From Nitrospirota bacterium (GTDB lineage: Bacteria > Nitrospirota > Nitrospiria > Nitrospirales > Nitrospiraceae): 64,000 nucleotides of DNA. Of the stretch, positions 1-64,000 are shown piece by piece (position 1 is the first letter of the stretch; each line of letters begins with the position of its first letter). The notes beneath the pieces were generated by a model, which did not search any database, had not been told where the DNA came from, and saw only the letters and a list, made by a program, of their open reading frames with translations. Position numbers and translations under genes: made by a program. Location of the stretch: the NCBI GenBank assembly GCA_963701855.1, contig CAVPBK010000005.1, forward strand, positions 224,001 to 288,000. The letters are read 5' to 3'.

Positions 1-1855
1 GGGGGACGGGTATTTCAATTGTGCGGTGATCCCGGTCGTGCAGACCATGGACGAGGATCGGAAACGCCTGACGTTTTTCATAAAAGAAGGGGAGAAGGCG
101 CGTGTCAGAACGGTTATCTTTGACGGCTTGCACGCAGCGACGAAAGACGAGATGTTCAAGGTGATGTCGACGCGGGAATGGATTGCCTGGTACGGGATGA
201 TTACCCAATTGAAGTTACCGTCTTTTGTCTCGGATGCCGGCGTCTTGAAGCGGGAGGAAATGAACAACGACATCGAACGGATCAAAGAGGTCTTGCTTAA
301 CAAGGGTTACTTAAACGTCCGGGTTGGGCTGCCGACGGTGGAGCTCGACGACGCGAAGAAATGGTTCGTCGTGACATTCCCTGTGATAGAAGGGGAGCCG
401 TTCACCATCGGCGAAATCGGATTCCGCGGGAATACAGTGTTCGAAGATCCGGAGCTTCGCCAGGGGCTCAAGATGAAGGAAGGGGAGATTTTCCAGCGCC
501 AGAAACTTCGCGACGAGATTACACGGTTGAACGACCTCTACGGGGGCAGGGGCTATTCGTTTGCCGAGGTTTCGCCCAATGTGATTCCGAACACGGAGGA
601 GAAGACCGCAGCCGTTATTCTGACTATTAAGGAAGGGGAGTTGATGCGGATCCGTCAGATCAACATCCATGGAAACGAGAAGACCAAGGATAATGTGATT
701 CGTCGTGAAATCCGTCTCGATGAACAGGACGTGATCGATACCCCTGCGCTGAAGCGGAGCTTTCAGCGGCTTAACAACTTAAACTTTTTCGAGACGGTGG
801 AAATTCTTCCTGCGCAGGTAGGTCCGGATAAGGTCGATCTGAATGTCCGCGTGAAAGAAAAGCCGACCGGCCAGTTCAGTATCGGCGGCGGGTTCAGCAC
901 GTTGGATCAGTTGGTCGCAATCGCCGATATTACAGAAGGTAATATCGGCGGGAATGGCTGGATGGGGCGAATCAGAGGTCAGTTGGGACAGCAGCGGACA
1001 CTAGGGTTGATCACGTTTCGCAACCCCTATTTGAACGACTCCTTGACTTCGATGCAGGTGGACGTCTTTAAGAGCGCGACGAACTACTTCACCTACTATG
1101 AGAGAAAGACCGGGGCCAGCGTGACCTTCGGCCGGTGGTTCTCCGAGTATGTATCGGGGACTATCAGCCCGGTTGCAGAAGATATCGAATACAGCAGTCC
1201 ATCGGCCACGGCGCCGCCGATCATTTTGAATCAAATCGGGCATCAGTCAACCACGGGATTTCGGGGCACGTTGACTCGCGACTCGAGAGACTACTTTCAG
1301 GATCCCCGCACCGGTTGGCGAACTTCTGTCGCACTTGGTCTCGGCACGTCCTATCTGGGGGGCACCAACGACTTCGTTAAATACACCTTCGATGTCAACA
1401 AGTATACCCCGCTCCCGTGGGATACGCGGCTCTCGGTCCGAGCGCGCTATGGTGTTGTAGAGGGCCTCAATACCAACGGCGAGCATAAACCGGTTCCTCT
1501 TACCGAACTCTACTTCGTTGGAGGCATTAATACCATGCGCGGCTTTGTCTTCGGCAAAGCGGGACCAGTGACGGTAAATAACACGCTCCTCGGCGCGGCA
1601 AGTGAGCTGATCTTCAACTTCGATTATATTTTTACGATCTCTGCCGAAGCGAAACTCAACGGCGTAATTTTCTTCGACTATGGGAAAGGGTTCTCCGGTA
1701 GTAGCGTCTCAACCCCCTTGCGGTCGGCGGCCGGTTTGGAGGGGCGATGGGTCTCACCCTTTGGCCCACTCCGTGCTGCGTATGGGATTAATCTGGACCC
1801 CAACCCAAACGAACGCAAAGGTGTCTTTGAGTTCACGATCGGTACTGTATTCTAA
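1..1855 (+). CDS. bamA: Outer membrane protein assembly factor BamA (5' end outside window)
   Basis: POTRA-like repeats (GNEKTKDNVIRRE), beta-barrel motifs (MRGF, SPFGPLR), C-terminal Phe (FTIGTVF); upstream of skp. Confidence 0.95.
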   Translation, partial: GDGYFNCAVIPVVQTMDEDRKRLTFFIKEGEKARVRTVIFDGLHAATKDEMFKVMSTREWIAWYGMITQLKLPSFVSDAGVLKREEMNNDIERIKEVLLNKGYLNVRVGLPTVELDDAKKWFVVTFPVIEGEPFTIGEIGFRGNTVFEDPELRQGLKMKEGEIFQRQKLRDEITRLNDLYGGRGYSFAEVSPNVIPNTEEKTAAVILTIKEGELMRIRQINIHGNEKTKDNVIRREIRLDEQDVIDTPALKRSFQRLNNLNFFETVEILPAQVGPDKVDLNVRVKEKPTGQFSIGGGFSTLDQLVAIADITEGNIGGNGWMGRIRGQLGQQRTLGLITFRNPYLNDSLTSMQVDVFKSATNYFTYYERKTGASVTFGRWFSEYVSGTISPVAEDIEYSSPSATAPPIILNQIGHQSTTGFRGTLTRDSRDYFQDPRTGWRTSVALGLGTSYLGGTNDFVKYTFDVNKYTPLPWDTRLSVRARYGVVEGLNTNGEHKPVPLTELYFVGGINTMRGFVFGKAGPVTVNNTLLGAASELIFNFDYIFTISAEAKLNGVIFFDYGKGFSGSSVSTPLRSAAGLEGRWVSPFGPLRAAYGINLDPNPNERKGVFEFTIGTVF

Positions 1856-1867
1856 TCTATGCCATGA

Positions 1868-2437
1868 ATGAGAGGTAGCGATGTGATCCAGATTGATATT
1901 GTCATGCGGAGAATGTTCTGCGCAGGAGGTCTGTTGATAGCGCTCCTCGCTGTCTCAGGCTGTGCTGCCGGCGGGACCAAAATCGAAGGAAAGGTGGGAG
2001 TCGTCGATCCAGCCCGTGTCCTCAACGAGACGAGCACCGGCAAGAAGGCCAAGGATTCCTTGAGCGTATTTTCCAAGAATCGCCAGGCGCTGATCGAGAT
2101 GGATGAAAAAGAGCTGCGCCGTATGGAAGAAGATTTTGGGAGACAGGCCAGTGTGTTGAGTTCGGCTGCGAAACGGGAGCGCGAAGATCAGTTTCGACGT
2201 CGGATGGCGGAGTATCAGCAGAAAGCGGGCGAGATGAACCGGGAGGTTCAGGAAAAGCAAAAAGACGTGCTCGAAGGGTTCCGTGAGAAGGTGGGACTCA
2301 TCGTGGGGAAAGTAGCGAAGCGCCTCGGGTTACAGGTCGTCATAGATAAGGGGAAAGGCGGTCCCACGTTATATAGCGAGGAGGAGCTTGATATCACAGG
2401 TCAGGTCATCGATGAATTTAATCGGGAATATCCCTAG
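1868..2437 (+). CDS. skp: OmpH/Skp periplasmic chaperone (start uncertain, possible lipoprotein signal)
   Basis: KVGVVD motif, long coiled coil, DIT..VI end; follows bamA. Confidence 0.85.
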   Translation: MRGSDVIQIDIVMRRMFCAGGLLIALLAVSGCAAGGTKIEGKVGVVDPARVLNETSTGKKAKDSLSVFSKNRQALIEMDEKELRRMEEDFGRQASVLSSAAKREREDQFRRRMAEYQQKAGEMNREVQEKQKDVLEGFREKVGLIVGKVAKRLGLQVVIDKGKGGPTLYSEEELDITGQVIDEFNREYP

Positions 2438-2438
2438 C

Positions 2439-2560
2439 CTGGTCTGTCTGGTTTCTCTGGTCTATCTGGTTTGTTTTGTCGCTTGATCCGGAGAACCCAG
2501 ATACACAAGACAGACCAGACAGACGAGTAGACCAGACAGACCGAATTGACCGAATGAACA
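2439..2560. repeat. Inverted nonamer-array hairpin (CTGGTCTRT family), empty
   Basis: CTGGTCTGT-CTGGTTTCT-CTGGTCTAT-CTGGTTTGT at 2439-2474; reverse-complement-type CCAGAYAGA units at 2497-2560. Confidence 0.85.
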
Positions 2561-2566
2561 AGCCCA

Positions 2567-2595
2567 GCTGGGGGGATTTTTCAGCATCCTGCTAG
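2567..2595. repeat. Solo end of the TIR-bounded MITE family seen at 3691
   Basis: GCTGGGGGGATTTTTCAGCATCCTG resembles GCTGGCGGACTTTTTCAGCATTCTG at 3790-3814. Confidence 0.65.
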
Positions 2596-2629
2596 GATAT
2601 GGTGCTTGTGAGAAGCAGAGGAGGATTCG

Positions 2630-3166
2630 ATGGAACGAGCAGGGGTGACTAGTCTGATTGGTGCAGTGACATTATGGCTGGCGATGGTGTCGCCGGGGTT
2701 GTCGGCTGAAACCTTCCAGGTTGCGGTGATGGACCAACAAGTGGTCATCGCGCAGTCGAAGGCCGGCAAGCGGGCTTTGGAAGAACTCAAGGCCTACTCT
2801 GTAACTAGGCAAAAGATCATCAATGCCGACGATCAAGAACTGAAAGACTTGCAACAGGCGATTCAAGATGGGAAGTCGACTGACAGTGTAAAGCAAGAGA
2901 AGCAAGGTCAGTTTCAGGCCAAGTTGGATGCCTATCAACGCCGCCTTACTGACTTCAATCGCGAGATTCAACAGAAGCAGCGTGAAATGGTGGCGGAATA
3001 CTCGAAGAAGGTGCAGGCGGCCGCGCAAGCTGTGGGAGAAAAGAACGGGTATGCTGCGGTCATCGACAAGGGAAGCGAGGCGGCGATCAAGATCGTGCTC
3101 TATCATCAGCCCGCGTTGGATGTGACCGATCAAGTGGTGAAGGAGTTCGATCGACAAAATAAGTAG
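2630..3166 (+). CDS. skp: Second OmpH/Skp chaperone paralogue
   Basis: Signal peptide, VAVMDQQ, coiled coil, LDVTDQVVKEFD end. Confidence 0.85.
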   Translation: MERAGVTSLIGAVTLWLAMVSPGLSAETFQVAVMDQQVVIAQSKAGKRALEELKAYSVTRQKIINADDQELKDLQQAIQDGKSTDSVKQEKQGQFQAKLDAYQRRLTDFNREIQQKQREMVAEYSKKVQAAAQAVGEKNGYAAVIDKGSEAAIKIVLYHQPALDVTDQVVKEFDRQNK

Positions 3167-3690
3167 CGAGGAGGGGATGGAGCTTGATGCGCTTCTGTGC
3201 TCGCGCAACGCGCGGTCTCAGAAGGGTGGATAGGGAGCCGCCAGACCATCCTTCTTGCTCGCAGAACGCGTACGATGAAACGCTGCTCGTCCGATGCGCG
3301 CAGTGAAGGACAGTCCGGCGACTCCCTTGGGCGAGAAGGTGTGATGGTGCAAAGAAGGAAACAAGAGGCCCTCGCCCTGGGATAATGGCACGTCTCGGCG
3401 TGCCATTGGGTGGGCGGGTGAGAAAGTTGCGTGCCGTGGAAGATCAATCAGCTCCCATCCCTAAGAGAGAACGAGCAAGCTTGGAAGGACTATTGGACGT
3501 GCGCAGTAGGGGGCCAAACCAGACCGCTCCCGCAGAAGTAAAGCGAGCTTGGAGGGAGCGTTCGTAGTGTCGCCGCAACCTTAGAATGTACCTAATTGCC
3601 GATTGGCCTATAGTATTTTGTGAAGCACGTAGTTTATACACGAAACACCGTTAAAACTTTACATACATAATGGTGTCGATGTCACTGAGC

Positions 3691-3816
3691 ATCAGAATGC
3701 TCAAAGAGGCCGTCCAGCAAGGCCGCAGCGAGCGAAGAGGCCAGGCGTACGCTTCGGTACGTTGAACCTCTGAGCGATGCGAGAACGATGCTGGCGGACT
3801 TTTTCAGCATTCTGAT
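3691..3816. mobile_element. 126-bp MITE-like element with about 27-bp imperfect terminal inverted repeats
   Basis: ATCAGAATGCTCAAAGAGGCCGTCCAGC ... GCTGGCGGACTTTTTCAGCATTCTGAT; related ends at 2567 and 52847. Confidence 0.7.
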
Positions 3817-3832
3817 AGAGGAGGTTCTGCCG

Positions 3833-4291
3833 ATGTCCGTCATGGAGCAAGCTGAAATTCAGTCCATTCTGCCTCACCGGTATCCCTTTCTCCTGGTCGA
3901 TCGAGTGCAGGAGCTGGTTCCCGATCGGCGGATCGTAGGAGTCAAGAACGTGACGATCAATGAACCCTTCTTTCAAGGGCATTTTCCCGGGCGCCCTGTC
4001 ATGCCGGGGGTGTTGATTCTCGAAGCCATGTCTCAAGTCGGTGCGATTCTGGCGTTTAAGTCGCTAGGGAACGCAACACGTCCAGTGGTCTACCTGACCG
4101 GTGTCGATGGCGCGAAGTTCCGAAAACCGGTCGTGCCAGGCGATCGGCTGCGGTTTGAAATCGATGTCGTCAAGAAGCGGGCACCGTTCTGGAAGATGCA
4201 GGGCAAGGCGTTTGTCGAGGAAGACCTTGTCTGTGAAGCCGTAGTGACTGCGATGGTAACCGAGGAGAAAGACGTGAAGCGTGAAGCGTGA
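3833..4291 (+). CDS. fabZ: 3-hydroxyacyl-ACP dehydratase
   Basis: LPHRYPFLLVD and FFQGHFPGRPVMPGVL motifs; GAGGAGG RBS before ATG 3833. Confidence 0.97.
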   Translation: MSVMEQAEIQSILPHRYPFLLVDRVQELVPDRRIVGVKNVTINEPFFQGHFPGRPVMPGVLILEAMSQVGAILAFKSLGNATRPVVYLTGVDGAKFRKPVVPGDRLRFEIDVVKKRAPFWKMQGKAFVEEDLVCEAVVTAMVTEEKDVKREA

Positions 4292-4361
4292 AACGAAAAG
4301 AAATGTGGTCGGCATCCGTATGTGCGGTTCACGAATAACGATTCACAATGTGCGTCTCACT
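4273..4361. repeat. Inverted heptamer-array hairpin (CGTGAAA family), empty
   Basis: CGTGAAG-CGTGAAG-CGTGAAA-CGAAAAG (contains fabZ stop), then GTTCACG-AATAACG-ATTCACA-ATGTGCG-TCTCACT. Confidence 0.75.
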
Positions 4362-4372
4362 GGAGGTTCAGA

Positions 4373-5179
4373 GTGCAGATTCATTCATCAGCGATAGTTC
4401 ATCCTAAGGCGTGTCTTGCCGATGATGTGGAGGTCGGGCCGTTCTGCTTGATCGGTGAGCATGTCACGATTGGAACGGGAACCAGATTGTTGTCTCATGT
4501 GACGGTCGACGGATGGACGGAGATTGGCGAGCGGAATGAGGTGCATCCATTTGTCTCGATCGGCGGACCGCCTCAGCACCTCGGATATAAGGGGGAACCG
4601 ACCAAGGTCATCATCGGCCATGATAATATCCTTCGCGAGTATGTCACGGTCAACCGCGCGACGGTACAAGGCGGTGGGGTGACATCGCTCGGGTCAAAGA
4701 ATTTTCTGATGGCGTATGTTCATGTGGCGCACGATTGCCGGCTCGGCAACTATCTCATCATGGCCAATGCCGCCAGTTTAGCCGGCCACATTGCCATCGG
4801 TGACCATGCCATCATCGGGGGACTGACCGGTATCCATCAACATGTGCGGGTCGGGGCGTATTCCATGGTCGGCGGCTGTTGTGCCCTCGGGCAGGACCTC
4901 CCGCCGTTCATGCGGGCTGCGGGTGGCTATCGTGCGCGGATGTATGGTCTCAACTCGGTGGGGTTGCGCCGACAGGGATTTTCGACCGATCGGATTTCGG
5001 TACTGAAGCGGGCCTATGAAATGCTCTTCCGATCGGGGCATCGAACCGGTGAAGCAGCCAGGCTTGCCAAGGCTGAGTTCGGAGATCAACCTGACGTCAT
5101 GGCGATTGTGAGTTTCCTGGAGGGGACGAAGCGTGGCATCTGCCGATCGGTCGGCAAAGATCAAGAGGATGAGGAGTAA
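4373..5179 (+). CDS. lpxA: Acyl-ACP--UDP-N-acetylglucosamine acyltransferase
   Basis: Hexapeptide repeats, HVAHDC, GLNSVGLRR; GTG start after GGAGG. Confidence 0.95.
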   Translation: MQIHSSAIVHPKACLADDVEVGPFCLIGEHVTIGTGTRLLSHVTVDGWTEIGERNEVHPFVSIGGPPQHLGYKGEPTKVIIGHDNILREYVTVNRATVQGGGVTSLGSKNFLMAYVHVAHDCRLGNYLIMANAASLAGHIAIGDHAIIGGLTGIHQHVRVGAYSMVGGCCALGQDLPPFMRAAGGYRARMYGLNSVGLRRQGFSTDRISVLKRAYEMLFRSGHRTGEAARLAKAEFGDQPDVMAIVSFLEGTKRGICRSVGKDQEDEE

Positions 5180-5184
5180 GCACC

Positions 5185-6042
5185 ATGGCATCGCCACCTC
5201 ACGTCACCAATGGTGAGCGGATTGGGCTCATTGCCGGCAACGGCCGGTTCCCGATCATCTTCGCGGATAATGCCAGGAAGCTCGGCTATCACGTGTCGGC
5301 TGTGGCGCATGAAGGTGAGACGGAACCGGAGTTGGCCGGCCATGTGGATCGGATCCATTGGATCAAGATTGGCCAGCTCAACAAGCTGATCAAGGCGTTT
5401 AAGGAAGACAAAGTCCACCAGGCCGTTATGCTGGGCGGAATCAAGAAGACCCATGTCTTTACCACCGTGCGGCCTGATTTTCGCACATTGGCGATGGCGA
5501 CACGTTTGGCGCTATGGAAAGACGACGACATTCTGCGCGAATTCGCGAAGGAGCTTGAGCGGGAAGGTATTGCCATCTGTGAATCGACTTTTGGGCTCGA
5601 GGGGATTCTTGTGGAAGAAGGGACGTTAACCGCGCGGGCTCCATCGGAGAAAGAGTGGGAGGACATCCGTTACGGGTGGGATGTGGCGCATGAGATTGGG
5701 CGTCTCGATATTGGGCAGTGTGTCGTGATCAAAGATCGCGTGGTCGTGGCCGTCGAGGCGGTCGAAGGTACCGACGGAGCCATCAAGCGCGGTGGCGATT
5801 TGGCCAAGGAGGGCGCGGTTGTGGTCAAGCGATCGAAGCCGCAGCAGGACATGCGGTTCGACCTCCCGGCTGTGGGACCTCGGACCATCGAAGTGATGGC
5901 ATCAGTCAAGGCCTCGGTGTTGGCGATCGAAGCCGGCCGAACCATCCTATTGGATCGCGAAATCATGTTGGAGAAGGCCAAGTCTGCCCGCATTGCCATT
6001 GTCGGGATCAAGCAGGAGCAAGGGGTGAATAGTGACGCGTGA
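5185..6042 (+). CDS. lpxI: UDP-2,3-diacylglucosamine diphosphatase LpxI
   Basis: IGLIAGNGRFP, DIGQCVV, EAVEGTD, KPQQDMRFDLPAVG motifs. Confidence 0.93.
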   Translation: MASPPHVTNGERIGLIAGNGRFPIIFADNARKLGYHVSAVAHEGETEPELAGHVDRIHWIKIGQLNKLIKAFKEDKVHQAVMLGGIKKTHVFTTVRPDFRTLAMATRLALWKDDDILREFAKELEREGIAICESTFGLEGILVEEGTLTARAPSEKEWEDIRYGWDVAHEIGRLDIGQCVVIKDRVVVAVEAVEGTDGAIKRGGDLAKEGAVVVKRSKPQQDMRFDLPAVGPRTIEVMASVKASVLAIEAGRTILLDREIMLEKAKSARIAIVGIKQEQGVNSDA

Positions 6043-6104
6043 TGAGTTTCTGACAAAGAAGCGCGCCGGTGCGCCTGTTCTCCTCCCATCGTCTCATCAC
6101 TCTC
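6022..6104. repeat. Degenerate inverted heptamer hairpin (NNNGTGA)
   Basis: GGGGTGA-ATAGTGA-CGCGTGA (lpxI stop); GTGATGAG 6039-6046 pairs with CTCATCAC 6093-6100. Confidence 0.5.
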
Positions 6105-6114
6105 GGGTTATCCT

Positions 6115-7104
6115 ATGAAGCCTGTCCGTGCCGGCGTCATCGGCGTCGGACATCTCGGGCAGCACCATGCGCGTCTCTATGCCGCCTTGCCGGGGGCGCA
6201 GCTCATCGGCGTGGTGGATCAGTCGATCGAGCGAGCGCGGACGGTCGCAGATCGACATGGCGCGCGCGTCTTTCGTACGACCGATGAGTTGTTGCCGCAC
6301 GTTGATGTCGTCAGCGTAGCGGTGCCCACGTCAGACCACTATGCCGTTGCAAAAATCTGTCTGCTGGCGGGCAAGCATGTGTTGGTCGAAAAGCCGATTG
6401 CCGTGACGCCGGCAGAGGCGCAGGAGTTGGTGCAGTTGGCCAAGCAGCAGGGCTGTTGTGTACAGGTGGGGCACAGTGAACGGTTCAATCCGGTGATGGC
6501 GTTGATGCGTCCTCATATCGGGCAACCTGTGTTCATCGAATGTCACCGTCTCAGCAGTTTCAGTGAACGGGGGACGGACGTGGATGTGGTGTTGGACCTG
6601 ATGATTCACGATATAGATCTTGTGCTGTCCTTGAATCCCGGTCCCGTTGAAGAGGTGCGCGCCGCGGGGGTATCGGTATTGTCTCCCTCGATCGATATTG
6701 CCAATGCCCGCATTCAGTTTCGAAGCGGCTGTGTGGCTAACCTGACCTCCAGTCGTGTGTCGATGAATAAGATGCGTCGGCTGCGCCTTTTTCAGCGAGA
6801 CAATTATCTGTCGATCGATTTTCAGACCAGGCAAGGGATGATTTGCCGACGCAACGCTAAGGCAGGGGAACGGCCAGCTGTCGAAGTTGAGCAGTTTCAG
6901 GGTGGAGATGAAGAACCGTTGAAGCTCCAACTTGCATCGTTTCTTCACGCCATCGGCACGAGCACGAGGCCGGTGGTATCGGGCGAAGATGGCGCGGCGG
7001 CAGTAGGTGTAGCGTATCAAGTCTTGCAGGCCATTGCGGCCTTTGCAGCTCGCCATGAAGAAGGGGGTAGCAGGGATACGGAGGTGGCGGGGCAGGAGGG
7101 ATAA
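6115..7104 (+). CDS. Gfo/Idh/MocA oxidoreductase, GnnA-like
   Basis: GVGHLG Rossmann motif, VEKP, DLMIHDID; located between lpxI and lpxB. Confidence 0.8.
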   Translation: MKPVRAGVIGVGHLGQHHARLYAALPGAQLIGVVDQSIERARTVADRHGARVFRTTDELLPHVDVVSVAVPTSDHYAVAKICLLAGKHVLVEKPIAVTPAEAQELVQLAKQQGCCVQVGHSERFNPVMALMRPHIGQPVFIECHRLSSFSERGTDVDVVLDLMIHDIDLVLSLNPGPVEEVRAAGVSVLSPSIDIANARIQFRSGCVANLTSSRVSMNKMRRLRLFQRDNYLSIDFQTRQGMICRRNAKAGERPAVEVEQFQGGDEEPLKLQLASFLHAIGTSTRPVVSGEDGAAAVGVAYQVLQAIAAFAARHEEGGSRDTEVAGQEG

Positions 7105-7180
7105 AAAAGGGGTAACGGGATAAAAGGCGCAGGCTGTTCCCCCGACCACGTTTTTCCCCTACCCCATTACCTCGTCCCCG
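7063..7180. repeat. Degenerate inverted GGGGTAA/TTACCCC array hairpin
   Basis: G-rich units GGGGTAG, GGGATAA, GGGGTAAC, GGGATAAA around the stop; C-rich CTACCCCA-TTACCTCG-TCCCCG before lpxB ATG. Confidence 0.45.
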
Positions 7181-7185
7181 AAGCC

Positions 7186-8313
7186 ATGAGGATTCTGATC
7201 GTAACAGGCGAAGCCTCGGGTGATCTCCACGGGGCTCATTTAGCCAAGGCGATCTTGGCACTCGATCCGATGGCCCAGCTGGTCGGTATTGGTGGATCTG
7301 GGATGCGGGCTGCTGGTGTCAGCCTTGTGCCGGGTGTCCCACAGCTGGATGTCATGGGATTGATCGGGCTGTCTGCGATCCGAGCCATGATCCAGCGCGT
7401 GCGCGCCATCCGGCGGGTGCTGAAGGCAGAGGCCTGGGATCTTGTCGTGCTGATCGATAACCCAGGGCTGAACTTTCATTTTGCCCGGGTGGCCAAAGCT
7501 GCCGGCCGACGCGTGCTCTACTACATTGCCCCTCAAGTGTGGGCCTGGCGGCCGGGGCGCATGAAGTGGATTCAGCGCCGGGTCGATCATGTCGTCGTCA
7601 TCCTCCCATTCGAACCGGAGCTCTATCGACGGGCAGGAGTTCGGTGCACGTTTGTCGGCCATCCACTACTTGATTCGGTAGCGCCGCAGTATGATCGTGC
7701 GACGCTTCGGAAGGAGTTCGGCTTTGATGACTCTGCCCGCGTGGTTGGATTGTTGCCGGGAAGTCGAAGGAGCGAAGTCGAAATGCTCCTGCCGGTACTC
7801 CTCAAGGCGGCAGCTCAATTGGTCGCGGCCGAGCCGGGAACGCATTTTATCCTGGCGCAGGCCTCCTCAATTGACGATAATCTGATCCAGGCATTGCTCC
7901 AGCACAGCCCTGTGCCGGTTCAAGTGGCGCATGACCGAGCCAGTGAGGTGATGGCCCTGTCCGATGTGTTGTTCATTGCGTCAGGGACCGCGACCTTGCA
8001 GGCGGCGGTGGTGGGGACTCCCATGGTGCTGCTCTACAAGACGTCGCCGTTGACCTATCGGCTTGCGCGTTGGCTGATCAATGTCAAATGGATCGGGCTT
8101 GTGAATTTGGTGGCTGGTCGATCGATCGTGCCGGAGATCATTCAAGATGAGGCGACGGACGAGCGGTTGTGCCAGGAAGTCTTGCACCTCTTGCGCGATC
8201 CGTCGGCGTATAATGACATGAAAGAAGGACTACGGCAGGTTCGGCAATCGTTGGGAGAACCAGGCGCATCCCGCCGGGCCGCGCAGGTGGTATTGTCTGA
8301 ATGTCGACTCTAG
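7186..8313 (+). CDS. lpxB: Lipid-A-disaccharide synthase
   Basis: GEASGDLHG, PQVWAWR, VGHPL, LLPGSRRSE, SGTATL motifs. Confidence 0.96.
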   Translation: MRILIVTGEASGDLHGAHLAKAILALDPMAQLVGIGGSGMRAAGVSLVPGVPQLDVMGLIGLSAIRAMIQRVRAIRRVLKAEAWDLVVLIDNPGLNFHFARVAKAAGRRVLYYIAPQVWAWRPGRMKWIQRRVDHVVVILPFEPELYRRAGVRCTFVGHPLLDSVAPQYDRATLRKEFGFDDSARVVGLLPGSRRSEVEMLLPVLLKAAAQLVAAEPGTHFILAQASSIDDNLIQALLQHSPVPVQVAHDRASEVMALSDVLFIASGTATLQAAVVGTPMVLLYKTSPLTYRLARWLINVKWIGLVNLVAGRSIVPEIIQDEATDERLCQEVLHLLRDPSAYNDMKEGLRQVRQSLGEPGASRRAAQVVLSECRL

Positions 8314-10046
8314 ATCGCCTGATACGATTGGTCCGCTACCTCAAACCCTATCGGGTTCGGCTAGGTGCGGCGTTTGCGTGCTCGGGGTTGGTGGCGGCCT
8401 TCTCCGGCGCTTACGCCTGGCTCGTCAAACCGGTCCTCGACGAGATTTTCATCAACAAAAATGAAAGCCTCCTGCTGGTGCTCCCGCTTGCGCTCTTTGC
8501 CGTGGCGTTACTCAAGAGCATCTTCAACTATGGACAAAACTATCTCATGAACTATGTCGGGAATCAGGTGATCACCGACATTCGGCAAGAGCTGTTCGGC
8601 AAGCTCATTCGGCTGCCCGTTCCCTATCACGATGTGAATACTTCGGGGCGATTGGTGTCCCGTGTGGTGAGCGACGTCACGTTGATGGCCAACGCGGTGG
8701 CGGGGGTATTGAAAGATATTTTTCAACAGGGACTCACGTTTTTGGCCATGATGGGCGTGATCTTCTATCAGAACTGGCGGCTGGGCGGTCTCTCGGTGAT
8801 CGTTATCCCCTTGGCCGTATTCACGATGGTGCGGATGGGGAAGCGGCTGCGGTCATTAGCCGCAAGTGGCCAGGAGCGGATGGGGGATATGGCTTCCACG
8901 CTTCAGGAAACGTTATCAGGCATTCGCATGGTAAAGGCCTATGGGCGTGAAGAGTCGGAGGCGGCGCGATTTCAACAGAGCAACCGCTTGTTTCTCAGTA
9001 CGACGATGAAGGCGATTCAGGTCTCCTCCCTCGGATCATCGCATATGGAAGTGATCGGTGTCGTGGGGGTTGCCGCGATTATTTGGTATGGCGGATTTCT
9101 CGTGATCAACGGTTCGATGACGCCGGGAGAGTTTTTCTCATTTCTGACGGCGATGTTTATGGCCTATGCGCCGATTCGCAAACTGTCCGGTTCCAATAAT
9201 GCGATTCAACAAGCGCTGGCCGCGGCGGAACGGGTCTTTGGCGTGTTGGACCTCAAGACCGAGCAGGATGCGGAAAAGGGCCGGTTGGAGTTGCCGAGGA
9301 TTGCGCAGTCGGTGACGTTCGACGATGTGACGTTTCATTATGAGAGCCAATCAGTACCGGCGCTCAACGATATCAATCTGACGATTCGTGCCGGAGAAAT
9401 GGTGGCCCTTGTAGGCAGCAGCGGCAGTGGAAAGACGACGCTGGTCAATCTGATTCCGCGCTTTTACGAGCCGATAGCCGGCCGCATTCTCATCGATGGA
9501 GTCGATATTCAGTCGTACACCCTCCGCTCGCTTCGATCGCAGATCGGCATGGTATCGCAAGATGTGGTCTTGTTCGACGACAGTATTCGTAACAACATCG
9601 CATTTGGACGGGAAGATGCAACCGACGAAGATATTATCCAGGCGGCGCGACTGGCCTATGCCCATGATTTTGTCGAACGCCTTCCGCAGGGGTACCAGAC
9701 AGTCGTGGGAGAGAAAGGGGTAAAACTCTCCGGCGGGGAACGGCAGCGTGTGGCCATCGCCCGTGCGATTTTACGCGACCCTCCCTTGCTCATTCTTGAT
9801 GAAGCGACGTCGGCGTTGGACACCGAGTCTGAGCGTGTCGTTCAGCTGGCCCTCGCCAATTTGATGAAGAATCGAACGACCGTCGTGATCGCCCATCGGT
9901 TGTCCACGATTCAACGGGCTGATCGAATCATGGTGTTGGCCCGAGGGTCGATCGTTGAAGTGGGGACACACGACGAGCTGCTTTGCCGTGACGGACAGTA
10001 TAAGCGGCTCCATGCGATGCAGTTCCAGGATGTGCCCGATGCATAA
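8301..10046 (+). CDS. msbA: Lipid A export ABC transporter
   Basis: Transmembrane domain plus GSSGSGKTT, LSGGERQR, ILDEATSALD; lipid A context. Confidence 0.92.
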   Translation: MSTLDRLIRLVRYLKPYRVRLGAAFACSGLVAAFSGAYAWLVKPVLDEIFINKNESLLLVLPLALFAVALLKSIFNYGQNYLMNYVGNQVITDIRQELFGKLIRLPVPYHDVNTSGRLVSRVVSDVTLMANAVAGVLKDIFQQGLTFLAMMGVIFYQNWRLGGLSVIVIPLAVFTMVRMGKRLRSLAASGQERMGDMASTLQETLSGIRMVKAYGREESEAARFQQSNRLFLSTTMKAIQVSSLGSSHMEVIGVVGVAAIIWYGGFLVINGSMTPGEFFSFLTAMFMAYAPIRKLSGSNNAIQQALAAAERVFGVLDLKTEQDAEKGRLELPRIAQSVTFDDVTFHYESQSVPALNDINLTIRAGEMVALVGSSGSGKTTLVNLIPRFYEPIAGRILIDGVDIQSYTLRSLRSQIGMVSQDVVLFDDSIRNNIAFGREDATDEDIIQAARLAYAHDFVERLPQGYQTVVGEKGVKLSGGERQRVAIARAILRDPPLLILDEATSALDTESERVVQLALANLMKNRTTVVIAHRLSTIQRADRIMVLARGSIVEVGTHDELLCRDGQYKRLHAMQFQDVPDA

Positions 10047-10718
10047 ACCCGCCATGAAGCAAGTCGAGAAGTGGCTGAAGCTTTCTGTGCTCCCTCCAAT
10101 CGGGGCTGCGGTGATTCGAGGGCTGGGGCGGTCTATGCAGATGGATTCGCAAGGCCACGAGCAGGTGGATGCGTTGTATCGTCAGGGCAGGCATATCATC
10201 CTTGCGTTTTGGCATGCGCAGCAACTCATGGTCCCGACAGGCTATCGTGGAACAGGGGCTAACGTGTTGATCAGCCAGCATCAGGATGGTGAGATTATTG
10301 CGCGCATCATCTCTCGATTCGGGCATCGGGCGGTTCGTGGGTCGAGCACCAGGGGCGGAGCCCTTGCATTACGGGAGCTGATCCGCCTTGGGCGATCCGG
10401 AGCTGATCTGGTGGTGACTCCCGATGGACCCAAGGGGCCTCGCCAGGTTGCGAAACTCGGCGTGGTTCAGCTGGCAAAGGCGACCGGGCTTCCGATTGTG
10501 CCCCTGGCCTTTAGTTGCTCAAAAAAAAAATCTTCGCAAGCTGGGATCGGTTCATGGTCCCGTATCCATGGTCCCGAGGTCTCTATCTCTGGGGCGCTCC
10601 CATCTGTGTTCCACGAGATGCTGATGAGCAGGCGTTGGAGGCGGCATGCCTGGAGCTTGAGACGGTCCTGAATCGACTGACGGATCAAGCGGAAGAGGCC
10701 GTGAAACGTGAAACGTGA
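10039..10718 (+). CDS. DUF374 lysophospholipid-acyltransferase-like protein, split by a frameshift at the A10 run (10521-10530)
   Basis: FWH, DGE, VRGSS, TPDGPKGP in the first frame; expected SWDRFMVPYPWSR tail continues in the -1 frame to 10718. Confidence 0.8.
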
Positions 10719-10784
10719 AACGTTAAACGTAAGGAGTCCAGGGGCGTCGTTTTACCTTTCACCTTTCCCGTCTCACGTTTAACG
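10700..10784. repeat. Inverted heptamer-array hairpin (CGTGAAA family), empty; clearest example
   Basis: CGTGAAA x3-CGTTAAA-CGTAAGG, 15-nt loop, TTTTACC-TTTCACC-TTTCCCG-TCTCACG-TTTAACG. Confidence 0.9.
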
Positions 10785-10791
10785 CGCAGCC

Positions 10792-12219
10792 ATGTGGCGT
10801 CTCTTCTACAACATTCTGTTGCTGGTTGTTTCGCCGCTCATCGTGGCGGTCCTGCTGGCCAAGCGACGGTGCCGTCCCGGACTGCTTCAACGTCTGGGAA
10901 TAGGAAATAGTCTATCTGGGCTGTCTGGTCTATCTCGTCGACCGGATCAACCAGATAGACCAAACGAACCAGACAGACCTGATAGACCATCCCAACCAGT
11001 CATCTGGATTCACGCCGTTTCTCTTGGTGAAGTGGTGGCGGTGACACCCCTCGTCCACGAGCTCCATCGCCGTCATCCTGCGTACCTCCTGGTGGTCTCG
11101 ACGGTGACCGAGACCGGGCGGGAAGCAGTGGAGCAGCGGTTGGCCGGCGTGGCAGAACACTGTTATGCGCCGCTCGATTTCCCTTGGGTTGTTTCTCTGT
11201 TCATCGAACGATTGCAACCCTGCCTCTATCTGTTCGTCGAGACCGAACTCTGGCCGAATCTCTTGTGGCATCTGCGTCAGCGTGGAGTACCGACCGCTCT
11301 TGTGAACGGCCGGCTCTCGACCAGGTCTTTTGCACGGCAGCGGTGGGCGCCCGTGCGATCGTTCTATCGGACGATGTTGCAGACGCTCAGCCTCTGCCTG
11401 ATGCAGTCGGACCGGGACGTTGATCGTATCGTTGCGCTGGGAGCAGAGGCGTCGCGGGTCAGGCGAACAGGGAATATCAAGTTTGACCAGCCGATACCGG
11501 TTGTCGCGGAGGGTGCGACGACCAGGGCTCATCTTGGGCTTCAGGATACGGAACAGCTGTTTGTGGCAGGCAGTACCCATCCCGGCGAAGAAGAAATCCT
11601 CGTGGAATGCTATCGGGCGCTCGTGGCACGCTATTCCTCAGCGGTCTTATTGCTGGCACCTCGACACATTGAGCGAGCGGAATCGGTAGAGGCGATGATT
11701 CGGGCGCGCGGGCTCGCGGTGCAGCGACGCAGCACTATTGGGCAGGCCGGCGCGCGGAGGTCTACTGGTCCTCGTGTGGTGGTGCTCGATTCACGGGGGG
11801 AATTGGCTGCGATCTACCGGGAAGCGGTGGTGGCGTTTGTCGGAGGCACACTCGTTCCGATTGGTGGACACAATTTGCTGGAGCCGGCTCAGTGGGCAAA
11901 ACCGGTGTTATTCGGTCTCTACACTGACCATTGTGCGGAGATAGCAGATTTATTGATCCAGGCGGGAGGGGGCCGCATGGTTCTTCATGCGGAGGATCTC
12001 ACGCAACAAGTCATGGCCCTCTTTTCCGATGACAAGGAACGGGAGCGGATGGGCCGGTCGGCTCGTCAGGTGGTCGAACAGAATCAGGGAGCCTTGCAAC
12101 GGACGATGGAGGCCATCGATAGATTGCTGATACCGAATCAAGGCACCAGTGGGTCTCTTCTTGCAGACCGGTCGCTTTCCCTCACGGCTGAGAAAAGTGG
12201 CACCTACTCAGGTAGATAA
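10792..12219 (+). CDS. waaA: Kdo transferase with an in-frame repeat insertion
   Basis: IWIHAVSLGE, ETELWPN, GNIKFD, APRHIER, GGHNLLEPA motifs. Confidence 0.95.
   Translation: MWRLFYNILLLVVSPLIVAVLLAKRRCRPGLLQRLGIGNSLSGLSGLSRRPDQPDRPNEPDRPDRPSQPVIWIHAVSLGEVVAVTPLVHELHRRHPAYLLVVSTVTETGREAVEQRLAGVAEHCYAPLDFPWVVSLFIERLQPCLYLFVETELWPNLLWHLRQRGVPTALVNGRLSTRSFARQRWAPVRSFYRTMLQTLSLCLMQSDRDVDRIVALGAEASRVRRTGNIKFDQPIPVVAEGATTRAHLGLQDTEQLFVAGSTHPGEEEILVECYRALVARYSSAVLLLAPRHIERAESVEAMIRARGLAVQRRSTIGQAGARRSTGPRVVVLDSRGELAAIYREAVVAFVGGTLVPIGGHNLLEPAQWAKPVLFGLYTDHCAEIADLLIQAGGGRMVLHAEDLTQQVMALFSDDKERERMGRSARQVVEQNQGALQRTMEAIDRLLIPNQGTSGSLLADRSLSLTAEKSGTYSGR
10910..10988. repeat. Inverted nonamer hairpin in frame inside waaA
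   Basis: GTCTATCTG-GGCTGTCTG-GTCTATCTC then CCGGATCAA-CCAGATAGA-CCAAACGAA-CCAGACAGA-CCTGATAGA; encodes SLSGLSGLSRRPDQPDRPNEPDRPDRP. Confidence 0.9.
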
Positions 12220-12349
12220 GCTGAAGGCTGTTAGGGGTCAATCATGCGTGATCACACACAGCATCGGGAATTTGAGTCGGCTGATCGTAATCACTCGGGC
12301 AGATAGACTGAAGGTTTCAGCCTTCAGCCTTCGGCTTGAACACCTGAGT
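12205..12349 (+). mobile_element. GCTGAAG-family cassette carrying a deleted four-helix-bundle gene remnant
   Basis: Arms TACTCAGGTAGATAAGCTGAAGGCTG / CAGCCTTCGGCTTGAACACCTGAGT; ATG 12244 encodes MRDHTQHREFESAD, similar to [14 protein letters not shown] at 15175. Confidence 0.8.
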
Positions 12350-12360
12350 CGGTACGAAAC

Positions 12361-13443
12361 GTGTTAACTCCTGGGGAAAAAGTCAGAAGATGGCTGATGT
12401 GGGCCGCAATCCCCTATGGGGTGGTTGCGCGGTTGCGCGCACTCCTGTACGACTGGGGCTGGTTCGCCCAGCGGCGATTGCCGGTCCCCGTGCTGAGTGT
12501 CGGGAATCTCACGCTGGGAGGGACAGGGAAAACGCCGGTAGTTATTATGCTGGTCGATTGGCTTCTGGCGCAGGGGAAACGGGTGGCGATTCTCAGCCGG
12601 GGCTATCGACGGACAAGTACGGCCTCGTATCTGCTGGTGTCGAATGGCGAGCACCTGTTGGTCGGCCCGAGTGAGGCCGGTGATGAACCATTCTTGATGG
12701 CGCAGCGTTGCCCCAAAGCAATCGTGGCTGTCGGCGCTGATCGCTATGAGCTCGGTAACTGGGTCTTGAAGCGATTTCCGATCGATTATTTAGTGCTCGA
12801 CGATGGATTTCAGCACCTAGGACTCGCGCGCGACGTCAATCTCTTGCTGGTCGATGCCACGGATGCGGAGGGACTCGCGGCTCTGGTGCCGGCCGGTCGG
12901 CTCCGGGAACCGCTACGGGCGGCGGCGCGCGCGACTGCGATCGTCGTTACGAGGGCAGACGTGCCGGCTCAGGTGACAGAGGTCTGTCGCAGACTGCGGG
13001 CCACGCTCGGTTCGATGTCGGACCCAATCCAGGCGGTCTTTCGTCCGGAGAGTCTCGTATCGGTGGTGACCGGTGCTTCGCAGCCGCTCTCCTGGTCCAA
13101 GGGGAAAACGGCGCTGCTCTGCAGCGGCGTGGGTCATGCCGGATCGTTTCGCTCTCTCGTCGAGCGAATAGGGATCAGGATTCTTGATGAAATGGTCTAT
13201 GCCGATCACCATGCCTATACGAACCAGGATGTCGAACGACTGAGTGCCAGAGCAGTTGAGCTTCAGGCTGAGATGGTTGTGACGACGGAGAAAGATGCCA
13301 GCAAGTTGGCTGCGCTGCTCCAACCCACCGATAGCTGGTGGGCAGTCCGATTGAGCACCTATGTGATTGTGGGGGAAGATCGGCTGCGGCGGTTAGTTCT
13401 CGATAGGCTGAAAGCTGAAGGCATATCTTTCGGAGGGTTGTGA
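12361..13443 (+). CDS. lpxK: Tetraacyldisaccharide 4'-kinase
   Basis: SVGNLTLGGTGKTP, SRGY, GDEP, LDDGFQH, TTEKDA motifs. Confidence 0.96.
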   Translation: MLTPGEKVRRWLMWAAIPYGVVARLRALLYDWGWFAQRRLPVPVLSVGNLTLGGTGKTPVVIMLVDWLLAQGKRVAILSRGYRRTSTASYLLVSNGEHLLVGPSEAGDEPFLMAQRCPKAIVAVGADRYELGNWVLKRFPIDYLVLDDGFQHLGLARDVNLLLVDATDAEGLAALVPAGRLREPLRAAARATAIVVTRADVPAQVTEVCRRLRATLGSMSDPIQAVFRPESLVSVVTGASQPLSWSKGKTALLCSGVGHAGSFRSLVERIGIRILDEMVYADHHAYTNQDVERLSARAVELQAEMVVTTEKDASKLAALLQPTDSWWAVRLSTYVIVGEDRLRRLVLDRLKAEGISFGGL

Positions 13444-15146
13444 ATAAAGACTCAATAAAGAGAATTCTTGTGCGTGGACCTAACTGGCTTGGCGATGCGG
13501 TGATGTGTGAGCCCGCGCTCCGTGGATTGCGGAGGCTATTCCCCGACGCTCAGATTGCGCTGTTGGTCAAGCCGGCTGTAGCCGATTTGTTCGCAGGCCA
13601 TCCGTCATTGACGCGCGTGTTGACCTACGACACCAAGGGGCACCATGCGGGACTCTCCGGTAAGTGGGGTCTGGCTGGGCAGTTGCGTCGGCAAGGCTTC
13701 GACCTGGCGGTGTTGTTTCAGAATGCGTTTGAGGCGGCGTTTCTGACGTTCCTGGCCGGCGTGCCTCGGCGCTATGGGTATGCAACAGACGGACGAAGTC
13801 TGCTGCTGTCAGATCCAGTTGTTACGCCGGATCGCCGCTCGCTAGTCCATCAGGTTCGCTATTATTGGGACATGCTGGAACCGCTGGGCCTCAAGGGCGA
13901 CCCTTCTGCACCAGAACTCGCCGTTTTTCCTGAGGAGGAACAGGCGATGGCGGGGAGATTTGCCCAGGGCGGATTGTCCGCCACGGATGTCGTCGTCGGG
14001 GTCAATCCAGGTTCGACCTACGGTGGGGCCAAACGCTGGTTGCCTGAACGGTTTGCCGAGGTCACGGAACGACTCTGCAGCACAATTCGCGAATCTCGCG
14101 GACAACAAGCCAGCGTGGTCATTTTTGGAGCCAAGGGAGAAGAGCGTTTGGGTCAGGAGATTGCTGAGCGTCTGACGTCCCCATCTCTGGTCTTGTCCGG
14201 GGCAACGACGATCCGGGAACTCATGGCAGCGGTGAAACGGTGTGCCATGCTCCTTACGAATGATACCGGTCCCATGCACATCGCGTCTGCGTTTCAGGTG
14301 CCGGTCGTCGCGATTTTCGGGCCGACCGATTGGCGCACCACGTCGCCCTTTGGGAGCGCCCATGCCATTGTGCGTCAGCCGGTCGATTGCGCACCCTGCC
14401 TATTGCGTGAATGTCCTATCGACCATAGGTGCATGACGCGGGTGACGGTGGATCAAGTCTATGAAGTGGGTCTGTCTAGCCTTTCTAGTCTGTCTGGTCG
14501 AAAAGCTCTATCTGGTCTATCTCGTCCGAACCAGACAAACAAGACAGACCTCTCCCACCAGATAGACCAGACAAACATTCTCGATGGTGTCACTGTGTTT
14601 CTGGATCGAGATGGAACATTGAACTACGATCCAGGCTATTTGAAAATCGCCGCTGATCTGAAGTTGTTGGCGGGGGTTGGGCCGGCTCTCGCGCGGTTGA
14701 AAGGGGCCGGTGCGAAATTAGTGGTCGTGACCAACCAATCCGGTGTTGGCCGTGGAATTGTGACCCTCAAGGATCTGGAAGCGATTCATGCCCGCCTACA
14801 AGGTATTTTGGAACAGGAGGACGCGGCGCTGGATGCGATCTATTTTTGCCCGCACCATCCTGACGATGGCTGCCGCTGCCGCAAACCGAATGTCGGAATG
14901 GTGGAACGGGCTGTGTCAGAGTTGCAACTGGATCTCCGACGTTCCTATTTGATTGGCGATCACGCGCGCGATATACAATTGGCACACAAGGTTGGAGCCA
15001 AGGCTATTTTGATTACGACCACGCAGGTGGACGCGCAGTCGATGGATAGGCTTAAGGTTGAACAGGCCATGCCTGATGCCGTGGCGAAGTCTATGACTGA
15101 GGCAGTTGACTGGATCCTGAATGACGTGAAGACACTACTCAGATAG
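13440..15146 (+). CDS. waaF: Heptosyltransferase II (GT9) fused to a GmhB-like heptose bisphosphate phosphatase (HAD)
   Basis: PNWLGDAVM, AKRW, NDTGPMH at the N-terminus; FLDRDGTL, VTNQSG, CPHHP, CRKP, IGD at the C-terminus. Confidence 0.9.
   Translation: MNKDSIKRILVRGPNWLGDAVMCEPALRGLRRLFPDAQIALLVKPAVADLFAGHPSLTRVLTYDTKGHHAGLSGKWGLAGQLRRQGFDLAVLFQNAFEAAFLTFLAGVPRRYGYATDGRSLLLSDPVVTPDRRSLVHQVRYYWDMLEPLGLKGDPSAPELAVFPEEEQAMAGRFAQGGLSATDVVVGVNPGSTYGGAKRWLPERFAEVTERLCSTIRESRGQQASVVIFGAKGEERLGQEIAERLTSPSLVLSGATTIRELMAAVKRCAMLLTNDTGPMHIASAFQVPVVAIFGPTDWRTTSPFGSAHAIVRQPVDCAPCLLRECPIDHRCMTRVTVDQVYEVGLSSLSSLSGRKALSGLSRPNQTNKTDLSHQIDQTNILDGVTVFLDRDGTLNYDPGYLKIAADLKLLAGVGPALARLKGAGAKLVVVTNQSGVGRGIVTLKDLEAIHARLQGILEQEDAALDAIYFCPHHPDDGCRCRKPNVGMVERAVSELQLDLRRSYLIGDHARDIQLAHKVGAKAILITTTQVDAQSMDRLKVEQAMPDAVAKSMTEAVDWILNDVKTLLR
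14469..14576. repeat. Inverted nonamer hairpin forming the WaaF-GmhB linker
   Basis: GGTCTGTCT-AGCCTTTCT-AGTCTGTCT...GGTCTATCT then GAACCAGAC-AAACAAGAC-AGACC...CCAGATAGACCAGACAAAC. Confidence 0.85.
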
Positions 15147-15559
15147 ATAGGCTGAAGGCGTTTATGGGTTAAGCATGCGGGATGACACACAGCTTCGGGC
15201 ATTTGAGCTGGCAGATGAAGTGGTCATGTTAGCGTATCGGACAACCGCAGGGCTTCCAAAGGAAGAGATGTTTGGACTGACTTCTCAGATACGGCGGGCA
15301 GCAGGTTCAGTTCCTTCTAATATCGTGGAAGGTTGCGCTCGTGACAGTGAGACAGAGTAGCTCAGATTTCTCAATATCGCCTTCGGGTCGTTGAGGGAGC
15401 TACACTATCAAATAAATTTGTCGAAGCGCCTGGGCTTCTTGCCCCGGGAGAATTCATCTCTGCTTGAACCAAAGATCGTAGAAACCGAGAAGGTATTGAA
15501 TGGCTTGATTCGTGCTCTGCGAGATAATTCATAGCCTTCAGTCTTCAGCCTGAACACCT
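15136..15559 (+). mobile_element. GCTGAAG-family cassette enclosing a full-length four-helix-bundle gene
   Basis: Left arm TACTCAGATAGATAGGCTGAAGGC (contains the upstream stop); right arm AGCCTTCAGTCTTCAGCCTGAACACCT. Confidence 0.75.
15175..15534 (+). pseudogene. Four-helix-bundle (23S rRNA IVP family) gene with an internal TAG at 15358-15360
   Basis: [26 protein letters not shown]; the same frame continues LRFLNIAFGSLRELHYQ...LNGLIRALRDNS* after the stop. Confidence 0.88.
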
Positions 15560-15565
15560 AACCGT

Positions 15566-16600
15566 ATGTCAGACTATCGCCACATTTTATTGATCAAGCC
15601 GAGTTCACTGGGCGACATCGTGCATACGATGCCGACCTGTGCGGCAATTCGCCGAGCCTATCCCAAGGCTCGACTCACCTGGTTGGTCAAGCGCCAATGG
15701 GCGGACCTAGTCGAGCGCATTGACGGGGTAGACCGGGTTTGGCCAGTGAAATCGACGCTCAAGGGGTGGCTCTCTCAGGTGCCCGCTCTTCGTACGGAGC
15801 GCTTCGATCTTGTCGTGGACCTTCAAGGTCTCTTTCGGAGCGCCGTCATCGGGTGGCTCGGAGGATCTCCTCTGCTTGTGGGATTTGCCAATGGGAGAGA
15901 GGGGAGTCCCTGGTTCTATTCGAGGTGCGTGCCGGTCCCACAATCGGAGATGCACGCGGTCGATCGTTACCTGCTTGTGGCCAAGGCAGTGGGGGCTGCG
16001 GAGTCCGGTGCGCCGGAGTTCCGTTTCCGCATTCCGCAGACCGATTATGAAGAGGTTGATGGTCTCTTGATCCGATCCGGCGTAACGCCTGGAACGAGTT
16101 GGGTGGCGATGAATGTCTCTGCTCGGTGGCCGACCAAGCGGTGGCCGGCTGCGTCGTTTGCCGAAGTCGCAGACCGGCTGCGGCAAGAAGAATGTGGCGC
16201 GGTGGTGATGATCGGTGGCCCTGACGAACGAGAGGATGTTGCCGCAGTGAACGGGATGATGAAGGCTCCTGCTATCGATCTGACCGGAGCCACGGCAGTG
16301 GGGTTGCTGCCGGCGCTCCTGAGCAGGGCGTCGCTGCTGATTACGAACGATTCAGGTCCGATGCATATTGCAGCAGCGGTTGGCACACCAGTGGTGGCCC
16401 TGTTCGGGCCGACGAGTGCGGTTCGAACCGGCCCCTATGGGATGGGTCACCACGTTTTGACGGGAAAGGTACCCTGTAGCCCCTGCTTCAGTCGAACTTG
16501 CCATAATACTCTGCAGTTGGAGTGTTTGAGAACGGTCTCGCCACAACAAGTACTGGCGGCGGCGCGAGCACAGCTGTCTCTTCGGGTGACTCCCCGATGA
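15566..16600 (+). CDS. GT9 heptosyltransferase, WaaC-like
   Basis: IKPSSLGDIVH, DLQGLFRSA, TKRWP, NDSGPMH. Confidence 0.88.
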   Translation: MSDYRHILLIKPSSLGDIVHTMPTCAAIRRAYPKARLTWLVKRQWADLVERIDGVDRVWPVKSTLKGWLSQVPALRTERFDLVVDLQGLFRSAVIGWLGGSPLLVGFANGREGSPWFYSRCVPVPQSEMHAVDRYLLVAKAVGAAESGAPEFRFRIPQTDYEEVDGLLIRSGVTPGTSWVAMNVSARWPTKRWPAASFAEVADRLRQEECGAVVMIGGPDEREDVAAVNGMMKAPAIDLTGATAVGLLPALLSRASLLITNDSGPMHIAAAVGTPVVALFGPTSAVRTGPYGMGHHVLTGKVPCSPCFSRTCHNTLQLECLRTVSPQQVLAAARAQLSLRVTPR

Positions 16601-17616
16601 ATGTCCTCTTAGTCCGCCCAGACGGGATCGGCGATGAAATTTTGTGTCTGCCGGTCGCTTCCGCGCTGCGCAGGCTCTTGCCGGAGGCGCGGATCACGTT
16701 TCTGTCCAGTGAGTATGCAGCCCCGCTGTTGGCTCATCATCCGGATCTTGACGAAGTCTGGACGGTCACGGGCCGGGAATCCCTGCGCGAGCTGATGGCG
16801 TTGTTTCACCGGGACGTTGATGCGGTGGTATTTCTCAAGCCGTTCAAGCAGTTGATGTGGGCGGCGTTCCTGGCGCGAGTTCCGATTCGAGTGGCGACAG
16901 GCTACCGCTGGTATAGTGTATTGGCGAATCGCCGAATCTATGAACATCGGAAAGATTTCTCCAAGCATGAAGCCGCGTATAACGTCGGTATGCTTGCGGG
17001 GCTTGGATTGAATCCCGGTAACATTTCTCCTCCAAGTCTCGTGTTGACCGATACAGAGCGCGCGTGGGGGCAAGAGCGGTTGCGCGGTATGCCCACACCC
17101 AAGGTGGTGCTCCATCCTGGCGGGTTTGCGGCCAGGCGCTGGCGCGTCGAGCAGTATCATGCGCTCACGCGCGAGTTGGACCGGAAGGGAGCGGGGGTGG
17201 TGCTGACCGGAAGCCAGGCAGAAGCGGACATGTTCAACCAGCACATGGACAGTGGCGCGCCGCTTCTTGCCTCGGTCTTGAATCTTATGGGGCAGTTGTC
17301 CCTGCGCGAGCTGATGGCCGTAATCGCGGCGAGTCATGCGGTGGTCTCAGGAGCCACAGGCCCGGCCCATATTGCCGCAGCCTGCGGGGTTCCGAATGTC
17401 AGTCTGTTCGATCCTCGGCGCAACAATCTTCCGACGCGGTGGCAGCCGCTCGGCAAGGGAGTCGTTTTGCGTCCTGATGTGCCGACTTGCGAAAAATGCA
17501 TATACGAGGCTTGTCCCTATTGGGACTGTCTCGACCGGCTGACGGTGGAAGCGGTTGCGCAGCATGTAATCCAGGCAGCCGGAGATCCGTCGCCGTTGAG
17601 AGTAGTCCATGTCTAA
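16597..17616 (+). CDS. GT9 glycosyltransferase
   Basis: VRPDGIGD, TGPAHIAAA; ATGA overlap with the previous gene. Confidence 0.85.
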   Translation: MNVLLVRPDGIGDEILCLPVASALRRLLPEARITFLSSEYAAPLLAHHPDLDEVWTVTGRESLRELMALFHRDVDAVVFLKPFKQLMWAAFLARVPIRVATGYRWYSVLANRRIYEHRKDFSKHEAAYNVGMLAGLGLNPGNISPPSLVLTDTERAWGQERLRGMPTPKVVLHPGGFAARRWRVEQYHALTRELDRKGAGVVLTGSQAEADMFNQHMDSGAPLLASVLNLMGQLSLRELMAVIAASHAVVSGATGPAHIAAACGVPNVSLFDPRRNNLPTRWQPLGKGVVLRPDVPTCEKCIYEACPYWDCLDRLTVEAVAQHVIQAAGDPSPLRVVHV

Positions 17617-18373
17617 GCTCTCGGTCTACGTGATCGCATACAACGACGAGCCTAATATGCGGGCCTGCCTTGAGTCTGTGGCAAGCTGGGGCGATGAATT
17701 GATCGTCGTGGATTCCCACAGTACGGACCAGACGGCCGCAATCAGTCGTGAGTTCACGGAGAAGGTCCATCAAGTCGACTTCAAAGGATTCGGCAATCTG
17801 CGCAATCAGGCAGTCGCCCTCACGACCCATGAGTGGGTCTTTAGTCTGGACAGCGATGAGAGGATGACGCCCGAGTTGCGGGAAGAGATTCAACTGCTGC
17901 TCGACCGGGAACCCGAGGCGGATGCCTACTTCGTCCCAAGAAAGAACTATTTTTTAGGCCGGTGGATCAAACATTGCGGCTGGTATCCCGACTATCGGCA
18001 ACCGCAGTTGTTTAGAAAGGGACGGTTTCGGTATCGCGAAGAACTGGTCCATGAGAGTTTCGACTGCGATGGGCAAGTCGGCTTTCTCAAGAGCCCCGCG
18101 CTGCAGTATCCCTTTCGGGACATCGATCATTACGTAGCGAAGCAGAATCGCTACTCGGAACTGATGGCCCGTCGCATGGTGGAGCAGGGCCGGCGGTTCT
18201 CTCCCCCTCAACTGATCACCCATCCGCTCGGCGCGTTTTTCAAGATGTATGTGCAGCGCACCGGCTTCCTTGACGGCATGCCCGGCTTGATTCTTTCCGG
18301 ACTCTATGCCTATTACACCGTCATGAAGTATGCGAAATTCTGGGAACTCACGAAAGACAAGATGTCTGCCTAG
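17609..18373 (+). CDS. GT2 glycosyltransferase (KdtX/WaaE-like)
   Basis: VVDSHSTD, LDSDE, GWYPD, VHE, GFLDG..G motifs. Confidence 0.88.
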   Translation: MSKLSVYVIAYNDEPNMRACLESVASWGDELIVVDSHSTDQTAAISREFTEKVHQVDFKGFGNLRNQAVALTTHEWVFSLDSDERMTPELREEIQLLLDREPEADAYFVPRKNYFLGRWIKHCGWYPDYRQPQLFRKGRFRYREELVHESFDCDGQVGFLKSPALQYPFRDIDHYVAKQNRYSELMARRMVEQGRRFSPPQLITHPLGAFFKMYVQRTGFLDGMPGLILSGLYAYYTVMKYAKFWELTKDKMSA

Positions 18374-18463
18374 TCTGTCTGGTCTATCCGGTCTGTTTGG
18401 TCCTTAAAATGTAAAGGCTTGATACTCGATAGACCAGATAGACCGAACAGACCAAAGAGACAC
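18363..18463. repeat. Inverted nonamer hairpin, empty
   Basis: AGTCTGTCT-GGTCTATCC-GGTCTGTTT-GGTC then GATAGACCA-GATAGACCG-AACAGACCA-AAGAGAC. Confidence 0.85.
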
Positions 18464-18468
18464 CAACT

Positions 18469-19317
18469 ATGAAAGTCAGCGGATTTACATTCGTGCGGAA
18501 CGTGGTGAAGTACGACTATCCGGTCGTGGAGTCGATCCGATCCATTTTGCCGGTGGTCGATGAATTTATCGTGAACGTCGGGCGGTGCGATGACGGCACG
18601 CTTGAGCTGATTCGCTCGATCGGTGATCCGAAGATCAGGATCGTGGAGTCGGTCTGGGATGAGACGCTGCGAAAAGACGGACTGATCTATGCCCAGCAGA
18701 CCAACATTGCGTTGTCACACTGTACCGGCGATTGGGCATTCTACATCCAAGCCGACGAGGTGGTGCACGAAGACGATTTGCCGATCATTCAGGAGGCCAT
18801 GCACCGCCATCTCGGCAATCCCGAAGTGAAAGGGCTTCTGTTCCGGTATCTGCATTTTATCGCGGACTATTGGTCGACGAATCCCTGGTTCTACCACAAA
18901 GCCGTGCGAATCATCAGGAACAGCGGCGAAGTGGAGTCTTGCGGCGATGCCGTGGGATTTCATCTCAAGGCGACGCAGCAGTATCTCCAGAGTGGACCGA
19001 AGGAATGGATTACTCCATCGAACGGGCGAATCTTTCACTATGGGTGGGTGAAAGACCCGAAAACGATGCTGGAAAAAAAGCGGGAGCAAGTGGCGGTCTA
19101 TCATGGAGGAGGCCATATTCCTGCCGCAGAGGCTAAACAACTGGCTCACGACAGCTTTCAGTTTGAAGACTATGCCATGTTGAAAGAATTCGGCGGATCG
19201 CATCCAACGGTGATGGCGGAACGTCTCCAATCCTCTCGGCGCTGGGCTGCCCGCCGCAATCGTTGGCTGAATCTCCAGTTTTATCGGGAAGTCTTTCGCC
19301 GTGGCTTTCGGGGATAA
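18469..19317 (+). CDS. GT2-like glycosyltransferase
   Basis: MKVSGFTFVRN, IQADE, FHYGWV. Confidence 0.82.
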   Translation: MKVSGFTFVRNVVKYDYPVVESIRSILPVVDEFIVNVGRCDDGTLELIRSIGDPKIRIVESVWDETLRKDGLIYAQQTNIALSHCTGDWAFYIQADEVVHEDDLPIIQEAMHRHLGNPEVKGLLFRYLHFIADYWSTNPWFYHKAVRIIRNSGEVESCGDAVGFHLKATQQYLQSGPKEWITPSNGRIFHYGWVKDPKTMLEKKREQVAVYHGGGHIPAAEAKQLAHDSFQFEDYAMLKEFGGSHPTVMAERLQSSRRWAARRNRWLNLQFYREVFRRGFRG

Positions 19318-19344
19318 TATGACAGGCCGGCCAAGCGGCACATC

Positions 19345-20349
19345 ATGCTGAGTGTCATTGTCGCGGTTCATAATCAGCTGGGGCACAACCAGCTCTTTCT
19401 AGCGGGGATACAGCGCTATACAACCGGCCCATATGAAGTGATAGTGATCGACAATCATTCGACAGACGGGTCAGCGGAGTTTTTTGAAGCGAACGGGTGC
19501 CGGGTGATTCGAAACGATCGAAATCTCTGTTACCCGGAATCGATGAATCTCGGATCCGAATTGGCGAGCGGAGAGTTTCTGTGCCACATCAATAACGATT
19601 TGTATGTTGCGCCGAATTGGAACGGGTCCTTGATCGAGGCGATGGAGCGCCATCGTCTCGATGCTGTGTCGCCATTGGGGTTGGAAATGATGCCGACTGC
19701 TCCGTTGACCGATTGGATGCAGGGACGTTGGGCGGCGATTGGGCAAGGGCGGCTCTCCAGTGGAAAGGGCATCGAGCAACTGAGAGCGATGATTCAGGCA
19801 ATGTACGGCGATTGGGAGCGCTATTGCGGGGAAGCGCACCGTGCATTCGCCGGAACGATGTTCGAAGGGATCGTCGGGTCCTGCGTCATGATCAGGCATT
19901 CAACTTATGACGTACTCGGGGGGTTGGACGAACGGATTCAGTCCGCTGACTGGGACTTGTACTATACCCTGCGTAAGCGCGAACAGGTGGTCGGGGATAT
20001 GAAGCGATGCATGGTTGTGGGGGCGTCGTTCGTGCATCATTTCATCCGGGCGACGATGAAGAGCAAGCGGGAGCCGTTTGCCTGCACCCATGAACGATTG
20101 ACAATCGACAAGAAGTGGAGCCAGTCCGAACAAACCGAGCTGTGGTGTAAGCCGGCTGAATTCGCCTCATCGTCCGCTGGGCTGCGATTCGTTCGGCGCG
20201 TGGTAAAGCCTGTGAAGAAGTTGGTGCAGGAGCTGGATCGCGCCTCGGCTTGGCGCCGACTCTGGATCAGCCCTGATCGCGTAGTCGATCAGTACCGCCG
20301 GAAGTTTGAGCAGGCGGCAACTGTGTTGTCCAGAGAAGTGCCATCATGA
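19345..20349 (+). CDS. GT2 glycosyltransferase
   Basis: LSVIV, IDNHSTDGS, INND. Confidence 0.82.
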   Translation: MLSVIVAVHNQLGHNQLFLAGIQRYTTGPYEVIVIDNHSTDGSAEFFEANGCRVIRNDRNLCYPESMNLGSELASGEFLCHINNDLYVAPNWNGSLIEAMERHRLDAVSPLGLEMMPTAPLTDWMQGRWAAIGQGRLSSGKGIEQLRAMIQAMYGDWERYCGEAHRAFAGTMFEGIVGSCVMIRHSTYDVLGGLDERIQSADWDLYYTLRKREQVVGDMKRCMVVGASFVHHFIRATMKSKREPFACTHERLTIDKKWSQSEQTELWCKPAEFASSSAGLRFVRRVVKPVKKLVQELDRASAWRRLWISPDRVVDQYRRKFEQAATVLSREVPS

Positions 20350-20400
20350 TTAATGCAGGCTTGAGACGTTCCCTGATAACATTTTCCTGAAGGAACCGAT

Positions 20401-21180
20401 ATGCGTCAAACGATTTCCTGCGCGATTGTCGTGTTCAATGAAGAACGGAACATTCGTGAAGCTCTCGACTCGGTAACGTGGATGGATGAAATCATCGCAG
20501 TCGATTCCTACAGCACCGACAAGACCGTGGAGATTTGCCGGGAGTTTACGCCGCATGTATTCCAGCGCAAATGGAATGGTTTTGGTGAGCAAAAAAATTC
20601 TGCGATCGATCGTGCAACGTCAGATTGGGTGTTTATTCTGGATGCCGATGAGCGCGTCAGTGACGATCTTCGTGCAGAGATGCAACGAGTATTGGAGACC
20701 TCCACTCCGGCAGGTCCAGTGGCTTATTCGCTTCCGAGGAAGAATTATTATTATGGGGAGTGGATTCGATGGGGAGGGGTGTATCCGGATTATCAACTGA
20801 GATTGTTTCGACGTGGGGTCGGTCGGTTAGATGATAGCGAGCCTCATAACCGGTTTGTGTTTGAGGGGCTGCACGGAGATTTGAGCAATGCGCTCGATCA
20901 TTACACGGAACGGACGATCGAAGACCACTTCAAGAAGTTCAATAACTTTACGACATTGGCAGCGCGAGAGCGCGGAAAAACGAAGAAGACGGTTCGCTGG
21001 ACCGACCTGACAATGCGTCCGTTGTTTACTTTTTGGAAGTACTATTTCAGACGGCAAGGGTTTCGCGATGGAGTGCGCGGGCTCATTATCAGTGTGTTTG
21101 CCAGCATGTACACATTTGTGAAGTATGCCAAGCTGTGGGATGCAACCAGGCCGGACGTCTCTCACCCGGACGCCAAGTAG
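20401..21180 (+). CDS. GT2 glycosyltransferase (KdtX/WaaE-like paralogue)
   Basis: NEERNI, DSYSTD, LDADER, YPDYQLRLF, GFRDGVRG. Confidence 0.88.
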   Translation: MRQTISCAIVVFNEERNIREALDSVTWMDEIIAVDSYSTDKTVEICREFTPHVFQRKWNGFGEQKNSAIDRATSDWVFILDADERVSDDLRAEMQRVLETSTPAGPVAYSLPRKNYYYGEWIRWGGVYPDYQLRLFRRGVGRLDDSEPHNRFVFEGLHGDLSNALDHYTERTIEDHFKKFNNFTTLAARERGKTKKTVRWTDLTMRPLFTFWKYYFRRQGFRDGVRGLIISVFASMYTFVKYAKLWDATRPDVSHPDAK

Positions 21181-22316
21181 TGGGTACGCGAGTTCTCTAT
21201 GTGCATGGCATTGAAGCGATCGGCGGGGCAGAGCGAGACCTGATCGCACTGCTGAATACACTCGATCGTCACAAGTGGGAGCCGCATGTAGTCTGTCCGG
21301 GAACGGGCCCTTTCCGAGAGCAGCTCCATGCGATCGCCGTTCCCACTCATGCGCTGAGCCTTCCCCCCTGGAGAAAACCCCTCGAACTGTTTCAGCGCCG
21401 ATCGGCGGTCGGGCGTCTGGGGGCTCTCGTGAATCAACTCGATCCAGCCATGATTCATGTGAACGACATCTGGTGGGTGCCGCATACCGTGAGGGCGATC
21501 GCGAGCCGCACGTCCAATCCCGTGCCGATCGTGGCCCATGTGAGGCAGGAAATCGAGCCGGCAAAGGTACGACGGTACGAGCTTGATCGGGTAGAGTCCG
21601 TCATTGCGATCTCTCGGCAGATTGAACAGTCGCTGATTGCCGGCGGGGTATCGGCAAGAAATGTCCGGACCCTCTACAGCGGCATCGACCTTTCCGAGAG
21701 ACGGCTCACTCACGATGACCAGGCGATTCGTCGGATGATCGGGCTTCCGAACGGGGCCGTCTTATTAGGTACCGTCGCCAACCTGTTCCCGCGAAAAGGC
21801 TATGAGATCATGCTTCGGGCCCTTCCGGCTATCGTCCGTGCGGTACCCAAGGCGCATTACGTGATTGTGGGCAGTGACGATCACCGTTATGCCGATCGAT
21901 TGAAGAGTCTCGCGCATGAGCTGAAGATTGCCGATCGCGTCCATCTCGTTGGCTTTCAGGACCCAGTTCAACCGTTCCTGGCTTCCCTTGATCTGTATGT
22001 ACACCCGGCACTCATGGAGGGGTTTGGGATTGCGGTAGTCGAAGCGATGGCGATGGGAAAGGCTGTAGTCGCGACGACGACAGGGGGGCTTCCCGAAGTT
22101 GTGGCGCAGGGAGAGACTGGCTTGCTTGTTCCCCCTGGCGATGCCGAATCATTGGCCGCAACCGTGGTCTTGCTCCTGGAAGACAAAGTCCGACGTGAGC
22201 AGATGGGACTCTGTGGGAAGATGCGTGCGCAAGAGAGATTTAGTCTCGCTGCGTCTGTCATACATATGGAACAACTCTATGGTGAGGTGTTGGGAGTACA
22301 GAAGGGGCGAGGATGA
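21180..22316 (+). CDS. GT4 glycosyltransferase
   Basis: GGAE, EGFGIAVVEAMA; GTG start overlapping the previous stop. Confidence 0.88.
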   Translation: MGTRVLYVHGIEAIGGAERDLIALLNTLDRHKWEPHVVCPGTGPFREQLHAIAVPTHALSLPPWRKPLELFQRRSAVGRLGALVNQLDPAMIHVNDIWWVPHTVRAIASRTSNPVPIVAHVRQEIEPAKVRRYELDRVESVIAISRQIEQSLIAGGVSARNVRTLYSGIDLSERRLTHDDQAIRRMIGLPNGAVLLGTVANLFPRKGYEIMLRALPAIVRAVPKAHYVIVGSDDHRYADRLKSLAHELKIADRVHLVGFQDPVQPFLASLDLYVHPALMEGFGIAVVEAMAMGKAVVATTTGGLPEVVAQGETGLLVPPGDAESLAATVVLLLEDKVRREQMGLCGKMRAQERFSLAASVIHMEQLYGEVLGVQKGRG

Positions 22317-23425
22317 GAATCGGTTTCGATGCCAATCCTATGGTGGGCGATATGGGTGGGGTGGGGTGGCACAGCTACCATCTGCTCCGTACGATGCTGG
22401 CGCAGCAGGCAGGAATCGACTTTCTGGCCTATGCCAAACCGGGCGCTAAGCAGCCTGACGCTGCGAAAGCGTGGACGGGCGTTGAGCGACTCCAGTGGAT
22501 GAATGCGAACCGCTGGGGGATGGGGAAGCGGGGCTCGTCCGATCAGTTGGATCTCTATCATGGGACCAACTTCAAAATGCAAACCATCGGGCGCTATGGC
22601 GGGGTTGTGACTATTCATGACCTCTGGCTGGACCGCCATCCCGAGTACTCGAAGAAGATGTTGGGCCAATGGCCCTCGTCGTTTAAGACGAGGCAGACTG
22701 CGCTGCGAGCCAGGAAAGCCATCACGGTGTCAGAATTTTCCGCGCGAGAACTCGTGGAACTGTATGGTTTGAAACGCGAACACATCAGGGTAATTCCCAA
22801 CGGAGTGTCGGAGGATTTTGTGCCACGCCGGGATGATCAGGCGATGGCGGAGTTGCGGAAACGGATCGGTCTGAAGGCCGAGCACTATGTTTTGTTTATT
22901 GGAGGGGCAGACCCGCGAAAGAATCATCAGGTATTTGTTGAAGCGGCGGAGATGGTGCGGAAGAAACTGGGATCGAGAATGTTGGTTCTTGTCGGCTCGC
23001 CGGTTCACCCGTTCGGGAACTATGAGGAGACGGCTCGAAGACGCAGCTTGACAGAGAAGGTGCTGTGCCCGGGACGGTTGTCCACGAACGATCTGCAGTT
23101 GCTGTATTCCTCCACCGATCTGTTCGTCTTTCCCTCGTTGTACGAAGGGTTTGGGATGCCCGTGTTGGAAGCGATGGCCTGTGGGGCGCCGGTGCTTACG
23201 TCCAATTCAACCGCGTTGGCGGAAGTTGCGGGTGATGCGGCCTTGTTGGCAGATCCACAAGATGCGCGGGCGCTCGGAGAGGCCATGATCCGTGCGCTTG
23301 ATGATGAGCCGCTTCGAGCCGCCTTAAAAGTCAAAGGATTCGATCGCGTCAAGCAGTTCTCCTGGGAGCAGGCGGCGACTAAGACCGTCGCGCTTTACAG
23401 AGAGCTGTGCCGCGTTGACCGTTAA
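22313..23425 (+). CDS. GT4 glycosyltransferase
   Basis: TIHDL, PRKN, PSLYEGFGMPVLEAMACG. Confidence 0.9.
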   Translation: MRIGFDANPMVGDMGGVGWHSYHLLRTMLAQQAGIDFLAYAKPGAKQPDAAKAWTGVERLQWMNANRWGMGKRGSSDQLDLYHGTNFKMQTIGRYGGVVTIHDLWLDRHPEYSKKMLGQWPSSFKTRQTALRARKAITVSEFSARELVELYGLKREHIRVIPNGVSEDFVPRRDDQAMAELRKRIGLKAEHYVLFIGGADPRKNHQVFVEAAEMVRKKLGSRMLVLVGSPVHPFGNYEETARRRSLTEKVLCPGRLSTNDLQLLYSSTDLFVFPSLYEGFGMPVLEAMACGAPVLTSNSTALAEVAGDAALLADPQDARALGEAMIRALDDEPLRAALKVKGFDRVKQFSWEQAATKTVALYRELCRVDR

Positions 23426-23499
23426 ACGTTAGTCGTTAAGTGTTCAACGAGAGGAACGCAAACTGGCCGGTTCTTGCGATTCAAGATTTACGATTACCG
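23413..23499. repeat. Inverted heptamer hairpin (CGTTAAA variant), empty
   Basis: CGTTGAC-CGTTAAA-CGTTAGT-CGTTAAG-TGTTCAA then TCTTGCG-ATTCAAG-ATTTACG-ATTACCG. Confidence 0.7.
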
Positions 23500-23502
23500 A
23501 GC

Positions 23503-24528
23503 ATGCGCAATATCCTCATCATTAAACTCCGCTACATCGGTGATGTTTTGCTGGCGACGCCGACTATCCGCGCCATTAAAGCGGCATGGTCGGATGTCCG
23601 AGTCACGATGATGGTGAATCGAGGGACAGAAGACGTGTTATCAGGAAATCCTGATGTGGACGAGATATTGGCCCTCGATAAAGGATCTCTGGAGGCGCAA
23701 GGGCGGCTCATCGCAGGTCTGCGCCGTCGGCGATTCGATACGGTGATCGATTTGACCGATGGAGATCGGTCTGCGTTTCTGAGCTGGGTCAGCGGGGCGC
23801 CGGTTCGGATTGGGTTCAATGATGAGCACCGTTGGAGAGGGAAGTGGTATACACGTGTGGTCCAGTCTCTGTCCGGTATACAGCACCGGATTGACCGGGA
23901 TCTGGAAGCCCTTGAGCCTCTAAGCATCCAAGCCAGATCAAAGGATCTTCAACTTCGGCTGACGCCGGAAGAGGCGAACAGTGCGGATGAACTCTTGGGT
24001 CAGCTCGGCGTTCAACGATCGCAGTCGATGGTGATACTGCAGCCAGGCGCCCGGTACTGGTTCAAGGCCTGGCCTCCGGAGCGGTTCGCAGAGCTGGCCG
24101 ACCGGCTCACATCCCAGTATGGTTGCCAAGTGTTGATCGGAGGCAGCGATCAAGACATTGATCTGGCGCAACAGATTCGGCAGATGGCGAAGAGTAGCCT
24201 CGTCATCATGGCAGGCCGTACAACCATTAAACAGTTCGCGGCTGTCGCCAAAAAGTCAGCGCTCTTTGTGGGAAGCGATAGCGGTGCGATGCACATTGCT
24301 GCGGCAGTGGGCGCTCCCGTAGTGGCGTTATTCGGCCCGTCGAACCCTGCTGAATGGGGCCCGCGTGGAGAGGCGACCGAAGTGATCTACAAAGGACTGG
24401 ATTGCCGAGTATGTTTCCATCCCACCTGCCAGCGTGGAGAACAAAACTGCATGAAGTTGATTTCGGTCGGTGAAGTAGAGACAGCGTCGAAGCGTCTGAT
24501 TGCTTGTGTGAACCATGTCACGCAATAA
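23503..24528 (+). CDS. GT9 heptosyltransferase III-like
   Basis: IKLRYIGDVLLATP, FKAWP, DSGAMH, LFGPS. Confidence 0.87.
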   Translation: MRNILIIKLRYIGDVLLATPTIRAIKAAWSDVRVTMMVNRGTEDVLSGNPDVDEILALDKGSLEAQGRLIAGLRRRRFDTVIDLTDGDRSAFLSWVSGAPVRIGFNDEHRWRGKWYTRVVQSLSGIQHRIDRDLEALEPLSIQARSKDLQLRLTPEEANSADELLGQLGVQRSQSMVILQPGARYWFKAWPPERFAELADRLTSQYGCQVLIGGSDQDIDLAQQIRQMAKSSLVIMAGRTTIKQFAAVAKKSALFVGSDSGAMHIAAAVGAPVVALFGPSNPAEWGPRGEATEVIYKGLDCRVCFHPTCQRGEQNCMKLISVGEVETASKRLIACVNHVTQ

Positions 24529-24589
24529 CCTCCCAAGGCATCTGCTCGACCTACTCAGGTTCATTGAGGCCCTGTAACTTCTTTCTCCT

Positions 24590-25918
24590 ATGGAGAGACA
24601 ACAATTACAAGATGCACGCACTCGGATCCCTTATCGAATCGGATTTGTCTTGCTGGGACTCCTTGGTTCAGCGGCCTTATATGCTGAAGGAGTCCTGAAA
24701 AGTGGTTGGCTAGAAGTACTTCTGTTGATCCCTCCTCTGTGGGTCATGGTCTCACGTTCTTTTGGGCTCCGCCAAAAAGGTACGATGGTGGCCATGTTCA
24801 TGACCTGCATTGCATTGGTGGTGTGCGATCTTGCAGGGAGGACGTTTGCCGATTCCTACTTGCATTTCAACCCCGCAAATATGTTTTCTCGCAAGCTTCC
24901 AAACCTTTCGATCCTTGGACGTTGGGATACAAACGTCAACTATAGAGGCCAGGCGTATGGAGATCTAGCGGCAATGAAAGGCGAAAAGGAGTGGCGAGAG
25001 ATCAGGGAGGTGGTGTTTCAAACCGATCATCTGGGGTTCCGGAACGATCAAGTACATGAGCCTATCGATCTGATCGTCCTGGGCGATTCATTTACTGCCG
25101 GAACTGGCACCAGCCAAGACAAGATCTTCTCGCGAGTACTGGAGAGTTCGTATGGACGGTCCGTCTATAACATGGGGTACCCCGGAGGTCCATATGACGA
25201 GTACCTGAACTTTGCCATTGAATCGCCGAAGCTCGCGGTACGCCCTCAGGCTGAGGTCATTTGGGTATTTTATGAGGGAAATGATCTTGATGATCCAGGC
25301 GGAGAGACGTGGGATCTCTCTTCCCTTCCTTGGAACAGCGGCGTTGGCGCAACGCTCGTACGATATCGTACGTTTCGCAATCGGTCGCCGATCAATCAGA
25401 TTATGGAAGGAATGAGGAAGAGGTTGTGGGGTAAGACCGATGATGTGATCGTGAGGACACTTCCCGATGGTCGTCCATTTCTTTTTGCCGGCTGGCAAGA
25501 GTTGTGGGGCACTCGTTCGCAAAGCGAGATCGAAGCACATCCGAACTTTACGCGCTTGGATACCACCATGAAGGCGATGCAGCGTCTGGCAATTGAGCGA
25601 AATGTCCGTGTGTCCGTACTGATTGTGCCGACAAAGGGCGAGGTCTATCGTTGGGTTTTGGACCAACGTCCGGCGATGCCAGCAGATGCGCTATCTTCAG
25701 GCTTCGCACTCGCGGTGCTTGAAGAATGCCATCGAATTCAACTTCGGTGTTTCGACATCAAGGGATTTCTTGCAGCTGAAGCTATCCGTCTGTATCGGTC
25801 TTCGGAAGAAGTGCTCTGGTGGCGAGACGATACGCATCTGAGCGATCGTGGGCACGAAGCGGTGGCCGAGTTTATTGCCCATGAAATTCTTATGGCTGAA
25901 TCACGCCGAGCGCAGTAA
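24590..25918 (+). CDS. Membrane-anchored SGNH/AlgX-AlgJ-like protein
   Basis: N-terminal TM segments, LGDSF, EGND, DTH catalytic-type motifs. Confidence 0.7.
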   Translation: MERQQLQDARTRIPYRIGFVLLGLLGSAALYAEGVLKSGWLEVLLLIPPLWVMVSRSFGLRQKGTMVAMFMTCIALVVCDLAGRTFADSYLHFNPANMFSRKLPNLSILGRWDTNVNYRGQAYGDLAAMKGEKEWREIREVVFQTDHLGFRNDQVHEPIDLIVLGDSFTAGTGTSQDKIFSRVLESSYGRSVYNMGYPGGPYDEYLNFAIESPKLAVRPQAEVIWVFYEGNDLDDPGGETWDLSSLPWNSGVGATLVRYRTFRNRSPINQIMEGMRKRLWGKTDDVIVRTLPDGRPFLFAGWQELWGTRSQSEIEAHPNFTRLDTTMKAMQRLAIERNVRVSVLIVPTKGEVYRWVLDQRPAMPADALSSGFALAVLEECHRIQLRCFDIKGFLAAEAIRLYRSSEEVLWWRDDTHLSDRGHEAVAEFIAHEILMAESRRAQ

Positions 25919-26049
25919 ACGGGCACGTGCCCAAACCATGGGTGAGATCCGGAGAAAGTGCCTTTCGATCGGATGAGACCAGTTGGCCACCCTAACCCAT
26001 CGCAATAATGTCTAAGACAGAGAGAGTAATGATGACCTTCCCCCATTTG

Positions 26050-26925
26050 TTACGCCACGGCCAACGAAGTTGACTCCTGTGCTGTTTGGGGCTGGTTGTG
26101 CTGGTGGTTGATGAACTCCATGGGTGTCAGATCCCCGATGGCACTGTGTGTCCGCTCTTCATTGTACTCTCGTCGCCAGGCTTCAATCACGAGCTGCGCT
26201 TCCTGTAGCGTCAGAAACCAGTGTTCATTGAGACATTCATCCCGAAACTTGCCGTTGAAGCTTTCGATAAACGCATTCTGGACGGGTTTTCCCGGCTGAA
26301 TAAAATGCAGATGCACGCCGTGGTGGGCGGCCCAGGCATCCAAGGCCGTCCCGGCGAATTCGGGACCGTTGTCCAGAATCAAGGTCTCCGGCAGCGGGCG
26401 AGTCAGAAACAGTCGATCCAGAATCCGACACACCCGCGCACCGCCGATCGAGACATCGACCTCAATCACCGGCACCTCTTTGGAGCAGGGATCCGTCATC
26501 GTCAAACACTTGAACCGCCGGCTCGTCACGAGCCGGTCATGCACAAAATCCATCGCGTAACAGTGTCCTGGTTGCGTGGGCTTCGGTAAGGTGACTCGTG
26601 GAACCGCCGCTGCTTCCTTCCGTCGCCGCCGAAGCGAGAGCCCTTCGTCGCGATAATACAGCCGTTCGACCTTCTTATGGTTCACAGCCCATCCCTCTCG
26701 GCGCAACCGTACATAAATCCGGGGACACCCATCGCGTCGCTTGCTCTCGGCAATCTCCCGGATCCGTGTCCGCAGAGCCGCATCGTCCTGACGTCAACTG
26801 CGATACCGCAGTGTGTTCCGATCGAGGGCCAGGACGTGGCACACCCGACGCTGACTGAGCCCGACGCGCTCGGCCATCCACTGCGCCGCCGCTCGCTTCG
26901 CCTTGGGCCCTACCAGTTTTTTGTG
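26050..26925 (-). pseudogene. IS3 OrfB DDE transposase with a premature TGA at 26794-26796
   Basis: [35 protein letters not shown]; the same frame continues across one stop. Confidence 0.85.
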
Positions 26926-27176
26926 GTGACCGCTATCAGCGCCTGAATGTCCAGCGCTTGCTCCGCCACCATCTGCGTCAATCGCCGATTTTCGTCTTCC
27001 AGCTGGCGGAGCTTCTTCACGTCGCTGACTTCCAGTCCCGCATACTTGGTCCGCCACTTATAAAACGTGGCGTCCGAGATGCCGTGCTTGCGGCAGAGCT
27101 CTGAGACCCCGATGCCCGCTTGGGCATCCTTGAGCACTGCGATGATCTGTTCCTCCGTGTGCCGTTTCCGTGTCAT
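26910..27176 (-). CDS. IS3 OrfA (HTH)
   Basis: HTEEQII, CRKHGISDATFYKW, LEDENRRL; ends in an A-AAA-AAC slippery site. Confidence 0.9.
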   Translation of the reverse strand: MTRKRHTEEQIIAVLKDAQAGIGVSELCRKHGISDATFYKWRTKYAGLEVSDVKKLRQLEDENRRLTQMVAEQALDIQALIAVTTKNW

Positions 27177-27343
27177 GGGCCCCTCCTATGGGCCCCATCT
27201 CAGCACAGTTGAACTTCCTAGCCAATGGTCTAGTTTCCGGGGGGAAGGTCAATGGCACAATCGCAAATCTTCCCAGCGCAAGAAATGACTATTGGTCAAC
27301 AGTGAGAGCGTCTCCGTCCCTGGCTCCTCGCTGAAAAATTTCC

Positions 27344-27378
27344 TTGACTACGCTAATCGTGCTGTTCATATTGTGAAC
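27344..27378 (+). promoter_or_regulatory. Putative sigma70 promoter with an overlapping palindromic operator
   Basis: TTGACT (27344-49), 17 bp, CATATT (27367-72); GTTCA-N5-TGAAC at 27364-27378. Confidence 0.5.
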
Positions 27379-27404
27379 GTCTGCTAAATTTATCCGTTTA
27401 ATTC

Positions 27405-27993
27405 ATGGATTTACAAGGTCAGCGAGACCTTCTTCTCCTCAGCGAACTCGATCGAGATGGCGGGGCCACTCAGCGCACCCTTGCCACTCAAACTTGGTGT
27501 CGCGCTTGGTCTGACCAATCTCTATCTCAAGCGTCTGGCCCGTAAGGGCTGCATCAAGATCACGACCATCCCGCGCAATCGAATCAGGTATCTCCTGACG
27601 CCACAGGGCTTTACGGAAAAGTCACGCTTGACCTATCTCTACATGCAGTATTCCCTCTCGTACTACCGAGACATGCGTACTCGGCTAAAAGAAATGATGG
27701 CGACGTTCGACGGCACTCATGGCCAGCGGGTTGTGATCTACGGGACGACCGAGTTAGCCGAATTGGCCTATCTGTCGCTTCGAGAGATGAATATCGACTG
27801 TGTGGGATTCATTGATGGAAGCTCGCGTGAGTCATTTCTATCTTGCCCGGTTTCTTCGCCGGATGGGATCGCTGGCTGGCAGTTTGATCGGGTGTTGATT
27901 GCGGATCTCGAGCATGCGGCAGCCTGTGAAGAACAGTTGGTGCAGTCGGGAGTGCCACGGGAAAAGGTACTGAGACTCGGCCTGCCTGAATAA
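27405..27993 (+). pseudogene. Winged-helix MarR-type regulator (EPS-associated type), frameshifted near 27488
   Basis: MDLQGQRDLLLLSEL..ATQRTLA then shift to KLGVALGLTNLYLKRL..YLLTPQGFTEKSRL. Confidence 0.75.
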
Positions 27994-28081
27994 GGCGTGG
28001 CGCTTCCGCTCGTGGTCGACATTGTGTGTGGTGCGTGCGATGTCGGATCTGTAAGTGAAAGGGCGGAGCTGTGTCCAAAGC

Positions 28082-28595
28082 GGTCTATCTGGTTGATGAG
28101 GTCTGTCTTGTCTATCTTGTGCGGGACCGGATCGATTGATGAGATAGACCTGATAGGACCGAACAGACGAGACAGACCTGTCTTATGAAAGTCAGCCGTT
28201 TTGAAGATTTGGATTGCTGGAAGGAAGCTCGCCAACTTACCCGACAGGTTTATGAAGCAATAGGGCGAAATCCCCTCTGGCAGAAGGATGTTCGGCTATG
28301 CGGGCAGATTCAAGCAGCATCTGTATCGGTGCTGTCGAACGTAGCTGAAGGATTCGTTCGGCATTCCGATAAAGAATTTGTGCAGTTCTTGTTTATAGCC
28401 ATGTCTTCAGCGGCAGAGACTCAGAGTCATGCCTATGTGGCTCTGGATCAAAAATATCTCTCCCAAGAGAGTTTTGATGCCATCTATGCACAAGCTGGGA
28501 AAACAAGTCGAATCATTTCAGGCCTCATTAAGTATCTCCGAAACAAGGCTGGCAAGACCAGATAGACCAGATAGACCAGATGGACCAGACAGACC
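28082..28595 (+). mobile_element. Nonamer-family cassette enclosing an intact four-helix-bundle gene
   Basis: Left arm GGTCTATCT/GGTCTGTCT 28082-28120; right-type arms at 28141-28179 and (AGACCAGAT)3-GGACCAGAC-AGACC at 28555-28595. Confidence 0.75.
28185..28565 (+). CDS. Four-helix-bundle protein (23S rRNA IVP family), intact
   Basis: RFEDLDCWKEAR, QIQAASVSVLSNVAEGF, EFVQFLFIA.SSAAE, LIKYL. Confidence 0.92.
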   Translation: MKVSRFEDLDCWKEARQLTRQVYEAIGRNPLWQKDVRLCGQIQAASVSVLSNVAEGFVRHSDKEFVQFLFIAMSSAAETQSHAYVALDQKYLSQESFDAIYAQAGKTSRIISGLIKYLRNKAGKTR

Positions 28596-29087
28596 ATTCA
28601 CTGCGTTGGTATGCGTTACGGACGCGGTCGCGTCACGAAAAGATGGTGCGCGACCAGCTTGCGAATCAAGGCATTGAGCCGTTATTGCCGACGGTCAAGC
28701 GAATGAGTCAATGGAAGGATCGGAAGAAAGAAATCGAAGTTCCGCTCTTTTCAGGATACTGCTTCGTCCGCTTTGCATCGGAGCAAAAGTTGCCGGTGCT
28801 CAAGACGATCGGAGTGGTCGACATTGTGGGCAGCCGGCCATTGCCCGGAGGCGATCCCGGACGAGGAGATTGCGGCGATCAAGACCCTGATGACCAGTGT
28901 GCTGCCCTACGATCCACATCCGTATCTGCACGAAGGCATGCAAGTGGAAGTGGTCCGAGGTCCGTTGCAAGGAGTGCACGGGATTCTCTTGCGCAAAGAA
29001 AAACACCATCGCCTCGTGTTGGGAGTCCGACTCATTCAGCAAGCCGCAGCCGTGGAGATCGATGTGAATGATGTGGTGCCGGTGTGA
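28580..29087 (+). pseudogene. UpxY/NusG-family antiterminator, frameshifted near 28835
   Basis: WYALRTRSRHEK, WKDRKK, PLFSGYCFV; KOW domain GMQVEVVRGPLQGVHG in the next frame. Confidence 0.85.
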
Positions 29088-29140
29088 TGGGAATGAAGTT
29101 TGGCGGGGAAATTCCTGTATCATGTAGCTAAGAGGCAGGT

Positions 29141-29545
29141 ATGCAGAAGCAAGACGAGAATCTTACACGATCGATCCTGGCCGTCCTCAACACACAGTCT
29201 GGGATCAGACTAGCCATTCTGTTCGGCTCGCTGGCCGCTGGTCGGGAGCAGGCAGACAGCGATGTGGACCTGGCAGTAGACGCCGGTCACCGCCTCACAG
29301 TCGGAGAGAAGCTGGCTCTGGTGACTGAGCTGGCGGAACGGACGGGTCGCCCGGTTGATCTGGTCGATCTCCACGCCGTTGGGGAACCACTTCTAGGCCA
29401 GATCCTCCGGCATGGGAAAAGATTGTTGGGGAGCGAGACGTGCTACGCCGACCTCATCCGCAGACACCTCTTCGATCAGGCGGACTACCTGCCATACCGC
29501 ACAAGAATCCTTGCTGAAAGGAGGCGGGCATGGATCGGGAAGTAA
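29141..29545 (+). CDS. Minimal nucleotidyltransferase (MntA-type antitoxin)
   Basis: LFGSLAAG...SDVDLAV, VDLVDL. Confidence 0.85.
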   Translation: MQKQDENLTRSILAVLNTQSGIRLAILFGSLAAGREQADSDVDLAVDAGHRLTVGEKLALVTELAERTGRPVDLVDLHAVGEPLLGQILRHGKRLLGSETCYADLIRRHLFDQADYLPYRTRILAERRRAWIGK

Positions 29546-29660
29546 TCGAGCAGAAGCTCGAATCCTTGCGTCGCTGTCTTCATCGTGTCGCGGAGAAATG
29601 TCCATCCGATCCGGTCACCCTGGGTCGTGACCTTGATCTTCAGGATATCGTTACCCTACC
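29530..29660 (+). pseudogene. Truncated HEPN/DUF86 (HepT-type) toxin, N-terminus only
   Basis: MDREVIEQKLESLRRCL..DLDLQDIVTL overlaps the MNT stop; no RxxxxH motif follows. Confidence 0.7.
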
Positions 29661-29833
29661 AAGATGCCGGCTGCTCCGTGTCTTCAACACGAGCCGAAAA
29701 ACAATAGTCATGGCAGCCACAATTTTGTAGACCCGAGACGCGTGCAGCGGCCGCCTGTAACCAACGGCGCCCGTCTGTACACAACACAATTCCGGAAGCA
29801 AAGACATCTTTCCACAGGGTCGCCGCCGCAAAC

Positions 29834-31162
29834 ATGCGCCGGGGCTCAATAAGACTCCCGACACCATTTCCTCTCCCTCTCGTCAGAACGGATTCGCGAA
29901 TGTCATCTTCCGGTGTCTGTGCGCCATCAATTTTTCATAACCGATTCTGGGCTCTGCAGTCAGCGGGATTAGTGCTTGTCGGTTTCGCGAGCTTGTTCCC
30001 ACCCCTCTACCACCTACAAGAGTATGTCTTTCTAGTACTCATGGCGGCAACTGTCCTCATGAGTCTTGGGCAGAAGACCGCACTGTGGATTCGGACACCT
30101 GTCGATCTCCCTCTGGGGTGTTTTCTTCTGTGGGTACTGTGTACCGTTCCGTTTGCAACGGATGTGTCGTACAGTTTCGCGGAGTGGAGGAAATTCCTCA
30201 CCCATGCACTGGTGTTCTACTGGGCGCTCCTCGTTCTCCATCGCTCAGGCCGTGAGTCCTTGCCGAAATATGTGTTGGTGGCTATCGCAGTCGGTGGAAC
30301 CCTGCTTGCGGGATACGCGCTAGTTGATTTTTTCGCGGCGGGAGGAACATGGAGAGATCGGTTGATTCGTGCACGAGCGATTGGATCCGATTATAATTGG
30401 CTTTCCACCTACATGGTCATTGCCATCCCGGTGCTAGGAGGTTTGTGGATCATATCTTATGCTCCATGGGTGCGGGTCACGCAGGTCCTGGCTCTGGTGC
30501 TGACGGGGTTGGCCCAGATATTTTCCTATACGCGCGCGGGGTGGGTAGCCCATGTTGTGCAAGGAGTTGTTCTGACGGTTGTCACGGGGCAGCGCCGTCT
30601 TGCGTTGGCGGTTCTAGGGGTTGGTACGGTCGCTGGATTAGTTTTGGTTCTGGCATTTTTCGCCGGATTTCAAGGAGACACGGTGAACGCGACAACCGTC
30701 GATAGCAGATTGACGGTATGGCGCATCGGGCTGCGAGAGATTCTTGCCCATCCTGTAGTGGGGATCGGCTATGGGAACGATTCATTTGTGAAGAAGTACC
30801 CTGAATACTCACCCCAGGCACAAAGTCACCTTCCTGTACCTGCTCAAGTCCTTCCTGCCATGCACAGTGCATTTCTCATGGTGTCGCTAGGAAGCGGCCT
30901 ACCTGCTCTCGTATGTTTCGTCTGGATCTTTGTGGCCCTACTGTGGCACTTGCTCTCGATTCGGTCTGCTGCTGGTGACAGCAAAGCATGGTCGCTGCTG
31001 GCAGTGGGAATCGGGATTGCGCTTGTGGGGTTTTCCGTGCGCAATATGTTTGATTACATGTTCACGGGCGGTCTGGCGCATTTATTCTGGCTCTTGGCTG
31101 CGGTGGGAGTGACGATCAAGACCTATAATCGTAATCTTAACGTCAGTGTTGTGGAGCAGTAG
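29834..31162 (+). CDS. O-antigen ligase/polymerase family membrane protein (start may be 29900)
   Basis: Many TM segments, YTRAGW, RLTVW, HPVVGIGYG, HSAFL. Confidence 0.8.
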   Translation: MRRGSIRLPTPFPLPLVRTDSRMSSSGVCAPSIFHNRFWALQSAGLVLVGFASLFPPLYHLQEYVFLVLMAATVLMSLGQKTALWIRTPVDLPLGCFLLWVLCTVPFATDVSYSFAEWRKFLTHALVFYWALLVLHRSGRESLPKYVLVAIAVGGTLLAGYALVDFFAAGGTWRDRLIRARAIGSDYNWLSTYMVIAIPVLGGLWIISYAPWVRVTQVLALVLTGLAQIFSYTRAGWVAHVVQGVVLTVVTGQRRLALAVLGVGTVAGLVLVLAFFAGFQGDTVNATTVDSRLTVWRIGLREILAHPVVGIGYGNDSFVKKYPEYSPQAQSHLPVPAQVLPAMHSAFLMVSLGSGLPALVCFVWIFVALLWHLLSIRSAAGDSKAWSLLAVGIGIALVGFSVRNMFDYMFTGGLAHLFWLLAAVGVTIKTYNRNLNVSVVEQ

Positions 31163-31339
31163 CATTCGACTCGTGCCGTTCTATCGAATTCTTCGGCTCC
31201 CGATATCAGCCGCACAGCGCAGCACATTGAGTTCCGAGGCGCTATCAGGTTCCAGAGAGGAAATTCCTGACACTGGAACTTGATCACGTCAGTGGTGGGT
31301 GACCGGACCATTCGACTCGTGCCGTTCCCTCCTATGGTC

Positions 31340-31495
31340 TTCGTCGAAGGCATGATGGTAAAAGTGAGATGGCCGCTGCAAGGAGTGCATGGGATTCTTT
31401 CCCACGAAGTAAGACTACATCAGCTGATGATCGCGGTAAGGCTGATCCAGCAAGCAGCTGCTGTTCGAATAGATCTGAATGATGTCGTGCAGTTT
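31340..31495 (+). pseudogene. Remnant duplicate of the UpxY KOW domain
   Basis: EGMMVKVRWPLQGVHGIL..VRLIQQAAAVRIDLNDVV versus EGMQVEVVRGPLQGVHGIL..VRLIQQAAAVEIDVNDVV at 28930-29087. Confidence 0.8.
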
Positions 31496-31631
31496 AGTCT
31501 GCGGTCAGTTCCTGGACTGCGATGCTGTGAACGCCTCCTTGAGCACCTCAACATTTTCAATAGTCACAATCTGTGCGAAACGATGCTGATGCAAGAGGCG
31601 GGGTTGAGTATTTAATGATTGGGCATACCGG

Positions 31632-32983
31632 ATGAGTCTCACGCCTGCAAGCTGGTTGCGTTATCTGCCCGCCCCTTTTCGGGTCAGAATCGAGCACCGT
31701 CTCAACCTGCAAAAGATTCTCGTCAATATCGGCTGGCTGTTTGGTGACAAAATTTTGCGAATGGGCGTCGGGTTGTTGGTGGGGGGATGGGTTGCCCGCT
31801 ACCTAGGCCCTGAGCAATTCGGGCTGATGAGCTACGCTATGGCACTATTGTCACCCGGGTTAGTTCAGTGGGCAACCTGGGACTTTATACTATTGTTGTG
31901 CGCGATCTAGCAAGGAACCGGATACTTCAGATGTCATCCTGGGCACTGCTTTCCTATTACAGGTCATTGGCGGCGTTTTTGTTTTTGTTCTTGCCGTGAT
32001 CGCCATCAGTATTGCTCGGCCCGACGACGAACTGGCCAAGCTCATGGTGGCTGTGCTGGGCTTTGCCATGGTATTTAAAGCTACCGAGGTGGTGAAATAC
32101 TGGTTTGAATCCCAAGTCAAATCCAAGTACACCATCTGGGTCGAAAACGGCGTTTTCCTTGTCCTCGCCGCCATCAGGGTCGGCCTCATTCTGGCCCAGG
32201 CATCGCTCTTGGCCTTTGTGTGGGCGGCGTTTGCCGAAGGGCTTCTGGTAGCTGTGGGCTTGCTGTGGGTGTATGTATGGCGGGGCGGCGTCTTGGCTGT
32301 ATGGCGTATACGATACAGTCGCGCGAATGCCCTGCTCAAGGACAGTTGGCCACTAATTTTTTCCGGTCTGGCCATCATGGTCTACATGCGCATTGACCAG
32401 ATCATGCTGGGACAGATGCTCGGTGACAAGGCAGTGGGCATATACACTGCAGCCGTGCGGATTAGCGAAGTTTGGTACTTCATCCCGATGGCCATCGTTG
32501 CGTCGGTGTTTCCTTCGATTATCGTGTCCAAAAAACAAAGCGAAGCACTGTATTACCAGAGGTTGCAGAAACTCTATGACCTCATGGTTTTGTTGGCCTT
32601 GGTGGTGGCGATACCGATGGCCGTTCTGTCGGATTGGTTGGTTGTTTCGCTCTTTGGGGATGAGATGCGCAAGCCGGTGCAGTGCTAGCATTGCATATCT
32701 GGACCGGCCCGTTCGGGTCTTTATCGGTTTGGCCAGCGGTAGGTGGTATCTGACCGAAAACCTCCAAATGCTCGCCTTAAATAGAGCCCTCCTAGGTGCT
32801 GTTGTAAATATTCTGGCTAATCTGCTTCTGATTCCGGAGTATGGAATCGTCGGTGCGGCGATGGGGACAGTGCTGTCGCAGATGGCGGCATCCTATCTTT
32901 TTGATTTCTTTACCCCAAGACGCGAAATACTTTTTGGATGAAAACAAAATCCTTTGTGCCATTTTATCGATACAAATTTTACA
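31632..32983 (+). pseudogene. Wzx flippase with several frameshifts; IS30 at its 3' end
   Basis: NIGWLFGDKILRM, ARYLGPEQFG, YMRIDQIML, VGIYTAAVRISE, LIPEYGIVGAA in different frames. Confidence 0.85.
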
Positions 32984-34065
32984 GGTCTTGAGTTCTAACT
33001 CCAAGTGCAACACTACAGGCCCTGATGGGCTATGGTGTTGCCATGCCAACAAGATGCTACAGACACATGAGTGCCGAAGACCGTGAGACCTTGAGTCTGG
33101 GCCTGGCCCACGGCCATTCGCTCCGGACGATGGCGAGGGTGTTGGGACGCGCGCCCAGCACCCTGAGCCGCGAGTCGGCCCGCAACACCACGCGGGGCCG
33201 CCCCTATCGTGCCTGCACGGCGCAGACGCGGGCGGCCGCCCGGGCCCGTCAGCCGCGGCGACCGCGCAAACTCCTGGATCCCTGGCTGTGGCAGTATGTG
33301 CAGGACCCAGCTGGCCCAGGGCTGCTCGCCCGAACAGATTGCCGGGCGCCTCCGACGCGCGTATCCTGACGACATGCGGAAACAGCTCTCGGCCGAGACC
33401 ATCTATGTGGGGCTGTATGTGTTGCCCCGCGGCACCCTGCGGAGCGCACTGTTGGCCGCGCTGCGTCAGGCGCGCAAGGCGCGCCGGCCTCGGGCGCGAG
33501 GGACGGATCGACGCGGCCAGATCCCCAACATGACGCCGATTGCCGAGCGTCCCGCCGAGGTGGCCACCCGCACGGTGCCCGGCCACTGGGAAGGCGACCT
33601 CATCAAGGGGGCCCGCAATGGCTCGGCCGTCGGCACCCTGGTGGAGCGGACGACGCGCCTGGTCATCCTGGCCAGGATGGACGGGACGGATGCGACGAGT
33701 GCCCGAGCAGGGCTTCACGAAGAAACTCCGGCACGTGCCCGCGCTGCTGCGCAAAACCCTGACCTATGATCGGGGGAAAGAGATGGCCGAGCATGAGCGC
33801 TTGGCCGAGCGGCTCGCGATCCAGATCTTCTTTGCCGATCCGTACAGCCCGTGGCAACGCGGCACCAACGAAAACACGAATGGCCTGCTGCGCCAGTACT
33901 TGCCCAAGGGCACGGACTTGTCGGGCTACACCCAGCGCGAGTTGAACGCCATCGCCCATCGGCTGAACACGCGCCCCAGAAAATGTCTGAACTTTGCCAC
34001 GCCCCTGGAAGTCTATGCGCACCTGCGCCATCATTCACCCGTTGCACTTGGAACTTGAAACCGCC
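32984..34065 (+). mobile_element. IS30-family insertion sequence (left end approximate)
   Basis: IR core TCCAAGTGCAAC / GTTGCACTTGGA; IS30 transposase motifs. Confidence 0.88.
33043..34058 (+). pseudogene. IS30 transposase with two frameshifts
   Basis: LGRAPSTLSRE, SPEQIAGRL, GHWEGDLI, TYDRGKEM, PWQRGTNENTNGLLRQYLPK. Confidence 0.88.
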
Positions 34066-34254
34066 GGTTCTAATGTTTAGACATTAGCCGTGCTTGTAAT
34101 GAGGTTCACTCAAATCCGCTCTCAGTTGACCTTCCATTGCCTGCGGACCACCTGAAGCAATGCCAACCGGACATCCGCTTGGTCTAGTTGCATAGATGGA
34201 CATCAAAGGTTGGGCGGCCACTCGACCTCATTAGAAAGTCGACTAACTTACCCT

Positions 34255-35260
34255 ATGTTTGCCGAGGATTTTTCTTTCAAACCGCCTGGTCCCTTACAAA
34301 CTGCAGTCCTATTGTTGGCATTCAATCGACCAGACGTTACATCGAGGGTCTTTGAAGTGATTATGAGCGTCAAGCCGCCACGTTTGTACGTGGCCGCTGA
34401 CGGACCAAGGGCGAATCGACCAGATGAGTTTGCTAAGTGTAGCGAGGTAAGGGCGATCGTTTCGAAGGTCGATTGGCCCTGTGAGGTTAAGACACTCTTC
34501 CAGATAGAAAATCTGGGCTGCAAGCTTGCGGTCAGTTCAGCGATTACTTGGTTCTTCAAGCAAGAGGAAGAAGGAATCGTTCTTGAAGACGATTGCTTGC
34601 CGAGTCTAAGCTTCTTTTGGTTCTGTCAAGAGTTGCTGGAGCGGTATCGCCATGATACCCGAATTTGGCAAATTTGTGGATTCAATCCCGTGGCGGCGGG
34701 TAATAGTCAGGGAGAAGATTACTATTTCACAAAAAATGGTCCTGTATGGGGCTGGGCCTCATGGAGGCGTGCCTGGTCTGTATACGACGTTAGCATGTCT
34801 TGTTGGCCAGATGTGAGAAGGAAGGAGCTTTATCGGGCTTTCTGCAATTCCCCAAAAGAGGCGCTTTGGCGACGTAAGTTATATGACAAGGTCTTTTCAG
34901 GAGAGATTAATACTTGGGACTACCAATGGGGTTTCTCTAAGTTCATAAACAGCTGGGCTTTGTGTTTCTCCCACAAAGAATCTGATTACAAATATTGGAT
35001 TTAGTGAAGAAGCAACTCATACAAAGAAAGGCATCCTGTATCCAAGCGGGGAACGCGGTTGGCCCTTGAGGCACCCCACATATGTGATAAGATCGTTAGA
35101 AAAGGAGCGTGAATTTTTCAGCATTTTGTCCTGCCTGGAGGATGGTTGTCTCGAATCTGGCGCTCCTAATGCGCTTGAAAGAGTGCAACCCCCACATAGA
35201 CGAATCTGTGGGGAGGCGATGAGCAACTGTTCAACGTGGTGGTGGGTTATGATGTTCTAG
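34255..35260 (+). pseudogene. GT-A fold nucleotide-diphospho-sugar transferase, frameshifted near 34965
   Basis: AFNRPD, AADGPR, IVLEDDC, WGWASWRRAW, TWDYQW; NLITNIGF..ATHT lies in another frame. Confidence 0.75.
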
Positions 35261-35589
35261 CCGTCCACGTTGCCGCGGTGCGTATATCAAAGAGTTCATT
35301 ACAAGGCGATGTGATTCCAATTGTCCCGGCCGTTAATGAAGCCAGAGACATGCGAAACTCTGGGAGTCAATGATCCTGCTTGCCCTAGCTCGTATTCATT
35401 GATGACTCGCTGTGTGACTGGTGGTGGGAGTGGGGAATTGTAATAGGCTGATCTGAATCGAATCCTTCTTCATGTTTTCACGAGAAATATAAAACGTGCC
35501 ATTCTGGACGAACACGAGTGGGCTCTTCATGCAAAAGATGATGTCGTGGCCAGAAGCCCCTACTCGAACGCTACAGGTCCGAGAGCGAT

Positions 35590-36320
35590 TCGTCACAAAG
35601 GCGCTCCTTCAAGGATGTCGGCCGTAGGGTCTATCCCCAATACGACGAAGACAGCATCCTTCTTTATACATTCGGCTTCATTGGTAGCACACCTATTGTG
35701 CAGTAGAAATCTGAGCCGGAGATGGTATCGAGTGCAACACGGCCAATCTACTGCTGAATCATCGTTGAACCGGACTGCTGGTAGATGGCAATGCGGAAAA
35801 TGTGCGGCGCGCAAGGGATTTCTATCGCGCCAGGGCGGAGACGAGACATTGGCCATCCGATATCGCTCAAGCATGGCTAGCTAGAGGGACCTCAACGAGG
35901 TTATTGTAAACGCCGGCTACTCAGGCGAGATTGAGCTGCTGTCGCTGGACGTGGATGGAGTGGACTTCTGGCTTTGGGAGGGGCTTTCAGTCGCGCATCC
36001 GAGAGTGGTGGTTTTGGAGTACAACTGTCTTCTCAAGCCAAATGTGTCATTGTCCATCCCCTGCCGTCTCGATTTCGTCGCCGAGCTCACCAAGTACGGC
36101 AGCGACTATGCGGGCGCATCGCTCCAGGGGGTTCATCAGCTCTGGCCGCCGAAAGGGATATCGTTTTGTTGGGACCAACGTATTCCTTGTGCGGAACGAA
36201 ATCTCGCCAACTCTGCTTCCTGACGCCAACTCGCTAGTAGCGTTTAATCACCCCGTGCGAAGTTCGGGGATGAGCGGTAGATATCAAGCTATCAAGGACA
36301 AGGAGTGGGTGCAAGTCTGA
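35590..36320 (+). pseudogene. Degraded FkbM-like/methyltransferase-fold protein
   Basis: Fragments VYPQYDEDSIL, ELLSLDVDGVDFWLW, PRVVVLEYN, YAGASL, KGYRFVGTN..FLVR in several frames. Confidence 0.55.
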
Positions 36321-36370
36321 GCTCCCTTCGTGGTCCCATCCTGATTTTTTCTATAAAAGAGTCCCATAAA

Positions 36371-37478
36371 GTGCGAGTTACTCTTATCACCACGATTGTG
36401 CACAATATCGGTGACGATTTTGTGCGGGAAGGTATCCTGCATTGCTCGACTCGATCGGAGTGCTAGATAGTGCAGAATTCATTCACAAGCACTCACCAAT
36501 CACGGCGGTGTATGGCTTCGAGAAGTATCGTAGGTACCGTGTTTCGAGGGCATTAGATCCTGCCACTCGCGTTTTGCGACTGAAGGACCGGGTGAGTGAG
36601 GCCGATGTCCTAGTACAGAGCGGCGCACCCGTTTACTGGTGTCATCTGAACGGGCCTCACTGTTCTGACAACGAGTGGTTCGATCCCCTAATCCGAAAGC
36701 GTTTCCTGCCAGATCGCCGCGGGCGGGCGTTTCTGAACGTCGCCGGTGGAAGTTGCCAGCGGTATCACTCCGACGGAAGCGAGATCTCCTCGTGCCAAAA
36801 GTGCGGCGACTACGTCCGTGAGTTTTTTGATGCGTGCGCACTCACGATCCTTCGGGATCGTTTGGCGCGTGCGATGTTGAACCGCGTCGGTCGGGACGCA
36901 CAAATTCTACCTTGTACTTCTATTTTCGCGAGGGACCGCTTGGCTTGACGCCGCAACCAGGCGAATTTGTGGTAATTAATTGTATGGAGAACGGGGGGCA
37001 TTACACCTTCGGGCAGGCAATTGACGGAGCTCGTTGGAGGCGGCAGTTTCAAGACATTGCCCAGCTGGTGAAAAAGATGGGCAGAGTGGTGGTTGCCTGC
37101 CATAACAAGGAGGAAGAGAGATTGGCAAAGATGCTTGTGCCGGACCTAGAGCGTTTCCTAGTTCCCAATGATCACTTGGAGTTTATGAAGTTTTATGCTC
37201 GTGCAAGATTCGGAGTCGTAAACAGAGTTCACGCGGGATTTATGATGGCATCGTTCGGTAAGCCAGTTGCCGTGATCGGTAACGATAGTCGTGCGCGAAT
37301 GATAGAGAGTCTCTCTTTGCAGTCGCATTTTGTGGGCGATATTGAATCGGAGTCAATTGAGAAAGTTGTAGAGTCTGTGAGTGCAAGAGAATTTTCGTAT
37401 TCAGATGAGGTCGACGCGATTCGATCAGAATCTCGAAGAGAATATCTCAGAGTTCTGGAAGCTGCCTTGCTTCGGTGA
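36371..37478 (+). pseudogene. Polysaccharide pyruvyl-transferase-like protein, frameshifted
   Basis: HNIGDDFVREG, LRDRLA, NRVHAG..FGKP..DSR across three frames. Confidence 0.6.
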
Positions 37479-37548
37479 GATGTTTAGTGCACGTGCGTAT
37501 AGAAACTTTAGTCAATGCCTTCGTAGCTCGACATATTAACTGATTTGT

Positions 37549-38776
37549 ATGGCTAGGCGGTTGCGAATACTTCTGAGTCACATGCGCAACTTAGTTTGGG
37601 CAGTGATGGATGGTGTGGTGATACGTTTGATAAGGCCTGCCGCGTCTCAGTCTCGTATGCTGATAATCCGACCAGACGCCATAGGAGATTTTGTCTTGTG
37701 GTTGAACGCCGGACGAGAACTATGCGCGCACTCTCAAAAACAGGGTTATTCGGTAGTCCTGATCGGTAACGCCGTACTGGCAAATGGGCGAGTGATCTTG
37801 GATTGGGCGACGAAGTGTGGGCTCTGGATACGGATCGCTTTTTATACAACCTGCGGTATCGGTGGAGCTGGCTTAGGCGCCTGCGTAGGGCAGGATTTGC
37901 AAAGGTTATTCATCCCGTCCATTCCCGTGTTTTTCTCGTTGGTGATGCCTTGGTACGGGCGGCTAACGCGGCGGAACGCGTCGCACCTGAGGGGGATTAC
38001 AGTAACACCACCTTCTGGCAAAAGCACTGGAGCGACAGATGGTATTCACGACTAATCCCCGAAACCTCAAAGGAGTCGATGGAGCTTCTGCGGCATGCAG
38101 AATTTATGCGTGGTCTTGGGTTGTCGAGCTTTGTGGCGCAGGTTCCAAAGTTGCCATACGCAAAAGCGGTGTCAGGATTTAGTTCGGTTTCTAAACCGTA
38201 TGCCGTTTTGTTTGTAGGGGGTAGTTGGGAGGGAAAAGTATGGCAAGCGAGAAATTTTGGGGAAATTGGCTTGCGCTTGCGAGAAGGTGGAGTCAATATC
38301 GTGCTAGCTGGTGGTCCTTTGGATCGCGTTCAGGCGACAAAAACATTAGATTATTTGAGTGGGAATGCAATTGATCTTATTGAAAAGACGAGCCTTAGCG
38401 AGCTCGCGGAATTCTGCGAAATGCGGTGGTGGTTCTGAGTAATGATACAAGTGCAGTGCACATCGGGGCGGCAGTCGGCGCGCCAGTGGTGTGCATTCTG
38501 GGTGGCGGACACTACGGTCGGTTCTTGCCGTATGTCGTTGAGAAACAGGAACCGTCTTGCCCAACACCTATTGTGGTGATGCAACCCATGTCATGTTTCG
38601 GTTGCAACTGGCGGTGCATTCATCCCCGAAAACGGGGAGAGGCTGTGAAGTGCATAAGTGATATCTCAGTGGAACAAGTGTGGCGCCAATTGGAGGGGGT
38701 TTTGCCGGCGTGGAATCGAGAAAGGACCGGGTCAGGCAAGATTCGTAGCTGGCCGAAAGAAGAGGCGTGGAAGTGA
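37549..38776 (+). pseudogene. GT9 glycosyltransferase with two frameshifts
   Basis: IRPDAIGDFVL, KVW, NDTSAVHIGAAVG, GGGHYGRF, CFGCNWRC. Confidence 0.78.
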
Positions 38777-39175
38777 TCGGCATTGCCTTTTGCCGCACTC
38801 TTATTTGCTCTTGGCCAGGGAAGCAGAGAAGTTATTGCACAGGTGAATCTTGAGGTTGTAAACCTTGGCTATCTCGCTGACGCTAGTTTTTGTTTGCAAG
38901 TGGCCTACTCCGCCGTCGATGTCTTTGTAGCCCCCCGCATTTTATAGAAGCGTTCGGAAAAACTATTGCAGAAGCGATGGTCTCTGGCACAGTCGGCTGT
39001 GGCGATTCGGTCAGGCAGAGCATCCGCGTCGCGCGTTGGGAGATCGTCTTGGCGAGATCGAACTAAACAGATCCGGCAACTTGGTCAGTAGTTCGATCCT
39101 TCCCATGCTTACATCGCAAGTAGTGCGACGCCTGAATATGCTTATCTTGGACATGAGTCGGCTCTGCTGATCACG

Positions 39176-39469
39176 TTGGACTCGGTTGTGCAGCTTTCTT
39201 TCGAATGTGCTCAGGCGCCGTTTCTCAAAATTGATACACAGGGTTATAAATGGCATGTCCTCGACGGAGGGATTGAAACATCGCCAAAGGTACGTGGAGT
39301 CCAGATGGAGTTATCCCTGGTTCCGCTGTACGATGGTCAGCGTATCAGGCGCGAGTGCATTGAACGCCTGGAAGCAGAAGGTATTGTGGTGTGGGCGCTA
39401 TATCCAGTGTTCGTCGATCCAGTGAATGGGCGCACTCTGCAATGGGATGGATTGTTCTTCCGGCTATGA
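39176..39469 (+). pseudogene. FkbM-family methyltransferase, C-terminal fragment
   Basis: LKIDTQGY, ELSLVPLYDGQ, GRTLQWDGLF; N-terminus missing. Confidence 0.7.
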
Positions 39470-39625
39470 ACCTTTATGAAGGCTGGAGTGCAGGGGTTGA
39501 AGAATCGGAGTGATTTGAAACGCTCACGTCAAGTTGACACCCCATTTGAATGGGATCAGATGCTAGAGTTCCCGAACCAAACTTAGATTGCATAAAGCAA
39601 TGTTCTGACGTAGGTAGCATACGAA

Positions 39626-40543
39626 ATGAACCCTCCTTTTCCCCTTATTTCAGTCGTCACGCCTTGTCTCAATGGTCGCCCATTCATTGAGGAAGCAATT
39701 CAGAGTGTACTCGACCAGGACTATTCCCATGTGGAGCATATTATTGTTGATGGGGGATCGACTGACGGGACACTCAAGATTATCAATAAATATCCGCATT
39801 TACGTGTGGTCAGTGAGCCAGATCGAGGGCTTTACGACGCACTCAATAAGGGCGTGCGGTTAACCAAGGGCGACATCATTGGCCATCTTAATTGTGATGA
39901 CTTCTATGAAAAACGCGTATTTGGACAGGTGTCTGAAAGGTTTAGGGAGGCGCCTGATATAAATGCGGTTTGCGGAGGCGTGGAAGTATTTGAGCATGGC
40001 CAGGGGGGAGAGAAGCGTGTCATTGCTCAATATATGCGTCCCAAGGATTTGGAGCTTTCGTTTGAAAATGTGACCACTGGTCCGGCCATGACGAATGCGA
40101 GATTTTTCAGAAAGAGGGTCTATGAAAAAATCGGACTCTATGAGACGCGTTTCGGTCTTGCTGCTGATCGAGAGTTTCTCATTCGTGCGACCGTGGCGGG
40201 AATCGAGAGTATCGGAATACCGAGTGTGTTGTATCACTATCGGGCACACTCTGGGTCATTGACATTTAGTCATGGTAGTCCTAATCGCTTGAGGATGCTC
40301 AATGAGTTCTTGGAGATTGCTGAAGAGCATATACGGACAAACGGCAAACGCGAACCGATAGAGCCATTCTGTCGAAATTGGCATGCCAGAACGACAGCCG
40401 AAGCTGCTTTACGAGCATTGCGTGAGGGGAACTATAAATTAGCACTGAGCTATGCGAGACGTGGACGAACGTATAGGCCATCGTGGCCGGTTAACTTCAT
40501 GGCTGTTCTTCTCCGAAGAATCACGACCGGTCAGAGCCATTAA
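39626..40543 (+). CDS. GT2 glycosyltransferase
   Basis: ISVVTP, VDGGSTDGT, EPDRGLYDALNKG, LNCDD. Confidence 0.9.
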   Translation: MNPPFPLISVVTPCLNGRPFIEEAIQSVLDQDYSHVEHIIVDGGSTDGTLKIINKYPHLRVVSEPDRGLYDALNKGVRLTKGDIIGHLNCDDFYEKRVFGQVSERFREAPDINAVCGGVEVFEHGQGGEKRVIAQYMRPKDLELSFENVTTGPAMTNARFFRKRVYEKIGLYETRFGLAADREFLIRATVAGIESIGIPSVLYHYRAHSGSLTFSHGSPNRLRMLNEFLEIAEEHIRTNGKREPIEPFCRNWHARTTAEAALRALREGNYKLALSYARRGRTYRPSWPVNFMAVLLRRITTGQSH

Positions 40544-40556
40544 TCCAGATGAATCC

Positions 40557-41399
40557 ATGAAAGTTTCCTTAATTGTAGCGACTGTTGGGCGAACATCCGA
40601 GTTGCACAGATTGTTGACTTCGTTAGACGCCCAGACCTACAAGAATTTTGAATTGATTGTTGTTGATCAGAATCTTGATGATCGGCTCGAGAAGGTGATT
40701 GCTTCATTTTGTGATCGTTTGACGATTATCCATCTGACGTCGCCACTTGGTGTTTCGCGAGCTCGCAATGCGGGGATTAAGAAAATAACAGGAGACATCG
40801 TGGGGTTTCCCGACGATGATTGTTGGTACCCCCATGACCTCTTGAAAAATGTCCTTCGATCCCTGGAGGAAGGTAACTGTGATGGTATAACAGGTCGGAT
40901 CATAAGCCATGATGGGCAAGTGAGTCCCATGGCGCGGTTTGATGAGACAGCAGGCCTCGTGTCTTTGACGAATGTCTGGACGCGAACATGTACCTTTACA
41001 ATTTTTCTCAAGCGAAAAGTCGTAGATGCAATTGGAGGCTTTGATGAAATGATGGGGCCGGGTGCTGGGACTCCCTGGGTGGGAGGAGAGGACATCGATT
41101 ATCCTGTCAGAGCGATCAGTGCCGGGTTCAACTTACTTTACCTGCCCAAGATTCAAGTCTTTCATCCTAATCCATTCGACCGAGGATGGGAGGAAATGGC
41201 TAAACGCGCTTATGTCTATGGTATGGGGATTGGAAGGGTCTGGAAAAAACACCATTTTCCACTGTGGATTGTTGGATACTATTTGATCCGGCCATTTGGG
41301 GGAGCGTGCGTGAACCTTATAACAGGAGAGTGGCCAAAAGCCTACTATCACTGGAATGCTTTGTGCGGCAGGTTTAAAGGCTGGAGATCAAAATTATAA
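40557..41399 (+). CDS. GT2 glycosyltransferase
   Basis: VSLIVAT, VVDQN, SRARNAG, FPDDDC, GED. Confidence 0.88.
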   Translation: MKVSLIVATVGRTSELHRLLTSLDAQTYKNFELIVVDQNLDDRLEKVIASFCDRLTIIHLTSPLGVSRARNAGIKKITGDIVGFPDDDCWYPHDLLKNVLRSLEEGNCDGITGRIISHDGQVSPMARFDETAGLVSLTNVWTRTCTFTIFLKRKVVDAIGGFDEMMGPGAGTPWVGGEDIDYPVRAISAGFNLLYLPKIQVFHPNPFDRGWEEMAKRAYVYGMGIGRVWKKHHFPLWIVGYYLIRPFGGACVNLITGEWPKAYYHWNALCGRFKGWRSKL

Positions 41400-41422
41400 G
41401 TGTCCGCACATGAGATTCAAAC

Positions 41423-42487
41423 ATGAGAGTGTTACAGGTTGTTGCAGATGGTAATCCTGGCGGTGGAACAACCCATGTCCTCCAAATTCTCCGTGGACTC
41501 CGGTCCACACATTCGATCGGGCTTATTACCCAAAGTCAGTCCTATTTATTTCATCAAGCAGAAGTACTTGATACTCCTGCTTACGGATTACATTTTTTTC
41601 GCAGTCGATTGAATCTTGCAGTCTCTTTCGGACTGAACAAGATTTATTCCGAATGGAAGCCAGATCTCATTCACGTGCATGGAGGACGGGCCGGGTTATT
41701 CCACGCGATTATTGGGACGACTGTCCCTACTGTGTACACGGTCCACGGGTTTCATTTTTCACACAAGCCTACTGGAATACGATGGCTTGCGACGTTTATT
41801 GAAGGGGTTACCATCTCTCGTGCCAATCGTATAATTTTTGTGTCGGAGCATGATGCTAATATTGCAAGAGCTTGCAATATTCTTCCGGACAATAAACCCA
41901 CCACCATTATCCATAATGGTATTCAGTTTCGTGAGATTCCAGAAAGCCACACAACCCTGGCCAAGCATGTGGGATTCGTAGGTCGGCTAGAGTACCAAAA
42001 AGATCCTTTCTTGTTTCTGGATGCGCTGGAACACCTGCCCGATTACACTGCGACGATGGTAGGGGGAGGCAGCCTTGAATCTGCTGTTAAACAGGAAATC
42101 ACCCATCGGGATTTGGCAAAGCGTGTTCGTCAGGTAGGCCCACTGTCTCACGCGGAATCGTTACAGATTCTTTCGACATTTGATGTCTTACTCTTAACCT
42201 CTAGATGGGAGGGATTGCCGCTTGTTGTGCTGGAGGCAATGTGTGCGGGGGTGCCTGTTGTAGCAGTGAATGTCAGTGGGCTATCAGAAATAATCGAGCA
42301 TGAAAAGAATGGCCTGTTAATAGACGAACGATCTGGGAAGGCCTTGGCATGGGCGGTCAGAGCAGTGGTAGAAAATCAGGAGTTGCGAACAGAAGTAATT
42401 AACCAGGCGCACCAACATGTGCGTAACCGTTTTTCCGAAGAAAACATGTTGTCTGAAATCCTGAAAATCTATGCCGCGATGGTGTAA
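41423..42487 (+). CDS. GT4 glycosyltransferase
   Basis: TVHG, GRLEYQK, SRWEGLPLVVLEAM. Confidence 0.9.
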   Translation: MRVLQVVADGNPGGGTTHVLQILRGLRSTHSIGLITQSQSYLFHQAEVLDTPAYGLHFFRSRLNLAVSFGLNKIYSEWKPDLIHVHGGRAGLFHAIIGTTVPTVYTVHGFHFSHKPTGIRWLATFIEGVTISRANRIIFVSEHDANIARACNILPDNKPTTIIHNGIQFREIPESHTTLAKHVGFVGRLEYQKDPFLFLDALEHLPDYTATMVGGGSLESAVKQEITHRDLAKRVRQVGPLSHAESLQILSTFDVLLLTSRWEGLPLVVLEAMCAGVPVVAVNVSGLSEIIEHEKNGLLIDERSGKALAWAVRAVVENQELRTEVINQAHQHVRNRFSEENMLSEILKIYAAMV

Positions 42488-42511
42488 TAACGAAGACTAT
42501 GGCAGAGAGCT

Positions 42512-43696
42512 ATGAAAGTTGCGATTGTACACGATTGGCTAGCGTCCATGCGTGGTGGCGAGCGCTGCGTGGAAGTGTTCTGTGAGTTGTTTCCTCAAGC
42601 CGATCTTTTTACTCTTCTTCATTTTCAAGGGAAGGTTTCTGAAACCATTGAACGGATGCCAATCCATACGTCTTTCATTCAGCACCTACCGTTCCTAAAA
42701 CGATATTATCGTCATTACCTTCCATTGTTCCCATTTGCGATTGAACGTTTTGACATGCACGATTACGACCTGATTCTTTCGTCCAGTCACTGCGTCGCGA
42801 AGGGAGTTCGGAGGCTTCCGGGAACGTTGCATGTCAGTTATACGCACACGCCCATGCGATACGCATGGGATCTCTACGATGCATACTTTGAGGACAGCGC
42901 TGGTCTGGTCAAGAGTCAAATTCTTCGGACTTTGATGGCACATCTTCGACGTTGGGACGTACAGGCGTGTGATCGGGTTGACCGTTTCGTGGCGAACTCT
43001 CATCACGTTGCGGATCGAATTAGAAGGCATTACGGGAAAGAATCCATTGTTGTATACCCACCCGTAGATTTTGATCGATTTGTTCCCTCGGAAACCGATG
43101 ATGGGTTTTATCTGGTCGTATCGGCATTAGCTCCCTATAAGCGAGTGGAACTGGCAATTGAGGCGTGTAATGTGACAAAGCGACCCCTCAAAATCATTGG
43201 TACGGGGCAGCAATATCAATTCCTTAAACAACATGCAGGACCAACCGTGGAGTTGCTGGGGTGGCAGCCTGATAAGGTGATCACTGAATATTATCGTCGT
43301 TGCAAGGCGTTGTTGTTTCCTGGGGAAGAAGATTTTGGAATTGTTCCGCTCGAGGTCATGGCCTGTGGCAAGCCAGTCATTGCATATGCCAAGGGAGGCG
43401 CATTGGAGACGGTTGTGCCGTTGAACCCTGGTGAGCGAAAGAAGCCAACGGGCAACGCCTTTGGGATGCCACACGGTGATGATTCAGGCAAAAATCCAAC
43501 CGGCGTGTTTTTCTACGAGCAGACTTGTGAAGCACTTATCCAGGCTTTAGAAGTATTTGAACGCTACCGCGACCAGTTTCAACCTGAAATGATTCGCTCT
43601 CATGTGGAACCATTTGACCGCAAGCATTTCAAGGCACGAATCCATGCCGTCATTGAGCAAACCTGGGAAGAATTTCAGCGTACACGGTCATGTTGA
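42512..43696 (+). CDS. GT4 glycosyltransferase (WbaZ-like mannosyltransferase)
   Basis: HDWL..RGGER, HTPMRYAWD, EEDFGIVPLE. Confidence 0.88.
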   Translation: MKVAIVHDWLASMRGGERCVEVFCELFPQADLFTLLHFQGKVSETIERMPIHTSFIQHLPFLKRYYRHYLPLFPFAIERFDMHDYDLILSSSHCVAKGVRRLPGTLHVSYTHTPMRYAWDLYDAYFEDSAGLVKSQILRTLMAHLRRWDVQACDRVDRFVANSHHVADRIRRHYGKESIVVYPPVDFDRFVPSETDDGFYLVVSALAPYKRVELAIEACNVTKRPLKIIGTGQQYQFLKQHAGPTVELLGWQPDKVITEYYRRCKALLFPGEEDFGIVPLEVMACGKPVIAYAKGGALETVVPLNPGERKKPTGNAFGMPHGDDSGKNPTGVFFYEQTCEALIQALEVFERYRDQFQPEMIRSHVEPFDRKHFKARIHAVIEQTWEEFQRTRSC

Positions 43697-45084
43697 AACG
43701 CCATTCGCAATTTCTTCAGAGTTCCCTCTTTTTATTTGATCTGGCTCTGATCTGTGCCTGCTGGCTGGCAGCCTATTACATTCGCTTTTCGGGTGGATGG
43801 GGGCCGGTCGGCAAGGGTGTTCCACCTCTGGAGATTTATATTTATTTACTTGTGCCGATCGTGATCGTATGGGGAGTATCTTTTCGGGCATTTAATTTGT
43901 ATCGACCTCGACGGATGGGCTCCCACCTGGCCGAGGTCCTCGACATTGCTATAGCCAATTCGTTGTCGGTGTTGATTCTCATCGGGTTAACATTTTTCGT
44001 TCGTCAGTTCGAATATTCGCGTCTAGTCTTTCTATATTTCTGGGTTTTGAATCTTGTTACGCTCAGCTTCTCGCGAATGGTGTTTCGCGAGGGCCTGAGG
44101 TTTTTCAGAAAGCAGGGTTACAACCAGCGACATTGTCTGATCATCGGGGCAGGCAAACTCGGACAGCGGATTGCCCGCTCACTGTCGCTTCATCCTGAAT
44201 TCGGCATTAAAGTCCAGGGCTACTTGACCCGCAAGCCGAAAAAGTTGGGCGAAACCTTTGAAGGGGTTCCGGTCATCGGCTTATACGGCGATGTGGAGAA
44301 GTATGCGCCAGCTTTGGACATGGTCTTTCTTTGTCTTCCTCCTGAGTCCGAGCCACAAGCGGAAAAGATGCTGGCGTATTTAGCGACCACGACCGTCGAA
44401 GTGAAAGTCATCCCGTCAATTTATGAGTTTATTACGCTCCGTGCCGAGGCGGAGATGTTTGAAGGGTTACCGATTATCACGCTACAGGGCTCGCCTCTCC
44501 ACGGATGGAACATTATCCTCAAGCGTAGCAGCGATTTAATCGGTTGTATGATCGCGCTTCTCCTGACACTGCCGGTGCAGGGATTTGTCGCGTTGCTGAT
44601 TAAGCTGACTTCGTCCGGACCGATCTTATTCAAGCAGGAGCGCATGGGGTTGGATGGAAAGCCGTTCATGATGCTCAAGTTTCGTACGATGCGCGCGGAT
44701 CATGCAGGCGATCACGCGCTGTTGACCCAGAAGAATGATCCCCGCGTGACATCGATCGGACGCTTCTTACGATCGACCAGTTTGGATGAACTGCCACAAT
44801 TCTGGAACGTTCTGAAGGGAGATATGAGCATCGTCGGACCACGGCCGGAACGGTCTTGGGTGGTCGAGGAGGTTCGAAAACAGATTCCTCTGTATATGCT
44901 CAAGCATAAGATGAAGGCCGGGATCACGGGCTGGGCGCAAGTCAATGGTTGGCGTGGCGACACCTCGCTTGAGAAACGAATTGAGTTCGACCTCTATTAT
45001 ATTGAGCATTGGTCCCTCTGGCTCGATCTGAAGATCATGTGGCTGACGATATGGCAAGGATTTGTTCACAAGCATGCCTATTGA
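43690..45084 (+). CDS. wcaJ: Undecaprenyl-phosphate glucose phosphotransferase (WcaJ-type)
   Basis: [44 protein letters not shown]. Confidence 0.88.
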
Positions 45085-45142
45085 TTGCACTGAGGTGTTC
45101 TCTCCTCGCTAAGAAGCAACAAACAGGGATTCCAACAACAGG

Positions 45143-46216
45143 ATGAGTATTGTAGTCACCGGCGGCGCCGGGTTTATCGGCGCCAACTTCGTTCTCGATT
45201 GGCTGGCGCACAACGACGAGCCAGTCATCAACCTCGACAAGCTCACTTATGCGGGCAATCTGGAGAGTCTTGTCAGTCTGCAAGGCGACGCGCGGCATAT
45301 CTTCGTGCGGGGTGACATCGGAGAGACATCGTTGGTCGATCGATTGCTGGCCGAGCATCGCCCCCGGGCCATCATCAACTTTGCCGCTGAGAGTCATGTT
45401 GACCGGTCAATTCACGACCCTGGCGAATTCATCCAGACCAATATCGTCGGCACCTTTCATCTGCTGGAGTCCGTGCGTGCCTACTGGGACGCGCTGGAGG
45501 GCGAGGCTAAAGAACACTTCCGTTTTCTGCACGTGTCCACCGACGAGGTCTACGGCTCGTTAAGGAAAGATGACCCGGCCTTCAGAGAAACGAATCGTTA
45601 CGAACCCAATAGCCCCTATTCTGCCAGCAAAGCTGGCAGTGACCATCTGGTGCGTGCATTCCACCACACTTATGGCCTGCCAGTCCTCACGACCAACTGC
45701 TCCAACAACTACGGTCCCTACCACTTTCCTGAAAAGCTTATTCCGCTCGTCATCCACAATGCGCTGGCGGGCAAGCCGTTGCCTATCTATGGTGACGGCC
45801 AACAAATCCGCGACTGGCTCTATGTCAAAGACCACTGCAAGGCTATCCACCGGGTGCTCGAAGCGGGGCGTATGGGGGAAACCTATAACATTGGTGGCGG
45901 GCACGAAAAGGCTAATCTCGAAGTTGTCCAGACTCTGTGCGACATCCTGGACGAACTTGCTCCACCTGCCACCTGCCACTTACCATTTGCCACGTACCGC
46001 TCACTGATCACCTTCGTCAAGGATCGCCCAGGTCACGATCGCCGCTATGCCATTGACGCTAGTAAGCTTGAACGCGAACTGGGTTGGAAGCCCCAAGAAA
46101 CCTTTGAAACCGGCATTCGCAAGACGGTAGCGTGGTATCTGGAGAACCAGAACTGGGTTGCTAACGTGACCAGCGGTGCCTACCGCAACTGGGTCGAAAG
46201 GCAATATGGCGAATAG
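45143..46216 (+). CDS. rfbB: dTDP-glucose 4,6-dehydratase
   Basis: [39 protein letters not shown]. Confidence 0.97.
45965..45992 (+). repeat. Heptamer array CYTGCCA x4 inside rfbB (half element)
   Basis: CCTGCCA-CCTGCCA-CTTACCA-TTTGCCA; translated as part of [11 protein letters not shown]. Confidence 0.7.
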
Positions 46217-46496
46217 CGAGAGCAGATTCGTAGCTGCTCAGGTGGATAGACTGAAGATTTTTAGGGGCCAATCATGGGCGATCACACTAAGCTTTGGGCA
46301 TTTGAGAGGGCTGATGGGGTAGCAGGGCTGGTCTCTCAGGGAACCGCGGGAACGTTGCGTGATGATTGGTTTACTTCAACCCTCAGCCTAGATATCTGGG
46401 CATTTACCAAAACGCTAAAAATGGATGGAATAAAGAAATGATAGCAACCAACCCTTCGCGACCCGCCACTCGCCACTCGCCGCCTGCCACTCTCCA
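46207..46496 (+). mobile_element. Nested cassette: outer TGGCGAG/CTCGCCA arms around an inner GCTGAAG-family cassette (46235-46402) with a deleted four-helix gene
   Basis: TGGCGAA-TAGCGAG ... TTCGCGA-CCCGCCA-CTCGCCA-CTCGCCG-CCTGCCA-CTCTCCA; ATG 46274 encodes MGDHTKLWAFERADGVAGLVSQGTAG-TLRDD. Confidence 0.75.
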
Positions 46497-46511
46497 AAGG
46501 CACTACCGCGC

Positions 46512-47411
46512 ATGAAGATCTTGCTTCTGGGAAAGAACGGGCAGGTCGGTTTTGAGCTACAGCGTGCACTGGCTCCCTTAGGGGAAGTCTGTGCCGTTGA
46601 TCAACCTGAATGTGATTTGGCAGATGCATCTGCTATTCGTGAACTGGTGCGGTCGTTCAAACCAAACCTGATAGTCAATCCCGCTGCCTATACCGCAGTG
46701 GACAAGGCAGAGTCCGAGCCGGAGCTGGCTCACGCCATTAATACCGTCACTCCTGGAGTGCTCGGAGAAGAAGCGGCGAAGCAGGGCGCATGGGTGGTGC
46801 ATTATTCCACCGACTACGTGTTCGATGGCATCAAGCCGAGCGCATATACCGAAGATGACCCCGCGAATCCCCAGAGTATCTATGGTCGCACCAAAAGGGA
46901 TGGTGAAATCTCGCTACAACAAAGCGGGGTGCCGTACCTGATCTTTCGCACGAGCTGGGTGGTTGGAGCGCATGGCTGGAATTTTGCCAAAACCATTCTG
47001 CGATTGGCCGGTGAGCGCGAAAGTTTGAACGTGGTGGCCGATCAATATGGCGCGCCAACCTCTGCTGCTTTGCTGGCTGATGTGACGGCTCAGCTTGTCT
47101 GGCAGAAACAGCGTGAGGGGGGGGAGCGCTTCCCATTTGGTTTGTATCACCTGGTGGCCAGCGGTGAGACCAACTGGTGTGACTATGCGAGGTTTGTCGT
47201 GTCGGAAGCCCTCGCTGCCGGCAAGCTGCTCAAGCTCTCGCCGGATTCCATTCGTGCGATTACCTCTTCCGAATATCCGACGCCCGCCAAGCGTCCGGCC
47301 AATTCACGGCTGGATACCCGCAAGTTGCGCAGTACTTTTGAATTGGAATTGCCCAACTGGCAAAGCGGTGTCCGGCACATCCTTCAACAGATTCTGGCTG
47401 ATGGTAAGTAG
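46512..47411 (+). CDS. rfbD: dTDP-4-dehydrorhamnose reductase
   Basis: GKNGQVG, AAYTAVDKAE, STDYVFDG, YGRTK, DQYGAPT. Confidence 0.96.
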   Translation: MKILLLGKNGQVGFELQRALAPLGEVCAVDQPECDLADASAIRELVRSFKPNLIVNPAAYTAVDKAESEPELAHAINTVTPGVLGEEAAKQGAWVVHYSTDYVFDGIKPSAYTEDDPANPQSIYGRTKRDGEISLQQSGVPYLIFRTSWVVGAHGWNFAKTILRLAGERESLNVVADQYGAPTSAALLADVTAQLVWQKQREGGERFPFGLYHLVASGETNWCDYARFVVSEALAAGKLLKLSPDSIRAITSSEYPTPAKRPANSRLDTRKLRSTFELELPNWQSGVRHILQQILADGK

Positions 47412-47834
47412 TAAGTAATAAGTAGTGAGTGTGGAGTAGGAAATGAAGATGGGTAAGCCACACGAGCGGCTCGATGCTCGGAAGTTCTCGATGGAATTGG
47501 CTAAGGCGGTGTATCAGATGACCTCGAATTTCCAGGCAGAGGAGCGTTATGGATTGGCGCAGCAAATGAGACGTGCGGCCGTCTCTATTCCGCGTAACCT
47601 TGCGGAGGGTGCGGGTCAAAAATAGCGGAAAGGAATACGTTCATTTCATCGGTTTTTTACGTGGTTCACTCGCGGAGCTAGAAACTCAGATGCAACTGTC
47701 GGTGATGCTCGGTTTTACAATTGCCGATCATGCCGCATTCGATTTGGCTGATCGGGCAGGAAAATTGTCAACCGGTCTGCACAAAAAATGGAGCGCAGCA
47801 TGACCCCACTCCCCAGTTCCCACTCACCACTCTC
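47403..47834 (+). mobile_element. AGTRAGT/CYCCACT heptamer cassette enclosing a four-helix-bundle gene
   Basis: GGTAAGT-AGTAAGT-AATAAGT-AGTGAGT-GTGGAGT ... CCCCACT-CCCCAGT-TCCCACT-CACCACT. Confidence 0.75.
47443..47803 (+). pseudogene. Four-helix-bundle gene, frameshifted at the A run near 47620
   Basis: EERYGLAQQMRRAAVSIPRNLAEG then SGKEYVHF..RGSLAELETQ in the next frame. Confidence 0.88.
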
Positions 47835-48735
47835 AGGGAATGCCCTCTCGCCACTTCCCAGAAAAGGCATCATCCTCGCCGGCGGTTCTGGCAGCCGACT
47901 GCACCCGGCCACATTGGCCATCAGCAAGCAGCTGCTGCCTGTGTTCGATAAGCCGATGATCTACTATCCACTTAGCACCCTTATGCTGGCGGGCATTCGG
48001 GACATCCTCATCATCTCCACACCGCAGGACACCCCTCGTTTTGAGCAACTGCTCGGCACGGGTGAGCAGTGGGGCCTGAAATTGCAATACGCAGTACAGC
48101 CCTCGCCCGATGGTTTGGCGCAAGCTTTCATCATCGGTGAATCGTTCATTGGGAATGATCTCTCGGCCCTGGTGTTAGGCGATAACATCTTTTACGGTCA
48201 TGACTTCCATTACTTGTTGCGCAACGCCATGGCCCGAACCGAAGGCGCGAGCGTGTTTGCCTACCACGTACAGGCTCCTGAGTGTTACGGCGTCGCCGAA
48301 TTTGACTCGAACGGCAAAGTGCTATCGCTGGAAGAGAAGCCCAAGCAACCGAAGTCTAACTACGCTGTGACTGGCCTGTATTTCTACGATCGACAAGTAA
48401 TTGATCTGGCCCAAAGTCTTACACCCTCACCTCGCGGCGAGTTGGAAATCACCGATCTCAACCGTTTGTATCTTGAACGAGGCAAGCTCAACGTCGAAGT
48501 CATGGGCCGAGGCTACGCCTGGCTGGACACTGGCACCCATGAATCGCTGCTCGAAGCCAGCCAGTTTATCGCCACACTAGAAAACCGGCAAGGCTTGAAG
48601 GTGGCATGTCCGGAAGAAATCGCCTACAGGTTAACGTGGATTGACGCCGCCAAACTGGAAAAGCTCGCGCAGCCCTTGATCAAAAGTGGTTACGGGCAAT
48701 ACCTGCTGCGCGTACTCAAGGAAAAGGTTTTTTAG
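47800..48735 (+). CDS. rfbA: Glucose-1-phosphate thymidylyltransferase with a repeat-derived N-terminal extension
   Basis: [37 protein letters not shown]. Confidence 0.96.
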
Positions 48736-48738
48736 CGA

Positions 48739-48799
48739 GATTCGAGGGACAAGGTTCAAGGGGATGGCACGATTTGAACCTTGCCCCTTGAATCTTGAA
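48739..48799. repeat. Inverted TTCAAGG/CCTTGAA heptamer hairpin, empty
   Basis: GATTCGAGGGACAAGGTTCAAG pairs with TTTGAACCTTGCCCCTTGAATC (22 positions: two G-U, one mismatch). Confidence 0.8.
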
Positions 48800-48945
48800 A
48801 TGAAAACCACTCTTCGCATCCACTCCAAGTTAATAGGATGCTAGATCGACTCGCCGACCCATTGTTTACCCTAATCACAGATTTTGGTGGGCAACGCTAG
48901 GCAAGATCAGTAGTATGCCGGCAGGTTACATCTAGAGGTTGGACA

Positions 48946-49518
48946 ATGGCTCAACGATCGGCAACGAAAAAAGCAGCTCGATCCAGAAAAGTACCGCGCA
49001 AGCTACTCCAACGGATCCGTCTGTTTGCCACCGATGTGGACGGAGTCTTGACGGACGGCGGAATGTACTATGCCGAATCCGGTGATGAGTGGAAGAAGTT
49101 CAACACGCGCGATGGCATGGGGATCAAGCTGTTGCAGAGGGCAGGAATCATCACCGCCATCGTCACGCAGGAGCGGACGAAGCTGGTGGCGCGGCGTGCC
49201 GAGAAGCTCGCGATTCCCGAGCTGCACCAAGGGGTGATGGATAAGTTAACGGTGATTGGGGAGATGGCGGCCAGACATGGGCTCTCGCTCAAGCAGGTGG
49301 CCTATATTGGGGACGATATCAACGATCTTGAGACATTGGAGGCGGTAGGGTTTTCCGCCACACCGGCCGACGGGATGCCCCTGGTTGTTGCGGTGGCCGA
49401 CTATATCTGTCAGAAGAAGGGCGGGGAGGGAGCGGTTCGGGAAATCATTGAGATGATTCTTGAGGCGCAAGGTCGAAGTTCAAAATTCAAAATTCCAGGT
49501 TCTGGAAAACGCTCATAG
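48946..49518 (+). CDS. kdsC: KdsC-family HAD phosphatase
   Basis: DVDGVLTDG, FNTRDGMG, YIGDDIND, GGEGAVRE. Confidence 0.85.
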   Translation: MAQRSATKKAARSRKVPRKLLQRIRLFATDVDGVLTDGGMYYAESGDEWKKFNTRDGMGIKLLQRAGIITAIVTQERTKLVARRAEKLAIPELHQGVMDKLTVIGEMAARHGLSLKQVAYIGDDINDLETLEAVGFSATPADGMPLVVAVADYICQKKGGEGAVREIIEMILEAQGRSSKFKIPGSGKRS

Positions 49519-49573
49519 GGTAGGAAACTCAGTGTATGGCCTCTCTCACACGCCGAACTTCGAAGCTTGGACT
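49467..49573. repeat. Degenerate inverted CRAARTT heptamer hairpin spanning the kdsC/manC junction
   Basis: CGAAGTT-CAAAATT-CAAAATT-CCAGGTT; GAACTTCGA at 49555-49563 is complementary to TCGAAGTTC. Confidence 0.5.
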
Positions 49574-51053
49574 ACATAATCATCTGTATCCCGTGATCAT
49601 GGCCGGCGGAAGCGGCACCAGATTTTGGCCGCTCAGCCGGCAGTTGTTTCCTAAACAGCTGCTTCGGATTTTGGGAGATGAAACGTTGATTCAGCAGACT
49701 ATGCGCCGAGTGGTCTGTGCGTCGGCGCCCAACCGGGTGATGATCTCCACGAATCCAGCTCAAGCAGAGTCCATTCGCGTCCAGCTGAGTGAATGGAAAG
49801 ATGCGCTCACAGATAATTTCGTGCTTGAACCGGAAGGGCGCAATACCGCTCCAGCAATTGCATTGGTGGCATTAGAACTGGTCCGCCGGGATCCTGACGC
49901 GATTATGTTGGTGGTTCCGGCCGATCATATTGTCAAAGGCCAGCGAGCATTTGATGCGGCGGTATTGTTGGCGGCGACGCTGGCGAAGCAAGACTATCTG
50001 GTGACCTTCGGCATCAAGCCGATTCGTCCAGAAACCGGCTATGGGTACATTAGGCCCAACTGGAAAGTGACGTTGGGAAAGCAGGGGACGCTCAAGGGAC
50101 ATCCGGTCAGCCGATTTGTTGAAAAACCCAATGCCACCAAGGCTGCGCAATATCTCAAGGCTGGGGACTACTACTGGAACAGCGGCATGTTTATTTGGCG
50201 TGCGGCAGCGATCCTCGATGAAATAAGCCGCCACCAACCCACCCTCTATCATGGGATCGAACGGATTGGCCAATTGATGCAGACTGGGGCGACCAGACAG
50301 GCCATCGACGATGCCTACAGGGCACTCACGTCAGTCTCGATTGATACAGGCGTCATGGAGCAGTCGAAGAAAGCGGCAATCGTGCCCGTGTCCTTTCAAT
50401 GGTCTGACGTTGGGAGTTGGGGGAGTCTGGATGAAGTGGCGCCGAGGGATAAGGCCGGCAATGTCATGGTCGGTCGTGTGGTCGACGTTGACAGCCGTCG
50501 ATCGATCGTCTACGGGGATCGCCGTCTCGTGGCGACGATCGGGCTTACCGACATGGTGGTGGTCGATACGCCGGACGCTACGTTAGTCTGTCCAAAATCA
50601 CGTGCGCAAGATGTGAAGCAGTTGGTCGAAATCCTGAAACGGCAGAACGCTCCGGAACATCTTGAGCATCTGACTGTGCATCGGCCCTGGGGGTCCTACA
50701 CGATTCTGGAAGAAGGTCTTGGTTACAAAGTGAAACGGGTGACGGTGAAACCGGGAGGGCGGCTCTCGTTACAGATGCACCATCGACGGAGCGAACATTG
50801 GGTGGTAATCACCGGGATCGCGCGAGTGACCAGGGGTGACGAGGTCTTCGATCTCAAAATTGGCCATAGCACAGAAATTCCTGTGGAAACCCGCCACCGG
50901 TTGGAAAACCACGGTCAAGAGACCCTGCATATCATTGAAGTGCAAAACGGACCTTACCTTGGGGAAGACGATATCGTCCGGTTTCAGGATGATTATGGGC
51001 GGGACGTTAATCGTGAAACGTTAACCGTGAAACGCAATAATCGGAAACTGTGA
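49536..51053 (+). CDS. manC: Mannose-1-phosphate guanylyltransferase / mannose-6-phosphate isomerase
   Basis: AGGSGTRFWPLSR, EPEGRNTAPA, FVEKP, WSDVGSW; cupin HRPWG, LSLQMH. Confidence 0.95.
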   Translation: MASLTRRTSKLGLHNHLYPVIMAGGSGTRFWPLSRQLFPKQLLRILGDETLIQQTMRRVVCASAPNRVMISTNPAQAESIRVQLSEWKDALTDNFVLEPEGRNTAPAIALVALELVRRDPDAIMLVVPADHIVKGQRAFDAAVLLAATLAKQDYLVTFGIKPIRPETGYGYIRPNWKVTLGKQGTLKGHPVSRFVEKPNATKAAQYLKAGDYYWNSGMFIWRAAAILDEISRHQPTLYHGIERIGQLMQTGATRQAIDDAYRALTSVSIDTGVMEQSKKAAIVPVSFQWSDVGSWGSLDEVAPRDKAGNVMVGRVVDVDSRRSIVYGDRRLVATIGLTDMVVVDTPDATLVCPKSRAQDVKQLVEILKRQNAPEHLEHLTVHRPWGSYTILEEGLGYKVKRVTVKPGGRLSLQMHHRRSEHWVVITGIARVTRGDEVFDLKIGHSTEIPVETRHRLENHGQETLHIIEVQNGPYLGEDDIVRFQDDYGRDVNRETLTVKRNNRKL

Positions 51054-51440
51054 TCCATGGAAATGGAAGGTACTGGGGAAGAGCAATCAATCATCAGAAC
51101 ATTCGAAGACCTCGATGTCTGGAAGGTGTGCAGAGACCTAAGAACGCAGATTGCGACCATAGTGCGCACGTTTCCAAGGGAGGAGCAATATCGGTTGCGG
51201 GATCAACTTATCAGGGCATCACGATCTGTTACGGCCAATCTAGCAGAAGGGTACGGACGATTTCATTACGCGGAGAACATCCAGTTTGCGAGGCAGGCAA
51301 GGGGCTCGTTATACAAAATCATAGTTACTACTCAGGTAGATAGACGGAAGGCTACAGCCTTCAGCCTGAACCCCTGACGAGTTACCGATATTTATCAAAA
51401 GCAAGAACGTCATCACGCGGTTCACGATTAACGAGTAACG
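51005..51440 (+). mobile_element. CGTGAAA-family cassette enclosing a truncated four-helix gene and a nested empty GCTGAAG element (51329-51377)
   Basis: CGTTAAT-CGTGAAA-CGTTAAC-CGTGAAA ... GTTCACG-ATTAACG-AGTAACG. Confidence 0.75.
51057..51377 (+). pseudogene. Four-helix-bundle gene whose C-terminus is replaced by the nested element
   Basis: TFEDLDVWK, FPREEQYRLRDQLIRASRSVTANLAEGYGR, ARGSLY then repeat-derived TTQVDRRKATAFSLNP. Confidence 0.85.
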
Positions 51441-51446
51441 AGGGTC

Positions 51447-52847
51447 ATGGGACTATTTCGCGAGTACGATTTGCGCGGCATCGTGGGGCAGGAACTCACC
51501 GATTCGATCGCGGAGCAGGTGGGTCGGGCCTACTGCACCTATGTGAAAGACCGTGGGGTGAAGACGATTTCGGTCGGGCGAGATGGCCGACTGAGTTCAC
51601 CTGGGCTTTACAAGGCTCTTGTGCGGGGTCTCCTCGCCGGTGGACTGAACGTGGTGGATATCGGCATTTGTCCCTCGCCGTTGGTGTATTTCTCTCTGTT
51701 TCAATTACCGGTTGACGGCGGCATCATGATTACCGGGAGCCACAATACCGCAGAATACAATGGATTTAAGATCTGCATCGGGAAAGACACGATTCATGGA
51801 GAGGAGATCCAGGCGCTTCGAGTGGTAATGGAAGCCGGCTCTTTTGTATCTGGATCTGGACAGTTATCGGAGTATCCCATCATTCCCGACTATCTGGCCT
51901 ATATCAAGAAGAGCTTCACCCATGTCAATGCGAAACGCCTGCACGTCGTCATCGACTGTGGAAATGGTGTGGCGGCCTTGGTGGCCAAACAGGCTTTGGA
52001 GCTTCTCGGCTGTCATGTCACAGGGCTCTATTGCGATCTCGACGGGAGATTTCCAAACCACCATCCCGACCCCACGGTTTTAGAGAATCTCGACGATCTG
52101 ATTCAGTCCGTCAAACAACACAAAGCCGATGTCGGGATCGGCTACGACGGAGATGCCGATCGCATTGGGACCATTGATGAGCAGGGCAATGTGTTGTGGG
52201 GCGATCGCCTGATGGTGATCTACGCCCGCGATATTCTGGCAGCAAAGCCGGGGTGTACCATCATCTCAGAGGTCAAATCCTCGCAGAGCCTCTATGATGA
52301 TATTGCAAAGCTGGGGGGGCGACCGATCATGTGGAAGACCGGCCATTCCCTGATCAAGGCGAAGATGAAAAGCGAGCAGGCCCTCTTGGCCGGCGAAATG
52401 TCCGGGCACATGTTCTTTGCCGATCGGTATTTCGGGTATGACGACGCGATTTATGCCTCCTGCCGGCTGGTGGAGATTTTAGCCAAGACCACTCGTTCGC
52501 TCTCCGCGTTGGTGGCGGATCTTCCGAAGACGTCCGTTACCCCGGAGATCCGGGTAGACGTGTCGGATACCATCAAATTTGAGTTAGTCAGGCATGTGCA
52601 GGAACGGTTGACAGACTGCATGAAGACCCGCGAGGAGCTTGGTTCGGCCAAGCTGGTGGCCCGCGATGTCGTCACCATCGATGGGGTGCGTGCCATCTTC
52701 GAGGATGGGTGGGGTCTGATCCGAGCCTCGAACACTCAGCCGGCCCTTGTATTACGGTTTGAAGCCACGTCGCCGGAGCGGTTGGCCACAATCCGCGCAG
52801 TCATTGAAGGCGAGCTGGCAGCGGCCAAACAAGCCCTTGGCTGCTAA
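51447..52847 (+). CDS. Phosphomannomutase/phosphoglucomutase (AlgC-like)
   Basis: FREYDLRG, TGSHN, DGDADR, GEMSGH, RASNTQP. Confidence 0.94.
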   Translation: MGLFREYDLRGIVGQELTDSIAEQVGRAYCTYVKDRGVKTISVGRDGRLSSPGLYKALVRGLLAGGLNVVDIGICPSPLVYFSLFQLPVDGGIMITGSHNTAEYNGFKICIGKDTIHGEEIQALRVVMEAGSFVSGSGQLSEYPIIPDYLAYIKKSFTHVNAKRLHVVIDCGNGVAALVAKQALELLGCHVTGLYCDLDGRFPNHHPDPTVLENLDDLIQSVKQHKADVGIGYDGDADRIGTIDEQGNVLWGDRLMVIYARDILAAKPGCTIISEVKSSQSLYDDIAKLGGRPIMWKTGHSLIKAKMKSEQALLAGEMSGHMFFADRYFGYDDAIYASCRLVEILAKTTRSLSALVADLPKTSVTPEIRVDVSDTIKFELVRHVQERLTDCMKTREELGSAKLVARDVVTIDGVRAIFEDGWGLIRASNTQPALVLRFEATSPERLATIRAVIEGELAAAKQALGC

Positions 52848-52997
52848 GCAGAATGCGGAAAAAGTCCGCCAGCAGGGAGGGGGGGAGTGCTTCTTGTCCA
52901 GAACGGCCTATAAGAAGTGCTGTCATCGTGTGTTAACTCAGACGAACCCCTAACCGAGATAGAGAGATGGACGGGCCTTGCTGGACGGACTTTTGAG
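52847..52997. mobile_element. Reverse-oriented MITE-family copy with a different interior
   Basis: AGCAGAATGCGGAAAAAGTCCGCCAGC and GGCCTTGCTGGACGGACTTTTGAG are near reverse complements of the two ends of 3691-3816. Confidence 0.65.
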
Positions 52998-53245
52998 ACC
53001 TGAGGGATGCGTCTTTCTTGTGCCATTACCCGCCTCCTAGCTTACTCAAATGACTGCTTCTCAACCGATACAGCTTATACGCGATGCGTGTTTCGCTCCA
53101 TGCTCTTTTTCCCGCATGTGGCTCATATTGGCATGGCTGATTTGAGTGCCAGAGCGGTTCGATCTCGTGGGCTGGGTCTGCTAGCGAGCCTTCTTCAGCG
53201 CGATCCTTCCAAGTTGGGGAACAGCTCACCTATGAAATTTCTTGG

Positions 53246-53881
53246 TTGAATATCACAGCCGGCACAGCTGTGATGGCTGTTAGTGATGCCGGTATGGACG
53301 GAGGACGATCACTGGAGAAATTGATCACTACGGCGCAGTCGAAGCCCGTCATCACCAAGTTCTTTCCCGTCGATAACCGGGTTGAGTCGATTGTGGATCC
53401 CGCCACGCTGCTTCCTGAGCATTTGACTTTCAAGCGGCGAGAAGGGAAGAAGAAAGAAGACTTCGAGTACACATTTCATCAGAAAGAGGGGAGGGTCACA
53501 GTCGTCAAAGACGGGACGACTGAAACATTGGAGATGCCAACGGGCACCCAGGATGTCATCTCCTGTCTCTATTATGCGCGTGCTACATTATCGTTCCAGC
53601 CGGGCTCATCTCTGACGATGAATGTGTATCATGATAAAAAGAACCGCAAACTGGACGTGCTGGTTGAGGGGGTCGAGACTGTCAGTAGTCCGTGGGGGGA
53701 AGTTGAAACGGCTCGTGTGTTGGTGATCATGCCGTTCCAAGGTCTCTTCCTCAACCAGGGCAACATCCGGGTGTGGTTTACCAACGATGATCGGCGCATT
53801 CCGGTTCGTATGAAGGCCAAGGTCATCATCGGGTCGATTGTGGCCGATCTCGTCAGCGGATTGCCGGCTTCCTTACGGTAA
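53246..53881 (+). CDS. DUF3108-like exported protein; the true 5' end (about 53084) appears disrupted
   Basis: In-frame upstream FQVGEQLTYEISW; VWFTNDDRRIPVRMKAKV. Confidence 0.65.
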   Translation: MNITAGTAVMAVSDAGMDGGRSLEKLITTAQSKPVITKFFPVDNRVESIVDPATLLPEHLTFKRREGKKKEDFEYTFHQKEGRVTVVKDGTTETLEMPTGTQDVISCLYYARATLSFQPGSSLTMNVYHDKKNRKLDVLVEGVETVSSPWGEVETARVLVIMPFQGLFLNQGNIRVWFTNDDRRIPVRMKAKVIIGSIVADLVSGLPASLR

Positions 53882-53939
53882 GGTAGCCAGTCGTTCGTTG
53901 CCCGACCAGTTCAAAACGGTTATACTTGCCTCTATTATC

Positions 53940-54944
53940 ATGGCACAGTTTTCTCTTACTTTAAGCAGATTTATCACCCAGAAGCAGGCGTCCCATCCAG
54001 GGGCCACCGGGGAACTTTCCAGTCTCCTGGTCCAGATCGGTCTGGTTGGTAAACTCATTGCGCAGGATCTCAGGCATGCAGGGATCATCGATATTCTGGG
54101 AACGACAGGCGAGATCAATGTGCAAGGGGAGACAGTTAAGAAGCTGGATGAGATTGCGAATGAGACATTTCTCAACGCATTTCACCAGAACGGGCTTGTG
54201 TGCGCATTGGCGTCTGAAGAGATGGAAAAGCCGGTCCTGCTGCCGGAGAATTGGCCGCAGGCCAAGTACATGTTGCTCTTCGATCCTCTCGATGGCTCAT
54301 CGAACACGGACTGCAACATGCCGCTCGGCGCGATTTTTTCCGTCGTGAAGTTCGAGCGCAAAGATCGGATGCCGACCGAGGATGACCTTGCTCGCAAGGG
54401 AACAGAGCAGGTAGCCGCTGGCTATCTCCTGTTCGGGTCAAGCACCATGCTGGTCTATACGGTTGGACAAGGAGTCCACGGGTTTACATTGGAGCCTGGC
54501 ATCGGCGAGTATCTCCTGTCCCACGAGCAGATCCGCATTCCTGCTCGAGGCAAGGTTTATGGCGTAAACGAAGGCAATTATCATAAATGGACGGCGGGCA
54601 CGAAGAAGTATGTGGACGACCTGAAGGTCTCGGATAAAAACGCGGGGAAGCCTTACAGTGTGCGCTATTCCGGTTGTCTGGTAGCCGACGTGCACCGGAT
54701 TCTCCTCGGGGGAGGCATTTATCTGTATCCCGGTGAGCTGGACAAGCCGGAGGGCAAGCTCCGATTGTTATACGAAGCGAATCCCCTGGCGTGGGTTGTG
54801 GAGCAGGCGGGCGGCAGGGCCAGCACCGGCACTATGCGAGTCCTCGACGTGGAGGCCAAACAACTGCATCAACGGGTGCCGTTGATTATCGGGAGTGCGG
54901 AGGACGTGCGCGATGCAGAGGCATTCATCCAAGGCAGACGTTAA
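53940..54944 (+). CDS. fbp: Class I fructose-1,6-bisphosphatase
   Basis: NVQGE..KKLD, SEE, FDPLDGSSN, RYSGCLVADVHR, KLRLLYEANP. Confidence 0.96.
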   Translation: MAQFSLTLSRFITQKQASHPGATGELSSLLVQIGLVGKLIAQDLRHAGIIDILGTTGEINVQGETVKKLDEIANETFLNAFHQNGLVCALASEEMEKPVLLPENWPQAKYMLLFDPLDGSSNTDCNMPLGAIFSVVKFERKDRMPTEDDLARKGTEQVAAGYLLFGSSTMLVYTVGQGVHGFTLEPGIGEYLLSHEQIRIPARGKVYGVNEGNYHKWTAGTKKYVDDLKVSDKNAGKPYSVRYSGCLVADVHRILLGGGIYLYPGELDKPEGKLRLLYEANPLAWVVEQAGGRASTGTMRVLDVEAKQLHQRVPLIIGSAEDVRDAEAFIQGRR

Positions 54945-55029
54945 GCGTGAAACGTGAAACGAGGAAAATCCGGCCAAGTTTTTGACGATTGGCGGTTCAC
55001 GTTTAACGAATAACGTTCACGAATCTACG
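54939..55029. repeat. Inverted CGTGAAA-family hairpin, empty
   Basis: CGTTAAG-CGTGAAA-CGTGAAA-CGAGGAA then TTTGACG-ATTGGCG-GTTCACG-TTTAACG-AATAACG-TTCACG. Confidence 0.85.
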
Positions 55030-55040
55030 GGAGGAGAGAC

Positions 55041-55964
55041 ATGGCTGATCGGGTACAAGAGATTCTCAGCTGGTATAGCAGCGACAATGCGGGAACACGA
55101 ACGAATATCGCCCGCCTGCTGCGTCATGGCAAATTGGCAGGCACAGGCAAGCTAGTGATTCTGCCCGTCGACCAGGGGTTCGAGCATGGCCCCGCCAGGA
55201 GCTTTGCGCCGAACCCATCCGGGTATAGCCCCCTGTACCATTTTCAATTAGCCATCGATGCCGGCTGCAATGCCTACGCGGCTCCACTGGGATTTCTCGA
55301 AGCCGGCGCCGCTGAATTCGCCGGACGGATTCCACTAATTCTCAAGTTGAACAATCACGATGTCTTGCATGACGAGAAAGATCCCTTGCCCTCGGTCACC
55401 GGCAGCGTGAAGGACGCGCTCCGGCTCGGTTGTTCAGCGGTCGGATTTACGATCTATCCGGGGTCATCGCACTGCAACGCCATGTATCAACAGTTGCGTG
55501 CGATTGCAGAAGAGGCCAAGGATTGTGGCTTGGCGGTCGTTGTATGGTCATATCCGCGTGGGTCGGTGCTCAGCAAGGAAGGGGAGACCGCGATCGATGT
55601 GGTGGCCTATGCGGCGCAGATTGCAGCCCAGCTCGGCGCCCATTTCATTAAGGTCAAGCTCCCCACTGCGCACCTTGAACAGGCCGCGGCGAAGAAGGTG
55701 TACGAATCGGCCAAGATTCCAATCGCAACACTGGCGGAACGGGTCAAGCATGTGGTGCAGAGTTCGTTCGATGGGCGCCGGATCGTCATTTTCTCTGGAG
55801 GAGCCAAGAGCGAGGATCAGCATGTGTTTGAGGAGGCGCGCGCCATTCGAGACGGCGGGGGGTTCGGCTCCATCATCGGGCGGAACTCGTTTCAGCGGCC
55901 TCGCGCGGAGGCGATGAAGTTCCTCCATACCATCATGGGGATATATTCCGGAGAAATTCTGTAA
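55041..55964 (+). CDS. fbaB: Class I fructose-bisphosphate aldolase (DhnA type)
   Basis: ILPVDQGFEHGP, GFTIYPGS, WSYPRG, IGRNSFQRP. Confidence 0.93.
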   Translation: MADRVQEILSWYSSDNAGTRTNIARLLRHGKLAGTGKLVILPVDQGFEHGPARSFAPNPSGYSPLYHFQLAIDAGCNAYAAPLGFLEAGAAEFAGRIPLILKLNNHDVLHDEKDPLPSVTGSVKDALRLGCSAVGFTIYPGSSHCNAMYQQLRAIAEEAKDCGLAVVVWSYPRGSVLSKEGETAIDVVAYAAQIAAQLGAHFIKVKLPTAHLEQAAAKKVYESAKIPIATLAERVKHVVQSSFDGRRIVIFSGGAKSEDQHVFEEARAIRDGGGFGSIIGRNSFQRPRAEAMKFLHTIMGIYSGEIL

Positions 55965-56031
55965 TGTGCAGGGATGCATCGGTGGTATATGAATTGTTCG
56001 AACCACGAGAGATGAAGGGCAAGGGTCACCT

Positions 56032-57549
56032 ATGAAACTCGTTCGTGCAGGGCTTGTTCCGCTTGCCTTGGTCACTGGAGGGGTCATTATCGGGATCGTG
56101 GTGGCTTCCAACATGGGTTGGTTGCCGACCGGCACGGCCGGCCCTGAGCCGATTCCCAACCCCATCGCTCGCCCAGTTGCGACTGCGCCGCAGTTGCCGA
56201 TGGGAGGAGGGAGTGGGAAAAACTTCGTTGAGATCGCGAAATCGGTAAAGCCGGCGGTCGTCAACATTTCGGCGACGAGAAGCGGAAAGCCCGGAGAAGG
56301 TCTGCACGGCTCCCCGCACGATGACCCATTTTTTCGCAAGTTCTTCGGCGATGAACTTTTTAAGCGCGATGCGCCTCAGCGAGAGCCAAAAGAGCGCGGT
56401 CAGGGGTCCGGGGTCATTGTGGAGTCCAATGGTTTGATCGTCACCAATAATCATGTCGTGAACAAGGCCGACGAGATTCGGGTCTTTTTGTCGGACAAAC
56501 GGGAGTTTAAAGGCAAGCTGATTGGAACCGATGCGAAGACGGATATTGCGATTGTGAAAATCGAAGCGACAGGGCTCTCAACCATTCCTTGGGCAGACTC
56601 CGACCAGCTGGAAGTCGGGGAGTATGTGTTGGCTGTGGGGAGTCCATTCGGGCTCACCCAGACCGTGACCATGGGGATCGTCAGTGCAGTTGGACGAGCC
56701 AGCATGGGCATTGCTGAATACGAAGACTTCATCCAAACCGATGCGGCGATCAATCCGGGAAATTCCGGAGGCGCGTTAGTCAACGTGCGGGGTGAATTGG
56801 TTGGGATTAATACGGCGATTTTCAGCCAAAGCGGCGGCAGCATGGGTATTGGGTTTGCGGTGCCCAGCAATTTGTCGCGCGCCGTCATGGATCAGTTGGT
56901 GCGGACGGGCAAGGTCGTCCGCGGCTGGCTCGGTGTGGCGATCCAAGATTTGACTCCTGAGTTGGCCACACAGTTCGGGATCGCCGATACGAAGGGCGTG
57001 CTCGTCAGTGACGTCATGGAGGATAGTCCTGCGAAGAAGGCGGGGGTCGAGCGCGCAGATGTCATTGTCGAATATGACGGGAAGTCGATGGATTCGCCGA
57101 CGCATTTGCGGAATGCCGTCGCGCAGACTCCGATCGGGAAGAAGGTCTTGGTCAAGTTAATTCGAGACAAGAAGCCCAAGACGATGGAGATTGCCATTGT
57201 CGAGCAGCCGAAATCGTTAGGACAGCCAGGAGCAGAGGAGAGCAGGGAGTCGGCGGTGCCGACTGGTGTTCTCTCGGATATTGATGTCCGCGAGCTCAAC
57301 GAGGAACTGACTGCTCGTTACGGATTGAAATCTACCGAGCGTGGGGTAGTGGTAGTCAGGGTCAAGTCTGGAAGCACGGCGGAAGAAATGGGTGTGCGTG
57401 AAGGCGATCTGATACTCGAAGTCAATCGCAAGGCCATAGGCTCGCTCAAGTCCTATGAACAAGCTGCTTCCGGTCTTGCCAAGGATCATGCGGTCCTCTT
57501 GTTGCTCAAACGAAAGGGCCAAGCGATCTACCTCACACTGCGGCCCTAG
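56032..57549 (+). CDS. degP: Do/DegP-family serine protease with two PDZ domains
   Basis: TNNHVV, TDIA, QTDAAINPGNSGG, RGWLGV. Confidence 0.92.
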   Translation: MKLVRAGLVPLALVTGGVIIGIVVASNMGWLPTGTAGPEPIPNPIARPVATAPQLPMGGGSGKNFVEIAKSVKPAVVNISATRSGKPGEGLHGSPHDDPFFRKFFGDELFKRDAPQREPKERGQGSGVIVESNGLIVTNNHVVNKADEIRVFLSDKREFKGKLIGTDAKTDIAIVKIEATGLSTIPWADSDQLEVGEYVLAVGSPFGLTQTVTMGIVSAVGRASMGIAEYEDFIQTDAAINPGNSGGALVNVRGELVGINTAIFSQSGGSMGIGFAVPSNLSRAVMDQLVRTGKVVRGWLGVAIQDLTPELATQFGIADTKGVLVSDVMEDSPAKKAGVERADVIVEYDGKSMDSPTHLRNAVAQTPIGKKVLVKLIRDKKPKTMEIAIVEQPKSLGQPGAEESRESAVPTGVLSDIDVRELNEELTARYGLKSTERGVVVVRVKSGSTAEEMGVREGDLILEVNRKAIGSLKSYEQAASGLAKDHAVLLLLKRKGQAIYLTLRP

Positions 57550-57570
57550 CCAGTTGCGGAAGAATTATCA

Positions 57571-57653
57571 GGCTTATCGGGTTTGTTTTGTTTATCTGGT
57601 TAGCGTTGTTCAACCAAACAAACCAGACAAACAGGACAAGCCAAATGAACCAG
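57571..57653. repeat. Inverted nonamer hairpin, empty, degenerate
   Basis: GGTTTGTTT-TGTTTATCT-GGTTAGCGT then AACCAAACA-AACCAGACA-AACAGGACA-AGCCAAATG-AACCAG. Confidence 0.75.
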
Positions 57654-57669
57654 GTAGGCGGCCCTGCCT

Positions 57670-58479
57670 ATGACATCGTGTCGAGTCGAACCAATCTTAC
57701 GTCAAGCCCATTTGGTGGTGGCGCTCGTGCCGGCTGCCGGCCGTGGGCTTCGGATGGGTGGCTCCGTCCCCAAACAATTTCTGTCGTTGGGTGGTGAGCC
57801 ACTCATCGTTCAGTCGTTACGGACATTGCAAGCTTCTTCCGCGATCGACCAGATCGTTCTTGCCGTTCCGCTTCCCGACGTTGAATACTGTGAGAACGAA
57901 ATCGTTTCGCGGTATCGATTCACCAAAGTGACGAAAGTGGTGGCGGGCGGTGCAGAGCGCCAGGATTCAGTGCGGTACGCGCTCACTCAGATCCCGTCGG
58001 ACACAGAGATCGTGCTTATCCATGATGCGGTGCGGCCTTTTGTGACGCAACGGATGATCGAAGAGGTCGTGGCTGCAGCGAGGAAAGAGGGCGCGGCGAT
58101 TATTGCACTTCCGATGCGGGATACCGTGAAGCAGGTACGGACGGATGGGACGATTGAGCGAACGGTCGATCGTACTCCCTTGTGGCTCGCCCAAACTCCG
58201 CAGGCATTTCGGCGGGACTTAATCGAGACTGCCCACAAGAAAGCGCATGCCGAAGGAATTCGGGCCACCGACGACGCCTTCCTGGTGGAGTGGTTAGGGT
58301 ATTCCGTGGCGGTGGTGGAAGGAAGCGGGGAGAATATCAAAGTGACGAGGCCTGAAGACCTGGTCATTGGCGAGGCTATTCTGGCGTCGCGAATCACGGG
58401 GAGCGGGACGCGCGAGAAGAGCGTGAAAAGCGGGACTGGCACGTCTCGCTCTTCGCGCCCGTCACGCAAATCTCGCTGA
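57670..58479 (+). CDS. ispD: 2-C-methyl-D-erythritol 4-phosphate cytidylyltransferase with a repeat-derived tail
   Basis: PAAGRGLRMG..PKQF, RQDSV, HDAVRP, QTPQ, TDD, NIKVT. Confidence 0.95.
   Translation: MTSCRVEPILRQAHLVVALVPAAGRGLRMGGSVPKQFLSLGGEPLIVQSLRTLQASSAIDQIVLAVPLPDVEYCENEIVSRYRFTKVTKVVAGGAERQDSVRYALTQIPSDTEIVLIHDAVRPFVTQRMIEEVVAAARKEGAAIIALPMRDTVKQVRTDGTIERTVDRTPLWLAQTPQAFRRDLIETAHKKAHAEGIRATDDAFLVEWLGYSVAVVEGSGENIKVTRPEDLVIGEAILASRITGSGTREKSVKSGTGTSRSSRPSRKSR
58401..58478. repeat. Inverted nonamer hairpin of a different family (GAGCGKGAM), in frame in the ispD tail
   Basis: GAGCGGGAC-GCGCGAGAA-GAGCGTGAA-AAGCGGGAC, 6-nt loop, GTCTCGCTC-TTCGCGCCC-GTCACGCAA-ATCTCGCTG. Confidence 0.75.
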
Positions 58480-58494
58480 GATAGAGGAGAGCCT

Positions 58495-58983
58495 ATGACA
58501 ATGCGAATCGGTTGCGGCTACGACATCCATCCGTTAGGACCAGGTCGGAAGTTGATTCTCGGCGGGGTCGAGGTGCCCCACAGTAAGGGTTTGATGGGAC
58601 ATTCCGATTCTGATGCCTTGGTCCATGCCCTCTGCGATGCGCTGCTTGGAGCGATGGGTGAAGGAGATTTAGGCCGGCACTATCCCAGTTCAGATCAGCG
58701 GTTCAAGGACATATCGAGTCTGAAGTTGCTGCAGGATGTCGTCGGGAAGATGCGGGGGAAGGGGTATCGTCTCGTGAACGCCGACACAGTCATTATCGCG
58801 CAGGCCCCTCGGCTCAGTTCGCACTTGGCAGCTATGCAGAAGCAAATGGCGCAGGTGCTCGGGGTCGATCCGGACCTCGTCAACGTCAAGGTGAAGAGCG
58901 GAGAGGGAATCGGCATGATCGGTCGGGAGGAAGGGATTGCCGCCCAGGCGGTCTGTTTGATTGAACGGCCTTCGACAGCTTAA
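58495..58983 (+). CDS. ispF: 2-C-methyl-D-erythritol 2,4-cyclodiphosphate synthase
   Basis: RIGCGYDIH, GHSDSD, HALCDALLGA, GREEGIAAQA. Confidence 0.96.
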   Translation: MTMRIGCGYDIHPLGPGRKLILGGVEVPHSKGLMGHSDSDALVHALCDALLGAMGEGDLGRHYPSSDQRFKDISSLKLLQDVVGKMRGKGYRLVNADTVIIAQAPRLSSHLAAMQKQMAQVLGVDPDLVNVKVKSGEGIGMIGREEGIAAQAVCLIERPSTA

Positions 58984-58995
58984 GATAATTCGACT

Positions 58996-59649
58996 ATGGT
59001 CCTGAAAGCCATCAGAGAAGATCTCCGGGCCGTGTTCGACCGAGATCCGGCGGCGACGAGTTGGCTTGAAGTCGTGCTGACCTACGCCGGCTTTCATGCC
59101 GTATCGGCCTACCGCGTATCCCATTGGCTCAAGACCCATCATATCCCGTTTCTTCCCCGCTTCATTTCTCAGACTGCTCGCATTCTGACGGGAATCGAAA
59201 TCCATCCTTCGGCGACGATTGGTACCGGGTTCTTCATCGACCATGGAATGGGTGTGGTCATCGGCGAGACGGCAGAGATCGGAGATTATGTGACCCTCTT
59301 TCAGGGTGTGACGCTTGGTGGGACGGGGAAGGAACGAGGGAAACGCCATCCTACGCTTGGCAATCACGTGGTCGTCGGAGCGGGGGCCAAGATTCTCGGC
59401 GGTATCACGGTCGGCGACAATGTGAAGATCGGCGCCAATTCGGTCGTGCTCAAGAACGTCGTTGCCAATTCCACTGTCATTGGAGTGCCGGCCCGCGTCA
59501 TTAAAACTCAAGGCGAACGGCTGCCCGACGCCACCATGGACCACAGTAACCTGCCGGACCCAGTCAGTGACCGGCTCATGGCACTCGAGCAGGAGTTGAT
59601 CGAATTGCGCAAGAAGCTGGAAAATCAAGACTCCCCCCGCCTGCTCTAG
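58996..59649 (+). CDS. cysE: Serine O-acetyltransferase
   Basis: [38 protein letters not shown]. Confidence 0.96.
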
Positions 59650-59656
59650 CGAGACG

Positions 59657-59745
59657 GGTTTATCTGGTCTGTCTGGTTCATCTGGTTAGTTTCGTTCAAC
59701 CAAACACACGAGACAGACCGAACAGATCAGATGGACCAGTCAGAC
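59657..59745. repeat. Inverted nonamer hairpin between convergent cysE and truA
   Basis: GGTTTATCT-GGTCTGTCT-GGTTCATCT-GGTTAGTTT then AACCAAACA-CACGAGACA-GACCGAACA-GATCAGATG-GACCAG. Confidence 0.85.
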
Positions 59746-59755
59746 TGGCGGACTG

Positions 59756-60493
59756 CTATTCGTAATCTACGCGCATGAGACAGAGTCCATGAGGAGGGGC
59801 GGTTTGGCCTGCTGCAGACCGATTCCGCGCCCGCAAGACTTCTGTGAGACTGTCGGGAGTGCGTTTGCCCAGCCCCACTTCGACCACCGTTCCCACTATT
59901 GCGCGGACCATGTGTTTCAGAAACCTGTCGGCGTAGGCCTCAATGAGGATCTGATCGTCGTGGCGGATGATCGCGATTCGTTGCAGATGGCAGATGGGAT
60001 TGTTGTTGTCCGTGAGACTTCCCTCGAAGGAGGAAAAGTCTTGCGATCCGATCAGCGTCGCTGCTGCCTGTTGCATGGCAGTTTCATTCAGCGGTTTGTA
60101 GATGTGCCAGGCGAACGCGCGATCGATGGTGGGACGGGCTGGACGATGAAGAAGCCGATAGGTGTAGAGCTTGCCTCGTGCATCGTGTTGGGCATGAAAG
60201 CGGTCATCCATTAGGGTCGAGGACCGAACGGCAATGTCTTTTGGCAGCACGGCATTGAGCGCCCGCATCCAGTTGGAGGCGGGCCAATCCAGGTTTGTGA
60301 GGAAACTCGCCACTTGACCTCGCGCATGCACGCCGGAGTCCGTGCGGCCTGCGCCGATGACGGATACCGTGGCTTGGCTGACCTGCCGAATGGCTTGTTC
60401 GATGGCTTCTTGGATCGTGAGGTGATCAGGTTGGCGCTGCCATCCTGCGTAGCAGGTCCCGTCGTACTCTAAGACTAACTTGACCGTAGGCAT
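59756..60493 (-). CDS. truA: tRNA pseudouridine(38-40) synthase
   Basis: YDGT..GWQRQ, AGRTDSGVHA, FLKHMVR, TAPPHGL. Confidence 0.96.
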   Translation of the reverse strand: MPTVKLVLEYDGTCYAGWQRQPDHLTIQEAIEQAIRQVSQATVSVIGAGRTDSGVHARGQVASFLTNLDWPASNWMRALNAVLPKDIAVRSSTLMDDRFHAQHDARGKLYTYRLLHRPARPTIDRAFAWHIYKPLNETAMQQAAATLIGSQDFSSFEGSLTDNNNPICHLQRIAIIRHDDQILIEAYADRFLKHMVRAIVGTVVEVGLGKRTPDSLTEVLRARNRSAAGQTAPPHGLCLMRVDYE

Positions 60494-60521
60494 TGACGTA
60501 GGGGTTTGAACAGTGCGGAGG

Positions 60522-61805
60522 TCATCGCGTGGCGAGCTTCGACGAGGCGAGGAAGGACTTGACACCCTCCATCAGTGCTTCTGCCACGCGTGTGGTGAAG
60601 CGGTTGGTTCGGAGCAGGTCTTCTTCGTCAGCGTTCGAGATATAGGCGATTTCGGCCAGGATACTGGGCATGCTGGTGAATCGGAGCACATAGAAAGGCG
60701 CAGTTTTTACTCCATGGTCCACCAAGGTGTAGTGGTCGTTTAGGTTGGTCACCATGGCTTCCTTAGCGGTCCAGGCAAGTTCAAGAGACTCTTCGATCTT
60801 TTTTGCCGTCAGGAGATCGGCGACAAGATATTCCCATCCCACGCCGGTGCTGTTGAGAGGGGTTCCATTTTCTCGGGCCGCCACTTCGAGCGCTCGTTGA
60901 TCCTTGGCCTCTCCGAAGTGGTAAACCTCAATTCCCTTCACGGAGCGTTGTGGGTGGGAGTTGACATGGATCGACACGAACAGATCCGCCTCCTGTCCAT
61001 TGGCAAATTTCGCACGGTCTTCCAACTCGACGAACTGGTCCCGCTCACGGGTCATGAGGACACGGACTCCAGGTTGCCGGCTCAAGAGATCGCGAAGCTT
61101 CAACGCAACTTTCAGTGTAATGTCTTTTTCTTCCGTCCCGCGTTGCCCACGTGCCCCAGGATCTTTCCCGCCGTGCCCTGGATCGATCACGATGGTCTTA
61201 TAGGATTTGGCTCGCGGCTGAGAAGGCTGCGGAGGAGTGGGGAGTGGAAGTCCTAGGTCTGGTGTCGATTTAACAGGCGGAGCTGTCAGGAGTTCACGGG
61301 GAGGCACTACATCGATGACAAGTCGTGGAGGGTCCGCCAGCGTGAGCCATTTATAGCTTTTAAATGAACCAGTTGGCAGAGAGACATGTACAGATCGTTC
61401 AGATGGCTGGGTAATGATAAATGGTTTGGCAATCTTGCCAGCTGAAAGCTTCATCTTGGCGGATGTGCTCAAGGTGGCGTTGGGAATCTCGATGGTTACC
61501 CCCTCGGCCTGGAATTGGGGATGTTTGCTGGGACGGACCTTCGTGTCGAGGTCAAGCACAAGCCTCGTCAACTCGGGCGAGCTGGCCGTCCTGAGGTTCT
61601 GAATCGTCGTCAGCCCGAGCGGAGTGGGGACCATGCGTATAGGGGAGGTACGAGACTGTTTAGGCTTGGCGGGAGGCTCCTGATGGGCGGTACTCGTTGC
61701 TGCAAATGCCTGATCGGTGTGAAACGGAATGAGGGTATGCCCAGAGAGGCCGAAGAGTCCGGCCAGGAAGGTGAGGGTAAGAATGCGCCACAGGGCTGAT
61801 CGCAT
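60522..61805 (-). CDS. N-acetylmuramoyl-L-alanine amidase (AMIN plus Amidase_3, AmiC-like)
   Basis: Signal peptide, PPRLVID, IDPGHGGKDPGA, SIHVNS, MPSILAE. Confidence 0.92.
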   Translation of the reverse strand: MRSALWRILTLTFLAGLFGLSGHTLIPFHTDQAFAATSTAHQEPPAKPKQSRTSPIRMVPTPLGLTTIQNLRTASSPELTRLVLDLDTKVRPSKHPQFQAEGVTIEIPNATLSTSAKMKLSAGKIAKPFIITQPSERSVHVSLPTGSFKSYKWLTLADPPRLVIDVVPPRELLTAPPVKSTPDLGLPLPTPPQPSQPRAKSYKTIVIDPGHGGKDPGARGQRGTEEKDITLKVALKLRDLLSRQPGVRVLMTRERDQFVELEDRAKFANGQEADLFVSIHVNSHPQRSVKGIEVYHFGEAKDQRALEVAARENGTPLNSTGVGWEYLVADLLTAKKIEESLELAWTAKEAMVTNLNDHYTLVDHGVKTAPFYVLRFTSMPSILAEIAYISNADEEDLLRTNRFTTRVAEALMEGVKSFLASSKLATR

Positions 61806-61947
61806 GGGTATTCACGGTATGTGATGGAATGGGATGGGATATAGAGTTTTTTCTCAGATGCGTGTGCCGTTGTCAAGAGGATCGGTCGTGCTAACAGCCG
61901 ACGGAACCGATTGACAGTGAGCAGTGCGAGCAGTAGGGTTACGGATT

Positions 61948-62481
61948 ATGGCACTCCACCTGATCGTCGATGGGTACAATCTCTTGGCGCTGACAGGTCG
62001 GATCGGTGCAGGGACGAGCTTGCATTCCGAGACGGCACGCGAGTCTTTCCTGCGCGATTTGGCGGCGTATCGTCAACGAAAATCCCATGCGATCACGGTG
62101 GTCTTTGACGGATGGCAACAAGGATGGGGCACAGAACAGCGGGAGCATCGGCTTGGTCTTGAAATTATCTTCTCTCGACGGGGAGAAAAGGCCGATCAGG
62201 TGATTCAACGTTTGGCTGCTGAGTTCGGATCCGCCTGCGCGGTGGTGAGTTCTGATCGTGAGATCGTCAACGTTGCGACGGCGCAGGGGGCCTTCGTCAT
62301 GAAAGCCCAGGAGTTTATTGGGAAACTGCAGGGGCCGTCGAGCTTGAGCCGAGCTTCCCTCCACAAGGAACTGGATACAGGGGAGGATCTTCGCCCGAAG
62401 CGAGGTCCGGAGAAGCGCGGGAACCCGAGGAAGTTACCCAAGGCGCTGCGACAGCGCAACCGGCAGCTCAAGCGATTTTGA
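61948..62481 (+). CDS. NYN-domain (YacP-like) ribonuclease
   Basis: LIVDGYNL, VVFDG, ADQVI, VVSSDREI. Confidence 0.82.
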   Translation: MALHLIVDGYNLLALTGRIGAGTSLHSETARESFLRDLAAYRQRKSHAITVVFDGWQQGWGTEQREHRLGLEIIFSRRGEKADQVIQRLAAEFGSACAVVSSDREIVNVATAQGAFVMKAQEFIGKLQGPSSLSRASLHKELDTGEDLRPKRGPEKRGNPRKLPKALRQRNRQLKRF

Positions 62482-63247
62482 ACAGTCGTTTCGCGTTCTC
62501 GGTCGTAATGCGTCCGATGGTGTCGACCGACATGCCCGGTGCATCGGCATGAAGCTCCGCCAGTTTTTTCGCGACAAAGGACACGTAAGCCGGCTCGTTT
62601 CGTCTGCCTCGATGAGGGATGGGAGTCAGATACGGGCAGTCGGTTTCGATCAGGAGGCGGTCTAACGGAGCAGTCTTGGCGATATCTCGGAGCATTGTCG
62701 CGTTTTGAAACGTGAGAATACCGGAGAACGAGAGGTAGAACCCTAAGTCCAGCGCATCCTTTGCCAGCCACGCATCCCCTGAGAAGCAGTGAAAAACCCC
62801 GCCGATTTCTGACGCGCGCTCCTCTTTCAAAATTGCAATCGTATCATCTTGGGCCTCTCGCGTGTGAATGATCACCGGGAGTTTCAGCTCGCGTGCAAGT
62901 TGGATCTGTTCGCGAAATCGCTCGCGCTGTTCCTTCGGTGATGAATGATTGTAGTGGTAGTCAAGGCCGATCTCCCCATAGGCGACCACTTTTTTGTTCT
63001 GTGCTAGCCGGCGGAAATCGTCGTACCAGTTATCGAGGATATGCTTCACTTCATGCGGATGGACGCCGAGGGAGGCATAGACGAACGGGTATTGCTCTGC
63101 CAGTGCGATCGCCGCCTGGCTGGTTGCCAGATCGCAGCCGATGGTGACGAAGGCTTCGACGCCGGCTTCCCGGGCGCGGGCAATCATCGCCTCGCGATCC
63201 TCATTGTAGCGGGCATCGTCCAGATGGGTATGCGTATCGAAGAGCAT
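62468..63247 (-). CDS. tatD: TatD-family nuclease
   Basis: DTHTH, GVHPH, GEIGLDY, IIHTR, HCFSG, ETDCPYL. Confidence 0.95.
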   Translation of the reverse strand: MLFDTHTHLDDARYNEDREAMIARAREAGVEAFVTIGCDLATSQAAIALAEQYPFVYASLGVHPHEVKHILDNWYDDFRRLAQNKKVVAYGEIGLDYHYNHSSPKEQRERFREQIQLARELKLPVIIHTREAQDDTIAILKEERASEIGGVFHCFSGDAWLAKDALDLGFYLSFSGILTFQNATMLRDIAKTAPLDRLLIETDCPYLTPIPHRGRRNEPAYVSFVAKKLAELHADAPGMSVDTIGRITTENAKRLFKIA

Positions 63248-63463
63248 TGCAAACGGATACTAGCACGGGCCTCAACTCTTGAGAAAGCATCTGCGGCTTA
63301 TATCGTGCACAGAATAGCGGTCTGCCCGACGGACGACTGTGAAGAATACCCATCCTTCGAATGCAAGCGCTTCTATGGCTGATGGATGAGCTTGTGTCTC
63401 GGAGGGTAGAGAGGTGTACCCGATTCCAAAGGGGGGTTGACATAGATAGGCCAGGACCTGTAT

Positions 63464-63478
63464 TGATACTAATTATCA
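63464..63478. promoter_or_regulatory. Fur-box-like 7-1-7 inverted repeat downstream of TTGACA (63437-63442)
   Basis: TGATACT-A-ATTATCA, one mismatch to TGATAAT-N-ATTATCA. Confidence 0.65.
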
Positions 63479-63549
63479 AATTCAGAAATTCGCCGGTACT
63501 GCCAGTCACATAAGGCATTCGGCAAGAGGCCAGAGCACTTCGAGTCCAG

Positions 63550-63586
63550 AGCCCAGGGTCGCCAATCGGCGACTGTGGGCTTTTTT
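63550..63586 (+). terminator. Intrinsic terminator
   Basis: GCCCAGGGTCGCC-AATC-GGCGACTGTGGGC followed by TTTTTT. Confidence 0.75.
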
Positions 63587-64000
63587 ATTGTGATGAGGGG
63601 CGATGTGAACGGGTTCCAAGACAACTCCCAAATGCTGTTCCGTCTTGATGCGGAGGAATCAAGGCTTCGAGGGGAAAGTGCTGTTGCATGGCAGCAAATC
63701 TGTCGGCGGTTTCCGGTTCATAGGCAACCGGGGCATGGAGTCATCGTATCGCCATTTCAAGAGCAGTCATCTCCAATTACTCAACAAACAATATTTCGCT
63801 CACACAGTAAAGGCAGGGAGCATGCAGGTAAGCAGAGAAAGCTTCTAGGGTGGAACATATCAGTGTTGCTCCATGGTCTTGTCCTGACTGTTGTGACGGT
63901 GCTCAATCTTCACATGACTTCTCCACGAGTGACGCCACAGAAGGAGGCGTTCCATTGGGATGTGTCGCTCGTTTCGGTCCCCAAGACTGAACCCGTCGTT

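Follow-up and report, generated by a model that had tools for sequence, protein, structure and literature searches.

Across a cell-envelope gene cluster of a Nitrospirota bacterium, gene ends repeatedly carry short hairpins whose repeat units differ from site to site, some of them beside a four-helix-bundle gene of the PF05635 family. What are these hairpins, and what is the gene doing among them? A reading based on the sequence alone had proposed, for the 64,000-nucleotide stretch analysed here (the window), that arms and gene form a unit, either an mRNA-level intervening sequence or a mobile cassette, and that the empty hairpins are its derivatives or scars. Our analysis partly confirmed the observations and partly supported the interpretation. 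With a probability of roughly two in three, each site is a copy of a short insertable DNA element from one of a number of dispersed families, and full-length elements carry a PF05635 gene as cargo. Each arm is a tandem array of a 7- or 9-nt unit, inverted in one arm relative to the other, and each copy therefore folds as a long hairpin.

A genome-wide census revealed about 100 short hairpins in the 4.3-Mb genome, their arms being arrays of a 7- or 9-nt unit in inverted orientation. Tandem arrays are in excess at period 7 (54) and period 9 (73), as compared with 3–29 at other periods and 0–4 in a Markov-1 control. An inverted partner lies within 700 nt for 57 of 216 arrays of period 7 and 92 of 421 of period 9, against 11/303, 3/97, 5/88 and 0/115 at periods 6, 8, 10 and 11, respectively. 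The merged census comprises 114 sites, of which 101 have a loop of at most 100 nt. Although 77% of the genome is coding according to a crude gene model, 83 of these 101 short hairpins are intergenic, and their median distance is 29 nt to stop codons versus 64 nt to starts. Arrays usually hold 3–5 units, and at its threshold the automatic census picks up only six of the window sites. The arrays thus constitute a real, genome-wide and mostly intergenic class, far above chance and specific to periods 7 and 9.

All 23 places listed by the sequence-only reading were folded and scored (z) against shuffles. Clear hairpins with z ≤ -2 were found at 12 of them (2439, 10910, 18363, 28082, 57571, 59657, 12205, 51329, 48739, 54939, 58401 and 49467). 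Another seven sites have visible arms and a weak z of -0.5 to -1.7, only about 1–2 SD from shuffles (4273, 10700, 23413, 14469, 7063, 46207 and 46235), and 15136, 51005 and 47403 are lone arms of long-range pairs that were each folded by themselves. The weak site at 6022 (z +0.7) is unsupported as a hairpin. Twelve of the 23 begin within 20 nt of the upstream stop codon. Period-9 hairpins lie directly 3' of the skp stop at 2437 (2439..2551, unit GGTCTRTCT; dG -58.5, z -8.2), beyond which an unrelated 124-bp MITE has one of its ends (2573–2597); over the stop codon of ORF 17609–18373 (18364..18461, z -6.1); as a GGTTTGTTT variant 16 nt 3' of a degP-like stop (57565..57643, z -3.9); and 8 nt 3' of the stop of ORF 58996–59649 (59657..59719, z -2.2), with the conserved loop motif of the family. 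Two others are in frame within genes, one in waaA (10907..10990 in ORF 10792–12219, z -6.1), where it separates the N-terminal helix from the Kdo-transferase domain, and one in the GT9-HAD (GmhB-like) linker of ORF 13440–15146 (14469..14584). CGTGAAA hairpins occupy the DUF374/waaA junction (10700..10784, z -0.6) and the fbp stop codon at 54944 (54938..55016, z -2.8). A CGTGAAG x3 array that overlaps the stop codon of fabZ has a right arm of a single unit, and the hairpin is therefore weak (4273..4335, z -1.1); ORF 22313–23425 likewise has a weak, short CGTTRAN array at its stop codon (23413..23450, z -0.9). A TTCAAGG-type 22-bp hairpin lies just 3' of an rmlA-like stop at 48735 (48738..48795, z -6.3), and a GAGCGGG-type hairpin within the ispD 3' end (58401..58467 in ORF 57670–58479, z -2.8), its unit type recurring at the gmhB/GT9 junction of three relatives. 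At the HAD/manC junction, weak heptamer arms surround the stop, ribosome-binding site and start (49451..49585, z -2.5), and none of 20 relatives folds there at z ≤ -2 against shuffles.

The genome has six PF05635 genes. The four that the sequence-only reading had recognised in the window were confirmed as members of this family, all on the + strand. That all four sit in hairpin loops proved right for two. A full-length GCTGAAG-family element on the + strand (15133..15562, ends at ~15133 and ~15562) encloses the gene at 15175–15534, which is interrupted by an in-frame TAG (15358–15360); the stop codon of the upstream gene (15144–15146) falls within the left end of this element. A CGTGAAA/CGTTAAC-armed cassette on the + strand (51004..51442, arms 51004–51034 and 51418–51442) encloses the gene starting at 51057, which is truncated at profile position 72 of 106, its 3' end replaced by an empty GCTGAAG element (~51324–51386). 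In contrast, 28185..28565 (+ strand, 126 aa), the only intact one of the four, follows a full period-9 hairpin (28082..28180, z -3.8) and runs into a third, reverse period-9 array of 4.7 units (28555..28596) that contains its stop codon and the start codon of a NusG-like gene (28580). The fourth site (47404..47790, + strand) comprises a GTAAGTA array (47404–47430) and a broken gene (~47443–47790); a right arm was sought here and none was found. The proposed link between gene and arrays was borne out genome-wide: flank complementarity scores at the six loci are 9, 15, 8, 13, 10 and 17 against a background of 2216 small genes (median 7, 99th percentile 11), and the flanks of five of the six beat 94% of small genes. 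Likewise, 43 of 70 cross-phylum PF05635 loci score at least 11, versus 1/70, 3/70 and 4/69 in controls, and where arm periodicity is clear (autocorrelation ≥ 0.6) it is 7 in 28 of 31 of these loci. Together with the same protein clade keeping the same ends at non-orthologous places, this upholds the claim that arms and gene form a unit.

A new result is that the elements of the GCTGAAG family are true miniature transposons. Their terminal inverted repeats start GTAACTACTCAG and their insertion duplicates 8 bp of target, as two empty sites in related genomes confirm. At one locus (L036), GTATGGTC stands on both sides of the element and once at the empty site in G000; at another (L054), TCTTGGGG flanks both sides and the empty site in G000 reads TCTTGGGA. 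The flanks of three further copies duplicate CCTTCGTT (L039), CTTAAATC (L044) and GATTATTC (C9:49582), and duplications matching at seven of eight positions border C1:89412, the full-length gene-bearing copy G013:C282 and the window derivative at 12200..12355 (z -3.7; flanks GAAAAGTG and GAAACGTG). The latter consists of the left end, the initial ~50 nt of a PF05635 gene, a whole empty hairpin and the right end. The family forms a series from full (~460 bp, with gene) through gutted (~180 bp) to empty (~63 bp) elements; at least eight gutted copies have a common deletion breakpoint, and this form has spread to several places. The end motif was found in 52 of 61 genus genomes at 0–59 copies per genome, with a reversed control near zero. 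A mobile cassette and its empty derivatives, as the sequence-only reading envisaged, are thus real for GCTGAAG. For the other unit families derivation is only plausible: CGTGAAA, GCTGAGT and period-9 copies examined by eye show no target duplications, and a generic scan found none but missed the known positives too.

That reading had also seen no transposase. None of IS66 type was found in this genome (97% complete), but the termini of GCTGAAG elements match those published for ISDge4 of Deinococcus geothermalis, an element of the ISBst12 group (IS66 family). For ISDge4, PMC12898284 gives the ends GTGACTACTCAGCA / GTAACTGCTCAGCA, a transposase of 449 aa and a direct repeat of 8 bp. Unlike ISDge4, the GCTGAAG element has a PF05635 gene and heptamer-array arms in the transposase's place, and it resembles MITEs in being small, without transposase, in many copies and in a deletion series; we found no paper combining ISBst12 with MITEs. 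An IS66-family transposase occurs in only 10 of 60 other genus genomes searched, the highest-copy genome (G074, 59 GCTGAAG ends) has none, and among 12 transposase loci examined a matching end was found at one only, on a single side (G075:C18). The GTAACNNCTCAG end is missing from all 80 cross-phylum PF05635 loci, and the ISBst12 route therefore cannot explain the whole class.

Might the PF05635 protein itself move the elements? It could serve as the factor by which they are recognised or mobilised, a candidate multimer binding the 7-/9-nt units of its cognate arms and bringing in a nuclease, polymerase or recombinase, with empty hairpins as non-autonomous clients; this would parallel RAYT and REPINs, or Avd and the reverse transcriptase of diversity-generating retroelements. 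It is the sole gene of full-length elements, the six genes have arms of six different unit families, five of which also occur as gene-less copies, and the 15175-type clade stays with GCTGAAG arms across places and genomes. Orthologues of the 28185 gene stand at 27 loci across the genus (24 intact), under strong purifying selection (median dN/dS 0.077). On these comparisons the gene behaves like a conserved resident of its locus rather than a recent insertion, a point against the insertable-element reading. The closest solved relatives of its protein (2gsc and 2rld) are deposited as five-chain entries, alongside the common 3–5-unit arrays. However, Pfam reports PF05635 alone, a fold without a recognisable catalytic domain; four of the six genes are broken; G046 (44 GCTGAAG-type ends, best E-value 4e-13) and G054 (52 ends) have no cognate full-length gene; and the GCTGAAG ends suggest an ordinary DDE transposase. 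We thus regard this explanation as unlikely, though worth keeping in mind.

Comparison of orthologous junctions, where the sequence-only reading had asked for filled, empty and absent states, revealed other unit families, a cassette or nothing in relatives. All families are dispersed, mainly at gene ends, nest in one another's loops, take each other's place at a given junction among related genomes and are tolerated in frame within two genes. The 17 loci of the gmhB/GT9 junction comprise one without hairpin, one empty GCTGAAG, three CGTTAAC-type, three GCGAGAG-type, two gutted, six full and one masked. The manC/pgm junction has at least six unit families among relatives, with full cassettes in G000 and G007 (three loci, two from G007), and the DUF374/waaA junction has the CGTGAAA or the GCTGTCA family. 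Between G000 and G015, whose flanks are 92–97% identical, a GCTGAGT hairpin stands against a period-9 hairpin. Nesting occurs at 51324–51386, 12200–12355 and 46230–46420 in the window, the last a GCTGAAG-family derivative surrounded by TGGCGAG-type arrays (46207..46496; 46207–46222 and 46456–46496), and also at L081 and L003; period-9 arrays nest within the 124-bp MITE. The waaA insert keeps frame in 15 of 17 loci and folds at z ≤ -2 in 13 of 16; the GT9-HAD linker, with three unit families, is open in 20 of 21 loci, every length being a multiple of 3, and folds at z ≤ -2 in 17 of 20, as compared with none of 16 control pieces taken within genes. In-frame hairpins kept across the genus could equally mean host function, which counts against the mobile-element reading.

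The hairpins would then be host regulatory structures of operon RNA (processing, stabilising, pausing or translational coupling) that arise and are remodelled in place via slippage and arm conversion, the PF05635 genes and the transposon family being incidental. Besides the in-frame folding, junctions keep a hairpin genus-wide despite differing sequence families, the hairpins lie nearer stop codons than starts, and the arms of the 28185 locus co-vary among its orthologues, the complementarity of upstream and downstream arrays averaging 15.3 within their own genome versus 12.3 between different genomes. Against this, the same unit families turn up at dozens of unrelated places, the period-9 loop motif recurs in either orientation at such places, congeners have anywhere from 0 to 59 copies, insertions are clean with target duplications and empty sites, and replacement is complete between genomes with 92–97% identical flanks. 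Furthermore, the stems have no U-tract on their 3' side and so are not classical intrinsic terminators. We consider this account distinctly improbable. Chance complementarity between low-complexity repeats can be dismissed almost entirely: several listed sites do not fold better than their shuffles and the HAD/manC junction fails in 20 of 20 relatives, but this reading is contradicted by period specificity, by the asymmetry between inverted and direct arrangements, and by both the Markov and the reversed-pattern control.

Several known repeats resemble the insertable elements that we favour. REP/REPIN sequences are hairpin repeats scattered through intergenic DNA, and their 'master' RAYT gene is bordered by inverted copies of the same repeat. 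The same arrangement is seen here, but the flanked RAYT gene encodes a Y1 transposase and ours a four-helix bundle; the four Y1 genes of this genome are IS200-like, the one read through (L238) has its own unrelated hairpins, and one has a different inverted repeat. The palindromic elements of Rickettsia are hairpin-forming miniature elements tolerated in frame within genes, and the hairpin-forming Correia elements of Neisseria occupy gene junctions, where RNase III cleaves their transcribed copies. The likeness is in in-frame tolerance and junction placement, respectively; sequences and hosts differ, and neither element is known to have arms of tandem 7/9-nt arrays or to carry PF05635 cargo. 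Heptamer tandem repeats of cyanobacteria are known as STRR. According to PMC4679880, TAACTGA repeats of cyanobacteria and Beggiatoaceae are intergenic tandem 7-nt units in 2–6 copies that adjoin gene boundaries, each lineage preferring one unit, with 169 direct sets and one inverted set. They share 7-nt units, intergenic position and gene boundaries with our arrays, which are inverted whereas theirs are direct, and the main text of that paper contains no 'S23', 'four helix' or 'intervening sequence'. Another close parallel is the 23S rRNA intervening sequence of Coxiella burnetii and Leptospira, as described in PMC4990558: an S23p/PF05635 ORF in a stem loop, the Coxiella stem being 28-bp terminal inverted repeats, with adjoining tandem heptamers (GACAGAT) of strain-variable number and an ORF that decays; older proposals cited there hold these sequences to be transposition remnants. 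On that account, both have a PF05635 ORF inside an inverted-repeat stem with adjoining heptamers, but the rRNA sequences sit in helix 45 of 23S rRNA and the cassettes between or in frame within protein-coding genes, with many coexisting unit families, mostly gene-less copies, and one family with transposon ends and 8-bp duplications. We found no published description of these cassettes.

These data enable us to propose a putative model. Most copies lack a gene. The GCTGAAG family would be moved in trans by an ISBst12-group-type transposase, and new copies of all families may home to existing hairpins or gene ends, where selection would retain only insertions that give a stop codon or keep frame. 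Long stems on polycistronic RNA are probably cut by RNase III, whose excision activity was demonstrated for 23S rRNA intervening sequences and is proposed here by analogy, and such cutting would take the cassette out of the operon transcript.

In summary, hairpin elements, some with a four-helix-bundle gene, stand at gene ends throughout a cell-envelope gene cluster. At least one of their families is a miniature transposon, which ties rRNA intervening sequences to a broader class of insertable cassettes.

The window (C5:224001-288000 of the host genome G000, 4.30 Mb in 15 contigs) is occupied almost throughout by one + strand envelope supercluster, which contains bamA, two skp genes, fabZ, lpxA, lpxI, lpxB, msbA, DUF374, waaA and lpxK, as well as several GT9/GT2/GT4 transferases, NusG-like, wzy-like and rml genes, manC, pgm, fbp, a degP-like gene and ispDF. 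Just before its polysaccharide-specific part, the cluster is interrupted by a - strand IS3-type integrase-core transposase (rve, rve_3) with a small upstream ORF (26050-27176). The run of ORFs without Pfam matches at ~31300-39500 and the lowered G+C content of the adjacent stretch (0.51 at 36-40 kb and 0.48 at 40-44 kb) are typical of a variable O-antigen/polysaccharide region.

Inverted pairs with tandem-array arms are evident throughout the window. Across G000, we counted 54 period-7 and 73 period-9 arrays, whereas other periods gave 3-29 and a Markov-1 control 0-4. An inverted partner within 700 nt accompanies 57 of 216 period-7 and 92 of 421 period-9 arrays, the corresponding fractions at periods 6, 8, 10 and 11 being 11/303, 3/97, 5/88 and 0/115. 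Inverted partners are restricted to periods 7 and 9, and direct partners are scarcer (11 and 26, respectively). Merging yielded 114 sites, 101 of which have a loop of at most 100 nt; with a crude gene model in which 77% of G000 is coding, 83 of these short-loop hairpins are intergenic, nine partially so and nine within genes. The architecture described by the sequence-only reading is real and specific, with an excess and an inverted-partner specificity that extend to the whole genome for both periods. Elsewhere in the genome, near-perfect 354-bp tandem repeats cover ~11 kb (C6:1189068-1200066).

The hairpins lie closer to stop codons (median distance 29 nt) than to start codons (64 nt), and the genes on either side run in the same direction at 64 sites, converge at 12 and diverge at seven, near the genome-wide mix of 72/14/14%. 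Among the 23 window sites listed from sequence alone, 12 fold clearly better than shuffled sequence (z ≤ -2), seven are visible and weak, 6022 is unsupported, and three are single arms of long-range pairs. Of the 23, 12 begin no more than 20 nt from an upstream stop. With regard to a possible role as stop signals in all frames, many heptamer units (CGTGAAA, GCTGAAG, GCTGAGT) contain TGA, and several (TGGCGAG, TTCAAGG, GTTCGAG) do not. Inspection of the stems at 2439, 18363, 48739 and 57571 revealed no following T-run of the kind expected of an intrinsic terminator.

The GCTGAAG family is a transposon. A BLAST search with the cassette at 15110-15570 returned many partial copies in G000, whose alignment revealed common ends: the left starts with GTAACTACTCAGGT and the right finishes with its reverse complement. 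The full form carrying the gene is ~460 bp long (window 15133-15562), whereas a gutted form of 177-188 bp occurs in several copies, other derivatives measure 156 bp (12200-12355) and the empty form 63 bp (~51324-51386). In at least eight copies, an identical internal deletion fuses the leader with the final ~110 nt of the gene. An 8-bp target duplication with an 8/8 match flanks the element at five places, two of which have an empty site: locus L036 of the related genome G009 (GTATGGTC on both sides, a single copy in G000) and L054 of G015, the closest relative (TCTTGGGG on both sides, TCTTGGGA in G000). The other three, at loci L039 (CCTTCGTT twice) and L044 (CTTAAATC twice) and at C9:49582 (GATTATTC twice), had no empty site seen. 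The duplication matches at 7/8 positions at window 12200, at C1:89412 and around a full-length gene-bearing copy in G013, and no duplication was found at copies L041, L045, L051, L055 and L057. Of 61 genus genomes, 52 contain the end motif, copy numbers ranging from 0 to 59 (~0 for a reversed-pattern control), with 36 hits in G000 and element sizes of 63-188 bp; its copy number follows the presence of the cognate gene in a loose trend with clear exceptions, the genomes being non-independent. Among the array families, GCTGAAG is the one in which all features of a MITE were seen, namely GTAAC...GTTAC ends, a fixed 8-bp duplication, small size, lack of a transposase and multiple copies. The proposal of a cassette with derivatives is upheld for the GCTGAAG family by its duplications, empty sites and full, gutted and empty forms. 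The gutted copies at C3:2383 and C3:65930 represent one locus counted twice, because C3:1-68395 forms a long, imperfect palindrome (an inverted self-match of 94.7% over 17086-51588 and a match of 99.8% between 1-8621 and 59773-68395), which may be an assembly artefact.

The ends of the GCTGAAG elements, of the GTAACTnCTCAG type, point to a transposase family. ISDge4 of Deinococcus geothermalis (ISBst12 group, IS66 family) is reported to end in GTGACTACTCAGCA and GTAACTGCTCAGCA, to generate an 8-bp direct repeat and to encode a 449-aa transposase (PMC12898284). Of the 12 terminal bases, 11 match each of these published ends, and the repeat is 8 bp in both. Given this one-base difference and the equal duplication length, GCTGAAG would be a MITE-like derivative with ISBst12-type ends, and its mover is likely an IS66/ISBst12-group transposase. 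A DDE_Tnp_IS66 transposase was not found in G000, where the sole candidate hit proved to be an IS256/Mutator transposase with unrelated ends. The IS66-type enzyme is present in ten of 60 other genus genomes searched and missing from G074, the genome with the most copies (59); such absence is weak evidence, because draft assemblies often lose insertion sequences. Among 12 transposase loci, a matching end was found at G075:C18 (450-aa ORF) alone, and on one side only. Pairing GCTGAAG-type ends up to 6 kb apart in G000 gave nine pairs, eight of them of 63-188 bp; no transposase lies inside the small pairs, and the ninth, of 2.6 kb on palindromic contig C3, depends on a left end with two mismatches. 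A 1.15-kb interval between such ends in G074 contains an ordinary dehydrogenase gene. A REPIN/RAYT system was also considered and rejected on the flanks of two of the four Y1_Tnp genes of G000, which are IS200-like: L238 lies between GC-rich hairpins of its own, unrelated to the arrays, and another has a different inverted repeat; the remaining two are near-identical copies.

The remaining families are dispersed and polymorphic. The period-9 family has more than 40 strong copies, and the loops of many contain one conserved motif, oriented either way, as would be expected if a common sequence had dispersed; the CGTGAAA and GCTGAGT families have common arms and differing loops. No target duplication was visible by eye in these three families. 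A generic direct-repeat scan of 38 cross-phylum cassettes and 101 G000 hairpins gave none above controls; it also missed the known 8-bp cases, because arm extension stops short of the true ends. At one place, G000 carries a GCTGAGT hairpin and G015 a period-9 hairpin between flanks 92-97% identical. From such dispersal and replacement, mobility of the non-GCTGAAG families is indicated. A further ~124-bp MITE with ends CAGGATGCTGAAAAAGTCCG, unrelated to the heptamer arrays, is abundant in G000, where its ends gave 363 hits and 107 copies could be paired, mostly of 121-126 bp and often beside CTAG; the window holds a complete copy (3693-3814) and one end (2573-2597), and G015 has an extra copy at a place (C1:~90080) that lacks it in G000. 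The hairpin-rich stretch C9:36001-56000 of G000 is mostly without counterpart in G015 (~1.8 kb matches at >90%), which suggests a variable region.

Orthologous junctions in relatives include filled, empty and hairpin-less states. Among 17 loci at the gmhB/GT9 junction, six carry a full cassette, two a gutted or partial one, one an empty GCTGAAG element, three a CGTTAAC-type and three a GCGAGAG-type hairpin, while one has no hairpin (63 nt) and one is masked. The manC/pgm junction (18 loci) displays at least six unit families, with full cassettes in G000 and G007, and the DUF374/waaA junction (seven loci) has five CGTGAAA-like and two GCTGTCA-type hairpins. Elements recurrently nest in the loops of others, as at window 51324-51386, 46230-46420 and 12200-12355, at locus L003, at the manC/pgm locus L081, where an empty GCTGAAG element sits within a CGTTAAC hairpin, and in the 124-bp MITE, some copies of which contain period-9 arrays. 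This pattern suggests that existing hairpins may be preferred landing sites. At the HAD/manC junction, none of 20 relatives reached z ≤ -2 in per-sequence folding, so that window site 49467 remains weak; consensus folding of 15 orthologous junctions did not recover the arms either, as the tandem units do not keep a common register.

Several hairpins extend into coding sequence. ORF 13440-15146 has its stop codon within the left end of a GCTGAAG element, a CGTGAAA arm encodes the last ~16 codons of ManC, and the NusG-like ORF starts inside a reverse period-9 array. The DUF374 ORF ends before the 10700 arm, at 10671, 29 nt upstream. In waaA, a period-9 hairpin of 56-125 nt separates the N-terminal helix from the transferase domain at 17 of 17 loci, and the frame is kept in 15. 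The exceptions are L010, which is masked, and the G015 orthologue of window 10792-12219 (L002), in which the 120-nt hairpin is out of frame and a long ORF starts only downstream, reflecting a genuine frameshift or else misassembly of the repeat. Window 13440-15146 encodes a GT9 heptosyltransferase fused to a HAD (GmhB-like) phosphatase via a hairpin-encoded linker. The linker remains open at 20 of the 21 loci, with lengths of 153-216 nt, all multiples of three, from three unit families; in L008 it contains stop codons, so a two-gene state also exists. The folding threshold of z ≤ -2 was reached by 13 of 16 waaA inserts and 17 of 20 GT9-HAD linkers, as against none of 16 gene-interior pieces. 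Tolerated in-frame hairpins provide stop codons and C-terminal tails, a linker between domains and, in addition, a start codon, and many small tails, fusions and odd starts annotated in the genus are products of hairpin elements.

The Pfam model of PF05635, the S23p four-helix-bundle family, matches six loci in G000, four of them inside the window with scores of 105, 96.5, 78.1 and 63.8 bits (curated cut-off 33.8), and the identity was confirmed again for 28185 and 51057. The only two intact genes are 28185-28565 and a copy on C11. In 15175-15534, an in-frame TAG stands where the intact G015 orthologue has a tyrosine codon; 51057 is cut short, and both 47443 and the C6 copy are broken. The arm unit differs from gene to gene: GCTGAAG at 15175, period-9 at 28185, GTAAGTA at 47443 (left arm only), CGTGAAA at 51057, AGGTTGA on C11 and GCTGAGT on C6. 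Terminal inverted repeats form a long stem around the ORF at 15175, 51057, the C6 copy and 28185 (L pairing with R'); no such stem was found at 47443. The flank-complementarity scores of the six loci are 9, 15, 8, 13, 10 and 17, relative to a median of 7 and a 99th percentile of 11 for 2216 small genes, so that three rank within the top 0.5% and five within the top 6%. The score alone is no proof of a unit, because ordinary genes sitting between two hairpins also score high. The top score of the genome belongs to a 213-aa gene inside a 43-nt inverted repeat of non-heptamer type (C10:74894-75535). None of four reverse-transcriptase matches in G000 adjoins a PF05635 gene. Two DNA and two RNA read sets compared with window 10000-29999 consisted entirely of contigs from mixed relatives, and the cassette-skipping joints among them (such as 15158>15536 and 28178>28554) had sides of 21-30 nt derived from repeats elsewhere.

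Across the genus, orthologues of the intact gene at 28185 occupy the corresponding position in 27 loci; 24 of these are intact, and the median dN/dS is 0.077 (132 pairs). The layout is invariant: a complete hairpin, the gene, a third reverse array and the NusG-like gene. All arrays of a locus switch together between the unit variants GGTCTRTCT and GGTTTGTYT, and the upstream and downstream arrays are more complementary within their own genome (mean 15.3) than across genomes (12.3). Two paralogues elsewhere share the three-array layout with GTTCGAG units. The two same-sense arrays flanking the gene would offer a simple route to its precise loss. The protein matches PDB 2gsc (E 8e-10), and its nearest solved structures, 2gsc and 2rld, were both deposited as five chains. 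Upstream of the 28082 hairpin, at window ~28040-28075 and just ahead of the NusG-like and polysaccharide genes, nearly all orthologous loci conserve a stretch TGTAAGTGAAAGGGCGGAGCTG, the GGCGGAGC core of which we take to resemble the ops/JUMPStart element recognised by RfaH-type NusG paralogues.

The association extends beyond the genus. Among 80 PF05635 loci sampled from many phyla, 70 were usable, and 43 of these have complementary flanks (score ≥ 11), compared with 1/70, 3/70 and 4/69 controls; 30 loci score ≥ 16, as against 0-1 in controls. Arms are clearly periodic (autocorrelation ≥ 0.6) in 31 of the 43, and the period is 7 in 28 of them. The GCTGAAG end motif occurs in none of the 80 loci, so that the ISBst12-type route is specific to one lineage. 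The large PF05635 family has no assigned function and, to our knowledge, has been recorded only in rRNA intervening sequences and through its kinship with Avd, the accessory protein of DGRs. In Coxiella, heptamer repeats lie beside an S23p ORF and excision by RNase III is described (PMC4990558). Apart from that at 47443, the window cassettes resemble 23S rRNA intervening sequences in that terminal inverted repeats enclose an ORF; all four sit between protein-coding genes of the LPS/polysaccharide cluster, not in 23S rRNA helix 25 or 45. Our search of the S23p, intervening-sequence, inverted-repeat and heptanucleotide-hairpin literature outside subscription journals found no description of such cassettes outside rRNA; TIGR02436 was not found there, and PF05635 appeared in a single paper, a DGR review.

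We tentatively propose, at a probability of roughly one in four, that PF05635 proteins and inverted heptamer or nonamer arrays constitute widespread, undescribed hairpin-homing cassettes. The protein multimer would read the 7-nt units of its own arms, and new copies would land in hairpins already present at gene ends. The rRNA intervening sequences and many unexplained heptamer repeat families of bacteria would then be special cases or remains. In that view, the GCTGAAG family would have captured its ISBst12-type ends secondarily, and one lineage would thereby have gained an additional means of movement. The window offers handles on these questions: the GCTGAAG family, for which the ends, a duplication of 8 bp and a candidate family of transposases are in hand, a natural series of full, gutted and empty forms, and junctions at which one hairpin family replaces another. 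If PF05635 genes are as a rule carried by hairpin cassettes, three questions would become testable together: how rRNA intervening sequences originated, what the protein does and where heptamer arrays come from.

Follow-up and report, generated by a model that had tools for sequence, protein, structure and literature searches.

The analysed DNA is a stretch of 64,000 nt (positions 224001–288000 of contig C5 of the genome G000), referred to below as the window. The host genome comprises 4.30 Mb in 15 contigs with a G+C content of ~55.6%. The window corresponds to a lipid A / LPS core / EPS supercluster and harbors nonamer hairpins at several gene junctions. The junction described here lies between a MarR-type regulator gene and upxY, and it accommodates an intact gene of a four-helix-bundle protein (hereafter the cargo) together with three arms built of nonamers (Table 1).

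Table 1. Genes and sequence elements of the MarR–upxY junction, in coordinates of the window
Feature	Position	Strand	Remarks
MarR-type regulator gene, upstream neighbour	27457..27993	+	ORF of 178 aa; the same gene flanks the site in relatives
Leader motif GTAAGTGAAAGGGCGGAGCTG	28051..28071	+	candidate ops-like element for the NusG paralogue
Left arm, GGTCTRTCT-type nonamers	28082..28120	+	complementary to both right arms
Proximal right arm, AGACNNRAY-type nonamers	28141..28179	+	ends 5 nt before the cargo ATG
Four-helix-bundle gene (PF05635 / TIGR02436, S23p family), intact, 126 aa	28185..28565	+	ORF without stops
Distal right arm, AGACCAGAT x 4.7	28555..28596	+	period-9 array, inverted repeat to the left arm
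upxY/RfaH-like NusG paralogue	28580..29087	+	read in two frames, one extra base near 28831–28832

The cargo ORF aligns with the PF05635 profile over its full length (1–106 of 106) with 96.8 bits (cut-off 33.8) and matches TIGR02436 with 96 bits (cut-off 24). A profile of the family alignment finds 2gsc_A (XCC0516 from Xanthomonas, E 5e-28) as the closest solved structure and matches 2rld_A as well (1.8e-9). The median omega among the cargo orthologues is 0.052 (from the 16 pairs whose dS could be estimated, most of the pairs being saturated), and the comparison of the cargo with its counterpart in locus L005 gives dN 0.007 and dS 0.254. Judged from these substitution rates, the cargo protein is under purifying selection, and we read the ORF as a real protein gene. 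No recognisable Shine-Dalgarno sequence precedes it. A search of phage records at E 1e-5 gave no match to the cargo protein, and plasmid records contain 17 distant homologues only, all below 60% identity. The genome harbors six PF05635 genes, four of them in the window. Two are intact, namely the gene of Table 1 and one on contig C11. All six are flanked by inverted arms, each of them by a different 6–9-nt tandem repeat.

The neighbouring genes are assigned with lower scores. The MarR-type ORF gives 43.5 bits with TIGR04176 (MarR_EPS), under the 88-bit cut-off. The gene upxY matches the NusG N-terminal domain (PF02357) with 64 bits and, frameshifted as it is, reaches 70.7 bits with NF033644 (UpxY; cut-off 100 bits). 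The position of the frameshift was derived by comparison with the intact 168-aa relative in locus L020 and with contigs of relatives. The leader motif, GTAAGTGAAAGGGCGGAGCTG in the window, which we take to resemble the ops element of E. coli, occurs once in this genome, and the motif opens all 14 of the 14 orthologous spacers just before the arms. A scan for consensus promoters and terminators between the MarR stop codon and the left arm revealed nothing, and an Rfam search of positions 27000–30000 with E up to 1 returned no RNA family.

Complementarity and predicted folding of the arms

According to the initial annotation, the left arm is complementary both to the proximal arm and to a distal arm that spans the cargo stop and the upxY start. 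Both statements are confirmed. The left arm 28082–28120 opposes 28557–28595 over 39 nt with 79% complementarity and a 12-nt perfect core, and the array on this side contains the cargo stop codon TAG (28563–28565) as well as the upxY start codon ATG (28580–28582). The complementarity to the proximal arm is divided between 28073–28090 and 28142–28159 (18 nt, 78%), 28099–28113 and 28165–28179 (15 nt, 93%), and 28103–28117 and 28142–28156 (15 nt, 80%). The proximal arm is related to the left arm by inverted repeats and to the distal arm by direct repeats. The copies of the distal array agree in 90% of positions (TRF score 70). Within the window, 45 sites match a 14-mer of the arm with at most 3 mismatches, as compared to 3.98 ± 2.12 in 100 shuffles; the abundance of the arm repeat is not due to chance, since no shuffle reached 45.

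RNA folding, named in the initial annotation as a check, predicts that both pairings are stable. The local hairpin of the left and proximal arms has an energy of -50.4 kcal/mol (z -2.5), which 1 of 200 shuffles matched. For the 561-nt RNA the energy is -192.1 kcal/mol (z -3.7), a value attained by 0 of 100 shuffles, and the MFE and centroid structures alike join the left arm to the distal arm. Duplexes of the arms alone are predicted at -40.8 kcal/mol for the left and proximal arms and at -54.3 kcal/mol for the left and distal arms, and blocking either arm in the full RNA costs 19–28 kcal/mol.

The composition of the stems gives a different picture. In the sense strand of the left:distal stems the A.C mismatches are more numerous than G.U (138 vs 79; 24 loci vs 11), and the right arrays are richer in A than the complement of the left arrays. 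As far as base composition can tell, this A.C excess is the opposite of what selection for a stem in the sense RNA would give. Contigs from RNA libraries belong to related organisms only and in small shares; the flanking genes are represented in them, as are parts of the leader and of the cargo, with no ends. One of these contigs bridges the end of the MarR gene, the hairpin and the 5' part of the cargo.

About 98 nonamer hairpins are found genome-wide, made up of 44 strict left-right pairs and of 55 of the 120 solo arrays, which have a partner on the hairpin side. The arms always follow in the order left then right, the reverse order being found 0 times. Most hairpins (85 of 98) are located outside crude ORFs, and 61 of the 98 are between co-directional genes. 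The sense strand folds better in 37 hairpins and worse in 21, which is a weak strand-energy trend. The empty hairpins at 2439 and 18363, with which the junction had been compared in the initial annotation, are genuine members of the same nonamer family; no filled allele at the hairpin 18363 is present among the relatives searched. RAYT-like mobilisation of the nonamer hairpins was considered and rejected, as none of the four Y1_Tnp genes of the genome adjoins a nonamer array. Hairpins of a heptamer repeat also persist in this genome, though their cargo gene is truncated.

The MarR–upxY site in related genomes

Comparison of the 14 orthologous MarR–upxY spacers shows that the same site is filled, broken, swapped, emptied after a swap, or empty among relatives. 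Nonamer arms together with a gene of the type present here (type A) are found in this genome and in G015, G006, G009, G018, G016 and G012. In G017 and G001 the nonamer-armed type-A gene is broken, in each case by an in-frame TGA. G011, G023 and G004 contain a swapped four-helix gene (33–35% identical) with arms of a different 9-nt repeat, and one protein match suggests that G020 is also of the swapped type. The second kind of arms is retained in G010, where the gene is gone (304 nt). Finally, G003 has a bare nonamer hairpin with the gene gone, and its MarR–upxY spacer measures 165 nt vs 606 nt here.

The initial annotation predicted that a deletion allele leaving an empty hairpin should exist, and the bare hairpin of G003 is such an allele. 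A tree built from the two flanking genes places a filled allele as the sister of G003 (support 99/96), five of the 10 inner branches of this tree being unresolved. The bare hairpin represents a derived loss, since G003 is placed as sister to a filled allele within the spread of filled alleles. The right arm of G003 is similar to the distal arm found in the filled allele closest to it. The route proposed for the deletion, recombination between the two right arms, is compatible with G003 and is not proven, because breakpoints cannot be placed inside the repeats. The cargo cassette of Nitrospira is inherited vertically. Joints in the RNA-library contigs from 28117 to 28555/28557 (with 28–32 other letters between) were considered as a deletion allele at this locus and rejected, as they correspond to bare nonamer hairpins; they are no evidence for a deletion here because, with 28 letters of side sequence, they may derive from any of the numerous hairpins of related genomes.

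In 22 of the 38 Nitrospira-type loci the cargo ends and upxY begins within a shared ATGA, and in 36 of the 38 the stop and start codons are separated by -4 to +40 nt; the present locus has a spacing of 14 nt and no ATGA. In 8 of the 9 nonamer alleles, including the empty one, a variant unit of the distal array provides the upxY ATG, whereas in the swapped alleles this ATG is part of a small palindrome. The upxY ATG falls within the predicted span of the left:distal duplex in 33 of 37 Nitrospira-type loci; among these 33, the whole codon is paired in 13, a part of it in 11 and none of it in 9. The notion that the ATG is always exposed in an internal loop of this stem was therefore abandoned; it is true in Nitrospira moscoviensis and not in general. 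This cultured species shares the layout of the locus (L027). On the basis of these alignments we argue that translational coupling is a more conserved link between the cargo and upxY than the hairpin.

Repeat-armed genes in Nitrospira and other phyla

Relatives of the cargo protein were fetched as 80 loci from contigs with one genome per species. About 45 of them are from Nitrospira, including MAGs and N. moscoviensis, and the others are from MAGs labelled Desulfobacterota, Planctomycetota, Omnitrophota, WOR-3, Bacteroidota, Spirochaetota, Binatia and Gammaproteobacteria. The arms could be tested in 63 of the 80 (ORF of 100–160 aa, flanks of 200 nt or longer). Duplex energies of the RNA, computed for 200-nt flanks, proved to be too noisy for this purpose, since long sequences always find partners, and were replaced by local alignment with shuffles and positional controls. 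In 42 of the 63 loci the complementarity between the flanks on the two sides of the gene exceeds that of every one of 200 shuffles, and the complementarity score is at least 30 in 36 of the 63, as compared to 1 of 121 positional controls. A period-9 array is present downstream of the gene in 56 loci and upstream in 38, with 0 of 63 in the gene-internal controls.

Both a direct and an inverted signal, i.e. the three-arm layout, are found in 27 of the 63 loci, four of which are outside Nitrospira. A further 13 have the direct signal only, 10 the inverted only, and 13 neither at threshold; the edges of these classes are fuzzy, as the closest relative L020 scores 27 with a direct-signal threshold of 28. 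The proximal arm is thus missing in 10 loci and the left arm in 13. Several loci from Desulfobacterota and other phyla have both arrays in the orientation of the gene, without a complementary left array. From the comparison of arrays, the shared core is a pair of same-strand arrays on both sides of the gene; the left arm is optional, and the hairpin is not the core. The unit itself is the same throughout: the position frequencies in 32 Nitrospira-type and 24 other-phylum loci are equal (A, A/G, A, C, C, A, A/G, A, C/T).

The surroundings of the gene were inspected at 30 loci from other phyla, where 48 of 55 flanking ORFs are co-directional with the gene. The neighbours belong to a sugar or polysaccharide family at 11 loci, to the NusG paralogues at 2 and to the MarR type at 1. 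Several loci of other phyla adjoin parts of toxin-antitoxin systems, and three from Planctomycetota are located between carA and carB, two of the three being broken. In two other-phylum genomes (G042 and G044) the arrays lie mostly around the gene's own cluster, on one strand and between small genes.

A degenerate pattern of three units occurs in every one of the 24 genus genomes (13–628 forward matches); of the 16 genomes from other genera in the order, G035 alone contains it (15 forward matches). G035 is also the only one of those 16 with a type-A gene (70% identity). Eight genus genomes, this one among them, have an intact type-A gene and forward counts of 65–628. The two genomes whose type-A gene is broken have 107 and 20 (the latter in G001), and the counts are 13–33 in G003, G005 and G010, and 172–317 in G002, G004, G011, G013 and G023, which are without a close type-A gene. 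The relation of array counts to the type-A gene appears as a trend among kin, the relatives being not independent. The reversed pattern is invalid as a control for these counts, since the unit is nearly mirror-symmetric and the reversed pattern matches the same arrays.

Interpretation and comparison with known systems

In terms of sequence, the cassette is a member of a widespread class in which an S23p/PF05635 gene is packaged in short tandem repeats, with A-R-A-C-C-A-R-A-Y as the unit of its subfamily. The element has a PF05635 gene between complementary tandem-repeat arrays at a co-directional junction. We consider it rather probable that it is an IVS-like, nonamer-armed four-helix-bundle cassette which now serves as the translationally coupled first cistron of upxY, with the left arm acting as an optional lid over the distal array. 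The cargo would be translated first and upxY would follow by coupling: ribosomes ending at the cargo stop would open the distal array and start at an ATG that overlaps the stop or lies a few bases off. During transcription the left arm could first pair with the proximal arm and then re-pair with the better-matched distal arm. The latter pairing would close an IVS-like stem over the upxY start, which is a plausible substrate for RNase III; the genome contains the rnc gene for this enzyme (250 bits vs a cut-off of 166). Recombination or slippage between the two direct right arrays would also be able to remove the gene, giving rise to empty hairpins. Several observations speak against parts of this reading, namely the A.C excess in the stems, the 13 of 63 loci with direct arrays only, the weak strand-energy trend of the genome's hairpins, the cargo start without a recognisable Shine-Dalgarno sequence, the 14-nt spacing and the frameshift of upxY in this genome, and the full pairing of the upxY ATG in no more than 13 of 33 loci.

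The initial annotation proposed instead that the mutually exclusive pairings could switch translation between the cargo and upxY. Its physical premise holds, since both pairings are predicted to be stable; the regulated switching itself is putative, and the comparative data point away from the hairpin as the conserved core. In such an RNA switch the left arm would mask either the cargo start (proximal pairing) or the upxY start (distal pairing), and cells would toggle between the cargo and UpxY. The energies of the two duplexes and the cost of blocking either of them agree with this scheme, as do the recurrence of the three-arm layout (27 of 63 loci) and the position of the upxY ATG inside the left:distal span (33 of 37). 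However, the ATGA coupling in 22 of 38 loci predicts co-expression and not alternation, 23 of 63 loci are without one of the two upstream arms, and A.C exceeds G.U in the stems. No Rfam family matches the leader either, and we regard a regulated switch as unlikely. It is highly improbable that the nonamer hairpins constitute an independent REP/MITE-like family which the gene merely adjoins, so that the arms would be uninformative on the gene. About 98 gene-less hairpins vs one nonamer-armed gene in the genome, and the four encoded Y1 transposases, would fit such a family. The same gene subfamily, however, accompanies the nonamer in MAGs of Desulfobacterota, Planctomycetota, Omnitrophota, Bacteroidota and Gammaproteobacteria, the positional controls are flat (1 of 121, 1 of 60), no Y1 gene is next to a nonamer array, and in G042 and G044 the arrays lie mostly around the gene's own cluster.

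The protein itself may also be the reader of the repeat. By analogy with the TRAP ring, a ring-forming four-helix protein could bind its own nonamer (AGACCAGAU arrays) in RNA or single-stranded DNA, each paralogue having its own repeat; binding to the right array would then compete with left-arm pairing and control start codons in ~100 hairpins. Such a module of protein and operator, which we consider doubtful, would account for the gene and the A-R-A-C-C-A-R-A-Y unit travelling together across phyla with the same position frequencies, for each four-helix paralogue having a repeat family of its own, and for the purifying selection on the cargo. The arrays at this locus have ~5 units, and the solved relative from Xanthomonas is described as pentameric in the consulted part of PMC4990558; the array lengths nevertheless vary from 2 to more than 20 units. 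The distribution of arrays (24 of 24 genus genomes and 1 of 16 others, namely G035, the sole carrier of the type-A gene there) and the forward counts (65–628 with an intact type-A gene vs 13–33 in G003, G005 and G010 and 20 in G001) are in line with the module. On the other hand, G002, G004, G011, G013 and G023 have forward counts of 172–317 without a close type-A gene, the relatives are not independent, and the heptamer hairpins of this genome have outlasted the truncation of their cargo gene. If true, this explanation would provide a portable module that sets whether start codons in repeat arms are open (at upxY and at up to ~100 hairpin sites), and would assign a function to the proteins of the rRNA IVS as well as to the short tandem repeats, so far without explanation, that occur at bacterial operon junctions.

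Under the preferred reading of an IVS-like cassette coupled to upxY, a gene family of the S23p type in repeat-armed packaging would work from an mRNA leader, where it has long been kept under purifying selection, and would be wired to the start codon of a putative antiterminator heading a surface-polysaccharide cluster. Owing to the series of filled, broken, swapped and emptied alleles at one site and to the cross-phylum nonamer, the function of S23p and the origin of the junction repeats become testable, and the cultured N. moscoviensis with the same layout is an accessible system for both questions.

Gene-bearing IVS of 23S rRNA have been known for decades and, to our knowledge, both their protein and their spread are without explanation. 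The upxY cassette shares with them (Coxiella burnetii helix-45, Leptospira, Brucella, Xanthomonas) the protein family of the cargo, the location of the gene in the loop of a long stem formed by inverted flanks, and the decay of the ORF in some lineages. As in Coxiella, short tandem repeats of variable number are located just upstream of the ORF. In contrast to the IVS, the cassette lies in an mRNA leader between protein genes and not in an rRNA gene. It also differs from the Coxiella element in its 9-nt unit, in the direct arrays on both sides with an optional left arm, and in a cargo under strong purifying selection that is probably coupled to the next gene. The inverted flanks that close a stem are present and the location in a helix of 23S rRNA is not. 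The cassette is hence not a member of the IVS and probably works like one, since it is outside rRNA and yet resembles the IVS in cargo, stem and repeats. For the Coxiella 23S IVS, the consulted part of PMC4990558 reports that RNase III excises the element, that the S23p ORF is preceded by 2–3 tandem GACAGAT heptamers in strain-variable number, and that the ORF is decaying and probably untranslated; the Xanthomonas homologue is described there as a pentameric toroid.

Several other systems resemble the cassette in part. Avd of the diversity-generating retroelements, a small ring-forming four-helix bundle, shares its Pfam family with the cargo; unlike in those elements, no reverse transcriptase, template repeat or variable repeat is present among the ORFs of 26500–30500. 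With REP/REPIN and RAYT the locus shares a single-copy gene flanked by a palindromic repeat which is dispersed ~100 times in intergenic DNA, whereas the cargo is not a Y1 transposase and the arms are tandem arrays of variable length and not a fixed REP. The RfaH/UpxY operon leaders with ops are comparable in that the polysaccharide cluster here has a NusG paralogue at its head and its leader contains a conserved motif, a candidate ops-like element; the difference is that a whole gene and three repeat arms are inserted between the candidate motif and upxY. In the trp leader of Bacillus, the TRAP ring reads spaced (G/U)AG triplets, and alternative pairings decide expression. The likeness to TRAP concerns the way of working only, i.e. 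a small ring-shaped protein beside a regularly spaced leader repeat; the fold is unrelated, and binding by the cargo protein is putative.

A literature search, with subscription journals and supplements outside its range, found no paper describing PF05635 genes outside rRNA as repeat-armed cassettes. In the survey of the HEPN superfamily (PMC3710099), a term search of the part consulted gave no mention of the PF05635 family. A figure legend in PMC10910872 lists '23S rRNA IVP' among the proteins associated with CRISPR adaptation modules or arrays; it is possible that this association may reflect tandem repeats of the kind described here.

The predicted stem at the upxY start codon and the upxY reading frame

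The predicted stem between the left nonamer arm and the distal array is interrupted by a purine-rich break in the left arm (GGAAGAT or TGATGAG), which lies opposite the repeat unit containing the upxY ATG. At some loci the predicted stem thus places the upxY start codon in an internal loop with near-perfect helices on either side. The purine-rich interruption is kept in many Nitrospira left arms.

The upxY gene itself is split over two frames (28580-29071 and 28773-29087) because of one extra base near 28831-28832 (within 28826-28840). This base is missing from upxY of the closest relative, locus L020, where the gene is intact and encodes 168 aa; the relatives' contigs from three RNA libraries likewise carry one base fewer at 28832-28835. 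Either upxY is a genuine pseudogene here, or the extra base was introduced in assembly.

Other PF05635 genes and gene-less hairpins of the window

Besides the four-helix gene at 28185-28565, the window holds three further PF05635 genes, all of them damaged and each located between inverted arms, with the repeat differing from gene to gene. The hairpins without a gene are of three kinds: nonamer (six), CGTGAAA heptamer (two) and GCTGAAGG-type (one). The CGTGAAA heptamer family forms about 40 clusters across the genome.

Repeat-associated features of the window
Feature	Position	State	Arms or context
Left-arm interruption / upxY ATG unit	28094-28101 / 28577-28584		Also in the N. moscoviensis locus L027
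PF05635 gene	15190-15504	In-frame TAG	GCTGAAGG-type arms; junction after heptosyltransferase/GmhB gene
PF05635 gene	47467-47719	TAG or frameshift	GTAAGTA/AGTGAGT-type arms; rmlD/rmlA junction
PF05635 gene	51105-51320	Truncated at profile position 72	CGTGAAA-type arms; manC/pgm junction
Gene-less hairpin	2439-2551		Nonamer
Gene-less hairpin	10907-10990		Nonamer
Gene-less hairpin	14469-14584		Nonamer
Gene-less hairpin	18363-18462		Nonamer
Gene-less hairpin	57565-57643		Nonamer
Gene-less hairpin	59657-59737		Nonamer
Gene-less hairpin	10700-10784		CGTGAAA heptamer
Gene-less hairpin	54938-55016		CGTGAAA heptamer
Gene-less hairpin	12202-12353	94-nt loop	GCTGAAGG-type, as in the 15190 cassette
Element ending ...GGCGGACTTTTTCAGCATCCTGCTA	2565-2600 and 3795-3816		Several hairpin flanks elsewhere in the genome

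Directly 3' of the empty hairpin at 18363 starts an ORF that shares its first 12 bases (ATGAAAGTCAGC) with the four-helix gene; over the opening 18 bases the two agree at 16 positions (18469-18486 and 28185-28202). The remainder of the protein encoded by this ORF bears no relation to the four-helix protein. Among the relatives searched no PF05635 match is found at the site of this hairpin; in the genome of one relative (G005) the spacer at the equivalent site is 891 nt long.

The nonamer unit is almost mirror-symmetric, AGACCAGA being identical when read backwards (in 28555-28596 and in all arrays), and therefore the reversed-sequence control matches the same arrays. Several nonamer hairpins immediately adjoin another dispersed element, whose end reads ...GGCGGACTTTTTCAGCATCCTGCTA.

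Neighbouring genes of the cassette

Just upstream of the MarR-type gene two overlapping ORFs of 88 and 218 aa are located on the reverse strand (26050-27176). As judged by eye from their translations, they look like two halves of an IS3-type transposase. The gene next after upxY encodes a nucleotidyltransferase (Polbeta/NTP_transf_2), and its end is overlapped by a 66-aa ORF; the two (29141-29730) are possibly a decayed MNT-HEPN pair. At the Desulfobacterota locus L066 the type-A gene is adjoined by a HepT-like gene.
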